DNA of 64,000 nt from a virus. Under the pieces are notes generated by a model. The model saw only the letters and a list, made by a program, of their open reading frames with translations. It was not told the origin of the DNA and did no database searches. Location: positions 4,340 to 68,339 of IMG/VR virus record IMGVR_UViG_3300034068_000289, one strand, 5' to 3'. Below are positions 1 through 64,000 of the stretch, one piece after another. The position numbers and the translations under genes are program-made. Numbering within the stretch: position 1 is the first letter of the stretch; each line of letters begins with the position of its first letter.

Positions 1-154
1 TGTCCCCAATAATAAATGGTTCAATTTCACGATTAGTTTCAATTAGATCTCTAATTTTTTTATCTTGATCTGATGTAAAAAGGTTGTCTATATAAAAAGG
101 AAGTGGCTGATTATATTTCTCAAACCCCGTAAGGTATTTGTGTAACTCAGCCAT
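1..154 (-). CDS. Partial ORF running off the window edge, possibly another 2OG-Fe(II) oxygenase-like protein
   Basis: ATG at 152-154 overlaps the upstream stop (TAATG). Reads MAELHKYLTGFEKYNQPLPFYIDNLFTSDQ...; the 'IDNLFT' start resembles the two neighbouring ORFs. Confidence 0.55.
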   Translation of the reverse strand, partial: MAELHKYLTGFEKYNQPLPFYIDNLFTSDQDKKIRDLIETNREIEPFIIGD

Positions 155-738
155 TACTGTCCCTCATATATTTTAATAAAGTGCTTTGCCTTTTCGTTCA
201 TCTCGGCATTAACTTCTGCACCCTTTGGCTTTGCATCAGTTTTTCTTAAGTGAAAAAAGATCATATCAACAAAGTCTTCGCTAGAGAATATTTTTTTAGT
301 TCTCCAATGAATCTGGTGCGTTCCAGAAAATGTCAAAGCCTGATTATCCTCCAAGGCATACTCACGCTCTTCAACTACTAATGGCCAAGAAGTATTGGAT
401 TTCATCTGGTAGTCAAATGTAAACCTAGGCTCTTTGAATGTTTCATCGTAGTGTGGGGAAAGAAATGGTGCGCCAATTGATCCATCTTCATTTACAATAT
501 TTGTATATCTTGCAAATTGATACTCAGATATCATCAAGCCAGTTTCTCCAGAAATGTTTTCACAATACTTTATTACTTTTCTTTCAACTCCTTCTGGCAA
601 TTTAAAATCAGAAATTTTTTGATTAAATCTTTTCATTACATACTGTTGAGAGGGAGTCTCAAGCATTTTATATATTTCTTGAATTTCTTGCTCAGTTAAA
701 ACATTGTCAACTATCTCATTTGCTTCATCGTATTTCAT
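154..738 (-). CDS. 2OG-Fe(II) oxygenase-like protein
   Basis: HxD (PHYD), distal H and R (QIHWR); double-stranded beta-helix-like pattern; similar to the neighbour at 735. Confidence 0.7.
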   Translation of the reverse strand: MKYDEANEIVDNVLTEQEIQEIYKMLETPSQQYVMKRFNQKISDFKLPEGVERKVIKYCENISGETGLMISEYQFARYTNIVNEDGSIGAPFLSPHYDETFKEPRFTFDYQMKSNTSWPLVVEEREYALEDNQALTFSGTHQIHWRTKKIFSSEDFVDMIFFHLRKTDAKPKGAEVNAEMNEKAKHFIKIYEGQ

Positions 739-1385
739 ATTTTTTCTCCTATGTCTCGTCTAAAATCTCTAATTTCTTGTTCAAGTTTTTTATCATCAAT
801 AACTTTTGGAGAATTTGGAGTAAACATTTCAAAGAATAAAACCTTTACAAAATCTCCTTCGTTCCATTTTCTAATTGTTCTCCAGTGATAATCCTGTCTT
901 GGATAAAGCATTAAGATTCCATTATCTGGTATTGTGTAAAGGTCTTTATTGCTTCCGACCTGCCAAGAAATGTTTGAGTCGAGTTGATATGTTAAAACAA
1001 CACCTGCTCCTCCTGTATGGGTTATCTCTCCGTTCCTGATTGGGTCCCGATCCTTATGTACCTCAAGGATTGGCTGACCATACTTTAAATTATATTCTGC
1101 ATATGTAACACTTATAAGTCTTTCAATTTTTAAATCTAATTGACAATTTTCTTTTGCTAAACTTACAACCTTATTAACAATATGCGATGGCAGTTGAAGT
1201 TCATTTATGTCAAGTCTGCCAAGGTTATTTCTCTTTATTCTTATAATTTTTTTCTCATGCCAATTACTATCTACGGCGTCATCCCACTCAACAATCTCAC
1301 GGGTAGCAAGTTCTTTATCTATTGCCTCTTGAATTTCTTTAATTTCATCTGAGGTAAATACATTATCGATCTGATTATTTCTCAT
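735..1385 (-). CDS. 2OG-Fe(II) oxygenase-like protein
   Basis: VHKD...YQL...YHWR motifs. Start moved to ATG 1385, 6 nt after a TATAAT (leaderless). Confidence 0.7.
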   Translation of the reverse strand: MRNNQIDNVFTSDEIKEIQEAIDKELATREIVEWDDAVDSNWHEKKIIRIKRNNLGRLDINELQLPSHIVNKVVSLAKENCQLDLKIERLISVTYAEYNLKYGQPILEVHKDRDPIRNGEITHTGGAGVVLTYQLDSNISWQVGSNKDLYTIPDNGILMLYPRQDYHWRTIRKWNEGDFVKVLFFEMFTPNSPKVIDDKKLEQEIRDFRRDIGEKI

Positions 1386-1392
1386 AATTATA

Positions 1393-1701
1393 TTATACAC
1401 CATCCACAATCTGCTCTAATATACTCATCTCAATTACTGCAAGTCTTACTTTGGCATTGCCCTCTCCAATAATAACAATAATTGCTGGATCATTGCCATT
1501 CTTAATGGCATCTGTTGTTGCCTTTGCCCATACCGCTTTATTTAATGTAAAAGATTTTCCAACCTCTTTAAAATCTACAGTAAAGTTTTCCCAGGAGGCA
1601 TCACCTTTATGGGTTCCTCGACCAGAATTCTTGTGCTGCTTGGCACCTATTCTTTTACTTTCACTCTTCTCCGTCAAAGTCACTCTTCTTTCTTCTTCCA
1701 A
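1393..1701 (-). CDS. Holliday junction resolvase-like PD-(D/E)xK nuclease
   Basis: E...SG...KGD...DFK pattern; downstream of recA. True start may be TTG at 1677. Confidence 0.65.
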   Translation of the reverse strand: MEEERRVTLTEKSESKRIGAKQHKNSGRGTHKGDASWENFTVDFKEVGKSFTLNKAVWAKATTDAIKNGNDPAIIVIIGEGNAKVRLAVIEMSILEQIVDGV

Positions 1702-1837
1702 GATACACTGTTGTTAAGTGCTTATCTTTACACATCCAAGTTAATGTCTTTGTTTCAGCATAACATCTTAGCGTTGGAACAATTACTTTGCAGGTATGGC
1801 AAACCCACTGTCCAGAATAAACTGTATACGAAGCCAT
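1661..1837 (-). CDS. Small zinc-ribbon protein (58 aa, not in ORF track)
   Basis: Hand translation MASYTVYSGQWVCHTCKVIVPTLRCYAETKTLTWMCKDKHLTTV...; CxxC...CxxxH; fills the gap between recA and the resolvase. Confidence 0.65.
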   Translation of the reverse strand: MASYTVYSGQWVCHTCKVIVPTLRCYAETKTLTWMCKDKHLTTVYLGRRKKSDFDGEE

Positions 1838-1854
1838 TTATAACAATCTGCTCA

Positions 1855-2862
1855 TCAAGACAACTTTTTCTTTAGATCATCCTGCAAGTCAAGATCTTCT
1901 CTAACACGATTGATAAAGCCATCTCTACCCTGAACCTTAGTTCCATCTGGAAGTAAATACCACGCACCAGTTCTTTCAACTAAGCCTACTAGTTCTGCTG
2001 TATCAACAAGATCTCCAACTGCATCTAGGCCGATTGAGTCTCCTCTGAAATAGAAATCATATTCTCCTGATTGAAAGCCTGGAGAAGTTTTTGAGAACTG
2101 AAGTTCCCACTTAATCTTTCTTCCAACTTTTTCCTCAATCAACTTATCTCCTACCTTAATCTTTCCTTTAATCGCCTGATTGTCGGACTCGGAACTAAAT
2201 AACTTAATAATGCAAGAGGAATAAAACTTAGTAGCCTGACCACCAGAAGGCTGCTGACTAGTATACATAGCATTAATATTATTGCGAGACTGACTAATAA
2301 GCACAAGCAGAGTAGGCTTAACTTTATTATTAGCATAGTTAAGCATCTTCCATGCATTGCTAAAGTCACGGGATTCTGCTCCAATCTGTTTTGTATTTTC
2401 CAAGGCCTTCATCTCATCAGTATCTTTTTCAAAATAGATTGCTGGAAGCATTGATGTAATAGAGTCTACCACAATTAAGTCTACTCCAGCATTCATTAAT
2501 CCAACGCCTACGTCTACCATATCACTGATAGTTCTTGCCTGTGAGTAGATTAATTTTTCTGGATCTACCCCGAGTTGTCTAGCCCAATCTTCTGAGTATG
2601 ACATTTCTGAATCAATCCAAGCACATAACTTTCCTTCTGCCTGGGCCAGAGCAATCATCTGAAGACACATAGAAGACTTTGCAGAGGACTTTGATCCCCA
2701 AATAAGAACTTGTCTTCCGTATGGCAAGCCACCGCCAAGAGCCTTATTTAATCCAAAACTTGGCGTTGGCTGAAATTCATACGAAACTCCAACACCAGTG
2801 CCTAATTTCTTTCTCAACTTTGGATCTAGTTGTGCAAACGCTTCTTCTAAACTAACCGACAT
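1855..2862 (-). CDS. recA: RecA-family recombinase
   Basis: GGGLPYGR, P-loop GSKSSAKS, WIDSE, LIVVDS, SQ.R, GGQATKFY, GAWY. Start set at ATG 2862 behind a GGAGG RBS. Confidence 0.93.
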   Translation of the reverse strand: MSVSLEEAFAQLDPKLRKKLGTGVGVSYEFQPTPSFGLNKALGGGLPYGRQVLIWGSKSSAKSSMCLQMIALAQAEGKLCAWIDSEMSYSEDWARQLGVDPEKLIYSQARTISDMVDVGVGLMNAGVDLIVVDSITSMLPAIYFEKDTDEMKALENTKQIGAESRDFSNAWKMLNYANNKVKPTLLVLISQSRNNINAMYTSQQPSGGQATKFYSSCIIKLFSSESDNQAIKGKIKVGDKLIEEKVGRKIKWELQFSKTSPGFQSGEYDFYFRGDSIGLDAVGDLVDTAELVGLVERTGAWYLLPDGTKVQGRDGFINRVREDLDLQDDLKKKLS

Positions 2863-5800
2863 GTATATCCTCCAATGTAACTGTCCCGTCTTTTGTCTTT
2901 CCAAAACTAAATTTATAAGACTTTCCTTCTTCTAGATTCATGTATGCCCTAGCAAAAGATGTAGGGAATACCGTGATAGAGTGAAGATCTCTAGATGTGT
3001 CAGCAAGTGTTAATGATGCCATCTTCTTTCCAGTTTTTGTAATCCTTGGTTTAAAGGATACCACAAACATTTCCTCCTCTGTAAAAGGTAACTGCTTGTA
3101 ACTAAGAAACTTTACCAGCGCATTGCTTGATGTTTTTATTTCATCAGCAGGAACTGCAGATACAATCCTATTATCGTTTGCAAGAATAAGATAAGTACGA
3201 CCAGTCTCAATAGTGGTTGCTTCTTCATCAAATATACCAACACTCCCAGTCTTGTCCAAAACTTCAACTCGTGACCATCCTGTTCCTCGCTTAATTGATT
3301 TTACCATACCTAGAAGGATATAAGATCCCTTCTCTTCAAAATCACACACGTCCTGAATAAATGCGTAATAGTGTGAGGGAATAGTAATATTAAATTCTGG
3401 AAGGTTTAAATACTCGTAAAGGTTTTCTTTAATCTGAGTATCATTTCTTTCATTGTCTGGAAATGTTAGTGCGCCAATCATATTCATAGCCTGTAGTGCA
3501 CGGCTATTAACTCCATTACCTTTTGTAAAAGTAAACTCTTCTACTTCCTTATAAGATTTAAAAGGTCTAGCAGCAATATATTTTTCAGCAATGTTATTAG
3601 AAATATACTTAATTGCAGTAAGTCCAAACCTAATACCCTTGCCTTCAATTTTAAAGTCAAAGTCGGAGTCGTTGATGTGTGGAAGTTTTACTGAAATACC
3701 CATACGCTTTGCCTCAATAAGATATCCAGTTCTATTGTCTTTGTCTTTCTCATTCTTTAGAAGAGCAAACATAAACTCAAGTGGATAATAATACTTTAGC
3801 CACGCCGTCCAATACGAGAGCGTAGAGTAAGCAACCGCATGAGACTTGTTGAACGAGTACCCAGCATGCGCTTCGAAGTCGTGCCATAGATCACGAGCCT
3901 GATTGGGACTAATAAAGGCAGAAGCACCCTCGACAAACCTTTCTTTGAACTCGTCAAAGTCTTTAGCATCTTTTTTCTTTCCAATGATTTTTCTAACTTT
4001 ATCTGCTTCCGACATGGACATTTGTCCAAGGTGTACGCATGCTTGCATAACTTGCTCTTGGTATAGGATGCAGCCATAAGTGTCCTCCGTGAATGGTTTC
4101 ATAATTTGGTGACTATAAGAAACGTTTTGCTTTCCATGCTTACGTGCAATATAGTCTTTGCCAATTGTATTCATTGCTCCTGGTCTAACTAGTGCGTTAG
4201 ATGCAGCAAGTTCGTTAAAATTCTTTACCCCCATTTTTATAAGAAGGTTTGTATATGGAGTTGCTTCACACTGGAATACACCTTTAGTGTATCCATCAGA
4301 AAGCATTTCATAAACTTTTGGATCTGCAAGATCAAGAGAGTCTAAATTAATATCCTTATAGTGGTTTTCTTTAATCATTGCAACTGCATCCTGAATAACG
4401 CTTAGCGTCTTTAGTCCAAGTGCGTCAATCTTAATTAGTCCAATTCTTTCCGCTTCTTCCATGTCGACTCCAACCACTGGAATCCTATCGTCAGATCCAG
4501 GAGAAGAACGAGTTTCCATCGGCGCATACCTAAAGATTGGATCTTTACTAGTAACAACTCCTGCAGCGTGAATACCAGTACCCCTAATTCGACCACGTAA
4601 TTGCTCTCCATACATCTCCACCTCTGGATATTTTTCTCTAAACTCTCTAGTTGATTTTGAAGTACAGTATTCGTCCCAAGTGTCAACCATCTTTAAAACC
4701 TTGTTAACATCTGTTAGTGGAATATTTAATACTCTTGCAACATCTCGTACGACTCCTTTATCTTTAAACTGTAAGAACGTAGCAATGGATGCAACGTGCC
4801 TATATTGTCTAACTAGATAGTCTTTAACCTCATCACGGCGAGAGTCTTGAATGTCCGTATCAATATCTGGAAAGTCATTACGATCTGGATTAATAAAACG
4901 AAAGAACAGCAGTCCATACTTTAATGGATCAACATCTGTTATTCCGAGTGTGTAGCATACTAAAGAACCTGCTGCAGATCCACGACCTGGACCAACCATA
5001 ATGCCTTCCTTCTTTGCCCAAGCAATCATGCTCTGAACAACAAGGAAGTATGGAGCAAACTTTTTATTTTTAATAATCTCTAATTCTTCTTCAACTCTAG
5101 CAACATATTCTTCATTATCCGACAAACCCTTTAACTCTAAACCCTCAAATGCAATCTTTCGTAATTGTTTGTCTGGACTCTTATACTGTACTGGAAGTAA
5201 ATTTAAGCCTTCTTCTATACCATAGTCTTCTACTGTATCTGCCAATAGTATTGTGTTTGAGTATATGTCTGCCCTATCTATCCCCTGCAATTCCATGGCA
5301 GCCTTAATCTCATCATAAGATAAAAGGTGGATATCAAATTTATTAAATGTTATTTGTCGATCTTCTCCGTATAGGTAGTCAAGGCGCTCCATCATAGATT
5401 CGATCTTTGCTGACTTTGCATATGTTGTATCTTTACTTATTTTGCCGTGGGTGTTCATTAATAATTTAAATTCTTGAATTTCTTTTTGTGATGGGTCAAC
5501 GTGGTGACAGTCTGGAGTCACAACAACTTTAATATTAAATTCATCTGCTAAAGCAATAAGATGCTTATTTATACTTGCTTCGTTGTGGGGCATTACCTCA
5601 ATGTAGTAGTCATCTCCAAAACGATCTTTAAACCAGGAGATATACTTCTTGGCAAGTGCAAACTCTTCTTCTTCTAATGCCTTGACCAAAACGCTACTTG
5701 GGCAGGCAGAGGTTACAATAATTCCCTCTTTGTATTTTTCTAATATTGTAAAGTCAAACCTTGGCTTTTTAAAGAATCCATCAGTCCAAGATAATTCGCT

Positions 5801-6127
5801 AATCTTATTTAAGTTTTCTAAACCAATTTTATTCTTGGCTAGAAGGATAATGTGATTATAGACAAGATCTTGTTGACCTTCTCTTTCAGATTTATCTCGT
5901 GTATCAGATATATCTGCACACATGTATCCTTCTAGACCTAGAATCGGTTTAACGCCCTTTGCTTTTGCAACACGGTGCAGTTCCCTGTGCCCAGATAAAG
6001 TACCGTGGTCGGTGATAGCAATTGCTGGCATCCCCAACTCAACTGCACGGTCAACGTATTCTTCTGGAGTAGCAACACCATCAAATAATGAATAGTGTGT
6101 ATGGACGTGTAAACCTACGTAGTTCAT
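2852..6127 (-). CDS. dnaE: DNA polymerase III alpha subunit
   Basis: PHP domain (HVHTHYS, TDHG), GPGRGSAAGSLV, PDIDTD, GIHAAGVV, KIDALGL, YSFNKSHAVAY, C-terminal OB fold. Confidence 0.97.
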   Translation of the reverse strand: MNYVGLHVHTHYSLFDGVATPEEYVDRAVELGMPAIAITDHGTLSGHRELHRVAKAKGVKPILGLEGYMCADISDTRDKSEREGQQDLVYNHIILLAKNKIGLENLNKISELSWTDGFFKKPRFDFTILEKYKEGIIVTSACPSSVLVKALEEEEFALAKKYISWFKDRFGDDYYIEVMPHNEASINKHLIALADEFNIKVVVTPDCHHVDPSQKEIQEFKLLMNTHGKISKDTTYAKSAKIESMMERLDYLYGEDRQITFNKFDIHLLSYDEIKAAMELQGIDRADIYSNTILLADTVEDYGIEEGLNLLPVQYKSPDKQLRKIAFEGLELKGLSDNEEYVARVEEELEIIKNKKFAPYFLVVQSMIAWAKKEGIMVGPGRGSAAGSLVCYTLGITDVDPLKYGLLFFRFINPDRNDFPDIDTDIQDSRRDEVKDYLVRQYRHVASIATFLQFKDKGVVRDVARVLNIPLTDVNKVLKMVDTWDEYCTSKSTREFREKYPEVEMYGEQLRGRIRGTGIHAAGVVTSKDPIFRYAPMETRSSPGSDDRIPVVGVDMEEAERIGLIKIDALGLKTLSVIQDAVAMIKENHYKDINLDSLDLADPKVYEMLSDGYTKGVFQCEATPYTNLLIKMGVKNFNELAASNALVRPGAMNTIGKDYIARKHGKQNVSYSHQIMKPFTEDTYGCILYQEQVMQACVHLGQMSMSEADKVRKIIGKKKDAKDFDEFKERFVEGASAFISPNQARDLWHDFEAHAGYSFNKSHAVAYSTLSYWTAWLKYYYPLEFMFALLKNEKDKDNRTGYLIEAKRMGISVKLPHINDSDFDFKIEGKGIRFGLTAIKYISNNIAEKYIAARPFKSYKEVEEFTFTKGNGVNSRALQAMNMIGALTFPDNERNDTQIKENLYEYLNLPEFNITIPSHYYAFIQDVCDFEEKGSYILLGMVKSIKRGTGWSRVEVLDKTGSVGIFDEEATTIETGRTYLILANDNRIVSAVPADEIKTSSNALVKFLSYKQLPFTEEEMFVVSFKPRITKTGKKMASLTLADTSRDLHSITVFPTSFARAYMNLEEGKSYKFSFGKTKDGTVTLEDIHVG

Positions 6128-6129
6128 TC

Positions 6130-6786
6130 TTACCAGTCTGCGTTTGTTGCAGATGTGGTTGTTGGGCCATCAAAGCCCAAGTAGAATGCTTCTTGTTCTG
6201 CGTAAGGAATGTTACGAAGTGCAAGTTCAAGAGGGTATGGCTCTGTACCTTCCCAGTTGAACGGTTCCTTATCTGGTGCAGATGGAATCAAAGTGTAACT
6301 TGTTTCAGTTCCCTGACCATTACGCTTTACCTTCCAAACAAGATTTGAGATGCTTCCTGTTTCTAGGGCATACTCACGAATTGTATTGAATGCTGATTGC
6401 TTACTAACACCCATTGACCAAATTGCAACATATGGCTTTTCAATTCCATCGTCAACGAGAACGTTGCAATAGAAACGAAGACGTGCTCGCCATCCAGCCT
6501 TTGGATCTTTGCGGTGCATTTCTTCAGCCCAGTCACGGCCTTCTGATTCCATTGTGTCTACAGCCTTGCGCTTATAGTCCTTTGGATTTGTGTGTTCTTT
6601 AACTACAAGTGCAAGTCCACGACCTTCGTTGTAGTTTGCAGATTCATCGTCTAATTCTTCAATAAAACGAATCTTTACTGCTTGACCGTCAGCAAGTTTT
6701 AGCCACTTGACCTTCGGTGAGTTTTCATCATACTTTGGCTTATCGAGCAGGGCATTGATTGCTTTTAGTCCCTTTACTACGCTCAT
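6130..6786 (-). CDS. ssb: Phage single-stranded DNA-binding protein (gp32-like)
   Basis: WLKLADG..KIRF...KRNGQGTETSY pattern; lies between primase and polymerase; C-terminus ends ADW. Confidence 0.7.
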   Translation of the reverse strand: MSVVKGLKAINALLDKPKYDENSPKVKWLKLADGQAVKIRFIEELDDESANYNEGRGLALVVKEHTNPKDYKRKAVDTMESEGRDWAEEMHRKDPKAGWRARLRFYCNVLVDDGIEKPYVAIWSMGVSKQSAFNTIREYALETGSISNLVWKVKRNGQGTETSYTLIPSAPDKEPFNWEGTEPYPLELALRNIPYAEQEAFYLGFDGPTTTSATNADW

Positions 6787-6810
6787 ATTATTCTCCTTTG
6801 TGTTGTTATC

Positions 6811-7755
6811 TTAGTTTAGCATAGACATGATAGATTTGTCAAACTGGAACTGTAACCCAGCAATTGAATCGTCATCCATGTCGCCTATGTCTTTATATTG
6901 TTTATCTAACTTTATAACGGAAACACGAGATCCAAGTTTTTCAATTATCCTGTCTTTCATATTTCCTCCCGCTTCATCATTATCTGCAACAACTATAATG
7001 TTGTTGAAATATTTCTGAAGCAATTCTACTTGCGCCTTAGATACATTTGCCCCAAGGGTTGCTACTGATGGGATGCCAACTTGATCTAGCCTAATAGCGT
7101 CAAATGATGACTCAACTATATAGACATTATCAGATGTCTTTACTCTATGCAAATTAAATAAAGTCTTTGCTTTTGGTAGACCTGGAGTATTTTTAAACTC
7201 CTTGCCCTCAACAGATCTTCCAACAAAACCTATAGGAATTCCTTCTGGACTATGAACTGGGACGGTAACCATGTCCTGCTTAATAGAGTATCCCAAAGAA
7301 AACTTTGACCAGGAATCTGTATTTATTTTCCTATACTTAAAATAGTTTTTTGCTCTATCGGAAACCAGTAAGCCGTTGTATAAGCGCTTTAAGACTACCT
7401 CGTCAAACGGAATGAATTCTGGCTTTGCGTATAGTTGTTTCTGTACTTCTGCTTCAAGGTTAGTTTCACCTTCTTTTGATTTTATAAATCTGGCTGCCTC
7501 AAAATATGATCTGCCAGACGAATGCATGACAACTTCAATAAGAGGTGCGGTCTTCTGACAAGAGAAACAGAAAAACAATCCATTCTCTTTGTGGACCTCT
7601 CCTGCTGGGGTGCGACTGTTATTATGGAAAGGGCAAAATATAATGTAGTTTAAATCTAAGTCAGATTCGACTTCAATGCCTGCGCCCGTGAGGACTCTTT
7701 TAATTTGTTCGGCGGTGTATAAATCACCTTGTGACCGTCTATTCCATCTATCCAT
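6811..7755 (-). CDS. dnaG: DNA primase (CHC2 zinc finger + TOPRIM)
   Basis: CPFH...CFSC zinc finger, GFVGR, IVESSFD, ADNDEAG, KDIGD. Confidence 0.92.
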   Translation of the reverse strand: MDRWNRRSQGDLYTAEQIKRVLTGAGIEVESDLDLNYIIFCPFHNNSRTPAGEVHKENGLFFCFSCQKTAPLIEVVMHSSGRSYFEAARFIKSKEGETNLEAEVQKQLYAKPEFIPFDEVVLKRLYNGLLVSDRAKNYFKYRKINTDSWSKFSLGYSIKQDMVTVPVHSPEGIPIGFVGRSVEGKEFKNTPGLPKAKTLFNLHRVKTSDNVYIVESSFDAIRLDQVGIPSVATLGANVSKAQVELLQKYFNNIIVVADNDEAGGNMKDRIIEKLGSRVSVIKLDKQYKDIGDMDDDSIAGLQFQFDKSIMSMLN

Positions 7756-8000
7756 TCGCTCTGCTTTCTTCCTACGTATACTCCATGTACCGTGATTTCA
7801 AACTCAAAATACTTCTTCTTACTATTATAGTCTACCGTAAAATCTACTTCTATGTCAAGCCTTGGAACGTACCCTGTTAGTTTCATTTCTGATACCAGCA
7901 GTCTAACATACTCCTGTTTAAGTCTGGCTAGGGCTGACTCATCGTGAATAACCCCTGATAGGTTAAATCGCTTGATGGGTTTATGATGTACGTTTGCCAT
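7656..8000 (-). CDS. Hypothetical protein (replication module)
   Basis: 114-aa ORF with its own extended -10 upstream; overlaps the primase start. Confidence 0.7.
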   Translation of the reverse strand: MANVHHKPIKRFNLSGVIHDESALARLKQEYVRLLVSEMKLTGYVPRLDIEVDFTVDYNSKKKYFEFEITVHGVYVGRKQSEWIDGIDGHKVIYTPPNKLKESSRAQALKSNLT

Positions 8001-8021
8001 ACATTAATTATACCCATATGT

Positions 8022-9242
8022 TTACTTATCCTCAAAGTCTTTGTATCTGTAGTATCCCTTGTCAAAATCACACTGAACTAGGAAGTCCCCCATATATCCA
8101 TTACGATTTTTACGAAAAGCACATTCAATAATGTCGCTGTTTGTAGCACGGCCAAGGGCAAGAACCCAGTCAGCATCGTAGGCAATTTGTCTAGACCAAG
8201 ATGTTTGACCAAGTGTTGGAACGCTGTTTAGGTCGTTGGCATCATCAGGGGTAGCGGATGAAATTGCAATAATAGGAACTTCTTCTCCAATTGCCATTAG
8301 TTTAAGTTCTCGTGATAAGTTCTTCATTCTTACCGTTTCATTATCTGATTTCTGATTGGGAGCCATCAACTGAAGATAGTCAACAATTACAAAGTCTGGC
8401 TTGTATTGATCAATCTTTCCACGAAGAACTGATGGGTTAATTTCTCCACCACTATCATTTGATATAATATGAAACTCTGGCTTTCCCTGAAGATTCTTTG
8501 CATGCCACTCTTTAAGCATTTCAATCTCAATTTCGCCATTACTAATTTTTCTGTGTGACCAACGGCCCTCACCCATGATAGTAAACACACGGTTACGAAC
8601 CTCTGTTTCACTCATTTCAAGACTGATGACCATTGGGCTACGACCCTGTTTCCAGGCCTGTACGGCGAAGTAGAGAGCCAACCAGGACTTTCCAATACCT
8701 GGGTATGCAAGGAAGACTCCCAACTGCCCTGGCATGATTCCAGAAGGCAGGTAATTATCAAAACCTGGAAGACCAGTCTTAATGCCTACATGTCCTAAAG
8801 CCTGCATCTTCTTTACACTTTCAAAGTATGCGACTGCAGACTCTAGGTCAGTAACATCGATATCACGGATTGCGGATGTATTCTTTTTTAATGCTGATGT
8901 AGATGTGATCAAAGAGTCTAGAGCCTCTGGACCATTACCAGACTGAACATCCGATGCTGCTGATCTTATTATATCTTTAAGGCTATCTGTTAAATATTCT
9001 GCACGTAACTCTTCTAGGTGGTGCTTTGTTGCACCAATCTCTTCTGTGGGGGAGAAGTCTCTAAATTTCTCAACAACCAAACTAACTGGAGGGGTAGAAC
9101 CATTAGCCTCAAAGTACTTTCGGATAAATGTCCAAATGTCTCCGTGGGTTCTGAGAATTGAATCAATGTTGGCTTGAAGTAGAACATGGGCTTGTTTGTC
9201 TTTCAATACTGCAGAAATCAATTTTGACTCTGTATTACTCAC
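8022..9242 (-). CDS. dnaB: Replicative DnaB-like helicase
   Basis: AYPGIGKS Walker A, ISLEMS, VIVDYLQL, LSRELK, YDADWV, KNRNG. Confidence 0.93.
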   Translation of the reverse strand: MSNTESKLISAVLKDKQAHVLLQANIDSILRTHGDIWTFIRKYFEANGSTPPVSLVVEKFRDFSPTEEIGATKHHLEELRAEYLTDSLKDIIRSAASDVQSGNGPEALDSLITSTSALKKNTSAIRDIDVTDLESAVAYFESVKKMQALGHVGIKTGLPGFDNYLPSGIMPGQLGVFLAYPGIGKSWLALYFAVQAWKQGRSPMVISLEMSETEVRNRVFTIMGEGRWSHRKISNGEIEIEMLKEWHAKNLQGKPEFHIISNDSGGEINPSVLRGKIDQYKPDFVIVDYLQLMAPNQKSDNETVRMKNLSRELKLMAIGEEVPIIAISSATPDDANDLNSVPTLGQTSWSRQIAYDADWVLALGRATNSDIIECAFRKNRNGYMGDFLVQCDFDKGYYRYKDFEDK

Positions 9243-9543
9243 TTAGCCACTCCTTTGCTTTTGCCCTGCGCTCTAGTCGTTCCTTGTCGTCTTTTTTCTT
9301 ATCTAGTCTTGCTTGTAATATTTTCTCTGCATTGTATGCAAAGTAATTCCAAGAAGGAGAGGAAGCAACACTAAAATAGTACTCAAGTAAATCATAGCAT
9401 TCCCCTATTCCGTAGGACTCTACGAGTGCGTCGGAAGCCCATTGTTCAACGTTTAAATTCAGTGATGGCTTTGACTCGTACCTTGCTGTGTGATACTTAC
9501 TGTATCTTGAAAGCAAAGCCATTCGGTCTTTGCGTTCGGCCAT
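9235..9543 (-). CDS. Hypothetical protein (possible helicase partner)
   Basis: 102-aa ORF overlapping the dnaB start. Confidence 0.7.
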   Translation of the reverse strand: MAERKDRMALLSRYSKYHTARYESKPSLNLNVEQWASDALVESYGIGECYDLLEYYFSVASSPSWNYFAYNAEKILQARLDKKKDDKERLERRAKAKEWLSE

Positions 9544-9749
9544 TACTCGTTTATTTCAGACTTTGCTTCGTTAATTTTAGTAGTCAGTTTGTCTTCAACA
9601 AACTTATAAACACGCTCAAAGGCTTGGTCAACTGTTTCTCCATTTTTGCGATTGTCAACAACCCCAAGATCCAGTCTAAGCGACTGAAAATTTCCCAGGT
9701 TAAGCGTGTATCCTAATGTTACAGATACCTTAGTTTCTTCGTTATTCAT
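9543..9749 (-). CDS. Small phage protein
   Basis: MNNEETKVSVTLGYTLNLGNFQSLRLDLG...; start moved to ATG 9749 after an AAGGG RBS. Confidence 0.7.
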   Translation of the reverse strand: MNNEETKVSVTLGYTLNLGNFQSLRLDLGVVDNRKNGETVDQAFERVYKFVEDKLTTKINEAKSEINE

Positions 9750-9759
9750 CCTATACCCC

Positions 9760-10305
9760 TTAATTAATTGATTCGTTCCAAATTGGAATAAATCGTCCAT
9801 CTTCAGTTTTCGTATATTTAAGTATACCATCCCCCATTCGCCTTGTCAATTCAGCCTTTGTGGGTGTTATATCGTTTGTTATTAAATTATCTTTTCTTGG
9901 TCTACCAATGTGGTGTGTAGCAAGTATATCACGAATCTCTCTTACTTGGGATTCTGAGTAATAGGATCTTACTTGCCATCCCCTGTCCCCGCCTTTCTGT
10001 GACCCCGTAGGGAATGGAATGACTCCTCGTTTCATTAATGATGGCATATATTTTTTATGACGATTAACTAAATCAGCAGTCTGGCCTACAGTATATGCTC
10101 GTTCTCTTTTATTTTTAAAATCACTAATTAAACAACTTTCGATTTGATCTTTTGTAATATTATAAACAGACATAATGCCATTGGATTGGTTGTAATGATA
10201 TATGCGAACAAGGTCTTTATTTAAAAACCAAACTTTTTTATTGCCAGGAATCACAGGGAGGAGATTGTAGCCTTCGACCTCTGTAGTTCCTTTTTTAGTA
10301 GCCAT
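9760..10305 (-). CDS. MerR-like helix-turn-helix DNA-binding protein
   Basis: YTVGQTADLVNRH...GVIP...RSYYSESQV pattern. Confidence 0.6.
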   Translation of the reverse strand: MATKKGTTEVEGYNLLPVIPGNKKVWFLNKDLVRIYHYNQSNGIMSVYNITKDQIESCLISDFKNKRERAYTVGQTADLVNRHKKYMPSLMKRGVIPFPTGSQKGGDRGWQVRSYYSESQVREIRDILATHHIGRPRKDNLITNDITPTKAELTRRMGDGILKYTKTEDGRFIPIWNESIN

Positions 10306-10442
10306 CTTCCCTCTTCCGAACTATTAGGTGGATTAAAAAACCTTCTAGATCCACAGAGCATGCAATATGATTCGAGATGCATTGGAGATGAATATATCCT
10401 GTCTAAGAACATTCTTCCTTTGCATTTTAAGCATCTCAGCAT
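10251..10442 (-). CDS. Small zinc-finger protein
   Basis: CLKC...CMLC; TAATG-coupled to the upstream gene. Confidence 0.65.
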   Translation of the reverse strand: MLRCLKCKGRMFLDRIYSSPMHLESYCMLCGSRRFFNPPNSSEEGRWLLKKELQRSKATISSL

Positions 10443-10885
10443 TAATTTGGTATGCCGATGATAATAAGATTAACTCCAGCAGTTACAATACCGCCTTTGT
10501 TAAATCGGACAGATCCCTCAACCTTGTTTGTAGATGGTGGTTTAATAACTACCGACATATCACGACCAGCATCGGTTCCTCCTGCATTCACAACAGTTGC
10601 AACAACTATTGGAGCATATTTAAAATCTGTTGAAAAGTCATATGAAAAATCTTTTTCTTCTGAAGCGGTTACAGATGTATTATTATTAATTGATACATAT
10701 CCACCAATCATTCTTGCCTCTGAAGTTCTTACACTCTGTTTGCCAGCAGAGCCAGCATCAACAGTTACATACTTGTATGTTGAAGGAGAAATTGCAGATG
10801 CAAGATCATTAATAGCATTAGCCATCTGGTATACATATGTAACATCTAGCGGTTGACCACGCTCAGGTAGGGGTATTTTTGCCAT
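10442..10885 (-). CDS. Virion/tail-associated protein
   Basis: Ends the tail cluster; F...PIVVAT...IIIG beta-domain like small tail-tip proteins. Confidence 0.55.
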   Translation of the reverse strand: MAKIPLPERGQPLDVTYVYQMANAINDLASAISPSTYKYVTVDAGSAGKQSVRTSEARMIGGYVSINNNTSVTASEEKDFSYDFSTDFKYAPIVVATVVNAGGTDAGRDMSVVIKPPSTNKVEGSVRFNKGGIVTAGVNLIIIGIPN

Positions 10886-10899
10886 ACTTAATTATACCA

Positions 10900-11346
10900 C
10901 TAGGCCAGTGATATAACTCCGCTTTCCCATAAAGTTGAATTTTCGAATCTTTGTTTTTGATAAGTCTCTTGCTGTACTGCAACCTGTACGGTAGTTTTTG
11001 CCTGTTTCTTTAAAGTTGCAAAATAAGATGATGACACAGTTGTAACAAAAGACCAGTCTGTATCTCCAGACCACTTGACATAAACATCAAACTTATCAGA
11101 AATTTTTCCACTTGAGTGGTCCCAAACCGCTATAACATTTGGACCAGAAACGGCAACATTAAAGTTCATGTTTGCTGGTTTTGCAACTATCATACTTCTT
11201 TGTGGAGACCAGTGCGATGATCTATTTCCATCAGAAGAAACTACTTTATATCTTATTGTATAAGAACTATTCTTTCCATCATATGCTGGTAGATCTTTTT
11301 TTTGGATTATAATATTCTTAATGCCTGAATCTGGATTTGCCATCAT
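10900..11346 (-). CDS. Fn3/Ig-like tail protein
   Basis: YTIRYKVVS...SSHWSP and W...FDVYVKW patterns. Confidence 0.55.
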   Translation of the reverse strand: MMANPDSGIKNIIIQKKDLPAYDGKNSSYTIRYKVVSSDGNRSSHWSPQRSMIVAKPANMNFNVAVSGPNVIAVWDHSSGKISDKFDVYVKWSGDTDWSFVTTVSSSYFATLKKQAKTTVQVAVQQETYQKQRFENSTLWESGVISLA

Positions 11347-12545
11347 TGCACCTCTATAGCAAATCTAAATTCTATATACCCAGAGTAAGATGTCTGCTTT
11401 ACGATTGGCTTTGAATCTACATTTTTAACAACAGAGTATCCAGTCAGTCCGTATAATGGATTAGATGTTGATTTATTATCTAAACGAAGACCGTCAAAAG
11501 ATACGTAGTAGTCTGATGAAACAACGTAAACATTCTCTGAATTTTTTCTAAATACTGAGGCATAAGCCTTTACTAAGTTTACAGAGTTCCAAGAGAATGG
11601 GGTTAGACCAGAGTTATAGAATAGTTCTTGTAGTTGTTTTGTTACAACAAAATATCTATTTGAAGAAAGATCTATAGACATATCATCCGAGTCTATCTCC
11701 ATTCTTGCTGTTTGTGTTCCATCTGTTGATGCAAACTCTAGAATAATTTTAAACTTTTCTGGATCTAATCCAGTTTCATTTTTATTGACAATTGAAAAGG
11801 CAAGTTTTAATTCATCAACTGGCGAGTTTCTTGTAAGATCAATAGAGACTCCAGTGTATATCAAACACTTTGATGTTGCTGAGGCTGATAGCCTTGTACC
11901 AGTCTTTGTTATTGTTGCTGAATCTCCCCGCACCAAAACCGTTTCATTTAAAAATCTAGATCTTTCATTTCTTGCAATTCTAACGCTTGAGTTGAAAATA
12001 GTATTCTCTGCACTTGTTTTTATGACTGGACACTCAACAAGTGCTCCATTTGTGCCAACATTATAAGAACCTAAAATATTATTTGTTACAGCAGTTGTGG
12101 CTGTGTTTGTACTAAGTGGATCTAGAATTTGTGGAATTTCCGTAATCAGCCCAGAGCCAGTTCCTGGGGTATACAGTTTCCAATTTTCATTATTAGAAAA
12201 TGAAAATAAAGACTTGCTGTCATAGGCTCCGTTTGCAGTGTTTGATCCAACAGAGAAAACTCCAACTTCTGATATCTCGTATCGTGGAGTAGAGTCTAGT
12301 TCTGCAGTAAATACAATCTTAGAGACACCATTCTCTTTTACATATCCTCTTGATGTAATTGGAACTCTTTGCATTTCAAAGTCAAGGCTAGTTTTATTGC
12401 TCATATTAGAGACCTCTTGATTTGTAAATGCGTGACCCGAATCAACTGGTCTTGGTCCACAGCCTATAGCAATATATGAGGCATAGGCTGGTGCCTGCCC
12501 TATAAGGTATTTTGCTAGTATGCTTTTGCCTGTGTTAGTTATCAT
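11343..12545 (-). CDS. Minor tail/baseplate protein
   Basis: N-terminal MITNTGK...YIAIG and ISEVGVF, typical of tail-collar/baseplate proteins. Confidence 0.65.
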   Translation of the reverse strand: MITNTGKSILAKYLIGQAPAYASYIAIGCGPRPVDSGHAFTNQEVSNMSNKTSLDFEMQRVPITSRGYVKENGVSKIVFTAELDSTPRYEISEVGVFSVGSNTANGAYDSKSLFSFSNNENWKLYTPGTGSGLITEIPQILDPLSTNTATTAVTNNILGSYNVGTNGALVECPVIKTSAENTIFNSSVRIARNERSRFLNETVLVRGDSATITKTGTRLSASATSKCLIYTGVSIDLTRNSPVDELKLAFSIVNKNETGLDPEKFKIILEFASTDGTQTARMEIDSDDMSIDLSSNRYFVVTKQLQELFYNSGLTPFSWNSVNLVKAYASVFRKNSENVYVVSSDYYVSFDGLRLDNKSTSNPLYGLTGYSVVKNVDSKPIVKQTSYSGYIEFRFAIEVQ

Positions 12546-12547
12546 AT

Positions 12548-13039
12548 TTATCCCGCCCCATATATTGTAGCATTATACTTGGTCCCATTTACCTGAATTT
12601 CAACACGTACATTTTCGTCACTACCCAAATTGACAACATTGATGACTAGGTCTCCCGTAGCGCTATCAATATAGACAATGGCCCCATCTGGACCATTTCC
12701 GTTTTCTGGAACGTATTTTTCAAACTTTAAGGGGAAAGCATCAAATGTTGATTGAATTGTTCCTTGCATCGCAATCAGGTTTAGTGGGTTGTACTGAAAG
12801 AATATGCTACTTAAGTTCCTGATTGGAGAGTACAGGATATCTTGTCCATTTACCATGTCTGATCTTGATAGGCTTAGTAACTCTATCCCACCGATATCTT
12901 CAAATATTAGATCACTCATTACCTCAATTGGCATTGGGGCAGTGCCAAAAAGAACTAGGTCTGGCGTTGGTATCTTGACAGCACTTTGAGATGCTGCGCT
13001 GCTGGATGCAGGTGTAGTTGGTGTTGCTTCTACTGCCAT
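12548..13039 (-). CDS. Minor tail protein
   Basis: 163-aa ORF coupled within the tail-tip cluster. Confidence 0.55.
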   Translation of the reverse strand: MAVEATPTTPASSSAASQSAVKIPTPDLVLFGTAPMPIEVMSDLIFEDIGGIELLSLSRSDMVNGQDILYSPIRNLSSIFFQYNPLNLIAMQGTIQSTFDAFPLKFEKYVPENGNGPDGAIVYIDSATGDLVINVVNLGSDENVRVEIQVNGTKYNATIYGAG

Positions 13040-13040
13040 T

Positions 13041-16000
13041 TTATATTTCCCCCAAGTATACTGTCATGTCTGGACCTGATACAGATCTAGTGTAGTCTAT
13101 GCTATATACAACGTATCTTTTATTTTTTGAGTCTAAGACATCAATATCGTTATCTAAGTAATCGATCTTTACAATATCTCCTAGTTGCATTGTTGGTAAT
13201 GAAAAGATCTTAAGTCCAATAGAGTTTCTGGGCTTCATAATTCTTTGCGTTAGCCAAGACATAAGAGAGTTTGCTTCGTCTGAAGATTGAACATATGGAA
13301 CATCTAAAGAAAAATCTTTATTACCATGAAGCATTCTGCTTAACTTGATTCCTTCATATTGCTTCTTTACTTTAAACGGAGATGACACAAGACTTGAGCC
13401 AGTAAACTGTGGATCAGAAAAATCACTGCCCTTATTAAAAAATTCATCGACTGTCAACTTGTTAGCACTTTGCTGCGTAAAGGTTACGCCCTGTATTCTT
13501 AAATAATTTCCACTTGATGAGTCCAAACTGATTGCGGTATCTGTTGCATTAAATACCATAAACTCTGCCCCATATGACCCAGCCCTAAATCCAGATACTG
13601 AATATGTTTTTAGTGAGTTAAAAGTTGGAGATAGTTTTGCGTATAGCGCTGGATAGGCCTTGTCATACTTAACATTAAATGTTGCACACTCTCTCATAAT
13701 TGTTCCAAACTCTTCAAAATATATATTATACTTTGGTGGCTGTGATGGATCAATGCCTGAAAGGTATGTGTTTTGAATCATACCGCTTAGAGCATATTTT
13801 TTAAATGATTCATGAACATCTACAGAGTCGTCTCCATATACAGACTGAACTGGTGTTTCAAGAATGTTGGAAGTGTTTTGACTATAGTTTGTTGTTAACG
13901 CATATATATTTTCAAACATTATCTTTGATGAACCACGGGTAAATAAAGCCATGTTGTTGTATGTTGGTAGTGGAGATGCATCATCAACAGTCTTTATTAG
14001 TACTCCGTTTATGTATAGGTAGAATCTTCTAATATTGCCAATATCAATATATTCGACTGCAAGATCATAGACTGTTGGGTTTTGTTCAGATGCCATTCTG
14101 TATTGGCCAGTAAACAATCCATTGTCTACAATTATGCTGCCCAAGCCTTCCCAAAGTTTGATCGGAACCGCTTTGTTGCTAGAAGAATCTTTTTTTATCT
14201 TATAAAACATAATGTTGTTTACATTTGCTTTTGAATTAGAACTGATATTGTTTGATCCTAGTGCTATGATTTCAAAATAATATCCTACATTAGTTTCTGG
14301 GTTTAGCAAAACTGCAAGCCCTCCAGATCCTCCTGACACATTGATATTTTTATCTGGTGTAGTTCCTGGAACAACGTAGTATGTTGTATTTCCAACTGCT
14401 GACTGTGAGTTAGATAGACCGCTTTCAACCTTTCCAATAATTCTCATTCTTGTTCCAAAGTGTTTGAACTTATCTGTTAGTGGTTTTTTAACATAAGATA
14501 AAAAGTTAATTGGTGATTCTTGTGCAGAAAAACTTGGGCCAGATAGGACAAAAGCAGAAGACTGAACAGTTCCAGTCTGAGTTGCTCGTATTGAGTTGAT
14601 TGTTTTTTCATCTACAAATGTTGTTGATAAGAAGTTTTTAATTATATTAGTTCTTCCACTTTTCTGAGCAGTGGCAGAGTTAACTCCTGCTGCTGCAATT
14701 ACTCCCGTTGCTGTTCCATAATTAGTTTTAAATAGATAGTCTGAATTCATGTCGCAACCTCTTACGTTGCTACTATTTAGCCAATGATCTGATATGGCTG
14801 CTTTATGCGAAACGACCTCAGTTCCAAACTGTCCACGTCCATGTTCTTCAACTTCGCCATTCTGTAATCTAAGAACACCCTGAAAAGTTTCATATTTTGG
14901 AATAGAGTAAATCCTTACTCTTCCTGTTGGATAAAGTTTTCCATTAAATGATATTTTAGAAAAGTAATTAGCGTATTCTTGTGTGCTAGATATCCAAACA
15001 TTTCCTTGTCCCGATATGCTGTACTCTACAGCATCATACTTAATGATTTCTCCATTAGAGTAAAAATATCCATTGTACCTAGATATCCAGTAAACCCCTT
15101 CTCCAAAGTCAATAACATTATCAACAACTATATTATTTTTTACATACGGAACGGTGGCGGACAGGTTTGAATTTAAAGGTATTGCGCTAAGTGTATAGTC
15201 TGACTGGTTTGTTATTTGACCAGTAGATGTTTTTGTATTTTCTGTTCCAGTTACTTCCCACAAAAGAACGGGCTTGTATATCCACGTTTTATCAGAATCA
15301 ATTAGGCTTGCCTGCTTAATTGAGCCGTAGGTTTTTTGTATTGATCTTGTCTCGTAATTAAGAGATCCGTTATTATAAACTAAATTATTCTTTGAAGATA
15401 CATCAATGATGTTTAGGTCTTTTGATAAAGTAAAATCAGAAACTCTTTCTGTTTCTGTTGGCATCATATAAGATTTACTCATACAGATAAAATTATTGTA
15501 TTCATCAAAAAACATTGCTGTCTGTGTAGATCTTGCAAGATCTTGTAAAATTTCTGCAATATTTTTATCTGGTGGAATAAAGAAGAATGGGATTATGAGA
15601 TCTACCTCTCCAGGAACTCTCTTGAATGCATAGTTTGAAAATCCAATGGCGTCTAGTAAAAATGATACTGCAGAACTAAGGCTGGCATCCCTAAATAGTG
15701 TTTGTGGCGCAGTGAGTGATTCAAAGTAAAAGAATAGGTCTCTAAGTTCTACAGTAAGTTTCTTGTTAGCAATTTCATATTTTGGGAAACCTTCACAATA
15801 CATTGTCTTAATTGGCACCATGTAATCATAGCCATTCAAATTTACAGTTACATCATAAATCTTAAATTGTATATGGTTGGTAATATATTTAGAAATAATG
15901 CTGCTTGTATTGTTAGCACTAAAAGCATCATCAAAATCAAATAAGGCCAGTGTGCCTGTTGAGGCTAACAGTTGACCAACTGGCAATCCACTTGACCCTA

Positions 16001-17261
16001 AATCTGAGGCACTCTTCTTTAAGTTTAGAGTAGTAACCTTGTCTGAAACATTTACAGATAGTCTTGGAGATAATTCAATAAGATCTAGTGTTGCTCCAAC
16101 TTTATTCATTGTTTGTGCAACAATCCTTAGTCCACCAATGTAGTCAAACTCACGGTACTTATATCCGCTATTTGTTGTGGTTGTAAATTTGATTGGAGAA
16201 GTAGTATCTGTAACAAAGTTTGTAAGCCTATCAACAGAGTCTTCCTCTAGGTACCAACCATACTCTGGAACAAATGTCTCTCTGTTTCCATTAATAAATA
16301 TAACGTAATAGCCAATATCAGTATCTGACTGCTTTATAAAATAAGAATATCCATTTACTGACTCGTCTGGCAAGAAGTCTTCAGAGGTATACGTTTCTGC
16401 ATAAATAAAGATATCTCTATATTTCTTAGGTATCTTTAATCCATAGGCTAACTCAACGTAACCGTCTGTCTTTATTACTGGGGTTCCGTCTTGTCTTAAA
16501 GATGTTTCTGTAAATGATACTAGGTCTATCCAGGTATTATTTTTTAGCCCCTGAATTTTCCACCTCAGTGGAACGCTTTTATTAGCATCACCGTATAATG
16601 GATCAGAATATGTTCCTGTTGAATTTGAAAATGGCCCAAGGTCAACGTTGCCAGAGTGCGTTTGTAATTTAACGACTACACGGTTTGCTGGAACCTCTTC
16701 TTCATAAACAATATATGGTGCTGAATCATTAATTGCATACTGTCCACCAGATGACAGAAAAGAAATTCCGTGCTCAGCATTTCCTTCGGTCCTTAAAGAA
16801 GTCCAGTATTTGAATTTATCATTTTTATCAGGCATATAATATCTTGGTCTACGTGCCATGTTTATATTTTGGCTATGAAGATATCTCCCAGGTAGGTATG
16901 ACGCTTTGTTAATCCCAGATCGTGGCCTAAACTGTTGGAAGCAAGACTCTAAAGAGTAGATCATTTTTAATTTATCTTTTGCTCTTGTTAGTGTAGTTGG
17001 AAGATTGTTATCCGTGTACCCACCATCAACAGTTATGTCTGAATCTGTTGCGCCTGTATAATGATTGCCAGCGTCGTTAATGTCAAAAGAAGATACAATG
17101 TTGTTATATGTAGATGTTTGATCAGTTGGTCTGTATCTGTAGTTTCCTATTTGCTTAATGTTTGTTGGAATGTTAAGGTTCCACTCTGCAATAACTAAAG
17201 AGTTTGTTTGAACTACAGAAGAAGACAGTAGATGCTGGTTTAGTTCTGCATTGTTAAACAT
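13041..17261 (-). CDS. Large tail-tip/baseplate hub protein (~1400 aa)
   Basis: Second gene after the tape measure; C-terminal PTMQLGDIV hub-like motif. Start moved to the TAATG-coupled ATG at 17261. Confidence 0.7.
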   Translation of the reverse strand: MFNNAELNQHLLSSSVVQTNSLVIAEWNLNIPTNIKQIGNYRYRPTDQTSTYNNIVSSFDINDAGNHYTGATDSDITVDGGYTDNNLPTTLTRAKDKLKMIYSLESCFQQFRPRSGINKASYLPGRYLHSQNINMARRPRYYMPDKNDKFKYWTSLRTEGNAEHGISFLSSGGQYAINDSAPYIVYEEEVPANRVVVKLQTHSGNVDLGPFSNSTGTYSDPLYGDANKSVPLRWKIQGLKNNTWIDLVSFTETSLRQDGTPVIKTDGYVELAYGLKIPKKYRDIFIYAETYTSEDFLPDESVNGYSYFIKQSDTDIGYYVIFINGNRETFVPEYGWYLEEDSVDRLTNFVTDTTSPIKFTTTTNSGYKYREFDYIGGLRIVAQTMNKVGATLDLIELSPRLSVNVSDKVTTLNLKKSASDLGSSGLPVGQLLASTGTLALFDFDDAFSANNTSSIISKYITNHIQFKIYDVTVNLNGYDYMVPIKTMYCEGFPKYEIANKKLTVELRDLFFYFESLTAPQTLFRDASLSSAVSFLLDAIGFSNYAFKRVPGEVDLIIPFFFIPPDKNIAEILQDLARSTQTAMFFDEYNNFICMSKSYMMPTETERVSDFTLSKDLNIIDVSSKNNLVYNNGSLNYETRSIQKTYGSIKQASLIDSDKTWIYKPVLLWEVTGTENTKTSTGQITNQSDYTLSAIPLNSNLSATVPYVKNNIVVDNVIDFGEGVYWISRYNGYFYSNGEIIKYDAVEYSISGQGNVWISSTQEYANYFSKISFNGKLYPTGRVRIYSIPKYETFQGVLRLQNGEVEEHGRGQFGTEVVSHKAAISDHWLNSSNVRGCDMNSDYLFKTNYGTATGVIAAAGVNSATAQKSGRTNIIKNFLSTTFVDEKTINSIRATQTGTVQSSAFVLSGPSFSAQESPINFLSYVKKPLTDKFKHFGTRMRIIGKVESGLSNSQSAVGNTTYYVVPGTTPDKNINVSGGSGGLAVLLNPETNVGYYFEIIALGSNNISSNSKANVNNIMFYKIKKDSSSNKAVPIKLWEGLGSIIVDNGLFTGQYRMASEQNPTVYDLAVEYIDIGNIRRFYLYINGVLIKTVDDASPLPTYNNMALFTRGSSKIMFENIYALTTNYSQNTSNILETPVQSVYGDDSVDVHESFKKYALSGMIQNTYLSGIDPSQPPKYNIYFEEFGTIMRECATFNVKYDKAYPALYAKLSPTFNSLKTYSVSGFRAGSYGAEFMVFNATDTAISLDSSSGNYLRIQGVTFTQQSANKLTVDEFFNKGSDFSDPQFTGSSLVSSPFKVKKQYEGIKLSRMLHGNKDFSLDVPYVQSSDEANSLMSWLTQRIMKPRNSIGLKIFSLPTMQLGDIVKIDYLDNDIDVLDSKNKRYVVYSIDYTRSVSGPDMTVYLGEI

Positions 17262-17881
17262 TACGCCTCTTCCAGGGTTACCGTAATATCCCAAAAATCA
17301 TGTAGTGTTTGTCCACGTTTTCCAACCTTATAATTAAAGTTTGAGATATACACTTCAACGATATCGTTGTATTGCTGCAAGTGCATTTTAGCCTCTGAGT
17401 CAGATCCAAACGTATTGTATTTGTCGTAAGACAAAAACATCCAAAAAGAACCTTTATGGTTTTCATACCAGTCTAACAGTTCTACTCCACCTGCTCCACC
17501 ATCTACAGTAAACCCAATGCCAGCGCTAGTCTTTTTTCCCATTACGGAAAACTCTGGGGCATCTGAAAATGCTCTTGATGGAAGTCCTGTCCACGAGACA
17601 GTAAACTTATTCTTGTCTGCAATATGATAAGATCTTGATTTACCATTTACAGTTCTTTCACGCTTCTCAATTCTTTCTGTTGATATATCAATAGGGGCTC
17701 TTCCGTGATCTGATAGCACAATGAATTGATTGACTAAGGTATCTGTTGTTGCTGTTGCACCCTTTTCTAATCCGTTTGGCACGTACAGTCCATTGTCTAA
17801 CTTCCCCGAATTTTCAGACCAAAGCAACGCTTGGGGCCTTCCCCACTTTTTGCGTCCTGACATATACGATGCGGTTGCCAT
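17261..17881 (-). CDS. Distal tail (Dit)-like protein
   Basis: Immediately after the tape measure; ends WDITVTLEEA. Confidence 0.6.
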   Translation of the reverse strand: MATASYMSGRKKWGRPQALLWSENSGKLDNGLYVPNGLEKGATATTDTLVNQFIVLSDHGRAPIDISTERIEKRERTVNGKSRSYHIADKNKFTVSWTGLPSRAFSDAPEFSVMGKKTSAGIGFTVDGGAGGVELLDWYENHKGSFWMFLSYDKYNTFGSDSEAKMHLQQYNDIVEVYISNFNYKVGKRGQTLHDFWDITVTLEEA

Positions 17882-20800
17882 TATAGTCTGTTGCTCCTAA
17901 TTCGTTGATTGTCTACTTGCCTAATTTGTTCAATGATTGTCTGGGCTATATCGTTTGGATTTGCATCAGACTTAACATTAACGCTTAGGTTATAATTATA
18001 CACTGAGCCAAGGTCTGTATTGCCAGTATTTATAGACCTAAGTTTATCTACTCCAAAGTTATCTACCGCAAACTTACTTACAACAAACTCTCCAGGACTT
18101 AACATTGCAGGAATTGTATCAGTTCCAATTGGAATCATATTAAATCCACCCTGTGCAAAGTATCTTGGAACCATTCCGCCCGAAGCCATAGCATATGGAG
18201 CCCACTTTCCTCCTGCTGTCTTGCTTGTATTTGCACTTCCTGTATTTGAGTCTGCAGTTCCTCCATCTGACTTACCACCAGTCTTTGCAGCAACTGCAAC
18301 AGTTGTTACATAGTTGGTGATATAGTTTGTAATATTGTGAATTTCGTCATACACATGCTTTGTGTATAGACTCTTAGGAATCTTATTCATAGTGTCAAGA
18401 ACTGAAGCCCAACTATTTTTATTGCTTAGCGCTGAATCTGCTGCTGCCTCCATAGCAACTGCATAGGCTTCGGATAGTGGCTCGCCTTCTTCCATCTTTG
18501 CAACTATCTCTTCCCACATTTCAAGTGTGTGCCCAGAACTATCATCTAAAGCCATGATCTGATCTACAACTGCTTGAGCAGATATTTCCTCTAAAGCAAG
18601 TTGTGCATCCTGTTGCATTAATGTATCAAGAATAGTTTTTTGATCAGCAAGTTGAGTTTGTATTGTTGCGTTTATTGTATCAAAGTCAGATTGTAGTTTT
18701 TCGGCTGCTGCGACTTGGGCTTCTTGATATACGACTATCTGAGCCTGCGCTTCTTCTATTGCCTTCTCTGCAGCAAGCCTTGCTGGATCTGTTTCTAACT
18801 TGAAGAGTTCTTGAGAAATTTGGTACTGTCTTTCTTGTAACTGCTCTTGACTTTGTCCAGAATCATTTTTTAGATTTTTTATCTCATTGTTGCGTGACTG
18901 ATCCATTGCAGATGAAACTCCGCCTGCGTAATTGGACGCATCTGCTGCTCTCATATCCTGAGCAGCCTTTGCTGCTGCTGCTATATCTCCAGATGACAAT
19001 GCGTCTGCTAAGCCCAACTGTTGCTGTTGTTGGCGAATAATATTTTCATTAATACGCTGTACGTTTGCAAGGGCTTCGGCTTGAGCGTCATACTTCTTAT
19101 TAATCTCATCAGCAGAGTGAGCCATAATCGATAAGTCGTTTGAAATTTTATTAGACTCGACACCAAGAGCCTTTGCTGGATCTTCAAAATTCTTCTTAAT
19201 GAAATCTTGCTTTGTTTTAATGATTGACTCTTGTGACTTAATTAGACTTTCATACTTTTTAGCGTTTGTCTCTAAGTCTTTAGAAAGTTTATTTTGGGCA
19301 GTTGTAAGTTGTGATTCAAGGGCTGTAGTCTTTGCTGTTGCAACGCCAATTGCTTGTGCTAGTGATGCACGTTGCTTTTGAATACTTGCCAATGACTTGC
19401 CCATCATTCCTGCAGATGGGTCTACACCATTCTTTACCGCTGCCTGGTATCCTGCTTCTCCAACATTCCAAGAAGCCTTTCCACCAAGAGCAGTGTTGTC
19501 TGATGTCTGAGCCTTGCGTAATTCGTTTATTGACATGTTAGAGTATGCAGTTTTTCTAACATTCATAATCTTTTGTGCAGCCTCAAGACCCTTTGTAGCC
19601 TTGCCCTTTAAATCAGAATTTGCATATTCAAGTGCAATCTTAATTGTTGAATTTGCTTGAACTGCCTCTAAGCCCTTCGCAATGGCCTCAACTTGCTCCT
19701 TGGCTTTTTCTGCATCTGTTCCATAAGTTTCCATTGCTGCGATGGCGCCTGCAAGAGATTTTGGATCTGAGATTAATGAGTTTAATGCCTTTGGAGACAT
19801 GGCTGGGCCATTCTTAGCAAAGAATTCTAGTACTGCTGGAATCTTTGTATTATTACTTTGTTCTTCAATAGCAGTCTTTCCAACATTAATTAATTCATTA
19901 ATCTTTTCTCGTGCAACTCTTTGCTTTTCTAGTGCAATGTTTGTTGCTAACTCTTTGTCTGTAATCTTGCCTGTGGCAATAACTGTTGTCATTGCTTCAT
20001 CTGAAAGTACCTGCTGAATTTCAGAGTTAGACATTCCAAGCGCAGCCAACTTCTTTGTTACAATTTCTTGTTCATTTAAATTCTTAAGAACTGCTTTTTG
20101 TGCAACAATAAAATCTCCAGTAATTGCTTTATTAAGTCCAGCCTCTACCTGTTGTGCATTCTTGCTAAATACAACATCTCCAACTTTTCCATCCTTAATG
20201 ACCTTACCAGTAAATGGATCAATAGCCTTGCCTTTATTTTTCCCAGTTCCAGCCTTGGCGGTACGCATAAACTTTGCTTGCTCTTTTGGATCAAGACCCA
20301 TAATGAAGTCCATGTACTGAGAGTTCTTGCCCTTATCCTGCATTTGTTCTTTAATGCCCTTGTATGCATCTCCAATCCCGCCCTTCTTTGCTGCTAGAAG
20401 TGCTTTATTTAAAGCCTTAATTCCACCCTCTGCATTTATAGATGCAAGGCGAACCTCTTTAAGTCTCTTTAGTAAATCTGCATATGGGTCTGCTGGCTTT
20501 GTGCCTGATCCAGTGTCTGTAGTCTTGCCTGCTGCCTTTGATGCAACAACTGGATCTACTCCATATTTTGCTACGACCATTGCGTTTGCAGTCTTTGCTG
20601 CTGCTGCTGGATCATTAAGTGTTCCCGATGTAAGGGTATTAAATTTTGTAGTATAGGCTGTTGTATATTCTTTTGAACCTTTTGCTCCAAAGCCAAGTGC
20701 TTCTTGTTCTGCAAGTTTTGCAGCCCATGCTCTGCGAGCATCTTCGTTTTCAAAACTAATTAGAGTATTGTGTAATGCTGTATAGGTCTGTATTGCTTCT

Positions 20801-23800
20801 TTTTGAACTGGATCTTTAAGATTACTAAAGTATGTCCAGTTATCAATAATTCCCTGCATATTTGTACCAGTGTCTTTGCCAAAATCAATAATGGCTTGCT
20901 TTTCAATTGGACTCTTCATTGCTTCAATTAGATCAAGTTTTGCAGCAAGTTTTTCTAATCCTGGAAGACCTACTGTATCAATGTAGGCACTCATGTCTAT
21001 TTCTAATCCATCTGATGCGCTAAGAAGTGCCAAAGCCTTACCAACTCTATCAAACTCTGCTGGACTCTTTCTGACCATATTAACAACAATGTTTTGTGCT
21101 GTTGTCTTGTTTTTCATTCCAGAAAGAAGTGATGTTAGTTCTGCTACCTTTGTAGCACCTTGTTTTTTAATTCCCACATTTAAAGCAACATCCATACTTG
21201 CAAGGTTGCCATTAAATATCTTCATCATTGTTTCCACTTGTTGAGGATTCATTTGACCAGAAGCCATAAGCATTTGAATCTTTCCTTCAAACACCCTTCC
21301 TGCTGCAACGCTTCCAAATGATTTGTCTTCATCGGCACGTGCGCCAAGATTAAGAACTCTTTGTGCAGATGCCTCATATGCTGTTCCTTTGTACTTAGCC
21401 TTTACATCAGCCTTGCTAGCATCAAAGAATGCATCTTCTTTTGCAGTGCCTGTATAATCTCCAATTATTTCATCTCTTAAATATCCTTCTTGTCTTAATA
21501 CCTGGGCAGCAACAAGCCTGTTCATCTTTTCCATTCCAGCAATCTGCTGATCTTGAACTGCCTTAATCTGATTATCTAATTCTAATTGTCTTTCTTTGTT
21601 GGTTGTTGCAGCACGTTGTGCTGTCAAAGACTTTACCTGGTCTTCATAGTATCTTGCCATTCCGTCGGCTTGCATCTGTGCCATTTCAATCGCATTAGCA
21701 CCAGAGGCAGCAAGTTGTGCTGCTTCAGTTCTACCGCTATTGCCTTTTGCTAAAGCCTCATTTAGTCCTTGGACTACCTGGTCTGATCTTCCTCCAGCAA
21801 CTACTGCAAGTCTTGTTCTTACTGTTAATGGATCTCTTGTTAAGTCTTCTCCATTTGCACCGATAAGATTTCTTAGTTGTCCATCAACCTTCATAGATAT
21901 GCTAGAGTCTTTTAGGTTAACTCCAAGTTGGTAGGCTGTTTGACTTGCAAGGTCTGCGCTCATAGTTCCATCAGCAACTGCTGCTGCTAATTGCATTGCA
22001 AACTGCTGGGCTGCTACTTCAGAACCATTCTCATTTGCGTTCTTTGTGTATGTTGCTGTCAACTCTTTACCAGTTGCGGACCCCATAAACTTCTCGCCTT
22101 CCATGGTTCCCTTACGTGCTGCCTCATTATATCCAGAAAGAAGTCCATCGCCTCTTCTCTTGTTCATAATTTCAGATGCACCAACAAGACCAGTTTCTTG
22201 GCCAATCTTTTTCATTAGATCAGATGTAGCAGATGTTGCTGTTACAAATTTTGCAGTTGCTATTGCTGCGCCTTCAAAATGTTTATTAAGTAAGTATGCT
22301 CCGCCACCAACGGCTGCAAGACCTGCAACAGCCCAACCTACTGGACCCATTCCTGCTAGTGCTGGGGCAATAGATGCAACTGTAGATGCTGCTCCAAGTG
22401 CTCCTGTTACTGCTGGTGGTGCCCCCATGGTGCCTGCGACCATAGTAGCCATTCCTAGGCCTCCAGCAGCCTTGCCAGAGAACTTTCCAACCTTTTCTCT
22501 ACGCATGCCACGCTTCATCTTATTGTATGTCTTCTTGTCCATTGGGTCGCCTGTACCTGGATCAATAAATACTTTTCCATCTTCACGAGCATATCCAGAG
22601 GCTTCTTTGAGCGCTTGTTCTTTTGTAAGTCTGTTATCAAGATTTTGTGACTGTGAAGCAGAAGAACTAATCTTTGCACGAAGTGCAGCAAGTTCTCTTT
22701 CTTTCTCTGCAAGAATTTCACGATCTTTCTTTGAAATTTGATCTGCAAGCATAGAAGATGTTTGCTGTGCATTTGCTGTTTGATCTGCTGCATTTGCAAT
22801 TTGTTGTGAACTATTTGCTGTTGCTTCAGCAAGATCTGACGCTGTTACTATGTTATCTTGATGTCTTCTCTGTGCCTCTAGTGAATCCCCAGTTGCCTTA
22901 GATAGTTTATCTACCTCTAGTGTTAGCGTTGCAGATGATTTATCAATTCTGTCAGAACTGGATCCAGAGGATATTGAACCCTTACCTGATCTTCTTCTCC
23001 TATCAAGAGATTTAAGAACCTGTCTTTGGTCTCTCATATCTGGGGTATCTATATCATCATAAAATTCTTTATTATCAGTGTCAATCTTGGCAGCATTCTT
23101 TAGTTTATCTGACTGTGCTGATACATCCTTAGTTTTTGATGCTAGCCCTTGACTTAGTCCATCTCCAATATCTTGTCCAAGTTTTTTAGTTCTCTTTGAT
23201 GGCGATGCTGTCTTTGCAATCTCTTTTTCTGCTCTTGTCAAATCTTTATCTAATGCATCGCTAATTTCTGTTGAAGCCTTTACAAATTCTGGATTTCTTT
23301 TCCTGTATGGCTTTACACTTGATGAAGCACCAAGTTCTGATCTTAGGGCTGTTTCTTTGGCTGCTAAAGATATTCTTTGACCTTCTGAGCCACGATTCTC
23401 TGCACCGCCAAAAGTACCAACAACTGAAGTTGATTTGGCATCAGCAATTGCCTGCTTCATCATTCCACTGACGGAATCCCCAAGTTGAGATTGTGCTTGC
23501 TCTACTGCTGCGTAAAATTCTGGATCATTAACAAACTCTGTTGGAATCTTTGAAACTTCGCTTGAAATTCTGCCTGCAAACACCTGCATATCTGCATGCA
23601 TTTGAGATGCAATTGCAGGATCATTAAGTGCTTCTTGCAATGACATCCCCATAGACCTTGCATACTGATCATACATCGGGGCCATTGTAATTGACATATC
23701 TTCGCCACTAAACCTAGAGGCAAGATCTGTAGGAGACATCTGTCCCTTATTTGCTTTTTCTGGAAGCATGAATCCAAAATTGCTAAACTGTCTAACATAT

Positions 23801-26460
23801 CCATTTGGATCTCCTGCTCTAGCAGCATCTGCTGAAGACTGTAGGTGCTTTCCAACTCCAGATGTTTTTGATGTTGCTAAGTCTGCAAGCCTTTGCAGTT
23901 CTTGTGGATCTCTTATTGGGGCGCCTGGCGCCTGACCATGAGCAAATACAAGATTCTCTCCGTTGAACGTTGTTGCAGAGGTTCCCTTTGGTCTATTTCT
24001 TGCTACGCCTTCTTGTTCAAGAATGTTTTTTAATGTTTCCCCAGATAACTTTTTAAATCCATCTCCTGCTGCTCTTGCTTCATCTTCAAGTCTTTGCAAT
24101 ACACGAGATACTCCTTCAATGTCTTTGCTGAACTTAGATAGTTCTGAAATTAATGCAAGATTTGCGCTTTGTGGTGTTGCTCTATTTGGTATTGCATAAC
24201 TTCTGCCACCAAAAGAAATATTTGATCCATCTGCACCAATACCATCTCTACCAGTTGCATATCCTGGAACAGAATCATTTCCAATTGCTCTTAGTAGTGG
24301 TCCATACTTATCAGTGTTTTCTTTTGATACAACAGTCTCTCCTGGTTCAAGCATGGCTGGGACTTTATCGCCAGTACCAGTACCTGGAACGCTGAATACA
24401 CCCTCTGCATACTTTCTTGGAGCAAGACCTGATGTTGCGCCCATCGCACCAGGGGCTGCATTAAATAATCCTGGGGATGACATTGCAAGTGCTCTTGCCT
24501 GTGATGCTGCATTTCCATATGCTGCTGCCAAGGCATTTGCTGCTCCTGCTTCAACATTAAATGTTTCAATTAATTTTTGATGTGATGTATGAAGTGCGTT
24601 AGACTGTGCAAGGCTTTCAATCTGTTGCTGAGTCATATAGTCAAAGCCTGCACCAAGGACGTTGCTTTGTCCATTAAGTTTTGCCATTCCTCCACGGAGC
24701 ATTGCAAAGAACTTGATTACGTTTGCAGTTCCGTTAGCAAGCAAACCAAAAGCCATGAGTGCAACTGGTGCCAAACCTCCAACCACTCCAACAATAGTTG
24801 TTATGATTTTCTTTGTTCCATCACTTAGGTTATTAAACTTTGCTAATATATCTCCAACAAATTTTACAATAGGTGTTGCAGCCTCAAGGAATGCCTTACC
24901 CAAAGGCATCAATTGAACCTTCATATCTTCAATTGCCTTTTGGAATTTCTTTCCAGTTGCATTTTCAATCTTTGATGTTTCTCGCTCTGCCAGGATTGCT
25001 AACTCTTCCATAGAGGCGCCTGCCAAACCTAGTGCTCTAGAAGCCTGACTACCATCTTTTGTTATGTTCTGGAATAATGTTGATAGACGGGCAAACTGGA
25101 ACTTACCAAACATCTGCTCAATTGCTCTAGCACGGTTGAGTGGATCTAGTGTATCTAATGCTCTTGCAAATCCTACTACGGTTCCCTTTATGTCCCCCGC
25201 ATTATTATTTACAATTCCCTTGATATTAATACCAAGCCCAGCGAGCATCTCTGCTGCTTTCTTGGAAGGGTTAATCATAGATGCAAGACCAGATTTAAGT
25301 GCGTTAGCACCTTCTGATGCGTTGATGCCACCTTCCTTCATTGCTGTTAGGAAGAACGCAAGATCTTCAACAGATCCTCCAAGTTGCTTGATTACTGGGG
25401 CTGCTTTTGGAATTGCAATTGTTAAATCTTCAATAGATAGAACAGTTTGGTTTTCTACAGCGTTGAGAAAGTTAATCTTGGTTGCTAATTGTTCAGAAGA
25501 TATTCCAAAAGCATTTTGCAAAGATATAGTAGTCTCTAGGGCTTGTTGCTGATCAACCTGACCAAGAACAGCAAGCCTAGTTGCCTGTGTTACTTGAGCG
25601 GTAAGTGCTGCGCCAGCATAGCCTGCTGCTGCTGCATCTGCAGCCATGTTCATTGTATCTTTTACTGCAACACCATACTTGGTAAACTCACCAGCGAGTC
25701 TTTTAATTCCATCAACAGCCTTATCTGTTTCTGCAACGCTAGTTGCCATATCCCCGTATACACGCTGGAATTTTACAGTTGCTTCTTCCATTTCTCTAAA
25801 TGTTTTAGCAGCAAAGGATCCAAGCATTGTAAGAGGAATTGTTAAACCAACCATTAACTGACGGCCTGCCCACTGAGTATTCTTACCAAAATTTAATAGT
25901 TGTGTTGAACCCTGCTTGAGTAGTTGGTTGAGGAACTGCTGTCTTTGTGCAGCCATCTGAACACGTGTTGCATAATCCGTATAAGCGCCATTGGTCATTT
26001 GCAGATGCTTTGGCATGACCTGAAGTGTCTTTACTAATTGACCATTAGCATTTGTTAATTGGACATATTGACTTTGAAGTGTCTTTACTCTATCCTTGCT
26101 TGCACGTTGAAGGATTTCCTTCTCTTGAGCAAAGAAGTTTTTTAAGACATTGCTGTTTAATGATGTGGCTGCTGCGGTGTATCTAAAATATTGTTTAAGG
26201 CTTAACTGGTTTTTTTCTAGCGCACTGGTGAAGGCTGCAGTGGAAGTGTGGACATCCTTTTGGCTAGCAATGAACTTTCCAGTTTGATTAATCGACTGGA
26301 TGAGTTGGCTGTTTAAACCCTTTTGTGCATTTTCAGCAGCAATGTTTCCTTGTGTTAAGGATTGGTTAAACTTGCTTAGACCAGCCTGAAGCCTTCTTAA
26401 TTCTGAAAGAGCCGTGGCCGTATCAAAATGTATGCCTATATTAGCATTTACATCAGACAC
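17881..26460 (-). CDS. Tail tape measure protein (2859 aa)
   Basis: TP901-like core (ASEGANALKSGL), Ala/Gln-rich helices, two hydrophobic segments, two 'PAML.PGE.VV' motifs; follows the chaperones; GTG start with GAGG RBS. Confidence 0.93.
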   Translation of the reverse strand: MSDVNANIGIHFDTATALSELRRLQAGLSKFNQSLTQGNIAAENAQKGLNSQLIQSINQTGKFIASQKDVHTSTAAFTSALEKNQLSLKQYFRYTAAATSLNSNVLKNFFAQEKEILQRASKDRVKTLQSQYVQLTNANGQLVKTLQVMPKHLQMTNGAYTDYATRVQMAAQRQQFLNQLLKQGSTQLLNFGKNTQWAGRQLMVGLTIPLTMLGSFAAKTFREMEEATVKFQRVYGDMATSVAETDKAVDGIKRLAGEFTKYGVAVKDTMNMAADAAAAGYAGAALTAQVTQATRLAVLGQVDQQQALETTISLQNAFGISSEQLATKINFLNAVENQTVLSIEDLTIAIPKAAPVIKQLGGSVEDLAFFLTAMKEGGINASEGANALKSGLASMINPSKKAAEMLAGLGINIKGIVNNNAGDIKGTVVGFARALDTLDPLNRARAIEQMFGKFQFARLSTLFQNITKDGSQASRALGLAGASMEELAILAERETSKIENATGKKFQKAIEDMKVQLMPLGKAFLEAATPIVKFVGDILAKFNNLSDGTKKIITTIVGVVGGLAPVALMAFGLLANGTANVIKFFAMLRGGMAKLNGQSNVLGAGFDYMTQQQIESLAQSNALHTSHQKLIETFNVEAGAANALAAAYGNAASQARALAMSSPGLFNAAPGAMGATSGLAPRKYAEGVFSVPGTGTGDKVPAMLEPGETVVSKENTDKYGPLLRAIGNDSVPGYATGRDGIGADGSNISFGGRSYAIPNRATPQSANLALISELSKFSKDIEGVSRVLQRLEDEARAAGDGFKKLSGETLKNILEQEGVARNRPKGTSATTFNGENLVFAHGQAPGAPIRDPQELQRLADLATSKTSGVGKHLQSSADAARAGDPNGYVRQFSNFGFMLPEKANKGQMSPTDLASRFSGEDMSITMAPMYDQYARSMGMSLQEALNDPAIASQMHADMQVFAGRISSEVSKIPTEFVNDPEFYAAVEQAQSQLGDSVSGMMKQAIADAKSTSVVGTFGGAENRGSEGQRISLAAKETALRSELGASSSVKPYRKRNPEFVKASTEISDALDKDLTRAEKEIAKTASPSKRTKKLGQDIGDGLSQGLASKTKDVSAQSDKLKNAAKIDTDNKEFYDDIDTPDMRDQRQVLKSLDRRRRSGKGSISSGSSSDRIDKSSATLTLEVDKLSKATGDSLEAQRRHQDNIVTASDLAEATANSSQQIANAADQTANAQQTSSMLADQISKKDREILAEKERELAALRAKISSSASQSQNLDNRLTKEQALKEASGYAREDGKVFIDPGTGDPMDKKTYNKMKRGMRREKVGKFSGKAAGGLGMATMVAGTMGAPPAVTGALGAASTVASIAPALAGMGPVGWAVAGLAAVGGGAYLLNKHFEGAAIATAKFVTATSATSDLMKKIGQETGLVGASEIMNKRRGDGLLSGYNEAARKGTMEGEKFMGSATGKELTATYTKNANENGSEVAAQQFAMQLAAAVADGTMSADLASQTAYQLGVNLKDSSISMKVDGQLRNLIGANGEDLTRDPLTVRTRLAVVAGGRSDQVVQGLNEALAKGNSGRTEAAQLAASGANAIEMAQMQADGMARYYEDQVKSLTAQRAATTNKERQLELDNQIKAVQDQQIAGMEKMNRLVAAQVLRQEGYLRDEIIGDYTGTAKEDAFFDASKADVKAKYKGTAYEASAQRVLNLGARADEDKSFGSVAAGRVFEGKIQMLMASGQMNPQQVETMMKIFNGNLASMDVALNVGIKKQGATKVAELTSLLSGMKNKTTAQNIVVNMVRKSPAEFDRVGKALALLSASDGLEIDMSAYIDTVGLPGLEKLAAKLDLIEAMKSPIEKQAIIDFGKDTGTNMQGIIDNWTYFSNLKDPVQKEAIQTYTALHNTLISFENEDARRAWAAKLAEQEALGFGAKGSKEYTTAYTTKFNTLTSGTLNDPAAAAKTANAMVVAKYGVDPVVASKAAGKTTDTGSGTKPADPYADLLKRLKEVRLASINAEGGIKALNKALLAAKKGGIGDAYKGIKEQMQDKGKNSQYMDFIMGLDPKEQAKFMRTAKAGTGKNKGKAIDPFTGKVIKDGKVGDVVFSKNAQQVEAGLNKAITGDFIVAQKAVLKNLNEQEIVTKKLAALGMSNSEIQQVLSDEAMTTVIATGKITDKELATNIALEKQRVAREKINELINVGKTAIEEQSNNTKIPAVLEFFAKNGPAMSPKALNSLISDPKSLAGAIAAMETYGTDAEKAKEQVEAIAKGLEAVQANSTIKIALEYANSDLKGKATKGLEAAQKIMNVRKTAYSNMSINELRKAQTSDNTALGGKASWNVGEAGYQAAVKNGVDPSAGMMGKSLASIQKQRASLAQAIGVATAKTTALESQLTTAQNKLSKDLETNAKKYESLIKSQESIIKTKQDFIKKNFEDPAKALGVESNKISNDLSIMAHSADEINKKYDAQAEALANVQRINENIIRQQQQQLGLADALSSGDIAAAAKAAQDMRAADASNYAGGVSSAMDQSRNNEIKNLKNDSGQSQEQLQERQYQISQELFKLETDPARLAAEKAIEEAQAQIVVYQEAQVAAAEKLQSDFDTINATIQTQLADQKTILDTLMQQDAQLALEEISAQAVVDQIMALDDSSGHTLEMWEEIVAKMEEGEPLSEAYAVAMEAAADSALSNKNSWASVLDTMNKIPKSLYTKHVYDEIHNITNYITNYVTTVAVAAKTGGKSDGGTADSNTGSANTSKTAGGKWAPYAMASGGMVPRYFAQGGFNMIPIGTDTIPAMLSPGEFVVSKFAVDNFGVDKLRSINTGNTDLGSVYNYNLSVNVKSDANPNDIAQTIIEQIRQVDNQRIRSNRL

Positions 26461-26487
26461 GTTTCATTCCACCTCTTTACATTATTT

Positions 26488-26817
26488 TTACTTAGTTAAA
26501 GAATTAACTAATGCAGTTGGATCAGCAAGTTGGATTCCAGAGGCTGCATCTACTACTTCATATACTGTAGGTAGGTCGATGTTTTCTTCTAGTGCTGCTC
26601 TATCTTCTGCGAGTTCTGGACTGTACTGCTTGAATGCGATCTGTACGCAATCAAGAAGAATGTCCATAGACTTTTCATTATTGTCTGCCACTGTGCTTAG
26701 TTCTTGGAACTTTTGCATGAATGGCTTAAGTAGTGAAATCTTTAGTGGTTGTACTGTTACCTTTGTACCGTCGATTAAAACTACGTGCTTTTTATCTGTT
26801 GTGGCTTTGTCTGCCAT
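26488..26817 (-). CDS. Tail assembly chaperone (G-like)
   Basis: Directly before the TMP; paralogous to the N-terminus of 26872-27552 (PLKI...IA.KQY.PE...P.VY). Confidence 0.75.
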   Translation of the reverse strand: MADKATTDKKHVVLIDGTKVTVQPLKISLLKPFMQKFQELSTVADNNEKSMDILLDCVQIAFKQYSPELAEDRAALEENIDLPTVYEVVDAASGIQLADPTALVNSLTK

Positions 26818-26871
26818 AGTATTTCCTCCTGTGGATTGTTAAATTAATTATACCACAGCAAGCGTGTTTTT

Positions 26872-27552
26872 TTAACCCTCTACAATTTCGTAGTCTATAC
26901 CCATACCTACACCAAACCCTGCCTTTGATGCTGTTGCACCTTGATAGGCAAGAATGTCATTTCCATCAACTGCTTGACCTTTACTGAATACCCTGGCCTT
27001 CATGTCTTCCCATTCTTGCTGACCGCCACCAGAACCAGCATCTAAATCTACTCCTTGCATTGCTGCTATAAATTTCTTTTCGTTATGATCCAATTCTCTT
27101 TTAACACTGAGGGTTGCAAGTATCTCTGGCATAGACATTGACTTTTCTAGTTCTAGATAATCTTTCCAGATCCCAAGCAAAAATACTTCTGATTCTATCT
27201 TTGCTAAATCTAATTCTTCCCAGGAAGATCCACTGTCTACTGCCTGCTTTTTTACAGACTCTTCTGAATCTTTATTTACTTTAATACCTGCAGCATAGTT
27301 GAGGAGTTTGTATACAATTGGCATGTTACATATGTCTTCTGCTTCTGGATAAAACTCTGGGCAGTATTGCTTTAATGCTATAGAGGCACACAAAGCAAGG
27401 TTAGTCATTGCTTCATCATCACCATCAGAGTTTTTAACAAGTTCAAAGGCATCCATTAATTCTCTTAAATATTTTATCTTTAATGGTACTGCTTCAACTA
27501 TAACTCCATTTAGTAATTCTACTTGTCCTGATTCATATATTTTTGTTGCCAT
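26872..27552 (-). CDS. Tail assembly chaperone (GT-like, fused in frame)
   Basis: Between major tail and TMP; G-like N-half plus a WEELDLAKIESEVFLLGIW C-half. Confidence 0.75.
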   Translation of the reverse strand: MATKIYESGQVELLNGVIVEAVPLKIKYLRELMDAFELVKNSDGDDEAMTNLALCASIALKQYCPEFYPEAEDICNMPIVYKLLNYAAGIKVNKDSEESVKKQAVDSGSSWEELDLAKIESEVFLLGIWKDYLELEKSMSMPEILATLSVKRELDHNEKKFIAAMQGVDLDAGSGGGQQEWEDMKARVFSKGQAVDGNDILAYQGATASKAGFGVGMGIDYEIVEG

Positions 27553-27566
27553 TATATAAGTATACC

Positions 27567-27599
27567 AAAAGAAAAAGCCCCATCCGTTAGGATGAGGCC
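27567..27599 (-). terminator. Intrinsic terminator after the major tail gene
   Basis: Minus strand GCCTCATCC-TAAC-GGATGGGGC hairpin followed by TTTTTCTTTT. Confidence 0.75.
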
Positions 27600-27628
27600 A
27601 ATTCTATTATTAAGTTGTGGTTTAAAGA

Positions 27629-28273
27629 TTAAGCGCCTCCGCCAGCAGTGCCAACGGTACGGTCAACGATCTTTCCGTATGAACCAGATGAGTCATCTGG
27701 AAGTAGACGGAATGAAACTTCAAACATAGAAGCAGCATCACGCTTTGCAGATACTGTTACGCTTTCGATTGAAAGTGCACGGTATGCAGTGTAGATACGC
27801 TCCTTTGCAACTGCTGCGTCGCCAGATCCTGGACCTACAGCAATTAGACCTGCTTCAACTGGGACATCGCCCAAGTCTCCTGCAGATAGGTTAAGTGTTG
27901 GGTTTCCCGCAACTGTAGACAAGTTAGAATCCTTTGCTGCTAATGCAACTAGAAGGTTTTCCATTGTTGCTTCAGCGAATGATGTCTTTAGATTGACCTT
28001 CATACCTTGCTTGAACAACTTTGCTACGTCAAGAACCTGATCAACAGCAACTTCACCGAAATCTGGCTGGAACTGTAGTTCTAGACCATTGCTGGTATAG
28101 CCTACGTTACGCCACTTTGCAGTGTTGGCTGATGCTGAAAGGGTCTCTGTGTACTTTGTACCAGACACGAATGCTGGAACTGAAGTAGATGGTGTAAGGG
28201 CACCGTCTTCGTATGTGAAGAGCGCTGCTGCGCCAACGATTATGTTAGCGTTACTTCCTCTTGAATATGCCAT
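27629..28273 (-). CDS. Major tail protein
   Basis: NIIVGAA...VGYTSNGL...VDQ...EAT..NL...F.LLPD pattern; position; downstream terminator. Confidence 0.85.
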   Translation of the reverse strand: MAYSRGSNANIIVGAAALFTYEDGALTPSTSVPAFVSGTKYTETLSASANTAKWRNVGYTSNGLELQFQPDFGEVAVDQVLDVAKLFKQGMKVNLKTSFAEATMENLLVALAAKDSNLSTVAGNPTLNLSAGDLGDVPVEAGLIAVGPGSGDAAVAKERIYTAYRALSIESVTVSAKRDAASMFEVSFRLLPDDSSGSYGKIVDRTVGTAGGGA

Positions 28274-28347
28274 ATTTTTTCACCTTTTCCTTTATATGAA
28301 ATAAAGGGCTTGTTTCCTCGTATTAATTATAACAGCGTTTTTACTGA

Positions 28348-28860
28348 TTATACCAGTGGGGTTGAGGGGTCTTTGTAGTGATAATCGTACTCAATAATTA
28401 TTTTATTACCCGCCCAGGTTCTGGCTGTTCCAAAGTCGATGATATCTCGGCTTTCATTAAGTTGATAAATCTTAAAAGTATGGAAGAATATATCTGTGCG
28501 GTACTCTTCTGGAACTAAAGTTTTATTTGAAGCATACCAATTATTAATATCTTGTCCTGATTCATCAGAACGATCAAAGTGCTCAAGGAATCTCTCTTGG
28601 ATTCCGTATAAATCTACAATATCTCTTGCATAAAAATAATACAACAATTGCTCACACCTTATGTGTGGAAATGGTCCACGCCTCATTCTAAACATTCTGT
28701 CATAAACTCCAAGAAGATTTACTGGTCCTCCTGGAAATTGCTCAGTAAATGCGTCAATGTCTGTTGGCATAGTTGGAACAATAGCGCCAGCCAAACTATC
28801 GGCAAAGACCTTGTCTTTAATGTAAGCATTAATGATTGCTGGTGGCATGTTTGTTTTCAT
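28348..28860 (-). CDS. Tail terminator-like protein
   Basis: Synteny (gene before the major tail protein). Confidence 0.55.
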   Translation of the reverse strand: MKTNMPPAIINAYIKDKVFADSLAGAIVPTMPTDIDAFTEQFPGGPVNLLGVYDRMFRMRRGPFPHIRCEQLLYYFYARDIVDLYGIQERFLEHFDRSDESGQDINNWYASNKTLVPEEYRTDIFFHTFKIYQLNESRDIIDFGTARTWAGNKIIIEYDYHYKDPSTPLV

Positions 28861-29540
28861 TATGATACCCTCCCAAGTGATGCAGTTGCTACCCAGCGAG
28901 ATCCAGTTGATACTCCAACAGACCTTCCGCCTCTTGCTCCTGCACGAATGTTTTCCTTAAATACTTTAGCATTCTTAAAATGATCTGATAAACCACTTGC
29001 CTTTAAAAATGATTGCCTAAAATAAACACTAAAAAATGAATCTAAAACTTTTGCAAATTGACCTTGTGACTGACCTCCAGGGTTATCAATAGTAACTGAA
29101 TTTGGAGTAAATATTGTCTGTCCATCAATATCGAATGCTAAGACCTTTGCTTTCCTAGGTGCTATGGTAACGGGTGTTCCGCTTTCCATAATCTGCGCCT
29201 TGCTGTAGAAGGGTACTTTAGATCCATCTTTTATAGTAGTTGATTGTTTAAAACTGCTAGAGAATTTTAAACCTGTTGATGTTATTGAGTAATTTATATC
29301 GTACAGTCGTGACTCTGGGCTTCCTATCTGATACCACTCATATATATGATGAAGTGTTTGTGGGCTTACCCTCGCATTTGAGTCTATATATCTATATACA
29401 ATTTCTGTAATCTCTGGTCCTAAATTTCTGTACATCTCTGCTTTACCGTATTCAAGTCCTTCAAGAAATCCAAATGAGTAGTCCATTATGTTTTTCATTT
29501 CTTTATTAAATGCTGCTGTATTAAATCTAAGACTTATCAT
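28860..29540 (-). CDS. Neck / head-tail component
   Basis: Synteny; GTPVTI.P..AKVLAF motif typical of neck proteins. Confidence 0.55.
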   Translation of the reverse strand: MISLRFNTAAFNKEMKNIMDYSFGFLEGLEYGKAEMYRNLGPEITEIVYRYIDSNARVSPQTLHHIYEWYQIGSPESRLYDINYSITSTGLKFSSSFKQSTTIKDGSKVPFYSKAQIMESGTPVTIAPRKAKVLAFDIDGQTIFTPNSVTIDNPGGQSQGQFAKVLDSFFSVYFRQSFLKASGLSDHFKNAKVFKENIRAGARGGRSVGVSTGSRWVATASLGRVS

Positions 29541-29977
29541 ATTGTTGACACCTGGTTTTCAGATCTTCTAACAACTAGTTTGTAGTATTCAATTCCTCCG
29601 AATGGGCCAACGTATGGTTCATTGGTTGCAATTTCAAATATTGTTGACTTGCCTGCTCTAACTCCTGCTGTCTCTGTATATATTGGTGTCCCAGATGAGT
29701 CTCTTATGTTTGTTAGTACAATGTTTGTAATAGAGGTGGCTTCTTGTCGTTCTGAGATTCGAATGTCATTCTTTGTTCTTCCGTATAGAACTGAACTGTG
29801 TGTTATATTTACGTTGGGTGCTACTTCTTCTTTAAGTCCCGCAGAAGATAGGCTACAAGCAATTGTCTTGTCTATTAGCCACTGCTTTTTTACTTCTCCA
29901 AGATCCCCTTGTGTAACGATTGGGTAATAAACATCAGCCAATAGTGGGAAGGTAAAATCTGAAATTTCGCATAACAT
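29537..29977 (-). CDS. Head closure/stopper protein
   Basis: Synteny; size; GEVKKQW motif. Confidence 0.55.
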   Translation of the reverse strand: MLCEISDFTFPLLADVYYPIVTQGDLGEVKKQWLIDKTIACSLSSAGLKEEVAPNVNITHSSVLYGRTKNDIRISERQEATSITNIVLTNIRDSSGTPIYTETAGVRAGKSTIFEIATNEPYVGPFGGIEYYKLVVRRSENQVSTI

Positions 29978-30885
29978 TAGATTATCCCTGGTTTTAGAAT
30001 AGTATTTGAATACTTATCTAAGATCTTATCTACCAACATATTACCAGTTCCGTTAAATACAGCCTTGTCAAATTGGATTGTAAACTGATCTGTGTTGTAT
30101 GATGTTACATATCTCTTGTAATAATCTAACTTACCACATTTAATGTCTTCAATAAGTGCTCTTGTTGCAATTTCTACATCTGATGGGATAGTCTTATATC
30201 CTGCATCAACAACAAATGTGTAGTCACAGCCTGCTGGAAATGCTACTGACTCATATCCAAAATAACCAAGATCTCCTCTTGAAATTGGAAGACTTGGCAT
30301 TGCATTTTCTGAACGATTCCATGCCCCACTTACAACTCTCTGCACTGCCGAGTTGTCCATTGTAATCATATAGTCATGCAGGTTGGTCAATGGAGTGTCT
30401 ACGTTATAAACTAAAACGTTGTCCTCGTATACCTTTAAAATTTTATTTGTTTCATTCCATAGTGGGAAGTAATCTGTTCCTTGACCCACTGCCTGTATTA
30501 CCTTCTTGTGATTGTAAAATCCATTTGGAATAATTGTATCAATAATTGCTCTAGCAAGAAGTTCGTGCATTCTGTATTCCGCAACTTCTGAAGCAGTGTC
30601 GCCAATCTTATTTGCATTAACGTAAGGCCTAATGATATCTAAGTTTTCTTCATGTAAGATATTTACACGTGCTGTATCATAAAATTTAATATAAAACTTT
30701 CTGTCAAAACTTACTTTGTCTGCTGGCAGAACATATGTAACAATGCCGTTAGCGTTTGACTGAACTGTAGTTTCTACTACTGAGTGGTCCACCAAATCCT
30801 CAACCGACTGAACGTACGTATAGTTGGCTATAGGTAGTGTCCAGGTAGTTGTAATAGGATAAGGTGGAACTCTCATTACCTCCAT
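29977..30885 (-). CDS. Head-tail adaptor protein
   Basis: AGY..IPSDV..AT..LI and VD.IL.KY patterns. Confidence 0.65.
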   Translation of the reverse strand: MEVMRVPPYPITTTWTLPIANYTYVQSVEDLVDHSVVETTVQSNANGIVTYVLPADKVSFDRKFYIKFYDTARVNILHEENLDIIRPYVNANKIGDTASEVAEYRMHELLARAIIDTIIPNGFYNHKKVIQAVGQGTDYFPLWNETNKILKVYEDNVLVYNVDTPLTNLHDYMITMDNSAVQRVVSGAWNRSENAMPSLPISRGDLGYFGYESVAFPAGCDYTFVVDAGYKTIPSDVEIATRALIEDIKCGKLDYYKRYVTSYNTDQFTIQFDKAVFNGTGNMLVDKILDKYSNTILKPGII

Positions 30886-30888
30886 GAA

Positions 30889-31443
30889 TTAGTTACCGAA
30901 TTCCTTCGCAACTTCTTCTGGTGTAGCAATTCTGCAGTGATCCCTTGTTAACCAAGCCTCTGCTGCCTTTGGAGAAAGAATGTTGTATCCATTATAGACT
31001 TTGCCAAATTCTCCCCATGATGCGTTTCTTGTAGAAAATACTGCAACTTTGTCTGATGACAATGGTGCTGATGGTGCAGCAGGTGCTGCGTGAACTTCTT
31101 GCTCAACAGGTGCAGTTGATCCTAAAACTCCATTATTGTCATAGCCTAGTGATGGCTGTAGAGCAACTTCTGGTGCCTCTGGTGAATCGATAACATCGTT
31201 GTCTGATCCTGGCTCTCCTGGATGAATATAAACAAAAGGTTCTGGATCTTTCCACTGTGGTGCGTCTTCAAGTTCAAGTATTTCTACATCGTTGATTTCA
31301 TCAGCAAATGCCTGATCTTCTTCGGTCATTGCTGGTTCTGGTGGTTCTGGTACTTCTAAAACTTCTGGGTTTTCTTCAACAATAGAAGATAGTTCTTCTT
31401 CTGAAAATGTTCCAGCAATTTCGTTATTTAGTTCTTCTGACAT
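30889..31443 (-). CDS. Acidic Pro/Glu-rich protein following the capsid gene
   Basis: Disordered acidic N-terminus with a compact C-terminal domain; GGAGG RBS. Confidence 0.65.
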   Translation of the reverse strand: MSEELNNEIAGTFSEEELSSIVEENPEVLEVPEPPEPAMTEEDQAFADEINDVEILELEDAPQWKDPEPFVYIHPGEPGSDNDVIDSPEAPEVALQPSLGYDNNGVLGSTAPVEQEVHAAPAAPSAPLSSDKVAVFSTRNASWGEFGKVYNGYNILSPKAAEAWLTRDHCRIATPEEVAKEFGN

Positions 31444-31496
31444 AAGTATGTCCTCCTTGTAGTGTTAATTGTATTATATCATTATAAAGTTAATAA

Positions 31497-31526
31497 GGGG
31501 GACAGGAGAGTGAACTCCCGCCCCCC
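31497..31526 (-). terminator. Hairpin terminator after the major capsid gene
   Basis: GC-rich stem (GGGGGCGGGAG...CTCCTGTCCCCC) followed by TTATT. Confidence 0.7.
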
Positions 31527-31547
31527 ATTAAAGGTACTGTTTACAGA

Positions 31548-32687
31548 TTATGCGTCTGCAGCAGCGTCAGCGAATGCAATTGCATCCTCTTCTTCCCATT
31601 GAATACCAAAGCGGACGAATACTGTGTATTCAATTGTGTCCTTCTTTGCTACGTATTCACGGTTTACAGTGATGTCACGTTGCATACCCCATACACGGTT
31701 GGCAGGGAATGTCAAATCGATATATCCTGCTGGGTAGTAAGGGACTTCCTGAACTTCAATTCCAAGAACACGAGTTGTACGTGCTCCACCGAATGTCTGT
31801 CCAAGTCCGTCTAGATAGTTCTGACGGTTTGCTTGTGTGCTTCCTGGCATACGACCAGAGAATGCTTCTGCAACTGCATCTGCAAGGGTACCGTTATTCT
31901 TAACGATTCCTCCGAATGCATCTGTACCTGCGTAGAACTTAAGATTGTTCTTAAGTGCACGGTACTTACGTGGCATTGCATTGATGATTCCCTGCATAAC
32001 TTCAGGTGTCCAAGCATTATCTGCTACGGTTACAACTGATTCATGTGCGAATCCATTAGTCTTGGTCTTCTTTACGAAACCAGTCATGATGTTAAGGAAT
32101 GGGGATGTTGAACCATCACCATTAATAGCCAAGTCTTCGATATCATTTGCAAACGCATTTGTCATCAAACGTACTAGGTGATCCTCAAGAGCATCTCCTT
32201 CTACGCCATCTTCAAGTGCTTCAGCAGAAACTTCCCAGTCAAGACGAATCTTCTTTGTAGTTAATTCGACCTTTGAGAATGTTGCTCCTGTGTTTGTATA
32301 TGTGCCGTCTGCTTGTGCTGCTGAACGAATTACACGCTCTCCTACGTTTACTTTTTCAAGTTCCATAGTATTTGCTCGCATTGTGACCTTACGGCCATCA
32401 TTTGCAAGTACAGTTGCATCCCAAACATAGTCAATAAAACGACGTGCCTGTTCAGGGCGCAAAATTCCAGATGCTGCAGTAGTCCCAGAAGGGTTTACGG
32501 CATTGGAACCAGATGATGAACCGATGGTTGCTACTGGGGTATTACCCAATGTGCTTGCACCTGGGTTAGAAACTCCACCAATACCACCTGACGCAAATGC
32601 GCCTTGGCCTTGATAAAGTCCTGGGGCAGTTCCGCCCACGTTACCAGATGTACCTGGTTGATTCTTTTCTATATTTTGTTCCGACAT
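31548..32687 (-). CDS. Major capsid protein (HK97 fold)
   Basis: GILRPEQARRFID, ELTTKK.RL.WEVS.EALED, EDLAINGDG, YTVF.R; follows the protease. Confidence 0.9.
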   Translation of the reverse strand: MSEQNIEKNQPGTSGNVGGTAPGLYQGQGAFASGGIGGVSNPGASTLGNTPVATIGSSSGSNAVNPSGTTAASGILRPEQARRFIDYVWDATVLANDGRKVTMRANTMELEKVNVGERVIRSAAQADGTYTNTGATFSKVELTTKKIRLDWEVSAEALEDGVEGDALEDHLVRLMTNAFANDIEDLAINGDGSTSPFLNIMTGFVKKTKTNGFAHESVVTVADNAWTPEVMQGIINAMPRKYRALKNNLKFYAGTDAFGGIVKNNGTLADAVAEAFSGRMPGSTQANRQNYLDGLGQTFGGARTTRVLGIEVQEVPYYPAGYIDLTFPANRVWGMQRDITVNREYVAKKDTIEYTVFVRFGIQWEEEDAIAFADAAADA

Positions 32688-32711
32688 AATATTTCACCTC
32701 CAAGTGACTTT

Positions 32712-34055
32712 TTACTTAAATAGATCGGTTGTTTTGAGGAAACTCCCGCCCCATAGGGATTTTTCAACCATTTCAGGCTGATCCTGTACAATCTCTCCGA
32801 GATCGCCAGACTTTCGGAAAGCAGTATCTTGCTCTACAAGTTCTACACGCTTACCAAATTCATTAAATACATTTGTTGCTGATGCAATATCTTTTGCAAC
32901 TGCTTCAAATGAGTTTTGCGCTACTTCAATATCAACCTTTGTAGACTTTAAAAGTTCTACTTCTGATTGTAATGATTTAACTATTTCTACTAGATCGCTA
33001 AAGGCTTTTTCAAGACCGTCATTGGTTTCTGTAACTGCTTCTGCGATTGCTTCTGCAACTACATCATCTGACTTAGATACATCTGCGTCTGTGTCTGCTA
33101 CCTTTTCAATTTCTTCTACAACTGCTTCGTCTGACTTAACAACATCTGCTGTTTCTGTCTCTTCTGCCTTTGCAATTACTTCGGTAACTTCTTCAACCAC
33201 GGCATCTGCCTCTGGAGCGACCTCTGACTTTGTTACTTCTACTAGTGCTTCTGTTTCAATAACTTCTGCAACTGTTTCTGTCTTTTTTGTCATAGGTTGT
33301 ACCTCCTTGTTAATCTTAGAAGTATTAATGCCTTTAGCACTATCAACTAAGAATTTTATCATTGTTACTTTTTCGTTATCCGTTTTTTCAACGAATCCTA
33401 TGTTTTCCATCTGGCTTCCTGTTGTTGGGCTTAACTCATTTTCATTTTCAGAAACCATAACGATACCAGATTCTTTATCATAAAAAACATTCTCTAATAC
33501 TGTTTCATCTGCTTTAATAACATCTAGTCCGTCAACTTTTTCTACAGACATAATGTTTGCAAACTGATTTGCTGGTGAATCAACAAGACTCAACTCTACC
33601 AAATCATATTGCTTAATAATTCTAATTGCTTTATCTGACTTCTCGTCATAACCATCATCCCACTTGTTCATTCTTCCGCCAATTGAAAAACCTTGAAGTG
33701 TCCCATCAAGTACCTTTTCCCAAGTATCTTGTGCACCCTTTGAAACATATGCAGATACATATACTCCATTATAAAATTTCTTTGTTTCTGGATCAAAATA
33801 CTTATCTGCTTTAAATGAAATCATTTTTCCTACTGCTAGTGGCTGATGCATTTCTCTAATGTTCCCACGGAATTTTGCAAATGCCTCCATTGATGCTTCT
33901 GCTGTTACAATGTCGTCTTGCTTGTCAATATTATCAAGTGATGCAAACCCAGAAACGGTTCTTCTATTCTCATCAACTTTTGAGAATGGCATCGAGAGAC
34001 GCAAATTTTCCCCATCTGAATTCCAATGGGCTTTGGATATATTGTTCACCATCAT
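32712..34055 (-). CDS. Prohead protease fused to an acidic scaffold
   Basis: D.QDD, REMH, GFSIGG, ELSLVDSPAN; long Glu/Val-rich C-terminus. Confidence 0.9.
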   Translation of the reverse strand: MMVNNISKAHWNSDGENLRLSMPFSKVDENRRTVSGFASLDNIDKQDDIVTAEASMEAFAKFRGNIREMHQPLAVGKMISFKADKYFDPETKKFYNGVYVSAYVSKGAQDTWEKVLDGTLQGFSIGGRMNKWDDGYDEKSDKAIRIIKQYDLVELSLVDSPANQFANIMSVEKVDGLDVIKADETVLENVFYDKESGIVMVSENENELSPTTGSQMENIGFVEKTDNEKVTMIKFLVDSAKGINTSKINKEVQPMTKKTETVAEVIETEALVEVTKSEVAPEADAVVEEVTEVIAKAEETETADVVKSDEAVVEEIEKVADTDADVSKSDDVVAEAIAEAVTETNDGLEKAFSDLVEIVKSLQSEVELLKSTKVDIEVAQNSFEAVAKDIASATNVFNEFGKRVELVEQDTAFRKSGDLGEIVQDQPEMVEKSLWGGSFLKTTDLFK

Positions 34056-34083
34056 ATTATAAACCCCTTTTATTCATATCTCA

Positions 34084-35700
34084 CTATTCGGACAATTCAG
34101 ACAGTTCAACTAAATCATCAAACTTTCTTCCTTGTCCTTTCGGGTTACGACCAGCAACCGTAGTAGTGCTATCAGAATTATTGTTTACTCTTTCAGCATC
34201 TCTAGCCCTATTGGCTGTTGCATCTGCTGCTTGCTGAGGTTTTAGATCTAATGGCTCATCGCCACCTTCTCTTTGTGGCATGCCCAGAATAGAACGTGCT
34301 TCGTTTGGCGTCATGACCTGATTTTTTACATATCTTTCAAGGATTTGAGACTGAGTGATCTCATCAGTAAGCGTCAACTCATTAAATTTAAACTCAAGAA
34401 TATCTGTTTTTTCTCTAACTACCTTATTAATCATCTTTTCAAGTTGTGCTTGTGCTGGTCTTGCAACTTGTTCTTTAAATGTTCTATCTTGTGCTAGCGC
34501 TGCTGCGATTGCTGACGAGTCTGACCCGCCCAACTTAGAAAGTGGAACCTGGTGTGCAACAAGGATGTCATCACGGTTTTGCTTGCGATACTCTTTAAAT
34601 GATCCTTCTTGAATTCCAGCCTCAATTGGCTCCATCTTGAATTCAACCTTATTTGTATCGGAATCTGGAGGAAGTGGGATATATAGAGTTCTATGAGACT
34701 GCCCCTTAAGGCCTGTCTGTAAGAATCTAAACATCTTATCTTCTGCATCTGCAGACAACTTTGCACCCTTTAATGTTACAACATATCTAGGAACAGCCTT
34801 GTTTGAGAAGTAATCAATATTGTATTGTGAAGCCAACTGATCACCAATAAGTGATGAGATTGCTGACATAATATCTGGAACCCCATAGAATGTGTTTAAT
34901 GGGGAGTATTGCTTGAAGTGTATAATTTCGTTTGGTCTTGGATCATCAGTTACCATGTTTTGATTTTTTGCCCCAAAGTTTTTAAAATAAACTGTTTTAT
35001 TTCCAATGATCTGGATGTATCCATCTTTCAGCCTTCTTACTCTAATTGTAGTTGCTGGTATGTGACCTACGTACCCAATATCTCCACGTGTTGTTCTTCC
35101 AATTTCAAGATATCCATTTCCAATTGACTGAACATCTGTGTAAACCTTTTCCATTGTTCCTGTAAAAGAGTCATCATCGTTTAAAGATTCTAGCCAATCT
35201 CTCATTTCAATTTTTGCTCTTTCAATTCTCTTTCTTGCACGACCAGTTGCTTCTGAATCTGTTGATGCTTCAAGTTTTAACATTGTTCTTGGAGAAACCT
35301 TAAAGTCATACCCAAGCCCTACAATATTTTCAACCTTTGCATCGATTGCTGCATGGTTTGCAAAAGATGTGTCGTAATAGTTTGCTAACTCGTAAACGTT
35401 CCATGGTGGAGTGATAACGTCAAAAAGTCCATAGGCATTTCTAAATACGTGCCCTGGGTTTATCTCTTTTGACTTAGCGCCATTAACGCCAACTTTTCCA
35501 GAACCAGAATCTTCTAAATAAGAATCTGTAACTTCTGTTTTTGATAGTCTGGCTGCTCTTCGTTTAAAATTATTTGATAGACCCGACAATGTTTTAAGAT
35601 CATCCCATGATTTATTAAATGGATCACTTGCCACAAAAGCATTTCTTTCATCTTGAATTTGGTCAATTCTTGCACCAACTAGAATATCGTCGTTATCCAT
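34084..35700 (-). CDS. Portal protein
   Basis: GNGYLEI, EIIHFK, YGVP, YF.N.AVP, MTPNEARS.LG. Confidence 0.92.
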   Translation of the reverse strand: MDNDDILVGARIDQIQDERNAFVASDPFNKSWDDLKTLSGLSNNFKRRAARLSKTEVTDSYLEDSGSGKVGVNGAKSKEINPGHVFRNAYGLFDVITPPWNVYELANYYDTSFANHAAIDAKVENIVGLGYDFKVSPRTMLKLEASTDSEATGRARKRIERAKIEMRDWLESLNDDDSFTGTMEKVYTDVQSIGNGYLEIGRTTRGDIGYVGHIPATTIRVRRLKDGYIQIIGNKTVYFKNFGAKNQNMVTDDPRPNEIIHFKQYSPLNTFYGVPDIMSAISSLIGDQLASQYNIDYFSNKAVPRYVVTLKGAKLSADAEDKMFRFLQTGLKGQSHRTLYIPLPPDSDTNKVEFKMEPIEAGIQEGSFKEYRKQNRDDILVAHQVPLSKLGGSDSSAIAAALAQDRTFKEQVARPAQAQLEKMINKVVREKTDILEFKFNELTLTDEITQSQILERYVKNQVMTPNEARSILGMPQREGGDEPLDLKPQQAADATANRARDAERVNNNSDSTTTVAGRNPKGQGRKFDDLVELSELSE

Positions 35701-36092
35701 TATTCCTCATCCCCATAGAGAGCAATTGTATCTTTTGCTGCTTGGACTGCGCCAAGGTCATTCATTGATGGAATAAGTCCAGACTTAAAGCGATCAACTT
35801 GTTCTGAATATTCTTCTTCTGAAACTCTTGTTAAACCTGGAACAAATACTGCTGTTCCTTGTCCGTCATCCCCATAGTGCATTGCTGCTTTCTTTAACTC
35901 GGAGATTCTGCCTATGTCGTTTTTCATTGCTGGTATGTTTAGAACAGAGCCAGTGCCATCTGTAAACCACTTACCATCAGACTTTTTATATACGTATAGA
36001 CCCCAGTCATACATCTTATCAATGACTTGTCGTCTTACATTCTTTACTATTGGCTCGCCAGTTTCGGGGTTAATTAATGAATCCATAACCAT
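35700..36092 (-). CDS. Hypothetical protein
   Basis: 130-aa ORF coupled to the portal; own extended -10. Confidence 0.7.
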   Translation of the reverse strand: MVMDSLINPETGEPIVKNVRRQVIDKMYDWGLYVYKKSDGKWFTDGTGSVLNIPAMKNDIGRISELKKAAMHYGDDGQGTAVFVPGLTRVSEEEYSEQVDRFKSGLIPSMNDLGAVQAAKDTIALYGDEE

Positions 36093-36104
36093 TAGTATAC
36101 CATA

Positions 36105-39100
36105 TTACGTAGAAGTCTGTACTCCTTGTTGCCATCTAACGTCCGAGTTTACAGAATATTGATATTTTCCTACAATTAATGGCAAAGAGTCATCAATAAC
36201 AAACCTATTTGTACCGATAAATGTCTTATAGAGTGTTTCTGGGTCTACACCGTAAAGGCTTGTCGTAGCAACAACCAAGACTTCATCCCAATTAAAATCT
36301 AGGTCCCAGAAGGTCCACTCGTAAAGATCTTCTGGATCATTAGTAACCTTGACTCTAAACCAGGGTCTGGTCTGCAAGTCTCTAACTTCTGAAAGCCTAC
36401 TTGCATCGTACAGGGATATATTGTTAATTGTTACTGGACCAGATACTGAAAACTTTCCATTTATGCTGTTTAAATTTAAAAGGTCTGAAAAATAAATCCC
36501 CAGCATGTCCCAGTGTCCAGCCTGAATTACTGGTTCACGACTAACTGTTCCGTTAACATAAAAAGCAATTCCACTTTCTACAATTCCTGTAGCAGCATTT
36601 ACTGCATAAAGTTTTGCACGTTTCCCATCTGAAGTATTTGCAACTAAGAATATATCTATAAACCTAGTACCATTGTCAAAACTTAAGATCTTGACTGGAG
36701 AAAATGGGAAAAATTCATAGTCATATCTTAGTGAAAATTGTGCTGCCATTAGGTTATATGTAGATGATTTAGATGCATTAATTGGTATTGCAATTCCTCT
36801 GTCAACCCCGCTTTTAAAATCACCCTTTATAGAGATTCCGCTATCTCTTGTTAAGTATAAGTATGGGGTGCTCTTTTTATAAATGCTATACGGGTTTGCA
36901 GTTTTGTAATCATAATAAAGTCCAGATTTGGCGTATGGGTATATATCTACTCCAAATTTAGTTCCAACGGGATTAAATCCATCCTCGCTAAAAGATTGTG
37001 ATGAAAGTTGTAATTGCTTTATTGACATAGGAAGAGAAAGCATTGACCTTGTAATCATGTCAACTGAAATCGATATGGACATATCTTCAAAATTTACATC
37101 TGATGGAGGATAAATAATCATACCGTCAACTACTTCGTAGGCCGTGTTTATCCAGTTTGGCCCTGCAATAACTGTTCCATTTTTATTTGGTGCAACCTGA
37201 AGGTTATACGCAGAGTCTGGAGTCTGCCCAGCACTCTCTGTATATTCAAAGGTCACTCTAGTTCTTATAGGATTTTCTGATGTGTCATACGAATATGTTT
37301 TCTCAGATCTGTTTTTTAGGTCTAAATAATCATTATAGTTAGTATAAAGTTGATTATTTAAATAAGCATAACTGTTAAATTCTTCGCTACTATATGCCTG
37401 CTTTAAGTCCTCATACTTCCAAGACCCAAGGCTTTCTACTGTAACAAATTTGCTTGGAGAAGGAACGGAAATATTAAACTGTAAAAAATCAAGGTCATAA
37501 TATGAATCACCGTATGAGTCGTTTACGTATTTGCCAAAATAAGTTAGTGGCAAGGTGGTCTTCCAATATCCGTGGCACCCAATATCAATTTTAAAAAGAC
37601 CCATGAAATATTGCGGAAGCAAAGAATATGAACTTACTACTGACCCAATTCTTGAAGATACATAAGAAGATACATTTCCTCCATCTACCAGATTTGCCCA
37701 GAAAGCAGTGTTATAAAATTCTGCGTCATAGTCAGTCTCGCCCACATAGGGCCCTGATGTGTAGTCTGCAAAAACGTTTTCGTAATCTAGTGGAACACCC
37801 TTGTCTGAAAATCCATAAGATACTAGGTCTAGAGTATCTTTGTTTGCAAAATGAATTCCAAAGATTTTTCCACTAAAAGTATTTGTAAACTCTTTTGTTC
37901 CACCAACATACACTGACAGTGAAGCCCTGTTGCCAAATAATGTTGCTGCATCGCTTCCAAAAGCATCTCTAAATTTATCAATACTTATTCCAGCAATAAA
38001 GGGGGATCCAACAAGGACTCCTTCTGCAGAATAGGCTACTGAAATGTTTCCTCCATTTTTAAACTTATACTTTAACGACTCTCCAACTAACTCTAAAGAA
38101 AAATAATTACCGCTAGACGAGTCTTCAATCCTAATTAAAACCTGAGCCTGAGTTTTGTGTTCTGCAATCTTGAATACCCCATACACGGCCTCTGTTCTAT
38201 CTGTTAAAATGTTTAGTTTGTCAAAATGAATATATCCATTAGTGGATGCCCAATCAACTGAAGGCCTAATCGTTAAAAAATTTCCATCGTTGTCATTTTG
38301 GATTGTAGAGTTGGCAAGATAGAAATCATCATAACTTTTATTAGAAAAAACAAAATCTGGCAACCTATAGTTTGGCGTTGAAAGAGTGTTGTTTGTTATT
38401 GACAGGTTTGTAAAATATCCACTTGCCCAAGAGCCTTGATCTGGGTAAGAATAGTTATTTGTATATTTAGAAAATGGATAGTCAATTACGGTTGAAGTTC
38501 CTCCATATGAAGAATTTAAAATTTCTGGGTACTCCACTCCTTGACCATAAACGAATCTTCTTTTTGCAACTAGTGCTGGAACCTTATATGGATATATAGC
38601 AATTGCGTCAATATCAAACTGAGTTATCTCGCTGTATGAATAAAACCCAATCCAGTCATTATCAAAATAAGCGCTACCTATTTTTGAGGTTTTATCTGGA
38701 AAAGTAATTGTGTCAATGTCGATAGATATTGAAATAACCTCATCTCCATTAATTAACAAACTTGCATTATTTACGCCTACCCTTAAATCAATAAGCATAG
38801 GCCTGTACCACTCGTCTATTGCGTATGCCTGAGTGTAGTTGCCGACCCTTAAAATTAGATTATTTTTGTAGGAGTATAGGCCATCAGTTGAGGCTACTGG
38901 ACCGACAAGTCTTTTAGGTGTTGACGTATTGGCAAAAATTCTTAGCCAGAACTCTAAAGTTTTTTCTTCGTATTTGCCAGACTCGTTTAAAAATCCATAT
39001 CCTGGGAATATAAAAGAGGGCAGAGTATTGTCATTTGTAATGAGATGAGTCACATTTGATGATCCAAAAACTAGAGGAATTCCAGAATTTTGTGCAAGCA

Positions 39101-39812
39101 ACCTGTTGTTATTTACAAGATAGTACCCTGGAGAATTTTGTAATCCATATGACGGCGCTGCAATTGCATCGTGACCTGCTAACAATCTAACGGTTGATGG
39201 CACCTGAATCTTATTAACCCCTAAAGATTTTGCGCTAAACTCTTCATTCCATTGACCGACAGTTAAACCATTAACTAAAAACTTATAATCATTTGCTACT
39301 CCACCAGGAATATATGATACCTTTATGAATGGCCTAAAGTAGACATCTTGTCTTGGAATAATAAATGTGTCAGAAACATTTAGCCACTTTTTGCCTATGT
39401 TAACATTAAATACTTTAGAGACAGACTCCGTTGTTCCAGATGTAGAATCATAATACTCATAACCAATTTCAACGCTACTTAAATATGTGCTTGGAGAATA
39501 AACGTATGCGCCAATTGAGAATACTCTTAAATCTTGATCAAAATCTGTGAATTTAGCAAAGTCTGGGCTAACTGCTTTTATGTATGTCTTATCTGTTTGG
39601 CCATTTAAACTTGAAACAACACTGCTCTGAAATGGTTCATTTTCTGATGTACCCGCAGACCCTAGTCCATTTTCAATAGTCCAAAGATGAACAGACCTCT
39701 TTAATTCTGAATCAACAAAAGAAATATAGTCTGCTGTATCATCAAGCGACCACATTGCTGTTGGTTGCTCAGAATAAATTTTTTCTGCATAGATGTTTGA
39801 TGGGTTAGACAT
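36105..39812 (-). CDS. Large virion protein with LamG/ConA-like domains (1235 aa)
   Basis: P.A.WSLDD, TLEFW, L.INGDEV, IDAIAIY lectin-fold-like motifs. Confidence 0.6.
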   Translation of the reverse strand: MSNPSNIYAEKIYSEQPTAMWSLDDTADYISFVDSELKRSVHLWTIENGLGSAGTSENEPFQSSVVSSLNGQTDKTYIKAVSPDFAKFTDFDQDLRVFSIGAYVYSPSTYLSSVEIGYEYYDSTSGTTESVSKVFNVNIGKKWLNVSDTFIIPRQDVYFRPFIKVSYIPGGVANDYKFLVNGLTVGQWNEEFSAKSLGVNKIQVPSTVRLLAGHDAIAAPSYGLQNSPGYYLVNNNRLLAQNSGIPLVFGSSNVTHLITNDNTLPSFIFPGYGFLNESGKYEEKTLEFWLRIFANTSTPKRLVGPVASTDGLYSYKNNLILRVGNYTQAYAIDEWYRPMLIDLRVGVNNASLLINGDEVISISIDIDTITFPDKTSKIGSAYFDNDWIGFYSYSEITQFDIDAIAIYPYKVPALVAKRRFVYGQGVEYPEILNSSYGGTSTVIDYPFSKYTNNYSYPDQGSWASGYFTNLSITNNTLSTPNYRLPDFVFSNKSYDDFYLANSTIQNDNDGNFLTIRPSVDWASTNGYIHFDKLNILTDRTEAVYGVFKIAEHKTQAQVLIRIEDSSSGNYFSLELVGESLKYKFKNGGNISVAYSAEGVLVGSPFIAGISIDKFRDAFGSDAATLFGNRASLSVYVGGTKEFTNTFSGKIFGIHFANKDTLDLVSYGFSDKGVPLDYENVFADYTSGPYVGETDYDAEFYNTAFWANLVDGGNVSSYVSSRIGSVVSSYSLLPQYFMGLFKIDIGCHGYWKTTLPLTYFGKYVNDSYGDSYYDLDFLQFNISVPSPSKFVTVESLGSWKYEDLKQAYSSEEFNSYAYLNNQLYTNYNDYLDLKNRSEKTYSYDTSENPIRTRVTFEYTESAGQTPDSAYNLQVAPNKNGTVIAGPNWINTAYEVVDGMIIYPPSDVNFEDMSISISVDMITRSMLSLPMSIKQLQLSSQSFSEDGFNPVGTKFGVDIYPYAKSGLYYDYKTANPYSIYKKSTPYLYLTRDSGISIKGDFKSGVDRGIAIPINASKSSTYNLMAAQFSLRYDYEFFPFSPVKILSFDNGTRFIDIFLVANTSDGKRAKLYAVNAATGIVESGIAFYVNGTVSREPVIQAGHWDMLGIYFSDLLNLNSINGKFSVSGPVTINNISLYDASRLSEVRDLQTRPWFRVKVTNDPEDLYEWTFWDLDFNWDEVLVVATTSLYGVDPETLYKTFIGTNRFVIDDSLPLIVGKYQYSVNSDVRWQQGVQTST

Positions 39813-39833
39813 AGGTTCTCCTAGTCTATTTTA

Positions 39834-40364
39834 TCACACAATGCGGGTAAACCAGCGTGGTGTTGTGAACCTTGTTCCAGAAATAATTTCTTTTACTCCG
39901 TGAACATATCTAGGCTGATCTGGGAAACAGAGTAGATCTCCTGGTTCTGGCTTAATGGAGATTTGATAATCTGGAAAATAGATCTCTCCGCCTTCATAAT
40001 CATCATTTAAATATACAAGAGTTGCTATGTCGTTTGGTCTTGAAGAGTCAAAATGCTCATGCATTCCATGTCCTTCTTCAAATTTTGCAATATGTGTCTT
40101 GTGAGGATTGAAGGGTTCAAAAGATTCTCCATAGGTGCTCAATACATGACCATAAACCTTTAAAGCATAGTCTTGCATTAGTTCTAGGATTGACGCATCA
40201 TTTTCTTCAATTTCATGATATGTATAAACCTTAAATTCTTTCTCATTATTTCCATGCATTCTAAACCCATCAGGGAAAGTCTTTGCATGACTATAAATTT
40301 TTGCAGCATCATCTGCATTCATAAAACCTTTAACGTGATGTATCTGTGACACGTAGTCCTCCAT
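39834..40364 (-). CDS. Prolyl-4-hydroxylase-like 2OG-Fe(II) oxygenase
   Basis: HFD, YLNDDYEGGEIYF, PGDLLCFP, HGV, GTRF. Confidence 0.9.
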   Translation of the reverse strand: MEDYVSQIHHVKGFMNADDAAKIYSHAKTFPDGFRMHGNNEKEFKVYTYHEIEENDASILELMQDYALKVYGHVLSTYGESFEPFNPHKTHIAKFEEGHGMHEHFDSSRPNDIATLVYLNDDYEGGEIYFPDYQISIKPEPGDLLCFPDQPRYVHGVKEIISGTRFTTPRWFTRIV

Positions 40365-42394
40365 TATTTCACCTTTATCTCGCAGTAGTCTGTTGTACAG
40401 TATGCTTCACCCATTGCTTCTAGGTTATCCACACCGTCGTAAATTGCCCCAAAGTCAATATGTTTTAACTTACCTACATAACTATTATACTCCTCTTCAG
40501 AGATCTGAGTATATGGTTGTTGCGGGTATGTGTGATTTCCCATAGGAAGGAATGAAACTGCCTTTAATTGTCCCTCGTACATATTTAGTGCTGGAACAAT
40601 ATGCTTTGACTCTGTTTCTTTATCAAATGACAGGGTTACAGAAACACCATTATCAGACCAGTACTTTTGAGCGGTTGCAGCAAGAGCAATCTTTTCAAAT
40701 AGTGTTACCTCCTTTTCAGATCTTGGATGACCTGATTTAATTGGGAAATACACTACTGATGTATTTGCTGATACGACGTCGTCTTCAATATTATATCCCG
40801 CTGCTTTAAACAAATGAACCATTGGATCTGTATTACCAAAACGAATAGCACGAAGAAAGAATTCTCCTCCAGGACCCCAGTGAACTCCAGGAGTTGCACC
40901 AGAAAGAATTGAAACTGATCCTGATGGTTTAACTGTTGTTACACGAATTGATTCACGAACACATAGCCATTCAGAGTACTGATGATCATAATGACGTATC
41001 TTGTTGTATCCTTCATCCATCCATTCACGAACAGTTGGCAAACCCTTTTGATCTGCAAATGATGCAATACCTGTTAGTGATGTACCAATGCGACGGTTGC
41101 GTTGCATGATACCGTTTGTCTGTGGCCAGTGTGTTGGAACAAGTGTTACAGTCTTTCCATATAGGTATGCAAACTTCAGGGTACGCAGGAAGTCCTCCTT
41201 AGATTCATGACGATTCAAGTGCACTTCTACAAGTGTACATAATTCATATGATTCTAATGGCTGCTCCGCACAGGGATTAAAGCCCATCACACGATAGTCT
41301 TTTCCATCTGGCGCATCCTTTAGCCTGCCATAATTACGAGCAACATCAAGCCAGATAAAACCTGGTTCTCCGTTTTCTGTAATTAAATCTACATAGTCTT
41401 CGTACTTTGTTCCTACTTCTGCTGAAATAGAATTATTAGACATCCAAGCCCAACCTGGATTCTCTGGATCAAATGAGTTACGCTCTGGGAATAGTTCTGA
41501 ATTCTTTAGATTCATAAATGTTTCATCCCCCGCATTTCCCAAAGCAAGAGTTGCTGAGCGTCTTACGTTACCTGATACCACACAGGTACCAATAAGGTTT
41601 ACAAGGTCTACGATAGCACGAGAGTCTAGTGTTTCACCTGCTCTGGAGCCGATTACACGGTCTATATGGTCGTGCAACTTGATAAGAGGTGCAGGACCTG
41701 ATGCAACGCCTCCAAAGCCCTTAATGGGGGCTCCAAGAGGTCTGATCAAATCATAGTTAAACTTCTGAATGCTCTGGTTTGCTCTAAGATATGAGTTAAT
41801 TAGAAGTCGAACTGACTCTACCCATCCTTCACGAGTGTCTGGGATTTCGAACACCTGTTCAGGTTCTGTTGGGGCATAGATTGCAAAATGCTTATCCTGT
41901 CCCACTGTATCAAACCCTACACCAATGCCAAGCATAAGAGCATCCATAACCCAAGCAAACAACGCTCCTGGATCATTCTTGTCAAGGTCTTTTGTAGATA
42001 CCATTGCACAGTTTTGTAGGGCTGCTGAGTTCTTCTTCTCCATAGTCATAGGAGTTCCAAATGCCCACATGCCTCGTCCTGGTGGTGTCCACTTTAATTC
42101 AAACATTCTTTGGAATGCTTCTTGTGCAGACTTCTGAGCCTTGTAGTCATTCCATGGTAGACGGTTTTCTTTAGCATGGTTCTTTTGAACTGAATACATA
42201 CCCTCGATTACACGACGACAAACTTCGTGCCATCTTTCCTTAGTTCCATCTTCTTTCATGCGAGAATACGTACGAATAAAAGTAATTTCTCCAAGTGAAT
42301 TTTCTGCTGCATCTTTAAACCCAAATGGGCTTTCTTGGTTTTTATATTTTTCTACGAAGTCCTCTGGAAGTTTAAAACTAAAAAAATCTGACAT
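40364..42394 (-). CDS. nrdJ: Class II (adenosylcobalamin-dependent) ribonucleotide reductase
   Basis: PPGRG, LQNC, GNVRRSA, NPCAEQ catalytic loop, TTVKPSG, C-terminal CTTDYC. Confidence 0.93.
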   Translation of the reverse strand: MSDFFSFKLPEDFVEKYKNQESPFGFKDAAENSLGEITFIRTYSRMKEDGTKERWHEVCRRVIEGMYSVQKNHAKENRLPWNDYKAQKSAQEAFQRMFELKWTPPGRGMWAFGTPMTMEKKNSAALQNCAMVSTKDLDKNDPGALFAWVMDALMLGIGVGFDTVGQDKHFAIYAPTEPEQVFEIPDTREGWVESVRLLINSYLRANQSIQKFNYDLIRPLGAPIKGFGGVASGPAPLIKLHDHIDRVIGSRAGETLDSRAIVDLVNLIGTCVVSGNVRRSATLALGNAGDETFMNLKNSELFPERNSFDPENPGWAWMSNNSISAEVGTKYEDYVDLITENGEPGFIWLDVARNYGRLKDAPDGKDYRVMGFNPCAEQPLESYELCTLVEVHLNRHESKEDFLRTLKFAYLYGKTVTLVPTHWPQTNGIMQRNRRIGTSLTGIASFADQKGLPTVREWMDEGYNKIRHYDHQYSEWLCVRESIRVTTVKPSGSVSILSGATPGVHWGPGGEFFLRAIRFGNTDPMVHLFKAAGYNIEDDVVSANTSVVYFPIKSGHPRSEKEVTLFEKIALAATAQKYWSDNGVSVTLSFDKETESKHIVPALNMYEGQLKAVSFLPMGNHTYPQQPYTQISEEEYNSYVGKLKHIDFGAIYDGVDNLEAMGEAYCTTDYCEIKVK

Positions 42395-42485
42395 AATGTG
42401 TATCGTCCTTTCAAAAACGGATTAAGTGTTAAGTATAGCAGAGTTTTCAAAAAAACAAAACTCTACCTAAAGGTGTTATTGAGAG

Positions 42486-42629
42486 TTAGTTAAAACTCAT
42501 ACCTCTGTGAGCATCTTTTGTTTTTTTAGTAAGTTTATTAAATGTAACAGTTTGTTCTATTCCAGTTACTGGACATTTTTGAATTGATGTTCGATACCCA
42601 AGAATGTGCAAGAAAAACTTCTTTATCAT
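42486..42629 (-). CDS. Small protein (47 aa, not in ORF track)
   Basis: MIKKFFLHILGYRTSIQKCPVTG...; ATGA overlap with the upstream oxygenase. Confidence 0.55.
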   Translation of the reverse strand: MIKKFFLHILGYRTSIQKCPVTGIEQTVTFNKLTKKTKDAHRGMSFN

Positions 42630-43261
42630 ATGATAGGAACCCAATGCTGCTCTGGAGATCCTTGCATATTCTTTAGTGGAGATATATCGTAGGCAATAGT
42701 AATTCTATCTTTTTCAAATGGCCAGTTACTTATTCCGTGTGCATGCCCAGTTTCTGAAATAATTGCACGATTATTAACATTTACATTCAAGAATTCTGTT
42801 TCACCAGATATAAGATACTTAGTATATGAAGGCTCTGCATTGACACAGTAGTATCCATGAAAATCAGGTGCTCCTTGACCATTTAGGTGGTCATGTAAGT
42901 AGTTGTTTGGGAGTGGCTCTGGCTTGCTATTCTTATCAGAATTAAACCATCCCTGAATCATATAGTTTTGCTCTTCAGCATTAATACCATAGTGTTCGCA
43001 TGCCTCTAGGACCATGTCCCTGATAGCCTTGTAAAGTTCTCTAATGTTCTCATTGTGGAACTGAAAGATATTATACTTTTCCCCCAACTGAGTGGTGAAT
43101 GAAGATCTATCAACTAACTCATAGTCAGAATTAGTTACCCCTGGCACATTTTCAGATGAGAGTCTTTGCTTAAGATCAAGCAAGTATGTCTCAAAGTTTC
43201 CAAGATCTAAGTCTAGGTGTCTTTCAAAAAACTTATGCTGAGGCTTCGACATCGCTATCAT
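42626..43261 (-). CDS. Putative 2OG-Fe(II) oxygenase
   Basis: GWFN...HDH...HGYY...H...RITIAYD; paralogue of 43258-43917. Confidence 0.75.
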   Translation of the reverse strand: MIAMSKPQHKFFERHLDLDLGNFETYLLDLKQRLSSENVPGVTNSDYELVDRSSFTTQLGEKYNIFQFHNENIRELYKAIRDMVLEACEHYGINAEEQNYMIQGWFNSDKNSKPEPLPNNYLHDHLNGQGAPDFHGYYCVNAEPSYTKYLISGETEFLNVNVNNRAIISETGHAHGISNWPFEKDRITIAYDISPLKNMQGSPEQHWVPII

Positions 43262-43917
43262 GCAAGAGGAATCCAATGCTGTTCTTGATCCATTCCAAAC
43301 CTTTGAATATCTCTTAGCGGAATAACGTCATATGCAACCGTAATTCTTGGACCTTCCCAATCCCAGTCTGCCATAGAGTGTGGGTGACCCATCTCCGAAA
43401 GTATTGCACGATCATTCTTGTTGTGATTCTCAATTTCTTTATCAAAAACCTTGTAGTATGTAATTGAAGGCTCTGCGCTTACAGAGTAATATCCGTGGAA
43501 GTTTGGAGCACCTGTTGGACCATGATCATGCCAGTCTAGTTTTCCTTTGCCTGCATGCGTAATGTTAAACCATCCCTGTAACATAAACTTTTCTTTTTCA
43601 AAGTCAACTCCGTAGTAATCACAAGCCTCAATAGTCATGTCTTTAACAGCCTTGTATAAATTATAAATACCAGTTGAGTGGAATTGGAAAACATTATACT
43701 GTCTCCACTTCATTGTTGACACACTATTAGATTGCTTCCATGCTTCGTTAGCCCCTACTGGAGTTACACCTACAACCTTTGCTTTTTCAATCTTTTCGTA
43801 TCTGTCCTGTAGTTCTGATGCTAGGACTGATAGATTATTATCAAGGTATCTTTCAAAAAACTTATGTGGTTGAGTGGACTTGCTCACACTCTGAATATCC
43901 GTTGGATAGTTGTTCAT
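43258..43917 (-). CDS. Putative 2OG-Fe(II) oxygenase
   Basis: GWFN...WHDH...HGYY...HPH...RITVAYD. Confidence 0.75.
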   Translation of the reverse strand: MNNYPTDIQSVSKSTQPHKFFERYLDNNLSVLASELQDRYEKIEKAKVVGVTPVGANEAWKQSNSVSTMKWRQYNVFQFHSTGIYNLYKAVKDMTIEACDYYGVDFEKEKFMLQGWFNITHAGKGKLDWHDHGPTGAPNFHGYYSVSAEPSITYYKVFDKEIENHNKNDRAILSEMGHPHSMADWDWEGPRITVAYDVIPLRDIQRFGMDQEQHWIPLA

Positions 43918-43957
43918 TATTACTCCCTTTGCTATTTATACTAGTATACCATATTGG

Positions 43958-44674
43958 TTAAAGTGGCTTTGGATTAGACCTTTTTACCATCTCATATAAA
44001 ATTATATCATGCTGGTTTAGTTCTTTAATCCTGTTAATCATTTTATCAGTTATGTCAAACCTTTTAGAGGTGCTTGAGTTAAACTTAGCATCCCTATTAT
44101 CAAAATTGGGAACAAACCCATAGTTATTGCTCATATATCTTGTAATGTCGTCAAGAAGAATATCCCTAGTCTCTACGGTGTAACAACTAACAGAGTTAAC
44201 CTTATCCTGCATAACTGATTCATCAAAGGAATAGTCTTTAAGCAGCCACCCATTCATGGTCTTGTCCATTACACTTCTAGTGTTATTAAATCTTTCTTCA
44301 TCGACTGTCCCCGTTAAAAATTTTGTTTGCATATCTGAAAGGTGTGGATATATTTCTGGGTTGTATAACCACTCGTCAAATATCTTTTCAAGTTCCTCAA
44401 AACTTTTAGAGTTTTCATACATAAAGAAAAACCAACTAATGAATCTGTCAACTGGATCTCTAAAGATAGAAAAAGATTTTAAATTTTTAATAAATAGACT
44501 AGGATAGTTTCCTAAGTGCCCAGAAATAAACTCAACATCTTTAAACATATCTTGACTGATTGGTTTATTATGATATACAACTGCCGACCTTAAACCATTA
44601 GTTTGAAAAGCCAAATGGACCCCAGATCTAATAAATAGACCTGAAGTCCTTGGCAAGTGCTGATGATAAAGGAT
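43958..44674 (-). CDS. Sulfotransferase-family protein
   Basis: The frame extends upstream of the called TTG to give H-L-P-R-T-S-G (5'-PSB-like). Also SGH, FRDPVDRFISW (3'-PB-like) and N..D..LY. Confidence 0.8.
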   Translation of the reverse strand: MLYHQHLPRTSGLFIRSGVHLAFQTNGLRSAVVYHNKPISQDMFKDVEFISGHLGNYPSLFIKNLKSFSIFRDPVDRFISWFFFMYENSKSFEELEKIFDEWLYNPEIYPHLSDMQTKFLTGTVDEERFNNTRSVMDKTMNGWLLKDYSFDESVMQDKVNSVSCYTVETRDILLDDITRYMSNNYGFVPNFDNRDAKFNSSTSKRFDITDKMINRIKELNQHDIILYEMVKRSNPKPL

Positions 44675-46035
44675 TAAACTGCCTTGTAATTGTGAACTAG
44701 CATATTTCCAGCAATGAATGTGTCAACTGGTTCCATATCAAATTTGTAAACTGTTGATGGAGTTTCATCAATTTCAATTGATGCTACTGTAATTTCATTG
44801 AACGAGTGGAAGTTATAGTCATATTCCATAACAATATCTCCTACTTCAAGAAGTCCTGTAGTTATGTATCCATAGATACCGTTGCGCTTATACAAAATTC
44901 CCTGTACTGTTGAATACTTCTTTGTGCTGTCTCCATTAATTGTCAACGTTGCTGGCATTTCTTTTTCAACTACTGAAGCAACTGTTGTTTTAACAATTTT
45001 TTGGTTATGCAATCCTGGAAGTGCCATAGTGTATGGATCAACTTCGCCTTCGTCATCCATTTCATCGAATGAGTGTGCCCAGACTTCTTGTCCAGTAACA
45101 ACATCCTTTGCAGGAATTTGGATATATGAGTCTTCTGGACCAACAACTGATACTAAAGTATCAGGAGCAATACATCCTCCTCTTCCTGGTGAGAAGCCGA
45201 ATACACCAAATGGTGAGAATCCGAATACTCCAAACGGAGAGAAACCAAATGGTGAGAATCCGAATACACCGAACGGAGAGAATCCGAACACACCGAACGG
45301 AGAGAATCCAAATGGTGAGAAGCCGAACACGCCGAATGGTGAGAATCCAAATACTCCGAATGGTGAGAAGCCGAACACTGAGAACGGTACGAATGAGAAC
45401 GTTGTAACAGATGCTGAGAATGCTGACCATTCTGACCAACCATGCTCATTGTATGCTCTTACACGATATGTCTGTGCTGTTCCTGCTTCTTGTGAAATGT
45501 TTGTTGTAAGAGCGTTAATTGTTGCAGTCTTTCCATCAGATGATTCCACCTGATAGTTAGTAATTGCTGCTCCTCCATTATCTGCTGGTGCTGACCATGA
45601 AACTGTGTCATAGGTTGCACTAGTTGGTGAAGATGCTGTAACTCCTGTTGGAGCATCTGGAACACCTGCAACACTTGCATTGGTCTGTGAAGACGATACA
45701 GATGTCGTATCCTGTGTCTCTTGTGCAAGTCTTGCTACTGCAATAATTGTGAAAGCATAAGACGCTCCCGCTCTAAGACCTGTCACTGTGTATGGTGATG
45801 AGGTTACTCCTGTAAATGTCTTTGTGCCATATATTGAGTTAGCGAAAATTGTATAAGAAGAAGGAGTGGAACCCATAGCGTTCTTATTAAATGCAACGCT
45901 GGCTGTTGAAGACATGTATGCCCCACCAAAGCCTGGTGTTACGCTTGTAATAAACGGCTGCCCTGGGGCTACACCCCAAAAACTTACTGCTGACTTGGCA
46001 CGTTTTCCGCCCTTGCCACCTTTACGAATTGCCAT
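44674..46035 (-). CDS. Fn3-domain protein with (FSPFGVFG)n repeats and a C-terminal Hint domain
   Basis: Two Fn3-like domains (TVTGL...Y.F.I.A; W.AP.DNGG..IT.Y), nine FSP repeats, then GG|CIAPDT...LVHN. Confidence 0.85.
   Translation of the reverse strand: MAIRKGGKGGKRAKSAVSFWGVAPGQPFITSVTPGFGGAYMSSTASVAFNKNAMGSTPSSYTIFANSIYGTKTFTGVTSSPYTVTGLRAGASYAFTIIAVARLAQETQDTTSVSSSQTNASVAGVPDAPTGVTASSPTSATYDTVSWSAPADNGGAAITNYQVESSDGKTATINALTTNISQEAGTAQTYRVRAYNEHGWSEWSAFSASVTTFSFVPFSVFGFSPFGVFGFSPFGVFGFSPFGFSPFGVFGFSPFGVFGFSPFGFSPFGVFGFSPFGVFGFSPGRGGCIAPDTLVSVVGPEDSYIQIPAKDVVTGQEVWAHSFDEMDDEGEVDPYTMALPGLHNQKIVKTTVASVVEKEMPATLTINGDSTKKYSTVQGILYKRNGIYGYITTGLLEVGDIVMEYDYNFHSFNEITVASIEIDETPSTVYKFDMEPVDTFIAGNMLVHNYKAV
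45187..45402 (-). repeat. Coding tandem repeat, 24- and 15-nt units (FSPFGVFG / FSPFG)
   Basis: Units differ at synonymous positions while the peptide is preserved. Confidence 0.9.
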
Positions 46036-46067
46036 ATGTTTCTCCTTTTTTTCCTATTAAATTTGTA

Positions 46068-47480
46068 TTACGCTGTCAAGTCGCCAGAAACGATCCAAGT
46101 ATCTGTATCACGCTTGATCAATGTTGCCATTGAGTAACGATCACGGAACTTGAGTCCTGGTGTTTTGAGAATTGTAACTCCTGAAGCAGCAACGATTGTT
46201 GTCTGCCCTGTGCCCTTTTGGAATACATCGATTGATGAACCAATATTGAAGGCAACTGAAGCATTTGTAGGAACTGTAACAGTGTTTGCTGATGCTGATT
46301 CCATTTCTACTACATTTCCTTCGTCTGCAAGAACTAAAGTGTAAGAAGTTGTCTTGTTATTGAATGATGCCAATGTTGCTGCTGTTAGTTCAGCCTTGCT
46401 TGCCTTTAGAGCAAGAGCATTTGTCATTGTTGTTGAGAAGTTTGCATCGCTACCAAGCGCTGCTGCCAACTCATTAAGTGTATCAAGTGCTGCTGGAGCA
46501 GATGCTACAAGTGCTGAAACTGCTGTTCCTACGAACGCTGTTGTTGCTACCTGTGTAGTATTTGTTCCTGCTGCTGCTGTTGGAGCAGTTGGTGTACCAG
46601 TGAAATCTGGTGATGCAAGTGCTGCCTTAAGATTATCTGCTGTATCTACGTATGACTTAGTTGCAAGAAGTGCTGTGTCAGCAATTCCGTGTACGTTTGT
46701 TGTGTCTGCCTCATGCGCTGCAACAGCGTCATCTGCATATGTCTTTGTAGCAAGAGCAGTTGTATCGGTAATTCCGTGTACGTTTGCTGTTGCTGAATTA
46801 TGTGTTGAGATTGCTGTTCCACGGCTTGTGGCTTCAGTTGTTCCTACTGCATCAGCATAAACCTTTGTAGCAAGAAGTGCTGTGTCAGCAATTCCGTGAA
46901 CATTAGTTTGATCTGCATTGTGAGTATTAACTTCTGCAAGTGCTGCTGCATCTGCCTTAGCCTGTGCTCCAGTTGTTGTTTCTAGAAGTGCAGTATTTGC
47001 AATTCCGTGTACATCTGTTGTGTCTGTTGAGTGAGTTCCAATCAATGTGTTAACACTTGCTGTTGTAGCAAGAAGTCCTGTATCTGCAATACCATGGACA
47101 TCAGTTGTATCTGAATTGTGTGCTGCTACCTGGGACGAAACAAAAGTAACTGCATCTGCAAGTTCCTTAAGTGTGTCAAGTGCTTCTGGTGCTGATGCGA
47201 TAAGGTGTGTAAGATATCCAAGTGGAATCTTTCCTCCGCCATCAAGTGGGGCTACGCCGTTATTTGCGCCCTTTGATGTTAGTGGGACGTAATCATCAAG
47301 AGTACCGCCCAAGTCTTCTAAGTTCTTAAAGTAGGAGAGATCTGACCATGCATTAACGCCATCACCAATTTTGAACTGGTTGGTGTCTGTCTCGTATCCA
47401 ATTTCTCCTGCTGCCAAAATTGGATCTGCTGCCGTCCATTGGGCTGCAGTTCCTCTGCGCTGTTGCATTCTAGTTGCCAT
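46068..47480 (-). CDS. Tail fibre protein with VHGI repeats and a C-terminal adaptor domain
   Basis: N-terminal RRGTAAQW...GEIGYETDT, five D/NVHGI.(D/N)T repeats, APAALDTLNELAAAL, C-terminal ATLIK...W...GDL. Confidence 0.8.
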   Translation of the reverse strand: MATRMQQRRGTAAQWTAADPILAAGEIGYETDTNQFKIGDGVNAWSDLSYFKNLEDLGGTLDDYVPLTSKGANNGVAPLDGGGKIPLGYLTHLIASAPEALDTLKELADAVTFVSSQVAAHNSDTTDVHGIADTGLLATTASVNTLIGTHSTDTTDVHGIANTALLETTTGAQAKADAAALAEVNTHNADQTNVHGIADTALLATKVYADAVGTTEATSRGTAISTHNSATANVHGITDTTALATKTYADDAVAAHEADTTNVHGIADTALLATKSYVDTADNLKAALASPDFTGTPTAPTAAAGTNTTQVATTAFVGTAVSALVASAPAALDTLNELAAALGSDANFSTTMTNALALKASKAELTAATLASFNNKTTSYTLVLADEGNVVEMESASANTVTVPTNASVAFNIGSSIDVFQKGTGQTTIVAASGVTILKTPGLKFRDRYSMATLIKRDTDTWIVSGDLTA

Positions 47481-47539
47481 TTATATTCTCCTTTTATCCG
47501 TTCTGCGGATGTCTTTCTGTACTATTATAACATCAATTT

Positions 47540-48004
47540 TTAATTGAAGTTATCTACTGCTGAACCACCATCGAATGAATATTCCCAAGTAGTTGAACTT
47601 GGAGATCCTCCATCGAGACCTGTTCCTTGCGGACTATTGAAACTTCCACCCTCACGGAATGTTGTAACAATAAATCCTGTTCCATCGATTGCTGTATCGT
47701 GGATATGCTCTGGTAGATTTAGTGTGTCATCTATTGCAGCAAGTGTTACCCATCCTGCTGAAGAATAAACATTAACTCTATTAGTTAAAGAGTCTAGCCA
47801 AAGTGCACCCACGATTGGGTTAGAAGGAGCGGTTGCACCTGAAGCCATTTGACTTGCTTTTGAATCTACATATGCCTTTGTTGCTGCATCAGTTTCAGAT
47901 ACTGGTGTTGCCACCTGTACTGTTCCCCCGAAAACCGCAGTTCCTGCGACCTGTAGTCCATTTTTTACTTTGAAGTCTTTATTGACTGTAGCCAAAGTGA
48001 TCAC
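47540..48004 (-). CDS. Short fibre/appendage protein
   Basis: VNKDFKVKNGL N-terminus shared with the 48028 gene; AATKAYVD; DGG repeats. Confidence 0.65.
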   Translation of the reverse strand: MITLATVNKDFKVKNGLQVAGTAVFGGTVQVATPVSETDAATKAYVDSKASQMASGATAPSNPIVGALWLDSLTNRVNVYSSAGWVTLAAIDDTLNLPEHIHDTAIDGTGFIVTTFREGGSFNSPQGTGLDGGSPSSTTWEYSFDGGSAVDNFN

Positions 48005-48027
48005 GCCCCTTTATTATTTTAATTTTG

Positions 48028-50121
48028 TTAAGCAATAAGAGTTCCAGCAACGAATACATCTGATGATGCGTTAATTGTTGTTACCCGAATTCTTGCGTTA
48101 GCACCATCTACGTCTGCTGTAACTGTGGCAAGTGTGCCATTTGTTCCAACAAGTGCGTATTCTGTGATAGCAATGTTATTTGAAGTATCAAGTGTTAGAA
48201 GCAACTCTGAGATTTCAGTGTGTGTTCCATTCTTGATTTTTACAAGGACCTTAGCAGATCTGAAATCTGCATGTGCCCAAGAGAACGCTGTTGCTGTTGA
48301 TGCTGTTGGAACTGCAACTGTTGCTGCGAATTCCTTTGCAATTGTACCCAACTTAACTGCTAGGTATGTTGGTGATGCTGTTGCATCTCCGTTTGCGATT
48401 GCTGTTGTTACAGATCCGCCAACTGCTGTTAATGCACGAGCATTTGTGAAGTAGAGGTTTGAAGTTCCTTCTTCAATTGCATCTGTGTCGATTGCATTAA
48501 TTGCTGAAGTAAGTGCTCCTGCTGTTGCTGCAATTGCTCTAGCATCTGTGAAGTACTTGTTTGTTCCTTCTTCAATGTCTGAAGTTGAAAGAGCATCTAC
48601 GGCTGTAGTAATTGCTGAGTTACGTGCTGATACTTCAGTTGAGATAAGTCCATCAGCATAAGTCTTTGCTGCATCACGCTTAGTTGATGCATCAGTCGCT
48701 GCTGCAGAGATTGCTTCTGACTTTGCAGTTGCAATTTCAGATGTTACTGCTGTACGAACTGCTGTATCTGCTGATGTTGCAAATGATTCTGCTGCAGATT
48801 GTGCAGCATTTGCCTTAGATGTTGCGTCAGTGGCTGCTGCTGACTGAGCAGCATTTGCCTTAGTAGTAGCATCTGTTGCTGCTGCTGACTGTGCTGCGTT
48901 AGCCTTATTTGTAGCATCTGTTGCTGCGGTTGCTTCTGCTGCAGACTGTGCAGCATTTGCTTTTGAAGTAGCATCTGCTGAAGCAGTTGATACTGAAGTA
49001 GTTGCTGCATCATCCACATACTTCTTTGTTGCTGCTTGTAGGTCTACTGTTGGTGCACCTGAAAGAGTAAGTGCTCCAGTTAATGTTCCGCCAGCAAGTG
49101 GAAGTTTAGTTCCAACAAGATTTGTAAGGTTTGAAACTGTGTCTGGTGAATCAGCAAGTGCTGCTGCTAACTCGTTAAGAGTATCAAGTGCTGCAGGTGC
49201 TGAGTCAACAACGGCTGCGACTGCAGTTGAAATTGCTGAGTTACGGTTAGTAACTTCTGTAGCAATTGCTGATGAGATTGCAGAGTTACGATCAGTAACT
49301 TCTGTTGCAATCTTTCCATCTGTGTATGTGTTAGCATCTGAAAGTGCTGCGTTAGCCTTTGAAGTTGCATCTGCTGAGGCGACTCCTTCTGCTGCAGTCT
49401 TTGCTGTTGCAATTGCTGTTGTACGAGCACTTGCTTCTGCTGAAACCTTTGAAGTAGCATCTGCTGAGGCAGTTGCTTCTGCTGCTGCTTGAGCAGCGTT
49501 AGCCTTTGAAGTAGCATCTGATGCTGCAGCGGTTGTTGCTGCTGTCTGTGCATCTGAAGCCTTTCCATCAGCGTAAGACTTTGTTGCAAGAAGTGCAGTG
49601 TCTGCAATTCCATGCACGTCTGTTGTATCTGAATTATGTGTTGAAAGTGCTGATGCTGCTGTTGCTTCCGCACCAGACTTTGCTGCATCTGCCTTTGTAG
49701 TTGCATCTGTTGCTGCAGAAGAAATAGCCTGTGACTTTGCTGTAGCAACTTCTGCGTCTGTTGCAAAATCTGCATTGAGAGTTGTTGTGATTGTGATTCC
49801 TGCTGAACCATCAAAGTTTGCAGTACCTGAAACATCTCCAGATAAAGCAATTGCTCTTGGTGTAGCCAATGTTGATGCTGTTGATGCGTTACCAGTTAAT
49901 GCTGCAGTGATTGTTCCTGCTGCGAAGTTACCTGATGCATCACGCTTTACTACCTTGTTTGCAACGTTAGCAGAATCTGCTCCGCCACCAGCAAGTGCGA
50001 CGATGTAATCAAGGTCTGCTTGCTTCTTTGTTAATACGTCTGAGCCACCGACTGTTGCGGATGCGCCTTCAACGATAAGACCATTCTTGATCTTAAAATC
50101 TTTATTTACTGTAGATGCCAT
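48028..50121 (-). CDS. Long Ala/Thr-rich tail fibre protein
   Basis: DAT(S/T)KANAA repeats, RDASGNFAAG, EGTNKYFT motifs; C-terminal domain shared with the 50138 gene. Confidence 0.8.
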   Translation of the reverse strand: MASTVNKDFKIKNGLIVEGASATVGGSDVLTKKQADLDYIVALAGGGADSANVANKVVKRDASGNFAAGTITAALTGNASTASTLATPRAIALSGDVSGTANFDGSAGITITTTLNADFATDAEVATAKSQAISSAATDATTKADAAKSGAEATAASALSTHNSDTTDVHGIADTALLATKSYADGKASDAQTAATTAAASDATSKANAAQAAAEATASADATSKVSAEASARTTAIATAKTAAEGVASADATSKANAALSDANTYTDGKIATEVTDRNSAISSAIATEVTNRNSAISTAVAAVVDSAPAALDTLNELAAALADSPDTVSNLTNLVGTKLPLAGGTLTGALTLSGAPTVDLQAATKKYVDDAATTSVSTASADATSKANAAQSAAEATAATDATNKANAAQSAAATDATTKANAAQSAAATDATSKANAAQSAAESFATSADTAVRTAVTSEIATAKSEAISAAATDASTKRDAAKTYADGLISTEVSARNSAITTAVDALSTSDIEEGTNKYFTDARAIAATAGALTSAINAIDTDAIEEGTSNLYFTNARALTAVGGSVTTAIANGDATASPTYLAVKLGTIAKEFAATVAVPTASTATAFSWAHADFRSAKVLVKIKNGTHTEISELLLTLDTSNNIAITEYALVGTNGTLATVTADVDGANARIRVTTINASSDVFVAGTLIA

Positions 50122-50137
50122 TTTTTATATCTCCTTA

Positions 50138-50584
50138 TTATGCCTTTAATCCCATACGTGCATAACGTACAGTGATTGGCTTGATCGCAGGGTCTGGAGT
50201 AACTGTTAAAGTTACGGTATTTCCAGTGCGAGAGACAGTAATGGTTCCCATATTCCCATCGTTGTCGATAGTTCCAAATTCGTTAACAGATACATTTACT
50301 CCGTCAACCAAGATGGTCATTTCAGTAGCATAGTATTTATTTACGCCACCAGAATTCTTAGATATAGAGATAAGGTACTTGACCATTCTCCATTCAGTTG
50401 CATCAAAGTTATCAATTACTGATGCATTTTCAATACCAGTAACGGTATTGTCGTTATTGCCAAATACGCCTGCACGTGTTGCTTGTGCTGCTGTAGTGTC
50501 AATTAGATCTTCGTAATCTGCCTGTGATGGGCGATCACCAGTCTGGAATTTTTCTTTAAGTGCTGCGAGTGATATTTGGGCCAT
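50138..50584 (-). CDS. Fibre-associated structural protein
   Basis: F.TGD.P...Y.DLID N-terminus; C-domain similar to the C-terminus of the 48028 gene. Confidence 0.65.
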   Translation of the reverse strand: MAQISLAALKEKFQTGDRPSQADYEDLIDTTAAQATRAGVFGNNDNTVTGIENASVIDNFDATEWRMVKYLISISKNSGGVNKYYATEMTILVDGVNVSVNEFGTIDNDGNMGTITVSRTGNTVTLTVTPDPAIKPITVRYARMGLKA

Positions 50585-50606
50585 GTTGTTATTATAGCAT
50601 TATTTT

Positions 50607-50864
50607 TTACAGAATATAGTTGCTGTATCCAATAATGGCTACTCCTATCGGTGCTGGATTCTGCCTTGTATATCCATCTAAACCTATGTTAGATATACGC
50701 AGTCTGAAAGGCAAACTTTCATTTGCCAATACTTTTTTTGGTACTGATATTATTTCAAAGGCAATTGTATTTGCCTGATTGATTGTTAAGTCTGCAACTG
50801 GATTAAGATTTATTAGCCCAACAGCAACTGCTGGAATAATTGTAGAAACCAGTCTACTCGCCAT
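50607..50864 (-). CDS. Small structural protein
   Basis: TAATG-coupled; ends PIGVAIIG. Confidence 0.55.
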   Translation of the reverse strand: MASRLVSTIIPAVAVGLINLNPVADLTINQANTIAFEIISVPKKVLANESLPFRLRISNIGLDGYTRQNPAPIGVAIIGYSNYIL

Positions 50865-51271
50865 TAAACCGTTCTATCAGTTACTTCTGCAATGACGTTC
50901 ATAACGCCTCTGCAAACAGTCCAAACCACTACTGGGTCTGATAACTGTACGTCAAAGATATCTCCTGTTGCTAAAAGTTTACATTGTCCTGGTGTTAAGT
51001 ATACTGTAAATTCCCCTGAAAGATCAAACGCTGTTTTTGTTGGAACGGTTGAAAATAATAAAGATGCTCCACGTCTAAAATCTGCCTTAATTGAATAGTC
51101 GTTTGGATTAATGGCAACCTGTTTATCATCTTCAACATAGATTCTAAATGATGCGCTATCGCCTTTTACAACAGTCCACCTTACAATTGGAGGTGCTGCT
51201 CCAATTTCAATCTCGCCATTAGCATTAGTTGCCTGAGATGATGTAACTGTAGTTGTTCTTAAAGTTGGCAT
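50864..51271 (-). CDS. BppU-like baseplate/anchor domain protein
   Basis: VKGDS...FDVQL...G...V..EVT; paralogous to the 56846 and 58016 genes. Confidence 0.6.
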   Translation of the reverse strand: MPTLRTTTVTSSQATNANGEIEIGAAPPIVRWTVVKGDSASFRIYVEDDKQVAINPNDYSIKADFRRGASLLFSTVPTKTAFDLSGEFTVYLTPGQCKLLATGDIFDVQLSDPVVVWTVCRGVMNVIAEVTDRTV

Positions 51272-51289
51272 GTTTAGATTATACCACGA

Positions 51290-51820
51290 TTACGAGAGGC
51301 CAGCAGCGAGTGCGCCCCAAGTACCATTTCCTTTTGCCTGAACTATTACTACTCCTGTAGTTGCAGCGTGTCCAACAATTCCTACTGCTGCTCCACCAGA
51401 ATCAGGACGAGTCTTTGTTAGTCCCCCGCCAGTTGCAACATATAGAACATCTCCTGCTAAAAATGAACTTGTATTTACTCCTTCAACAACTCCAGCAACT
51501 ACAACAACTCCATTAGAGTTATTTCCTAAAGATGTTTTCGTCAAACCTAAAATTGGTTTTGTAATTATTGGCGTAGAAAGATCAATCTTAGTTCTAACCG
51601 TACCGTTTGCATCTACATTTGATCCTACAGCATAAACTGGATACCCTGCAGGAATCGTACTACCTGTTTCATTTCTTACAAGAATCTCAAAATATGAGAC
51701 GCCAAGGGGTGGAAGAATTGTCTCTAGTCTATCAACAATAACTTTAATATCATTAGTTATATCAACAGGATCCGAGTCTTCTGGATAAGGTATTGAGTAC
51801 TTAATCGAGTCTTTTGCCAT
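51290..51820 (-). CDS. Structural protein (fibre/capsid decoration-like)
   Basis: Y.IPYP...D..DI N-terminus; GD.LYV...GGLT.T.P motif. Confidence 0.55.
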   Translation of the reverse strand: MAKDSIKYSIPYPEDSDPVDITNDIKVIVDRLETILPPLGVSYFEILVRNETGSTIPAGYPVYAVGSNVDANGTVRTKIDLSTPIITKPILGLTKTSLGNNSNGVVVVAGVVEGVNTSSFLAGDVLYVATGGGLTKTRPDSGGAAVGIVGHAATTGVVIVQAKGNGTWGALAAGLS

Positions 51821-51846
51821 GATAATTAATTATACCACGCCTAAAC

Positions 51847-51886
51847 TTGACTTTTGGCACCAAACCCAGTAAAATTATGTTATACT
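51847..51886 (+). promoter_or_regulatory. Sigma-A-type promoters for the transglycosylase
   Basis: TTGACT-17-TAAAAT (51847-51875) plus TGtTATACT (51878-51886). Confidence 0.65.
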
Positions 51887-51934
51887 TATCAGTAGACACC
51901 TAACAAGGTGTTATTGTTTTCTAAGGAGGAAACT

Positions 51935-52489
51935 ATGATTAAATGGATCGAAAGAAACAAGGAAATCATCAGCATACTCAGTATTAGTCTGTTGATTGGA
52001 ACATCAATAAACTCTGCTAATGCTAATAATACGAAAAATAATTTAAGCCTGGAACAGGCTCAAGAAGCATCAAACGCCTCGAAAGAGGTTTTTTTGGTTT
52101 CTAAAGCAAATAAACTAGAGAGTTTTGAGAATAAGACATCTCTAACAGATTTAGAACTAAAAGAACTTCTAGGCCTGGTTGGCTTCAAGGGCAAAGACCT
52201 AGTTGTTGCTTGGGCTATTGCAAAAAAGGAATCCAATGGTCGTCCACTAGCCTTTAATGGTAACCATAAAACTGGAGACTCTTCATATGGTATGTTTCAA
52301 ATCAACATGATTGATTCTCTTGGTCCTGACCGCAGAGACAAGTTTGATCTTGAGTCTAATGCCGAACTCTTCAACCCCGTAAAAAATGCAGAAATTGCAT
52401 ACTATATGTCTAGGGGTGGGGAAAACTGGTCTTCTTGGAAGGGTATTACCCCTAAAACTAAAGAGTGGATGCTTAAGTTCCCTAAGTAG
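51935..52489 (+). CDS. Exported lytic transglycosylase (SLT/lysozyme-like)
   Basis: Signal-peptide-like N-terminus; AIAKKES catalytic Glu, YGMFQIN, NP..NA..A, WSSW; AAGGAGG RBS before ATG 51935. Confidence 0.85.
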   Translation: MIKWIERNKEIISILSISLLIGTSINSANANNTKNNLSLEQAQEASNASKEVFLVSKANKLESFENKTSLTDLELKELLGLVGFKGKDLVVAWAIAKKESNGRPLAFNGNHKTGDSSYGMFQINMIDSLGPDRRDKFDLESNAELFNPVKNAEIAYYMSRGGENWSSWKGITPKTKEWMLKFPK

Positions 52490-52491
52490 TT

Positions 52492-53085
52492 TTACTTACA
52501 AAAGGAAATAGCAGCATACTTTCTTCCACTTGTTATTGGAAGAACTCTATGAACATAATCTACCGATGAAGGGAAGATCAACAGATCTCCTGCAGACGGC
52601 TTAAAGGGTGTGCCAATATGATCCCTAAACTCTACCTCTCCGCCCTCATAGTCGTCGTTTAGGTAATAAACCATTGATACTAAGCATGGGTGAGGGGCTC
52701 CATTGTCTGAATGCCATGTAAGTTTTTGAGTTTCTTCATACGACAGCAACTCCCAGGCTTCTCTTTCTACAATCTTAAATCCGTATTCTTTAATAAAATC
52801 AATCAATGCAAGAGACGTCTGGCTAATTATTTTTTGATTAAGTTTTACCTTTTCTAGTCTTAGATCTATCCCAGCAATCGACTTATCTGCTTTGCCTGTG
52901 AATAAACTAAAAACGGTACAAGATCTTAGATTTGTATCGTACTGATGGTTATTAATTGTGGCATTTCTAAATCCAGCATCTGGATGCTTGACAGTAATTT
53001 CATTGGCTGCCTCAATAATTGACATTGGAGTTTCAGATATATTGTGGTATACCACTATCTTGTCCCCTAGTATTGTTTTTTTCAT
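52492..53085 (-). CDS. Prolyl-4-hydroxylase-like 2OG-Fe(II) oxygenase
   Basis: WHSD, YLNDDYEGGE, GDLLIFPS, HRV, G.KY. Confidence 0.9.
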   Translation of the reverse strand: MKKTILGDKIVVYHNISETPMSIIEAANEITVKHPDAGFRNATINNHQYDTNLRSCTVFSLFTGKADKSIAGIDLRLEKVKLNQKIISQTSLALIDFIKEYGFKIVEREAWELLSYEETQKLTWHSDNGAPHPCLVSMVYYLNDDYEGGEVEFRDHIGTPFKPSAGDLLIFPSSVDYVHRVLPITSGRKYAAISFCK

Positions 53086-53093
53086 TTTGATCC

Positions 53094-53681
53094 TTATCTA
53101 AACCAGTTTGGCATTGAATATTTTGTACCCGCTATTACTTCTTTTGCATAATGAGAAAATAGATTTGTTGATGGAAAAACTAAAAACTCATCTTTTTTTG
53201 GCTTTAATTCTAAGTCTATATATTTAAAATTTATTTCTCCCCCAAGGTAATCATCATTAATATAGTATACCGTAGACACTTGTCTTGGATATGCCCTGGA
53301 GGCATCTGTATGCAATTTAAAAAAATCCCCAACCTCATACTTTAATAAGGCCCAGCCTTCTCCCTCTAAATCAAAATATCCATAACTATTTTGATAGTCA
53401 TTAAGGCATTGTTTGACTGCAGCATCTACCGTATTTTTTAAATTGGATACCGCCAAAGATACATCTTCTTCTTTGTAAATTCCATTGAGTCCAAAAACTG
53501 ATCCTTGGCGCAATTCTGGTATTACTGTTGCAATATTGCCATTGCCTCGACCAGTTGTTGTTTTGCTCCAAGAAATTTTGCCATCTGTTACAAGTTTAGC
53601 AAGGGCATTAACATAATCAATAGATCCTGGAATCAAACCAGTGTAGCCTACAACTCCTGGAAAGTATTCAACCTTGTTCAT
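53094..53681 (-). CDS. Prolyl-4-hydroxylase-like 2OG-Fe(II) oxygenase
   Basis: HTD, YINDDYLGGE, FPS...H, GTKYS; TAATG-coupled to the Hint gene. Confidence 0.9.
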   Translation of the reverse strand: MNKVEYFPGVVGYTGLIPGSIDYVNALAKLVTDGKISWSKTTTGRGNGNIATVIPELRQGSVFGLNGIYKEEDVSLAVSNLKNTVDAAVKQCLNDYQNSYGYFDLEGEGWALLKYEVGDFFKLHTDASRAYPRQVSTVYYINDDYLGGEINFKYIDLELKPKKDEFLVFPSTNLFSHYAKEVIAGTKYSMPNWFR

Positions 53682-55135
53682 TATTTTGCCATATACATGT
53701 TGTGTACCAGAATATCTGATGCAAAATACATATCCTTCACTTCAGTATCAATTGAAACAACATTAATTAAATCGCTTATATACTCAATGGATTCAACCAG
53801 GACAGTATCTCCTTCACTATCAACTATGTAGTCTCCAACGACAACGCCTTCCATTGGAGAGAATCTCCAGAAGCCGCCTCTCTTAATAAACATTATGTGC
53901 TCATATGTTACATTTAATTTATTATTAAGGACATAGTGCCCTGGGTTAGTTAACTTCTTAATGTCTGTAACAGTTGTTGTTGTAAATGTTGAATCATCAA
54001 TATTATTAGAAGTCCATGAATCTAGAATTGTAGGATATTCCTCATCTGGCAATGACGAAACGCTCAGAGATAGCAATTCGTCTCCAATAACCAAATCTTC
54101 GATGTTCTTGTATGTTCTATCTGAAAGAAGAATAGGAGTTCCATAAGCCAAGCATCCATAACCGCCATAACCGCCCGTATTAATAGTATTAATAGTATTA
54201 ATAGTATTAATTGTATTGATCGTGTTAATTGTGTTAATAGTATTAATTGTATTAATAGTATTGATAGTATTAATAGTATTGATGGTGTTAATTGTGTTAA
54301 TTGTGTTAATGCTGTTATTACATGAATCTATACACTCATATCTTGTTCCAATTTGCTGTCCTGAACAGTTTAAGACCTTAAGTCTCATTGCTACACCACA
54401 GCACTCTGCTCGAAAAACAGTTCCTGATGGGATCTCATCGTCATTACATACGTTAATTGTGTTAATAGTGTTAATAGTGTTAATCGTGTTAATTGTATTA
54501 ATTGTGTTGATTGTATTAATTGTGTCTGGACAGTTACAGGAAACACAATTTGTAGTGTATGTCGTAGTTGGTGTTCCAACCCATCTAATCTGGCTTGCAT
54601 CTGCTGGACATCCTGCTGGGCAGAATGGAAAACTTGGGCACATTAAGAATCTTGCTTCTGCTTGACCGCTTATAGTCTTTAGTGTTCCATCAGTTCCTTC
54701 ACAGTAGTATTCTGTTCTAGTTCCAAGAGACATCCAGGGTCCATATTCGTAAGGGCATGTATTGGTGTTGATTGTGTTGATTGTGTTGATTGTGTCAATT
54801 GTGTTAATTGTGTTAATCGTATTAATTGTGTCAATTGTGTTAATTGTGTTAATTGTTGCAATTGTATTAATCGTGTTAATGGTGTTAATTACAGGAACAT
54901 AAGAATAGTAGGAAATAGATATAGTTGTTTCATAATCTACTGCAGTTCCACCAGGGATTGACTGTGAAGCAACCTTTTGATCTAGGCTAGCAGTTGGAGT
55001 TGTTACTGGGGTGCTAATAAGTGCAACACCTAGTCCAAGATTTTGTAAAGATGTCATTGCATCTCCATATATGAAAGTCGATAAATCTGGTACGACCACC
55101 ATACCTTTTCCAAAAAGCCCCAGTGTGGTTAACAT
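53681..55135 (-). CDS. PASTA-like + (INT)n repeat + Cys-rich protein with a C-terminal Hint domain
   Basis: VVVPDL...A...L..LGL...V.SQS...G PASTA-like domain; three INT repeat blocks; G|CLAYGTPI...TYEH...VGD...LVHN. Confidence 0.85.
   Translation of the reverse strand: MLTTLGLFGKGMVVVPDLSTFIYGDAMTSLQNLGLGVALISTPVTTPTASLDQKVASQSIPGGTAVDYETTISISYYSYVPVINTINTINTIATINTINTIDTINTINTINTIDTINTINTINTNTCPYEYGPWMSLGTRTEYYCEGTDGTLKTISGQAEARFLMCPSFPFCPAGCPADASQIRWVGTPTTTYTTNCVSCNCPDTINTINTINTINTINTINTINTINVCNDDEIPSGTVFRAECCGVAMRLKVLNCSGQQIGTRYECIDSCNNSINTINTINTINTINTINTINTINTINTINTINTINTINTINTINTGGYGGYGCLAYGTPILLSDRTYKNIEDLVIGDELLSLSVSSLPDEEYPTILDSWTSNNIDDSTFTTTTVTDIKKLTNPGHYVLNNKLNVTYEHIMFIKRGGFWRFSPMEGVVVGDYIVDSEGDTVLVESIEYISDLINVVSIDTEVKDMYFASDILVHNMYMAK
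54176..54310 (-). repeat. 9-nt coding tandem repeat, (INT)x15
   Basis: Counted directly; synonymous variation between units. Confidence 0.9.
54452..54523 (-). repeat. 9-nt coding tandem repeat, (TIN)x8
   Basis: Counted directly. Confidence 0.9.
54764..54889 (-). repeat. 9-nt coding tandem repeat, (I[N/A/D]T)x14
   Basis: Counted directly. Confidence 0.9.
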
Positions 55136-55144
55136 CTATAAGGC

Positions 55145-55795
55145 CTACGCTATCAAATCGCCAACAAGGATCCAGGTGTTCTCTTCTATTTTAATAAGTG
55201 TTGCTCCTGAGTATCTTGCTGCAATCTTCTTATTAGAATTCTTGCTCTGAATAGTTACTCCATTGGCTCCTGAAATAGATGTAAGGCCAACTCCATAACG
55301 AATAATATCAAGTCTTTGGCCAATTGCAAATGGAGTTGTGCTATTTGCTGGAACAACAACTTCATTAAGTGTATCTGAGTTAGCAATAATTGTTCGGCCA
55401 GCATCTTCTAGTGTAATAGTGTATGTTGCTGTATTTGTTTTTGAAAGAAGCAGGGTTGAGTCTGAGTGTGATCTCCAATTAGTTCCATCAAAATACTGAA
55501 TTTGGTTTATTGGTAATCCCGCTGCATCGTTTCTAACAAAACAAACAATTCCTTTTTTGTTTTCTGATGAAACACCAGTAAATGCCAAATCTCTTGCTGC
55601 TGGATTTAAGAAATTATTTACTCCTGCTTTTGCTTTAACTACAGACTCAAATGTTACTGTAGTTGAAAATTGTTGATCTGCTGACCAAGTATATGCTGCA
55701 CCAGTATTAACTGCACCAGCAATTGGGTGCCATTTATCTGTGGCTGAACTATATATGTATGCTACTTTAGATTCTGAATCAATAACTTTTGGCAT
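55145..55795 (-). CDS. Short fibre protein with the same C-terminal adaptor domain as the 46068 gene
   Basis: YT..L.D.G...VP.N....F.IG..D..G.G...ATLIK...W...GDL; start moved to the TAATG-coupled ATG at 55795. Confidence 0.75.
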   Translation of the reverse strand: MPKVIDSESKVAYIYSSATDKWHPIAGAVNTGAAYTWSADQQFSTTVTFESVVKAKAGVNNFLNPAARDLAFTGVSSENKKGIVCFVRNDAAGLPINQIQYFDGTNWRSHSDSTLLLSKTNTATYTITLEDAGRTIIANSDTLNEVVVPANSTTPFAIGQRLDIIRYGVGLTSISGANGVTIQSKNSNKKIAARYSGATLIKIEENTWILVGDLIA

Positions 55796-56247
55796 TAGGC
55801 ACCAACCTTTACAAACGAAGTAGTAGAAGAATCGTAAACCCACATCTCAAGTGGAGACGTTCCCTTTTTAATCCAAATTAAACCATTAACAAGTCCAGTA
55901 GTTGGGGTTGCTGACTGATACTGAGAGGTTGCAAATTGAATTCCGCTTCCACCAGTAAGATCTGAGTCTACCCAAATCATTCCATCAACAATAGAAGATG
56001 GTTCATTTGCTGTATAGGTGCTTCCAATTCCTTTTGCATTAATTGCTGCAATGTCAGTTTTAATATCTTTAATGTGACCTACAAGAGATGGCCTAACAAT
56101 GTCTGCCTCTGTTGATGGGGGAGTCTTTGATCCATAGTGATAAATTCGGAGGGCTTCCTGAATGTCTGCAGCCTCGTCCATTCCAGGAACCTTTGTATTA
56201 AATACGCCTGTTCCGTTATCTGTGTTGTCTATGTTTTTATTTGCCAT
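55795..56247 (-). CDS. Fibre/appendage protein
   Basis: P....G.IW repeats; ADIQEALR.YHYG N-terminus. Confidence 0.6.
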   Translation of the reverse strand: MANKNIDNTDNGTGVFNTKVPGMDEAADIQEALRIYHYGSKTPPSTEADIVRPSLVGHIKDIKTDIAAINAKGIGSTYTANEPSSIVDGMIWVDSDLTGGSGIQFATSQYQSATPTTGLVNGLIWIKKGTSPLEMWVYDSSTTSFVKVGA

Positions 56248-56265
56248 TTATTTTCACCTTTTCGA

Positions 56266-56844
56266 TTATACCACAGTAATCAGAATATGAACCTTGCGGG
56301 TATCGGCTATCTGAGACCATGTCCCTCCTGAAAATTCTGCAGCCTTAATCGTAATAGGCAGAGTAAGTGTGTCATTTGTAACCGTAACCGCACCAACCGA
56401 AATAGATGAAGCGATTGGGTTAGTTCCAACAATGCTATGCTGAATGTTAAAGTTTGCAGCAGTTAGGTTTTGATTGTTTGTTAAAGATGCAATCTTTTGA
56501 ACATTGAAGGTGATTGTTCTTGATCCTTCAGAAAAAACAACGTCTAGATTTTCTGAATAAATTGCGGGATTAACTTTAAGTCTTGAAGTCCACTTGTTTC
56601 CCCCAGGCTCAGAAATATATTCATACATGTAGGTATATTCTGAATCAGCCTTAGATACATTTATTGCCCAGTCCCCAATATTTGGAACTTGACTTCCTAA
56701 AGCGCCAGAGTTGTTTGGATTCTGGTTTGAAGAAAAAATTTTGCTTCCTCTTGTGCCTGATGGACCAAAGTCAACATCTAGGTTTACAATATCTGGACCA
56801 CCAATTACAGTGATAGTGTCTGTAGATAAAAGTAGTTCTGCCAT
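56266..56844 (-). CDS. Structural protein
   Basis: G..G.RGS.I...P...GD motif seen in fibre-type proteins. Confidence 0.55.
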   Translation of the reverse strand: MAELLLSTDTITVIGGPDIVNLDVDFGPSGTRGSKIFSSNQNPNNSGALGSQVPNIGDWAINVSKADSEYTYMYEYISEPGGNKWTSRLKVNPAIYSENLDVVFSEGSRTITFNVQKIASLTNNQNLTAANFNIQHSIVGTNPIASSISVGAVTVTNDTLTLPITIKAAEFSGGTWSQIADTRKVHILITVV

Positions 56845-56845
56845 A

Positions 56846-57193
56846 TTACGCTCCAGTTACGTCTGCTGTTACAGTGACTGTTCCAGTTAGAAGTGTATAA
56901 ATTTTTGTTGCGCCTTGAGTAATTTGAACATCATACACATACTCTGTTCCAGCAGTCAATGTTCTTCCAGTGGCAGGTAAAATTGAACAAGTAATATAAC
57001 TGTTGTTTGAAGCAATGCTGGCAGTTGCTGCGACGGTAAAAGATGGATTTTCTCCACGGGATGTACTTATAGTAAAAGTTGCACCGTAGTTTAAAAGTGA
57101 GAAAATGGCACCAGAAGAATCTTTAGGGTATATGTTGAACTCATAGGTGTCACCCTTATAATAGTTAATATTGTATGTGCCTGGAAATGCCAT
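56846..57193 (-). CDS. BppU-like baseplate/anchor domain protein
   Basis: YKGDT...YVYDVQI...LL.G.VTV.ADVT. Confidence 0.65.
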   Translation of the reverse strand: MAFPGTYNINYYKGDTYEFNIYPKDSSGAIFSLLNYGATFTISTSRGENPSFTVAATASIASNNSYITCSILPATGRTLTAGTEYVYDVQITQGATKIYTLLTGTVTVTADVTGA

Positions 57194-57219
57194 TATTCCT
57201 CCTGCTTAATTATACCATG

Positions 57220-57915
57220 TTAGAACGTTGAAATATAGATTGATTTTAAAACTGCCATGGAGTCTAGGTCTGCCCTTAGTTGTGGAACTATGCCACTTGA
57301 CTTGTCTACGCTATCGTCTAGATATAGTAAGTGGGTTGTTGATAGTTCGTAGTCATATTGGTATTTAAGGTTTGCAACAAAACTTGTAACAGCCTTACCA
57401 GTGTCTGGAAAATAGGATCTTGCCCAAACCTCAGTATTATTACCATATGTCGCTAAATCAAAAGTGTATGTAATTCTAAGTTGTGACCCAATGTCTAAAT
57501 GCTTTAGGTTGACTCTACGAGTTTCAGGATTATATAGACTTATATTGTCTTTAGGTAAATATTTTTCATTTGTTCCCTTGCCAAGAGCATCTACATAAAC
57601 GTCTACCCAGCCATCGTCTCCACGTGTTGCTCCAAGTGAAAAATTTACAGGGTTTCTATTGTCGTAATTAGCCCATCCATCGGCAAATAAAGACTTTCCA
57701 TCCTTGCCTGCTGGTCCACGTTCGCCTTGTACTCCTGCGGGCCCCTGCGGGCCTGTCTGGCCATCTAATCCCCTAGGTCCTGCTGGCCCCTGTGGACCTT
57801 GAACTGGTATATAAAGACTGCTGTCTATAGATCCTATTTCTTGTGATTGCTGAACTTGATCAGCGTAATTTGTTTTTCTGCTACCTGGAAAATCTGTGCT
57901 TTTGCTTAATGACAT
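57220..57915 (-). CDS. Collagen-like (Gly-X-Y) structural protein
   Basis: About 12 GXY triplets ([35 protein letters not shown]). Confidence 0.75.
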
Positions 57916-58016
57916 TACTTCTTAACCTTGAAGGTTTGTGACTTGCCAGACTGATATGTTATCTTGATAATTGATGGCAGGTTGTTTTTATTTTCAGAAA
58001 CCTTAATAACTGGCAT
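57915..58016 (-). CDS. Tiny protein (33 aa, not in ORF track)
   Basis: MPVIKVSENKNNLPSIIKITYQSGKSQTFKVKK; TAATG-coupled at both ends. Confidence 0.6.
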   Translation of the reverse strand: MPVIKVSENKNNLPSIIKITYQSGKSQTFKVKK

Positions 58017-58429
58017 TAGAGTGCTCCTCCAAGAAATGTAACATCACCAAGAACTGATATGGTTCCAATGATAGGGGTCCATATAACGTCTAGTGCATCG
58101 GTTTCCCCATTAATAGTTACCTGTACGTCAAACATTAATTCGGTAACTTTTGATCTATACCCAGTGCCCCAGTCTTTTGTGATAGAGGCTGGTGCCTTTA
58201 TAATAATAGTTCCTGCGGATGGTTTTGTGACTGTTAAAATATCAACCACGTCTGATTGCTTATCGTAGGCTGTAGCAATAAAGTCCCAGGTGGTTATGTT
58301 GTACGGAGTTACTTCATCATCATCTAAAAAATTAACAGTTATAGAGGCTGTATCGCCACGGACTACAGACCATTTGATATTTACAGGGTCTGCTCCAAAA
58401 ATTTCAGGGCCATAAGAAGATGAACTCAT
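58016..58429 (-). CDS. BppU-like baseplate/anchor domain protein
   Basis: VRGDT...FDVQV...G.I.V..DVT. Confidence 0.6.
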   Translation of the reverse strand: MSSSSYGPEIFGADPVNIKWSVVRGDTASITVNFLDDDEVTPYNITTWDFIATAYDKQSDVVDILTVTKPSAGTIIIKAPASITKDWGTGYRSKVTELMFDVQVTINGETDALDVIWTPIIGTISVLGDVTFLGGAL

Positions 58430-58446
58430 AATACTTGATTATACCA

Positions 58447-58499
58447 TAAAAAATGACTAATACCAAGGTGGTGGGTATAAGACAACCAAGGTATTAGTC
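58447..58499 (-). ncRNA. Candidate ~50-nt hairpin RNA (or terminator) with its own promoter
   Basis: TGGTATAAT at 58506-58514, then GACTAATACC...GGTATTAGTC stem and a T-run. Confidence 0.4.
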
Positions 58500-58696
58500 T
58501 TTAAAATTATACCATAAAACGGACAATACAGACATGATATTAAAGTTTACCAGATTGTTACAATTGAGAATGTCCGTTTTGTTACCATAAGTCTTTTATG
58601 CCAGGATTGCGATAGTGTATACTTAAATATATATAAGAGAAAAGAACTATCTTTAAGGTTTGTATATAGAAGATATCTTATATATAGTATATAGAG

Positions 58697-58948
58697 TTAC
58701 TTTGATTTTGAAATATACTCAATTAGAGTATCATACATATGGTCCAATTTTCTTTCCATATCTTGTCTTCGGTTATCTGCTTCGTTAATTCTAATTTCTA
58801 ATCTCGAAACCTGGTCTTTTAAACTTGATCCAGAATTCGGTTTAAGTTCGACGAGATAATGTTTTACCAACCACTTGATTCCAAATGCGATTGATGATAC
58901 AATTGTTAGGATGGCTACGATTAGCGAAGCCCAGTCTTGTACTGTCAT
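58697..58948 (-). CDS. Single-TM membrane protein (holin-like)
   Basis: N-terminal TM helix, ELKPNSGSSLKD motif, coiled coil; start moved to ATG 58948. Confidence 0.6.
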   Translation of the reverse strand: MTVQDWASLIVAILTIVSSIAFGIKWLVKHYLVELKPNSGSSLKDQVSRLEIRINEADNRRQDMERKLDHMYDTLIEYISKSK

Positions 58949-58982
58949 AATAGTATTATTATAAGGGGTATATTTTACAAAA

Positions 58983-59750
58983 ATGAAAACGGACATACTT
59001 GATACACTGGAGCATTCTCAAAATTTAATTATATCTCCTGATATGGATGGTTTGGTGTCGGCGCAGTTATTAAATCGTTTTAACGGTTCGAAAATAGTTG
59101 GCACGTATGACAAGAACATTCTTTGTTTAGCAGATGGCGCAAATCCAGATGAATGCTTGTTCGTCGATTGCGATATGAATCGTCAAAATTATGTGTCACT
59201 CGGAAACCATATGCGACTGTTAGATGATTCTATGTCGGTTGAGTCTTTCAATCCGAATGTTCACTTCGGCGTCTCGACATATAGCGACAAGTTTCCATAT
59301 GCAACTGCGTTTTTAATTTCGTTCGCAACAGAGGTTCAAACCTCCGCCTCTGACCTTATCCGCATGGCATACGCTGATTCAACTCTTAAGAATATGGAGT
59401 CTTACAGCGCTAACATGATCAATTGGTCAAAACGGATGGAACATCCTGCAGTAAAGTATATTACAGACAATTCGGACATTGCAAGAGAGAATGATGTGCA
59501 AGCAAGGTTTGACTATATTCAGCAATCTTTTACATCTAAGAGATATGGCAAAGATCGATATATACAAACCCTAAATACGGCATTTGAAGAGCAAGGGGTA
59601 GCATTTGAACCGCTTGTAACTGGTAAGAAATATATGTGTGACAAAGTTGGTATTAACACTGTGATAAGGTATAATAGAGATATAATTTCATATGCTGAGA
59701 TTTTCGGCGGGGAATATTCAATAACATACGATCAGGAGGTAGATTGGTAA
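58983..59750 (+). CDS. DHH-like phosphoesterase
   Basis: SPDMDG, LFVDCD, GNH (in place of DHH), AYADS. Confidence 0.55.
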   Translation: MKTDILDTLEHSQNLIISPDMDGLVSAQLLNRFNGSKIVGTYDKNILCLADGANPDECLFVDCDMNRQNYVSLGNHMRLLDDSMSVESFNPNVHFGVSTYSDKFPYATAFLISFATEVQTSASDLIRMAYADSTLKNMESYSANMINWSKRMEHPAVKYITDNSDIARENDVQARFDYIQQSFTSKRYGKDRYIQTLNTAFEEQGVAFEPLVTGKKYMCDKVGINTVIRYNRDIISYAEIFGGEYSITYDQEVDW

Positions 59751-59947
59751 TGAGCGAACAAGTAAGACCTTGGAACATGCTTGATGGATCTCCTCGTGTA
59801 TCTGATGAAGAAGCAGCGATAAGGTATAATATATGTAAGGGTTGTGAGTTTTTCAGACCCATGACAAAAAGATGTGCTGAGTGTGGTTGCTTTATGAAAG
59901 CAAAGACTCAATTAGCAAAAGCAGTATGTCCAAAGGGGAAGTGGTAA
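59750..59947 (+). CDS. Small Cys-rich metal-binding protein
   Basis: R..ICKGC...CAECGCFMKAK...CPKGKW. Confidence 0.7.
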   Translation: MSEQVRPWNMLDGSPRVSDEEAAIRYNICKGCEFFRPMTKRCAECGCFMKAKTQLAKAVCPKGKW

Positions 59948-59948
59948 T

Positions 59949-60191
59949 ATGGCAATTCCAGTAGAACACAGAGAACAAGTGATACAGTATTTTGAGTTAG
60001 TTGAGACTATCGCAAAGGTAATGATGGCAGAGATGTTTCATAATGTCTCACAAGCACCACTTCTTGCACAAGTTGAAAATCAAATTTTCTTAGAGGCCAA
60101 CGCAAAGGCAGCAGAACAACTTGGGTTTTCATATTACCCATGGCCATTTGGAGAAACGTCAGAAACACATTATGAAGGAATTGGAGAATAA
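59949..60191 (+). CDS. Hypothetical protein
   Basis: 80-aa ORF in a tightly coupled plus-strand operon. Confidence 0.6.
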   Translation: MAIPVEHREQVIQYFELVETIAKVMMAEMFHNVSQAPLLAQVENQIFLEANAKAAEQLGFSYYPWPFGETSETHYEGIGE

Positions 60192-60192
60192 A

Positions 60193-60378
60193 ATGGATAG
60201 AACAGAAGCAGTCGAACTTATGACAAGTACAGTCGATGAATTTAATAGATACCAGGCAGAGCAACAAGGTATTGACTCTGAGCAGGTTGAACAGTATATT
60301 GCTGCAGCCAGAGATCAGATGATCTTTGTTAATGGGATGTTGTATGATACGCTCAAAGCAAATGGAGTGATCAATTGA
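60193..60378 (+). CDS. Hypothetical protein
   Basis: MDRTEAVELM...; GGAG RBS; start moved to 60193. Confidence 0.6.
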   Translation: MDRTEAVELMTSTVDEFNRYQAEQQGIDSEQVEQYIAAARDQMIFVNGMLYDTLKANGVIN

Positions 60379-60524
60379 TCCCCGAAAATATTAAACCTTA
60401 TTTGATGAATTGTGATGTTGAGGCTTGGTCTGACACTACGAAAGAAGAAATTACAAAACTTGCTATAGAACGTCAGAATTCTGAAAAATATTGGAGAGAT
60501 CGTATTTTTCACGAAAACATGTAA
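60375..60524 (+). CDS. Hypothetical protein (49 aa, TTG start)
   Basis: TTGA overlap upstream, TAATG coupling downstream, GGAG RBS. Confidence 0.45.
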   Translation: MIPENIKPYLMNCDVEAWSDTTKEEITKLAIERQNSEKYWRDRIFHENM

Positions 60525-60697
60525 TGTCAAACCACAAAGATAAGGCTTGGCTTGAGAAACAATATGTTGACAACAATAAATCTATTGACGACTTAGCCAA
60601 GATGTGTAATGTTGATCGAAAAATTATTATTCAAGCGTTAAACGATTTTCAGATATATAGGTCTTATAAAACCGATAAACATCCTAAGCGATGGTAG
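60524..60697 (+). CDS. Small HTH DNA-binding protein
   Basis: WL...Y....KSIDDLAKMCNV....I...L..F.I pattern. Confidence 0.6.
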   Translation: MSNHKDKAWLEKQYVDNNKSIDDLAKMCNVDRKIIIQALNDFQIYRSYKTDKHPKRW

Positions 60698-60860
60698 GTT
60701 TTCCTTCACGAATAAACTTAGCAACATCATGAGCCAAATCGTGATCTATGCCATGAAAGTGTCTTTCTACCTCATTGGCAATCTGTGTACGAATACCAGC
60801 AGATAGTTTTTCTACTATAATAATTGCTTGCTGTTCTGGTGTTAGTTCATTGTTTTCCAT
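60684..60860 (-). CDS. Hypothetical protein (58 aa, not in ORF track)
   Basis: MENNELTPEQQAIIIVEKLSAGIR...; GAGGGG RBS; TAATG-coupled. Confidence 0.6.
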   Translation of the reverse strand: MENNELTPEQQAIIIVEKLSAGIRTQIANEVERHFHGIDHDLAHDVAKFIREGKPTIA

Positions 60861-61054
60861 TATTGATCCCCCTCGGATTTACGACCTATGTCTAGCCAGA
60901 AGATTTCTCTGCCCATAGCATCTGTTTCTGGAATAGCCTTTGACTCCCGCTGACAAGTACATCCTGAGCAGCAGGTTTCTGAAAATAATTTTACAGCAAG
61001 GTTTGGTGGTTCTAACCCATCCCAGGCATTTTCCAGATTGTCTAAAATTCCCAT
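60860..61054 (-). CDS. Small Cys-containing protein
   Basis: MGILDNLENAWD...CCSGCTC; leaderless TGGTAAAAT promoter 6 nt upstream. Confidence 0.6.
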   Translation of the reverse strand: MGILDNLENAWDGLEPPNLAVKLFSETCCSGCTCQRESKAIPETDAMGREIFWLDIGRKSEGDQ

Positions 61055-61123
61055 GGATCCATTTTACCACAAATCTGAAAATCTTGTTCAGATGTATGAT
61101 ACGTATATTTAAACAGAAAAACC

Positions 61124-61157
61124 AAAAAAGATAGTGCGCCCATAATAGATGCACTAC
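61124..61157 (-). terminator. Intrinsic terminator ending the leftward early operon
   Basis: GTAGTGCATC-TATTATG-GGCGCACTAT followed by CTTTTTT. Confidence 0.7.
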
Positions 61158-61172
61158 CTTATTTGATCTTAT

Positions 61173-61385
61173 TTAATTTTTAGTACTGGTGCCACCCTCT
61201 TGTTTAGCACTAGTGCCCTGTATCCAACCAGAGTGAATGCCAACCAAAGGTGCATCAATACACACGGCTGTGCCCTGATGTAGTGTAGCCTTATACAATT
61301 CAATAAACTCTAATAGATGTTCTTTAGTATTGAACTTCATCTCTCTAGTAGTACCTGATGTACTTGTTAATGTTGCTTTAATCAT
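61173..61385 (-). CDS. Small early protein (paralogue of 63501-63686)
   Basis: Shared TL....G....(F/L)..K....FI..Y...L..G.AV...G.I.G pattern. Confidence 0.65.
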   Translation of the reverse strand: MIKATLTSTSGTTREMKFNTKEHLLEFIELYKATLHQGTAVCIDAPLVGIHSGWIQGTSAKQEGGTSTKN

Positions 61386-61538
61386 TTAGTTATATACCCT
61401 CTCTATTAGCGCACTTACCTGTGCGTATATGTTAGCGTGTGCATAGCACACTTTCTCTGTAGGTACGCCTAGCATAAAGGCATCAGTGCCACTATATACT
61501 AGCGATGTGCTATCGCAATCAGTTACTATACATTTCAT
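61386..61538 (-). CDS. Small early protein (50 aa)
   Basis: MKCIVTDCD...CYAH; AAGGAG RBS. Confidence 0.55.
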   Translation of the reverse strand: MKCIVTDCDSTSLVYSGTDAFMLGVPTEKVCYAHANIYAQVSALIERVYN

Positions 61539-61643
61539 TTATTTATTCTCCTTAGTACATTTGCAGGGGCTAATTGTTATTGTGTTATCTTTGTGGATAA
61601 CTGTTGCTAGCGTATCGCAAGCATCGCATATATAGATAATCAT
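61539..61643 (-). CDS. Tiny Cys-rich early protein (34 aa)
   Basis: MIIYICDACD...PCKC; GAGG RBS. Confidence 0.55.
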   Translation of the reverse strand: MIIYICDACDTLATVIHKDNTITISPCKCTKENK

Positions 61644-61859
61644 TTAGTTAGTACCTCTATTAGCGAATACCCATTTACTTTCGTTAGGGCTTAGGTACTT
61701 GTGAGAGATAAGGTTCTCACTTGCTACCATATAGACATATGCCATACGGCTAATATAGTTACCGTCTTTAGTACGGAATAGATAAGGGGACTTAGTATTG
61801 CTACTAGCCATAGGATGAGTAGGCTCTACTACTACTGTTATTTCATTTAGTGATATCAT
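61644..61859 (-). CDS. Small early protein
   Basis: First gene of the leftward operon; AGAAAGGA RBS. Confidence 0.6.
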   Translation of the reverse strand: MISLNEITVVVEPTHPMASSNTKSPYLFRTKDGNYISRMAYVYMVASENLISHKYLSPNESKWVFANRGTN

Positions 61860-62016
61860 TTTGATATCCTTTCTTTTAATTCGGCTAAACCTTTTAGCCT
61901 TTTTGCTGACCTAGGTTATTTGCTCTTATTTGCTACGCTCACCCTATTGCTAGGTTTATTTGGTAGGCTCAGAGGCTCACTAGGATTTTTCCTTATTTAA
62001 TTTTTCTTATAGTAGA

Positions 62017-62045
62017 ATACTACCATAACTACCCTGAAATATCAA
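62017..62045 (-). promoter_or_regulatory. Leftward sigma-A-type promoter
   Basis: TTGATA-17-TAGTAT with extended TG. Confidence 0.65.
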
Positions 62046-62167
62046 GGCGACACGCCGTCTAGGGCTATGTGATTTAGGTCACTTATTCGCTACGCTCATC
62101 CTAGAATCTAGGCTTATTTGGTAGGCTCATTAACCTTTTTAACACTATTTAATTTTCTTATACTAGA

Positions 62168-62196
62168 AGTATAGCAAAGAAATGTCAAAAAGTCAA
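62168..62196 (-). promoter_or_regulatory. Leftward sigma-A-type promoter
   Basis: TTGACT-17-TATACT with extended TG. Confidence 0.75.
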
Positions 62197-62217
62197 GACG
62201 ACACGCCGTATCTAGTA

Positions 62218-62326
62218 TGTGATTCGCATCACACGGCCCGATCCTCGGGGTTATCCACAGGTTATCCACGTGATACACATCACACCCCTATTTCACGCTC
62301 AAGTTATCCACGTGATGTACCTCACA
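62218..62326. promoter_or_regulatory. Cluster of CRP-like palindromes and DnaA-box-like motifs
   Basis: (T/C)GTGA-N6-TCACA at 62218, 62269, 62311; TTATCCAC(A/G) at 62251, 62262, 62304. Confidence 0.65.
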
Positions 62327-62366
62327 ATACCTTTTGTCCGTAATGTCCGTTTTGTACCCCCCTAAA

Positions 62367-62388
62367 TGTCAGACCCCCCTGCTATACT
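62367..62388 (+). promoter_or_regulatory. Rightward promoter of PafBC/RecA-NDp type
   Basis: TGTCAG-N10-TATACT. Confidence 0.6.
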
Positions 62389-62440
62389 TACTAGTATAAA
62401 GAAAGTTGAGAAAGGTTCTCAAACTAGAAAGGATTTCTAA

Positions 62441-62623
62441 ATGAAATCAAATGTAATAAATACAGTATGTGTATCACATACCCCTAATAAGTCTGCTATC
62501 TCAGACCATAATGATGAGCAATTCACATTTTGTGAAATTTGCGAAAATAACATTGAGCGTTGGTATAACGACTCAGACCCTGAAAGACTACCTATGTGGT
62601 CAGATTGGAAGGTGTCTAAATAA
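62441..62623 (+). CDS. Small zinc-binding early protein
   Basis: C..H...CEIC; AGAAAGGA RBS. Confidence 0.65.
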   Translation: MKSNVINTVCVSHTPNKSAISDHNDEQFTFCEICENNIERWYNDSDPERLPMWSDWKVSK

Positions 62624-62796
62624 TGACAAATAGAATTTGGGAAAGTCTTAACGACTATCAAAATGAATTTGACGCTAAGCGTCTAGGCTATGTATCTTGC
62701 TCAGCAGGGTGCGGTAGAGTAACCGCTTGGTCGCTCTGTACAATGTGTGGCGGTAACTACGCTACTCACAATCTACTAGGTAAGGAGTCTAAATAA
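62623..62796 (+). CDS. Small Cys-rich early protein (57 aa)
   Basis: MTNRIWES...CSAGC...CTMC; TAATG-coupled. Confidence 0.6.
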   Translation: MTNRIWESLNDYQNEFDAKRLGYVSCSAGCGRVTAWSLCTMCGGNYATHNLLGKESK

Positions 62797-62933
62797 TGAC
62801 TAAACTAATTTGTTGCTTTTGCGAAAATACTTATTCTGAGGGAACGCTATTCTGCGGTTTCTGTAATGAGTATAAAGGTCTAATGACTATAAATGAATTT
62901 GATAAATACTATGGAAAGAGGGTTTACTCATAA
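62796..62933 (+). CDS. Small zinc-finger early protein (45 aa)
   Basis: MTKLICCFC...CGFCNEYKG; AAGGAG RBS; TAATG-coupled. Confidence 0.6.
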   Translation: MTKLICCFCENTYSEGTLFCGFCNEYKGLMTINEFDKYYGKRVYS

Positions 62934-63061
62934 TGAAATTAGACGAATACAAACAAATGGTTGAGGCGCAACGCCTCACCTCTTTAGCACTAGCCTTAGA
63001 CGCTCTACGCAAATCCAATGCGATAATGGAAAACACTTTTAATTTAGAGGAGAATGAATAA
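62933..63061 (+). CDS. Small helical early protein (42 aa)
   Basis: MKLDEYKQMVEAQR...; GAGGG RBS; TAATG-coupled. Confidence 0.55.
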   Translation: MKLDEYKQMVEAQRLTSLALALDALRKSNAIMENTFNLEENE

Positions 63062-63154
63062 ATGAAAACACTTCAAGAAAAACTTGATCTTGCTGCTAAA
63101 GAATTAGAGCCAATTCTTTGGGAATTACTAAATGAAATTGAGGAAAATAAATAA
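63062..63154 (+). CDS. Tiny helical early protein (30 aa)
   Basis: MKTLQEKLDLAAKELEPILWELLNEIEENK; GAGGAG RBS. Confidence 0.55.
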   Translation: MKTLQEKLDLAAKELEPILWELLNEIEENK

Positions 63155-63252
63155 TGAGTTTCTATGAAACATTTTTTGTAAGTGGTAATGCTTTATTTTG
63201 GTTTTCAATGATTTGTTTAACTTGGGGATTTATTTTATTTGTAAAAGAGTAA
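63154..63252 (+). CDS. Tiny membrane peptide (32 aa)
   Basis: MSFYETFFVSGNALFWFSMICLTWGFILFVKE; GAGGA RBS; TAATG-coupled. Confidence 0.55.
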   Translation: MSFYETFFVSGNALFWFSMICLTWGFILFVKE

Positions 63253-63318
63253 AAAAATCCTCGGGCGATTTTGTGGTGTAAATCACATAGAAAATGTCCG
63301 TTTTGTCCGTGTCTAAAT

Positions 63319-63347
63319 TTGACTTTTGGGGTCTAGCCTGCTATAAT
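63319..63347 (+). promoter_or_regulatory. Near-consensus sigma-A promoter
   Basis: TTGACT-17-TATAAT with extended TG. Confidence 0.8.
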
Positions 63348-63445
63348 TGCATTATACAAAAAAATAAAGGACAAATTGGCTAATGAGCCTAAGCAAATAA
63401 GTGTGATACAAATCACAATGAGCCTTAGCAAATAAGTAGCCAAAA

Positions 63446-63467
63446 TGTCAGCCCCTAATGGTAAGAT
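63446..63467 (+). promoter_or_regulatory. Rightward promoter of PafBC/RecA-NDp type
   Basis: TGTCAG-N10-TAAGAT. Confidence 0.6.
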
Positions 63468-63500
63468 AGTCTTATCAACTAAAAGAAAGGAAGTCTATAA

Positions 63501-63686
63501 ATGACTTACACTATAACACTAGAAACCTTTAATGGTTCTACAAAAAAAATCGCTCTACCTTCTAAAGGTGCGGTTGCTCAATTCATAAACACTTACGCAG
63601 AACAACTGCCTGTTGGTGTTGCTGTTAAAATGTCTTGCGACGCTCTTAGCGTTCGTGGAACAATTAGAGGAAAGGCGGTTCTATAA
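63501..63686 (+). CDS. Small early protein (paralogue of 61173-61385)
   Basis: AGAAAGGA RBS; similarity visible by eye. Confidence 0.65.
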   Translation: MTYTITLETFNGSTKKIALPSKGAVAQFINTYAEQLPVGVAVKMSCDALSVRGTIRGKAVL

Positions 63687-63808
63687 TGGGATACATTGAA
63701 ATCTTTCGCCTTGATGAGCAAGGTGCTGGCTGGGTTGATTTATCTGAGGCTACCCCCTCAGAATTGCTTGACATTGAAATTGGACTACTAAACGAAGGAG
63801 CACTATAA
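63686..63808 (+). CDS. Small acidic early protein (40 aa)
   Basis: MGYIEIFRLDEQGAGWVDL...; TAATG-coupled. Confidence 0.55.
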   Translation: MGYIEIFRLDEQGAGWVDLSEATPSELLDIEIGLLNEGAL

Positions 63809-63809
63809 A

Positions 63810-64000
63810 ATGGTAACGATTGAACACTCACTAAAATTCATAACTGAGGTTGATGAAACTCATCCAGCCACCCTTGCCCTGCTATCTCTTTCTAAAAGTG
63901 AACAGGTTAAAATTCTTGAAGGAATGCTAAAAGATTTGGTTGCGCCTGCTCTAAATCCAATAATTGAGGACATAAATAAAAATGGTTCTTATGCAATTCT
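63810..64000 (+). CDS. Partial hypothetical protein (runs off the window)
   Basis: AAGGAG RBS; MVTIEHSLKFITEVDETHP...; open to the end. Confidence 0.55.
   Translation, partial: MVTIEHSLKFITEVDETHPATLALLSLSKSEQVKILEGMLKDLVAPALNPIIEDINKNGSYAI

What the first reader, a model, noticed from the sequence alone, without database searches (positions are those of the whole stretch)
42486..55795. Duplicated module: adaptor fibre + repeat/Hint autoprocessing protein + tailoring enzymes (candidate RiPP-like virion decoration system)
Seen: the same three-part architecture occurs twice. Module A is fibre 46068-47480, then Fn3-Fn3-(FSPFGVFG)n-Hint 44674-46035, then a sulfotransferase and two paralogous oxygenases (42626-44674). 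Module B is fibre 55145-55795, then PASTA-like-(INT)n/Cys-rich-Hint 53681-55135, then two P4H-like oxygenases (52492-53681). Both fibres end in the same ~95-aa domain (...ATLIK...W...GDL). Both Hint genes overlap the first enzyme gene by 1 nt, and in both the repeat sits just before a Gly-rich linker and the Hint Cys1. Known: Hint domains form a thioester at Cys1 and cleave or ligate; 2OG-Fe(II) oxygenases hydroxylate Pro/Asn/Asp; sulfotransferases modify hydroxyls. Inference: the repeat is a precursor-like substrate that its cognate enzymes modify, the Hint domain releases or ligates it, and it is displayed at a fibre tip as a swappable adhesin or camouflage cassette.
Basis: partly seen in the sequence, partly recalled or inferred. 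Interest (0 to 1): 0.92.

Follow-up and report, generated by a model that had tools for sequence, protein, structure and literature searches.

The report
Phage repeat-Hint proteins with matched enzymes
An uncultured phage has two gene sets in which a fibre gene is followed by a protein with a simple peptide repeat capped by an intein-like (Hint) domain and then by hydroxylase-type enzymes, and across related phages the enzyme type changes with the repeat type, so the repeats are a testable target for these orphan enzymes, though no chemistry has been shown.

Summary
Both three-part modules exist on the minus strand, and the two fibres share a C-terminal domain (44% identity over 95 aa, E 1e-19). 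Both repeat proteins end in a BIL-type Hint domain (profile vs PDB: BIL2 6Y75 at 1.4e-14, BIL 2LWY at 3.9e-14).

Among 52 non-identical Hint domains, a P4H-like gene lies within 600 bp downstream in 17 of 17 (Ile-Asn/Asp-Thr)n proteins, 10 of 10 collagen-like, 0 of 9 Phe-rich and 1 of 16 others. Close syntenic relatives with Phe-rich or (PT)n repeats at the same three sites lack both oxygenases. In the Fn3 family, 0 of 36 FG-type loci have a P4H-type first enzyme and 10 of 10 PFFP-type do.

Caveats:
- Only 2-4 phylogenetically independent contrasts exist; all are concordant but not significant.
- The INT repeat has no proline.
- Module A's Hint lacks the block-B His.
- No chemistry is shown.

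"RiPP-like" is only an analogy. This scan reported the same system earlier on other DNA. I found no paper describing it.

The parts
55145..55795 (-). Fibre B (216 aa from the ATG at 55795; the ORF is open up to a GTG at 55843). Its last ~95 aa are the shared fibre C-domain.
   Evidence: ORF. PHROG hits to the C-termini of tail and virion proteins. 44% identity over 95 aa to the fibre A C-terminus, E 1e-19. Orthologues are 216 aa.
53681..55135 (-). Module B repeat-Hint protein (484 aa): PASTA domain, three (Ile-Asn-Thr)n runs separated by Cys-rich cores, a Gly-rich linker and a Hint domain.
   Evidence: PHROG 38766 virion structural protein, E 1.3e-13.
54914..55099 (-). PASTA domain (aa 13-74).
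   Evidence: Pfam PF03793, E 4.8e-5, 23.7 bits against a cut-off of 23.2.
54758..54889 (-). INT-type repeat run 1 (aa 83-126).
   Evidence: 9-nt tandem array with 83% DNA matches. Codons vary synonymously.
54458..54520 (-). INT repeat run 2 (aa 206-226).
54176..54310 (-). INT repeat run 3 (aa 276-320), directly before the GGYGGYG linker and Cys1.
53684..54154 (-). Module B Hint (BIL-type) domain, aa 328-484. It has Cys1, block-B TYEH and a terminal HN followed by MYMAK.
   Evidence: Top PDB hit by sequence is BIL 2LWY, E 0.016. Profile A4: BIL2 6Y75 at 1.4e-14, 2LWY at 3.9e-14, inteins around 1e-6. Alignment.
53094..53681 (-). oxB2, a P4H-like 2OG-Fe(II) oxygenase whose start overlaps the Hint gene stop by 1 nt.
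   Evidence: Pfam PF13640, E 4.1e-13. TAATG junction. HxD...H...K invariant. Nearest PDB by sequence is Bacillus P4H 3ITQ, E 9e-4.
52492..53085 (-). oxB1, a P4H-like 2OG-Fe(II) oxygenase. Its clade occurs only in INT-repeat loci.
   Evidence: Pfam PF13640, E 2.7e-14. Model pLDDT 90. Fold nearest to Dictyostelium PhyA 6T8M, algal P4H 3GZE and PHD2, TM 0.65-0.69. Clade of 11 rows, all in INT loci.
46068..47480 (-). Fibre A (470 aa): Mtd_N N-terminus, HG(I/A)ADT repeats, and the shared C-domain at aa 377-470 (46071-46352).
44674..46035 (-). Module A repeat-Hint protein (453 aa): basic N-terminus, two Fn3 domains, a Phe/Gly-rich repeat, a GRGG linker and a Hint domain.
   Evidence: 22 close homologues, 83-99% identical in the Hint part.
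45187..45390 (-). Phe-rich FSPFG(VFG) repeat tract (about aa 216-283).
   Evidence: Tandem arrays of period 24/39/63 with 84-94% DNA matches. Synonymous codon variation.
44677..45174 (-). Module A Hint domain (aa 288-453). It has Cys1 (CIAPDT) and a terminal HN followed by YKAV, but block B reads TVQG instead of TxxH.
   Evidence: Top PDB hit by sequence is 2LWY, E 0.091. Alignment A4.
43958..44656 (-). Probable sulfotransferase (232 aa from a TTG start). Orthologues are 238 aa and start 6 bp after the Hint stop.
   Evidence: Pfam Sulfotransfer_2, E 3.8e-4, below the cut-off. PHROG 3347, E 7e-5. Atlas 0.95 with 178 shared features to a Sulfotransfer_2 cluster, using the L006 orthologue. PDB only E 0.81. 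Junction.
43258..43917 (-). oxA2, an oxygenase-fold protein of a large viral family with no Pfam model.
   Evidence: No Pfam hit. 789 homologues. Atlas neighbours are PF13759 clusters. Model pLDDT 84. Fold nearest to 2RG4 and 3BVC, then PHD, FtmOx1 and P4H.
42626..43276 (-). oxA1, a paralogue of oxA2 (43-44% identical).
   Evidence: Alignments A2 and A3 with conserved HDH...GHxH.

Best explanation
The window belongs to a siphovirus-type phage contig. It carries two paralogous cassettes, each with three parts:
1. A fibre protein ending in a shared ~95-aa domain.
2. A "repeat-tail" protein: a folded N-terminal part (Fn3-Fn3 or PASTA plus Cys-rich cores), then a low-complexity repeat, a Gly linker and a C-terminal BIL-type Hint domain.
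3. Enzymes matched to the repeat.

Proposed mechanism (inferred, not shown):
- During late infection the adjacent 2OG-Fe(II) oxygenases hydroxylate residues of their own repeat. The oxB1/oxB2 P4H-fold enzymes act on (Ile-Asn/Asp-Thr)n. The oxA1/oxA2 enzymes, with a probable sulfotransferase, act on FSPFGVFG.
- The Hint domain forms a thioester at Gly|Cys1 and cuts itself off, leaving the modified repeat as the free C-terminal tail of a protein that rides on the fibre.

Shown here: domain identities, intact catalytic motifs in oxB1/oxB2 and in Hint B, and co-variation of repeat class with enzyme class.
Inferred: the substrate relation, the modified residue, self-cleavage, and attachment to the fibre.
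For: Domain identities:
- Hint profile vs PDB: BIL2 6Y75/6TMM at 1.4e-14, BIL 2LWY at 3.9e-14, inteins around 1e-6.
- Across 20 Hint domains, Cys1 is invariant, and T and H of block B and the terminal HN are invariant or nearly so.
- oxB1/oxB2 have an invariant HxD...H...K in 14 of 14 sequences. The oxB1 model is closest to protein prolyl hydroxylases solved with peptide or protein substrates.

Co-variation, Hint-anchored sets:
- Viral set: 11 of 11 INT-type and 1 of 18 non-INT Hint proteins have a P4H-like ORF within 300 bp.
- With the metagenome set added, 52 non-identical Hint domains: INT 17 of 17, collagen-like 10 of 10, Phe-rich 0 of 9, other 1 of 16 within 600 bp.

Natural swap among close syntenic relatives:
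- The window, L003 and L005 have INT at all three repeat sites and both oxygenases.
- L004, L006 and L007 have FSVF[AS]F or (PT)n repeats at the same sites and no oxB1/oxB2 anywhere on their contigs.
- The window's gene is a mosaic. Its PASTA domain is 71-73% identical to the Phe-type genes and 45-50% to the INT-type genes, while its Hint is 90% identical to INT-type L003. Yet all three repeats are INT.

Co-variation, Fn3-anchored set (58 counted loci):
- FG-type, 36 loci: oxA first in 25, sulfotransferase then oxA in 8, nothing within 700 bp in 3, P4H first in 0.
- PFFP-type, 10 loci: P4H first in 10.
- (GAF)n, 3 loci: none.

Enzyme subfamilies and selection:
- The oxB1 clade (11 rows) and oxB2 clade (4 rows) occur only in INT loci.
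- Repeat codons vary synonymously, so selection acts on the peptide.

Support for a removable cap:
- 23 of 58 Fn3-family relatives lack Hint and end a few residues after the repeat.
- The collagen-type relative L157 has Hint followed by a Peptidase_S74 self-cleaving chaperone domain.
Against: - No chemistry of any kind is shown.
- After allowing for relatedness, the INT-oxygenase link rests on 2 independent contrasts (3-4 if collagen-like repeats are pooled). All are concordant, but the sign test gives p 0.25-0.5. The Phe-type genes form one clade nested in the INT clade, so the swap is probably a single event.
- Repeat, Hint and enzyme are adjacent, so inheritance as one cassette could produce the pattern without a substrate relation.
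- oxB1 looks like a prolyl hydroxylase, but the INT repeat has no proline. Position 2 is N in 231, D in 67 and A in 17 of 315 triplets. The target residue is therefore unknown.
- Tandem-Hint proteins without such repeats (L037, L039, L040) and L045 also have a P4H-like ORF 157-176 bp downstream.
- Module A's Hint lacks the block-B His, which the BIL2 authors call a key catalytic residue (PMC8616854 section 2.4, passages read).
- Several relatives have no Cys at the aligned first Hint position.
- oxA1/oxA2 have no Pfam hit, and their metal ligands are not verified.
- The sulfotransferase scores below Pfam's cut-off.
- The modules lie on the far side of the head genes from the tape-measure and minor-tail genes, so "tail" fibre rests on PHROG names only.
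- Most contigs are fragments, and ORFs in loci were called by my own script.
Confidence: 0.6

Rival explanations
1. Linkage only. The oxygenases are accessory genes, like the many orphan 2OG oxygenases of aquatic phages, that happen to sit in a hypervariable slot after the Hint gene. They act on something else, such as a host molecule, a small molecule or nucleic acid. Repeat and enzyme co-vary because they are inherited as one block.
For: - Only 2-4 independent contrasts exist.
- The slot is variable in close relatives: two oxygenases, a PF11397 glycosyltransferase, or nothing.
- A third P4H-like gene sits outside the modules beside RNR, and its clade is separate.
- The INT repeat has no proline.
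Against: - The same pairing logic recurs in separate protein families and enzyme families with no crossover: FG with oxA (0 of 36 P4H first), PFFP with P4H (10 of 10), collagen-like with P4H (10 of 10).
- The INT-Hint-oxB1 unit is attached to unrelated N-terminal bodies of 371 to 1532 aa.
- The window's mosaic gene keeps INT at all three sites.
- oxB1's nearest structures are protein hydroxylases.
Confidence: 0.17
2. The enzymes modify a different virion protein, for example the collagen-like protein at 57220-57915 or the fibres themselves, and not the repeat before the Hint domain.
For: - The window encodes a collagen-repeat protein (Pfam Collagen, E 3.5e-6).
- P4H-fold enzymes classically act on such repeats. 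PBCV-1 P4H hydroxylates Pro-Ala-Pro-Lys repeats (PMC3634087 section 7, passage read).
Against: The collagen-like protein is 96-97% conserved in L004, L006 and L007, which lack oxB1 and oxB2. What changes together with the enzymes is the repeat in the Hint protein.
Confidence: 0.08
3. The Hint domain ligates and does not merely cut. The Gly-Cys1 thioester is resolved by a nucleophile on a partner (a lysine of the fibre C-domain, or a host cell-wall amine near the PASTA domain), fixing the repeat tail covalently.
For: - The nearest solved relative, BIL2, forms an isopeptide bond from its N-terminal flank to lysines of other proteins (PMC8616854 section 2.4).
- The fibre C-domain gene lies directly upstream in most loci, and L008 fuses the two.
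Against: - 23 of 58 Fn3-family relatives have no Hint at all yet keep the repeat and the enzymes.
- Module A's Hint lacks the block-B His.
Confidence: 0.12
4. The Hint domains, at least that of module A, are inactive structural remnants that stay on the mature protein as a folded C-terminal knob.
For: - Block B reads TVQG in module A and its orthologues.
- Several relatives lack a Cys at the aligned first position, or align only from model position 16-21 onward.
Against: - Cys1 and the terminal HN are kept in module A and in its 83-99% identical homologues.
- Module B has all the motifs.
Confidence: 0.2

Closest known systems
A-type bacterial intein-like (BIL) domains: Clostridium thermocellum BIL (PDB 2LWY) and Tetrahymena BUBL BIL2 (PDB 6Y75/6TMM)
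   Same: - Best solved relatives by profile, E about 1e-14.
- About 155-165 aa with no endonuclease insert.
- Cys1, block-B TxxH (module B only) and a terminal His-Asn with no Cys/Ser/Thr after it.
- BIL2 shows that such a domain can cleave or conjugate its N-terminal flank (PMC8616854 section 2.4, passages read).
   Different: - Here the domain caps a low-complexity repeat at the C-terminus of phage structural-type proteins and is followed by only 4-5 residues.
- It travels with a hydroxylase gene.
- Module A lacks the block-B His.
- Activity is untested.
Viral and protist protein prolyl 4-hydroxylases: PBCV-1 P4H acting on Pro-Ala-Pro-Lys repeats, and Dictyostelium PhyA followed by the GlcNAc transferase Gnt1 on Skp1
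   Same: - oxB1/oxB2 are PF13640 members with an intact HxD...H...K.
- The oxB1 model's best match is Dictyostelium PhyA 6T8M.
- PF11397 GlcNAc-transferase genes occupy the same slot in L004 and L148, and follow the oxygenases in L151, L152, L155 and L156. This matches the order hydroxylase then Gnt1 (PMC3515798 section 19, passage read).
- A virus-encoded P4H that hydroxylates simple repeats is a precedent (PMC3634087 section 7, passage read).
   Different: - The window's repeat (Ile-Asn/Asp-Thr)n has no proline, so the residue attacked cannot be the classical one.
- The window itself has no glycosyltransferase.
- No substrate has been tested.
Peptidase_S74 intramolecular chaperone domains of phage tail spikes and fibres (self-cleaving C-terminal modules)
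   Same: - Same position and presumed logic: a C-terminal domain of a phage fibre-type protein that removes itself after folding (the family's function is recalled, not taken from a call).
- The collagen-type relative L157 carries a Hint domain directly followed by a Peptidase_S74 domain, E 5e-9.
   Different: - Unrelated fold and chemistry: Ser-Lys protease versus Cys thioester (recalled).
- Neither window protein has a Pfam S74 hit.
RiPP pathways with 2OG-dependent hydroxylases
   Same: Gene-encoded peptide segments next to tailoring enzymes.
   Different: - The "precursors" are 453- and 484-aa multidomain proteins with Fn3 or PASTA domains and virion-protein PHROG hits.
- I saw no leader peptide, dedicated peptidase or exporter.

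Membership tests
Hint superfamily, BIL type | Sequence or profile similarity to solved Hint/BIL domains | tested here: met
   Profile A4: 6Y75 at 1.4e-14, 2LWY at 3.9e-14, 25 PDB sequences at E <= 0.01, all intein or BIL entries. Single sequences give only E 0.016 (B) and 0.091 (A).
Hint superfamily, BIL type | Nucleophilic Cys/Ser as the first residue, preceded by a small residue | tested here: met
   G|C at aa 327/328 (module B) and 287/288 (module A). Cys1 is invariant in 20 of 20 aligned domains.
Hint superfamily, BIL type | Block-B TxxH motif | tested here: inconclusive
   Met in module B (TYEH). Not met in module A (TVQG) or its orthologues.
Hint superfamily, BIL type | Terminal His-Asn without a following Cys/Ser/Thr (BIL-like, not a splicing intein) and no endonuclease insert | tested here: met
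   LVHN-YKAV and LVHN-MYMAK. Domain lengths are 166 and 157 aa.
Hint superfamily, BIL type | Autoprocessing activity | not testable with these tools
   Needs protein expression and mass spectrometry.
2OG-Fe(II) oxygenase, P4H-like (PF13640): oxB1, oxB2 | Pfam score above the curated cut-off | tested here: met
   54.3 and 50.5 bits against a cut-off of 27.
2OG-Fe(II) oxygenase, P4H-like (PF13640): oxB1, oxB2 | HxD...H iron triad and a basic 2OG-binding residue | tested here: met
   H125, D127, H179 and K189 are invariant in 14 of 14 sequences. Assignment of their roles is from general knowledge of the family.
2OG-Fe(II) oxygenase, P4H-like (PF13640): oxB1, oxB2 | DSBH fold closest to protein prolyl hydroxylases | tested here: met
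   pLDDT 90. 6T8M, 3GZE and PHD2 at E about 1e-11, TM 0.65-0.69.
2OG-Fe(II) oxygenase, P4H-like (PF13640): oxB1, oxB2 | Proline as the hydroxylated residue | not testable with these tools
   The adjacent repeat has no Pro. The target residue is unknown.
2OG-Fe(II) oxygenase (PF13759-like): oxA1, oxA2 | Family model hit | tested here: not met
   No Pfam or NCBIfam family. Only Atlas neighbours in which 79-90% of members carry PF13759.
2OG-Fe(II) oxygenase (PF13759-like): oxA1, oxA2 | DSBH oxygenase fold | tested here: met
   pLDDT 84, pTM 0.86. 2RG4 and 3BVC at E 1e-6, TM 0.60-0.67, then PHD1/2, FtmOx1 and P4H.
2OG-Fe(II) oxygenase (PF13759-like): oxA1, oxA2 | Metal-binding triad | tested here: inconclusive
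   HDH and GHxH are conserved in 90% or more of 22 sequences. I did not map them onto the model's active site.
Sulfotransferase (PF03567/PF00685) | Family model hit above the cut-off | tested here: inconclusive
   21.1 bits against a cut-off of 22. PHROG 3347, E 7e-5. Atlas 0.95. PDB E 0.81. NCBIfam none.
RiPP biosynthetic cluster | Short precursor with leader and core, plus a dedicated peptidase or exporter | tested here: not met
   The precursors are 453 and 484 aa with Fn3 or PASTA domains. No peptidase or transporter lies among the module genes.
Peptidase_S74 intramolecular chaperone | Pfam PF13884 hit at the C-terminus | tested here: not met
   No hit in either window protein. Present only in the collagen-type relative L157.

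The most novel reading that the evidence does not exclude
Phages run a substrate-matched protein-tailoring system on their own appendages. Each low-complexity repeat class has its own co-inherited oxygenase family, with a sulfotransferase or GlcNAc transferase in some cases. This would include a prolyl-hydroxylase-fold enzyme that hydroxylates a proline-free (Ile-Asn/Asp-Thr)n tract. The BIL-type Hint thioester would then be used to attach the modified tail covalently to the fibre or to the host cell wall, and not merely to discard the cap.
Probability: 0.15. Interest if true: 0.9.

Novelty: new variant of a known kind. Interest (0 to 1): 0.72.

Why it matters
Aquatic phages carry many 2OG-Fe(II) oxygenase genes whose substrates are largely unknown (general knowledge). 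This locus and its relatives point to a concrete candidate for each enzyme family: the repeat encoded in the gene just upstream. That turns an open question into a simple co-expression and mass-spectrometry experiment.

It would also add a post-translational layer (hydroxylation, perhaps sulfation or glycosylation) to how phage appendages are diversified. It would give BIL-type Hint domains, whose natural roles are poorly understood, a defined role in virion protein maturation. Finally, a P4H-fold enzyme paired with a proline-free repeat would be of interest to enzymologists.

Tried and rejected
- Near-identical DNA in the phage collection: none.
- tblastn of the module A protein against the phage collection: none.
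- tblastn of the module B protein: only 12 records at under 33% identity (Phage NCTB and 11 Erwinia jumbo-phage records). NCTB annotates three intein-domain proteins among its fibre genes.
- Profile of oxA1/oxA2 against PDB sequences: nothing below E 0.4.
- Profile of the fibre C-domain against PDB sequences: nothing below E 0.1. I did not fold this domain.
- NCBIfam gave no family for the Hint proteins, oxA2 or the sulfotransferase.
- Complex prediction of the fibre A C-domain with the first 125 residues of the module A protein returned "no answer" (score 0.00, controls not run). This is neither for nor against binding.
- Collagen-like protein as the real substrate: rejected as the main reading because it is conserved in relatives that lack the oxygenases.
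- DNA slippage as the source of the repeats: judged unlikely to be the whole story, because codons vary synonymously. Repeat number does differ between L019 and L020, which have identical Hint domains (23 versus 31 triplets).
- Literature: searches found no paper describing repeat-Hint-oxygenase cassettes in phages. The two phage papers that mention Hint domains concern true inteins in terminase or RNR (passages read). The jumbo-phage overview does not mention them (passages). Supplements were not opened. Subscription journals are not covered.
- I did not use the single search of protein representatives, the look-up of sequencing runs or read laying.

Full report
**What is there.** The window is bases 4340-68339 of a 68,339-bp viral record estimated 63% complete. 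It encodes DNA polymerase, a DnaB-like helicase, portal, head protease, a capsid-type protein and a 2,859-aa tape measure, so it is a long-tailed phage. All genes of the finding lie on the minus strand.
- Module A: fibre 46068-47480 (Mtd_N, tail-fibre PHROGs); 44674-46035 (two Fn3 stretches, FSPFG(VFG) repeat, GRGG, Cys1 at aa 288, ...LVHNYKAV); 43958-44656; 43258-43917; 42626-43276.
- Module B: fibre 55145-55795; 53681-55135 (PASTA, three Ile-Asn-Thr runs between Cys-rich cores, GGYGGYG, Cys1 at aa 328...LVHNMYMAK); 53094-53681; 52492-53085.
- The fibres share their last 95 residues (44% identity, E 1e-19).
- The 1-nt overlap of Hint gene and first enzyme gene is true for module B (TAATG). 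In module A the first canonical start is 17 nt downstream.

**Domain identities.**
- Each Hint domain alone hits the Clostridium BIL structure 2LWY first, but weakly (E 0.016 and 0.091).
- A profile of 20 Hint domains from the window and related loci hits the Tetrahymena BIL2 domain (6Y75/6TMM, 1.4e-14), 2LWY (3.9e-14) and then canonical inteins (about 1e-6). The identity of 6Y75/6TMM as BIL2 was checked in PMC8616854.
- Cys1 is invariant. Block-B T..H and the terminal HN are invariant or nearly so. No Cys/Ser/Thr follows the Asn. These are BIL-type, non-splicing Hint domains.
- Module A's domain reads TVQG where block B should be. The BIL2 authors treat that His as a key catalytic residue (PMC8616854 section 2.4).
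- oxB1 and oxB2 are PF13640 members with an invariant HxD...H...K. The oxB1 model (pLDDT 90) is closest to protein prolyl hydroxylases (Dictyostelium PhyA, algal P4H with a (Ser-Pro)5 peptide, PHD2 with HIF peptides, Pseudomonas P4H with EF-Tu), TM 0.65-0.69.
- oxA1 and oxA2 (43-44% identical) have no Pfam model, but they belong to a family of at least 789 proteins. The model has an oxygenase DSBH fold: pLDDT 84; 2RG4 and 3BVC first, then PHD, FtmOx1 and P4H.
- The sulfotransferase call rests on three weak leads.

**The co-variation test, Hint-anchored.** A scan of viral contigs with the module B alignment gave 63 loci. I called ORFs with my own script and labelled them with HMMs built from the window's proteins.
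- I kept single, full, terminal Hint domains with at least 700 bp downstream and non-identical sequence. That left 29 rows including the window's two; 45 ORFs were dropped, as listed.
- 11 of 11 with an (I/V-N/D/A-T) run of six or more had a P4H-like ORF within 300 bp, against 1 of 18 without such a run.
- An independent metagenome scan gave 27 loci. All 10 INT-type loci had a P4H-like ORF at -10 to +46 bp. One of them, L151, is the same 8,949-bp contig as L008. The one Phe-type locus had a PF11397-like gene in that place.
- A further class appeared: collagen-like (GXY)n-Hint proteins, with a P4H-like ORF 76-567 bp downstream in 9 of 9 loci that had downstream DNA.
- Pooled, 52 rows (31 not single or full, 14 identical and 4 short were dropped): INT 17 of 17, collagen-like 10 of 10, Phe-rich 0 of 9, other 1 of 16.

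**The natural swap.** Five contigs are syntenic with the window across the whole 42-58 kb block.
- L003 and L005 have INT runs at the same repeat sites and both oxygenases.
- L006 and L007 have FSVF[AS]F and (PT)n repeats at those sites, and the Hint gene abuts the lysozyme-like gene.
- L004 has the same Phe-type gene followed by a PF11397 GlcNAc-transferase gene (E 7.6e-19).
- A search of the whole contigs found only the ox3-type oxygenase in the three Phe-type contigs, but these are 23-33% complete fragments.
- The window's gene is a mosaic. Its PASTA domain is 71-73% identical to the Phe-type genes and 45-50% to L003/L005. Its Hint is 90% identical to L003. All three repeats are INT.

**The co-variation test, Fn3-anchored.** A scan with the module A alignment gave 80 loci. 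After removing 20 duplicates and 2 with short flanks, 58 were counted.
- FG-type repeats, 36 loci: oxA-type first in 25, sulfotransferase then oxA in 8, nothing within 700 bp in 3, P4H-type first in 0.
- (PFFP)n, 10 loci: P4H-type first in 10.
- PPGFF, 3 loci: oxA in 3.
- (GAF)n, 3 loci: none.
- Other, 6 loci: none in 5, oxA in 1.
- In a tree of 131 P4H-like ORFs, the oxB1 clade (11 rows) and oxB2 clade (4 rows) are confined to INT loci, the PFFP-adjacent enzymes form another clade, and the window's third oxygenase belongs to a separate clade (FastTree only).

**How strong is this?** The raw tables have no crossover cases, but the rows are related.
- On the Hint tree the INT state needs only 2 changes. 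The Phe-type genes are one clade nested within the INT clade.
- There are 2 independent contrasts for INT, and 3-4 if collagen-like repeats are pooled. All are concordant, with sign-test p 0.25-0.5.
- Adjacent genes are also inherited together. The case therefore rests on the same logic recurring in separate protein and enzyme families, on the variety of N-terminal bodies that carry the INT-Hint-oxB1 unit (371 to 1532 aa), and on the mosaic gene. It does not rest on a significance test.
- Against a simple reading: tandem-Hint proteins without such repeats (L037, L039, L040) and L045 also have a P4H-like neighbour, and the INT repeat contains no proline. Position 2, the only position my pattern left free, is N in 231, D in 67 and A in 17 of 315 triplets.

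**What the Hint domain does.**
- 23 of the 58 counted Fn3-family relatives lack Hint and end within a few residues of the repeat (FG 15 of 36, PFFP 8 of 10). The repeat-enzyme pairing therefore does not need Hint chemistry, and a protein ending at the repeat is a viable form. This fits a removable cap.
- The collagen-type relative L157 has a Hint domain directly followed by Peptidase_S74, the self-cleaving chaperone of phage fibres.
- Ligation stays possible, because BIL2 conjugates its N-terminal flank to lysines (PMC8616854 section 2.4).

**Link to the fibre.** A gene ending in the shared C-domain lies directly upstream of the repeat protein in most Fn3-family loci. L008 fuses that domain with an INT-Hint tail. 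Whether these are tail fibres is open, because the modules are separated from the tape-measure and minor-tail genes by the head genes and the RNR gene.

**Comparison and novelty.**
- The parts are known: BIL/Hint domains, P4H-like oxygenases, and a virus P4H acting on simple repeats (PBCV-1; PMC3634087 section 7).
- In several relatives a PF11397 GlcNAc transferase follows the hydroxylase, as Gnt1 follows PhyA on Skp1 (PMC3515798 section 19).
- I found no paper describing the combination: a phage structural-type protein with a repeat tail, a Hint cap and a repeat-matched enzyme.
- Earlier agents of this scan reported the same system on other genomes. My tests here were made independently of theirs and agree.
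- I rate it a new variant of a known kind, with interest 0.72.

Noticed in passing
window 39834-40364: A third P4H-like 2OG-Fe(II) oxygenase (PF13640, E 5.9e-11) abuts the 676-aa ribonucleotide-reductase-like gene (40364-42394), outside both modules. Its clade is separate from oxB1/oxB2 and is also present in relatives that lack those two.
   Followed up: partly
window 36105-39812: A 1,235-aa ORF lies between the oxygenase/RNR genes and the portal gene, where a large terminase might be expected. It has no PHROG, Pfam or NCBIfam hit.
   Followed up: partly
window 57220-57915: Collagen-like protein (Pfam Collagen, E 3.5e-6, just under the cut-off) at the upstream end of the fibre block. It is 94-97% conserved in all five syntenic relatives.
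   Followed up: partly
window 11343-26460 versus 42626-57915: The fibre/Hint modules are separated from the tape-measure, minor-tail and tail-protein genes by the head genes and the RNR gene, so these "fibres" may not be classical tail fibres.
   Followed up: no
window 44656-44677: The sulfotransferase-like frame is open from the Hint stop codon, but its first ATG/GTG/TTG is the TTG at 44656. Orthologues are 238 aa and start 6 bp after the Hint stop, so the window's gene may use an unusual start or be slightly shortened.
   Followed up: partly
L004:5915-6868; L148:2563-3382; L151:3906-4946; L152:2502-3434; L155:4036-4968; L156:2673-3605: PF11397 GlcNAc-type glycosyltransferase genes occupy the slot after the Hint gene. 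They stand alone after Phe-type genes and follow the oxygenase(s) in four INT-type loci. Pfam gave E 7.6e-19 to 2.2e-39 for the three I scanned (L004, L151, L155); the others match L004's protein at E 1e-20 or better.
   Followed up: partly
L157:1-3825 (also L158-L166 and L030): Marine-type contigs encode ~1,275-aa proteins with long collagen repeats (E 9e-61), a Hint domain and then a Peptidase_S74 chaperone domain (E 5e-9), with a P4H-like gene 76-567 bp downstream. Only L157 was scanned against Pfam.
   Followed up: partly
L019 and L020 (6536/6464-10612): Two contigs with identical Hint domains differ in repeat number: 23 versus 31 INT-type triplets, in proteins of 1,358 versus 1,382 aa. 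Repeat length is therefore polymorphic.
   Followed up: no
L037, L039, L040-L044, L043, L048: Proteins of 648-775 aa carry two or three tandem Hint domains, with ...THN directly followed by the Cys of the next domain. Some have a P4H-like ORF 161-176 bp downstream.
   Followed up: no
L001 (GenBank LT598654, Phage NCTB, 94173-110637): A 258-kb phage annotates three "intein domain" proteins interleaved with tail-fibre genes. The one matching the window is 32.5% identical over the Hint domain.
   Followed up: no
L008:285-3074: A single 929-aa protein joins the N-terminus of the window's 55795-56247 gene product, the fibre C-domain, (PT)n and Cys-rich segments, an INT run and a Hint domain. This fuses parts that are separate genes in the window.
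   Followed up: partly
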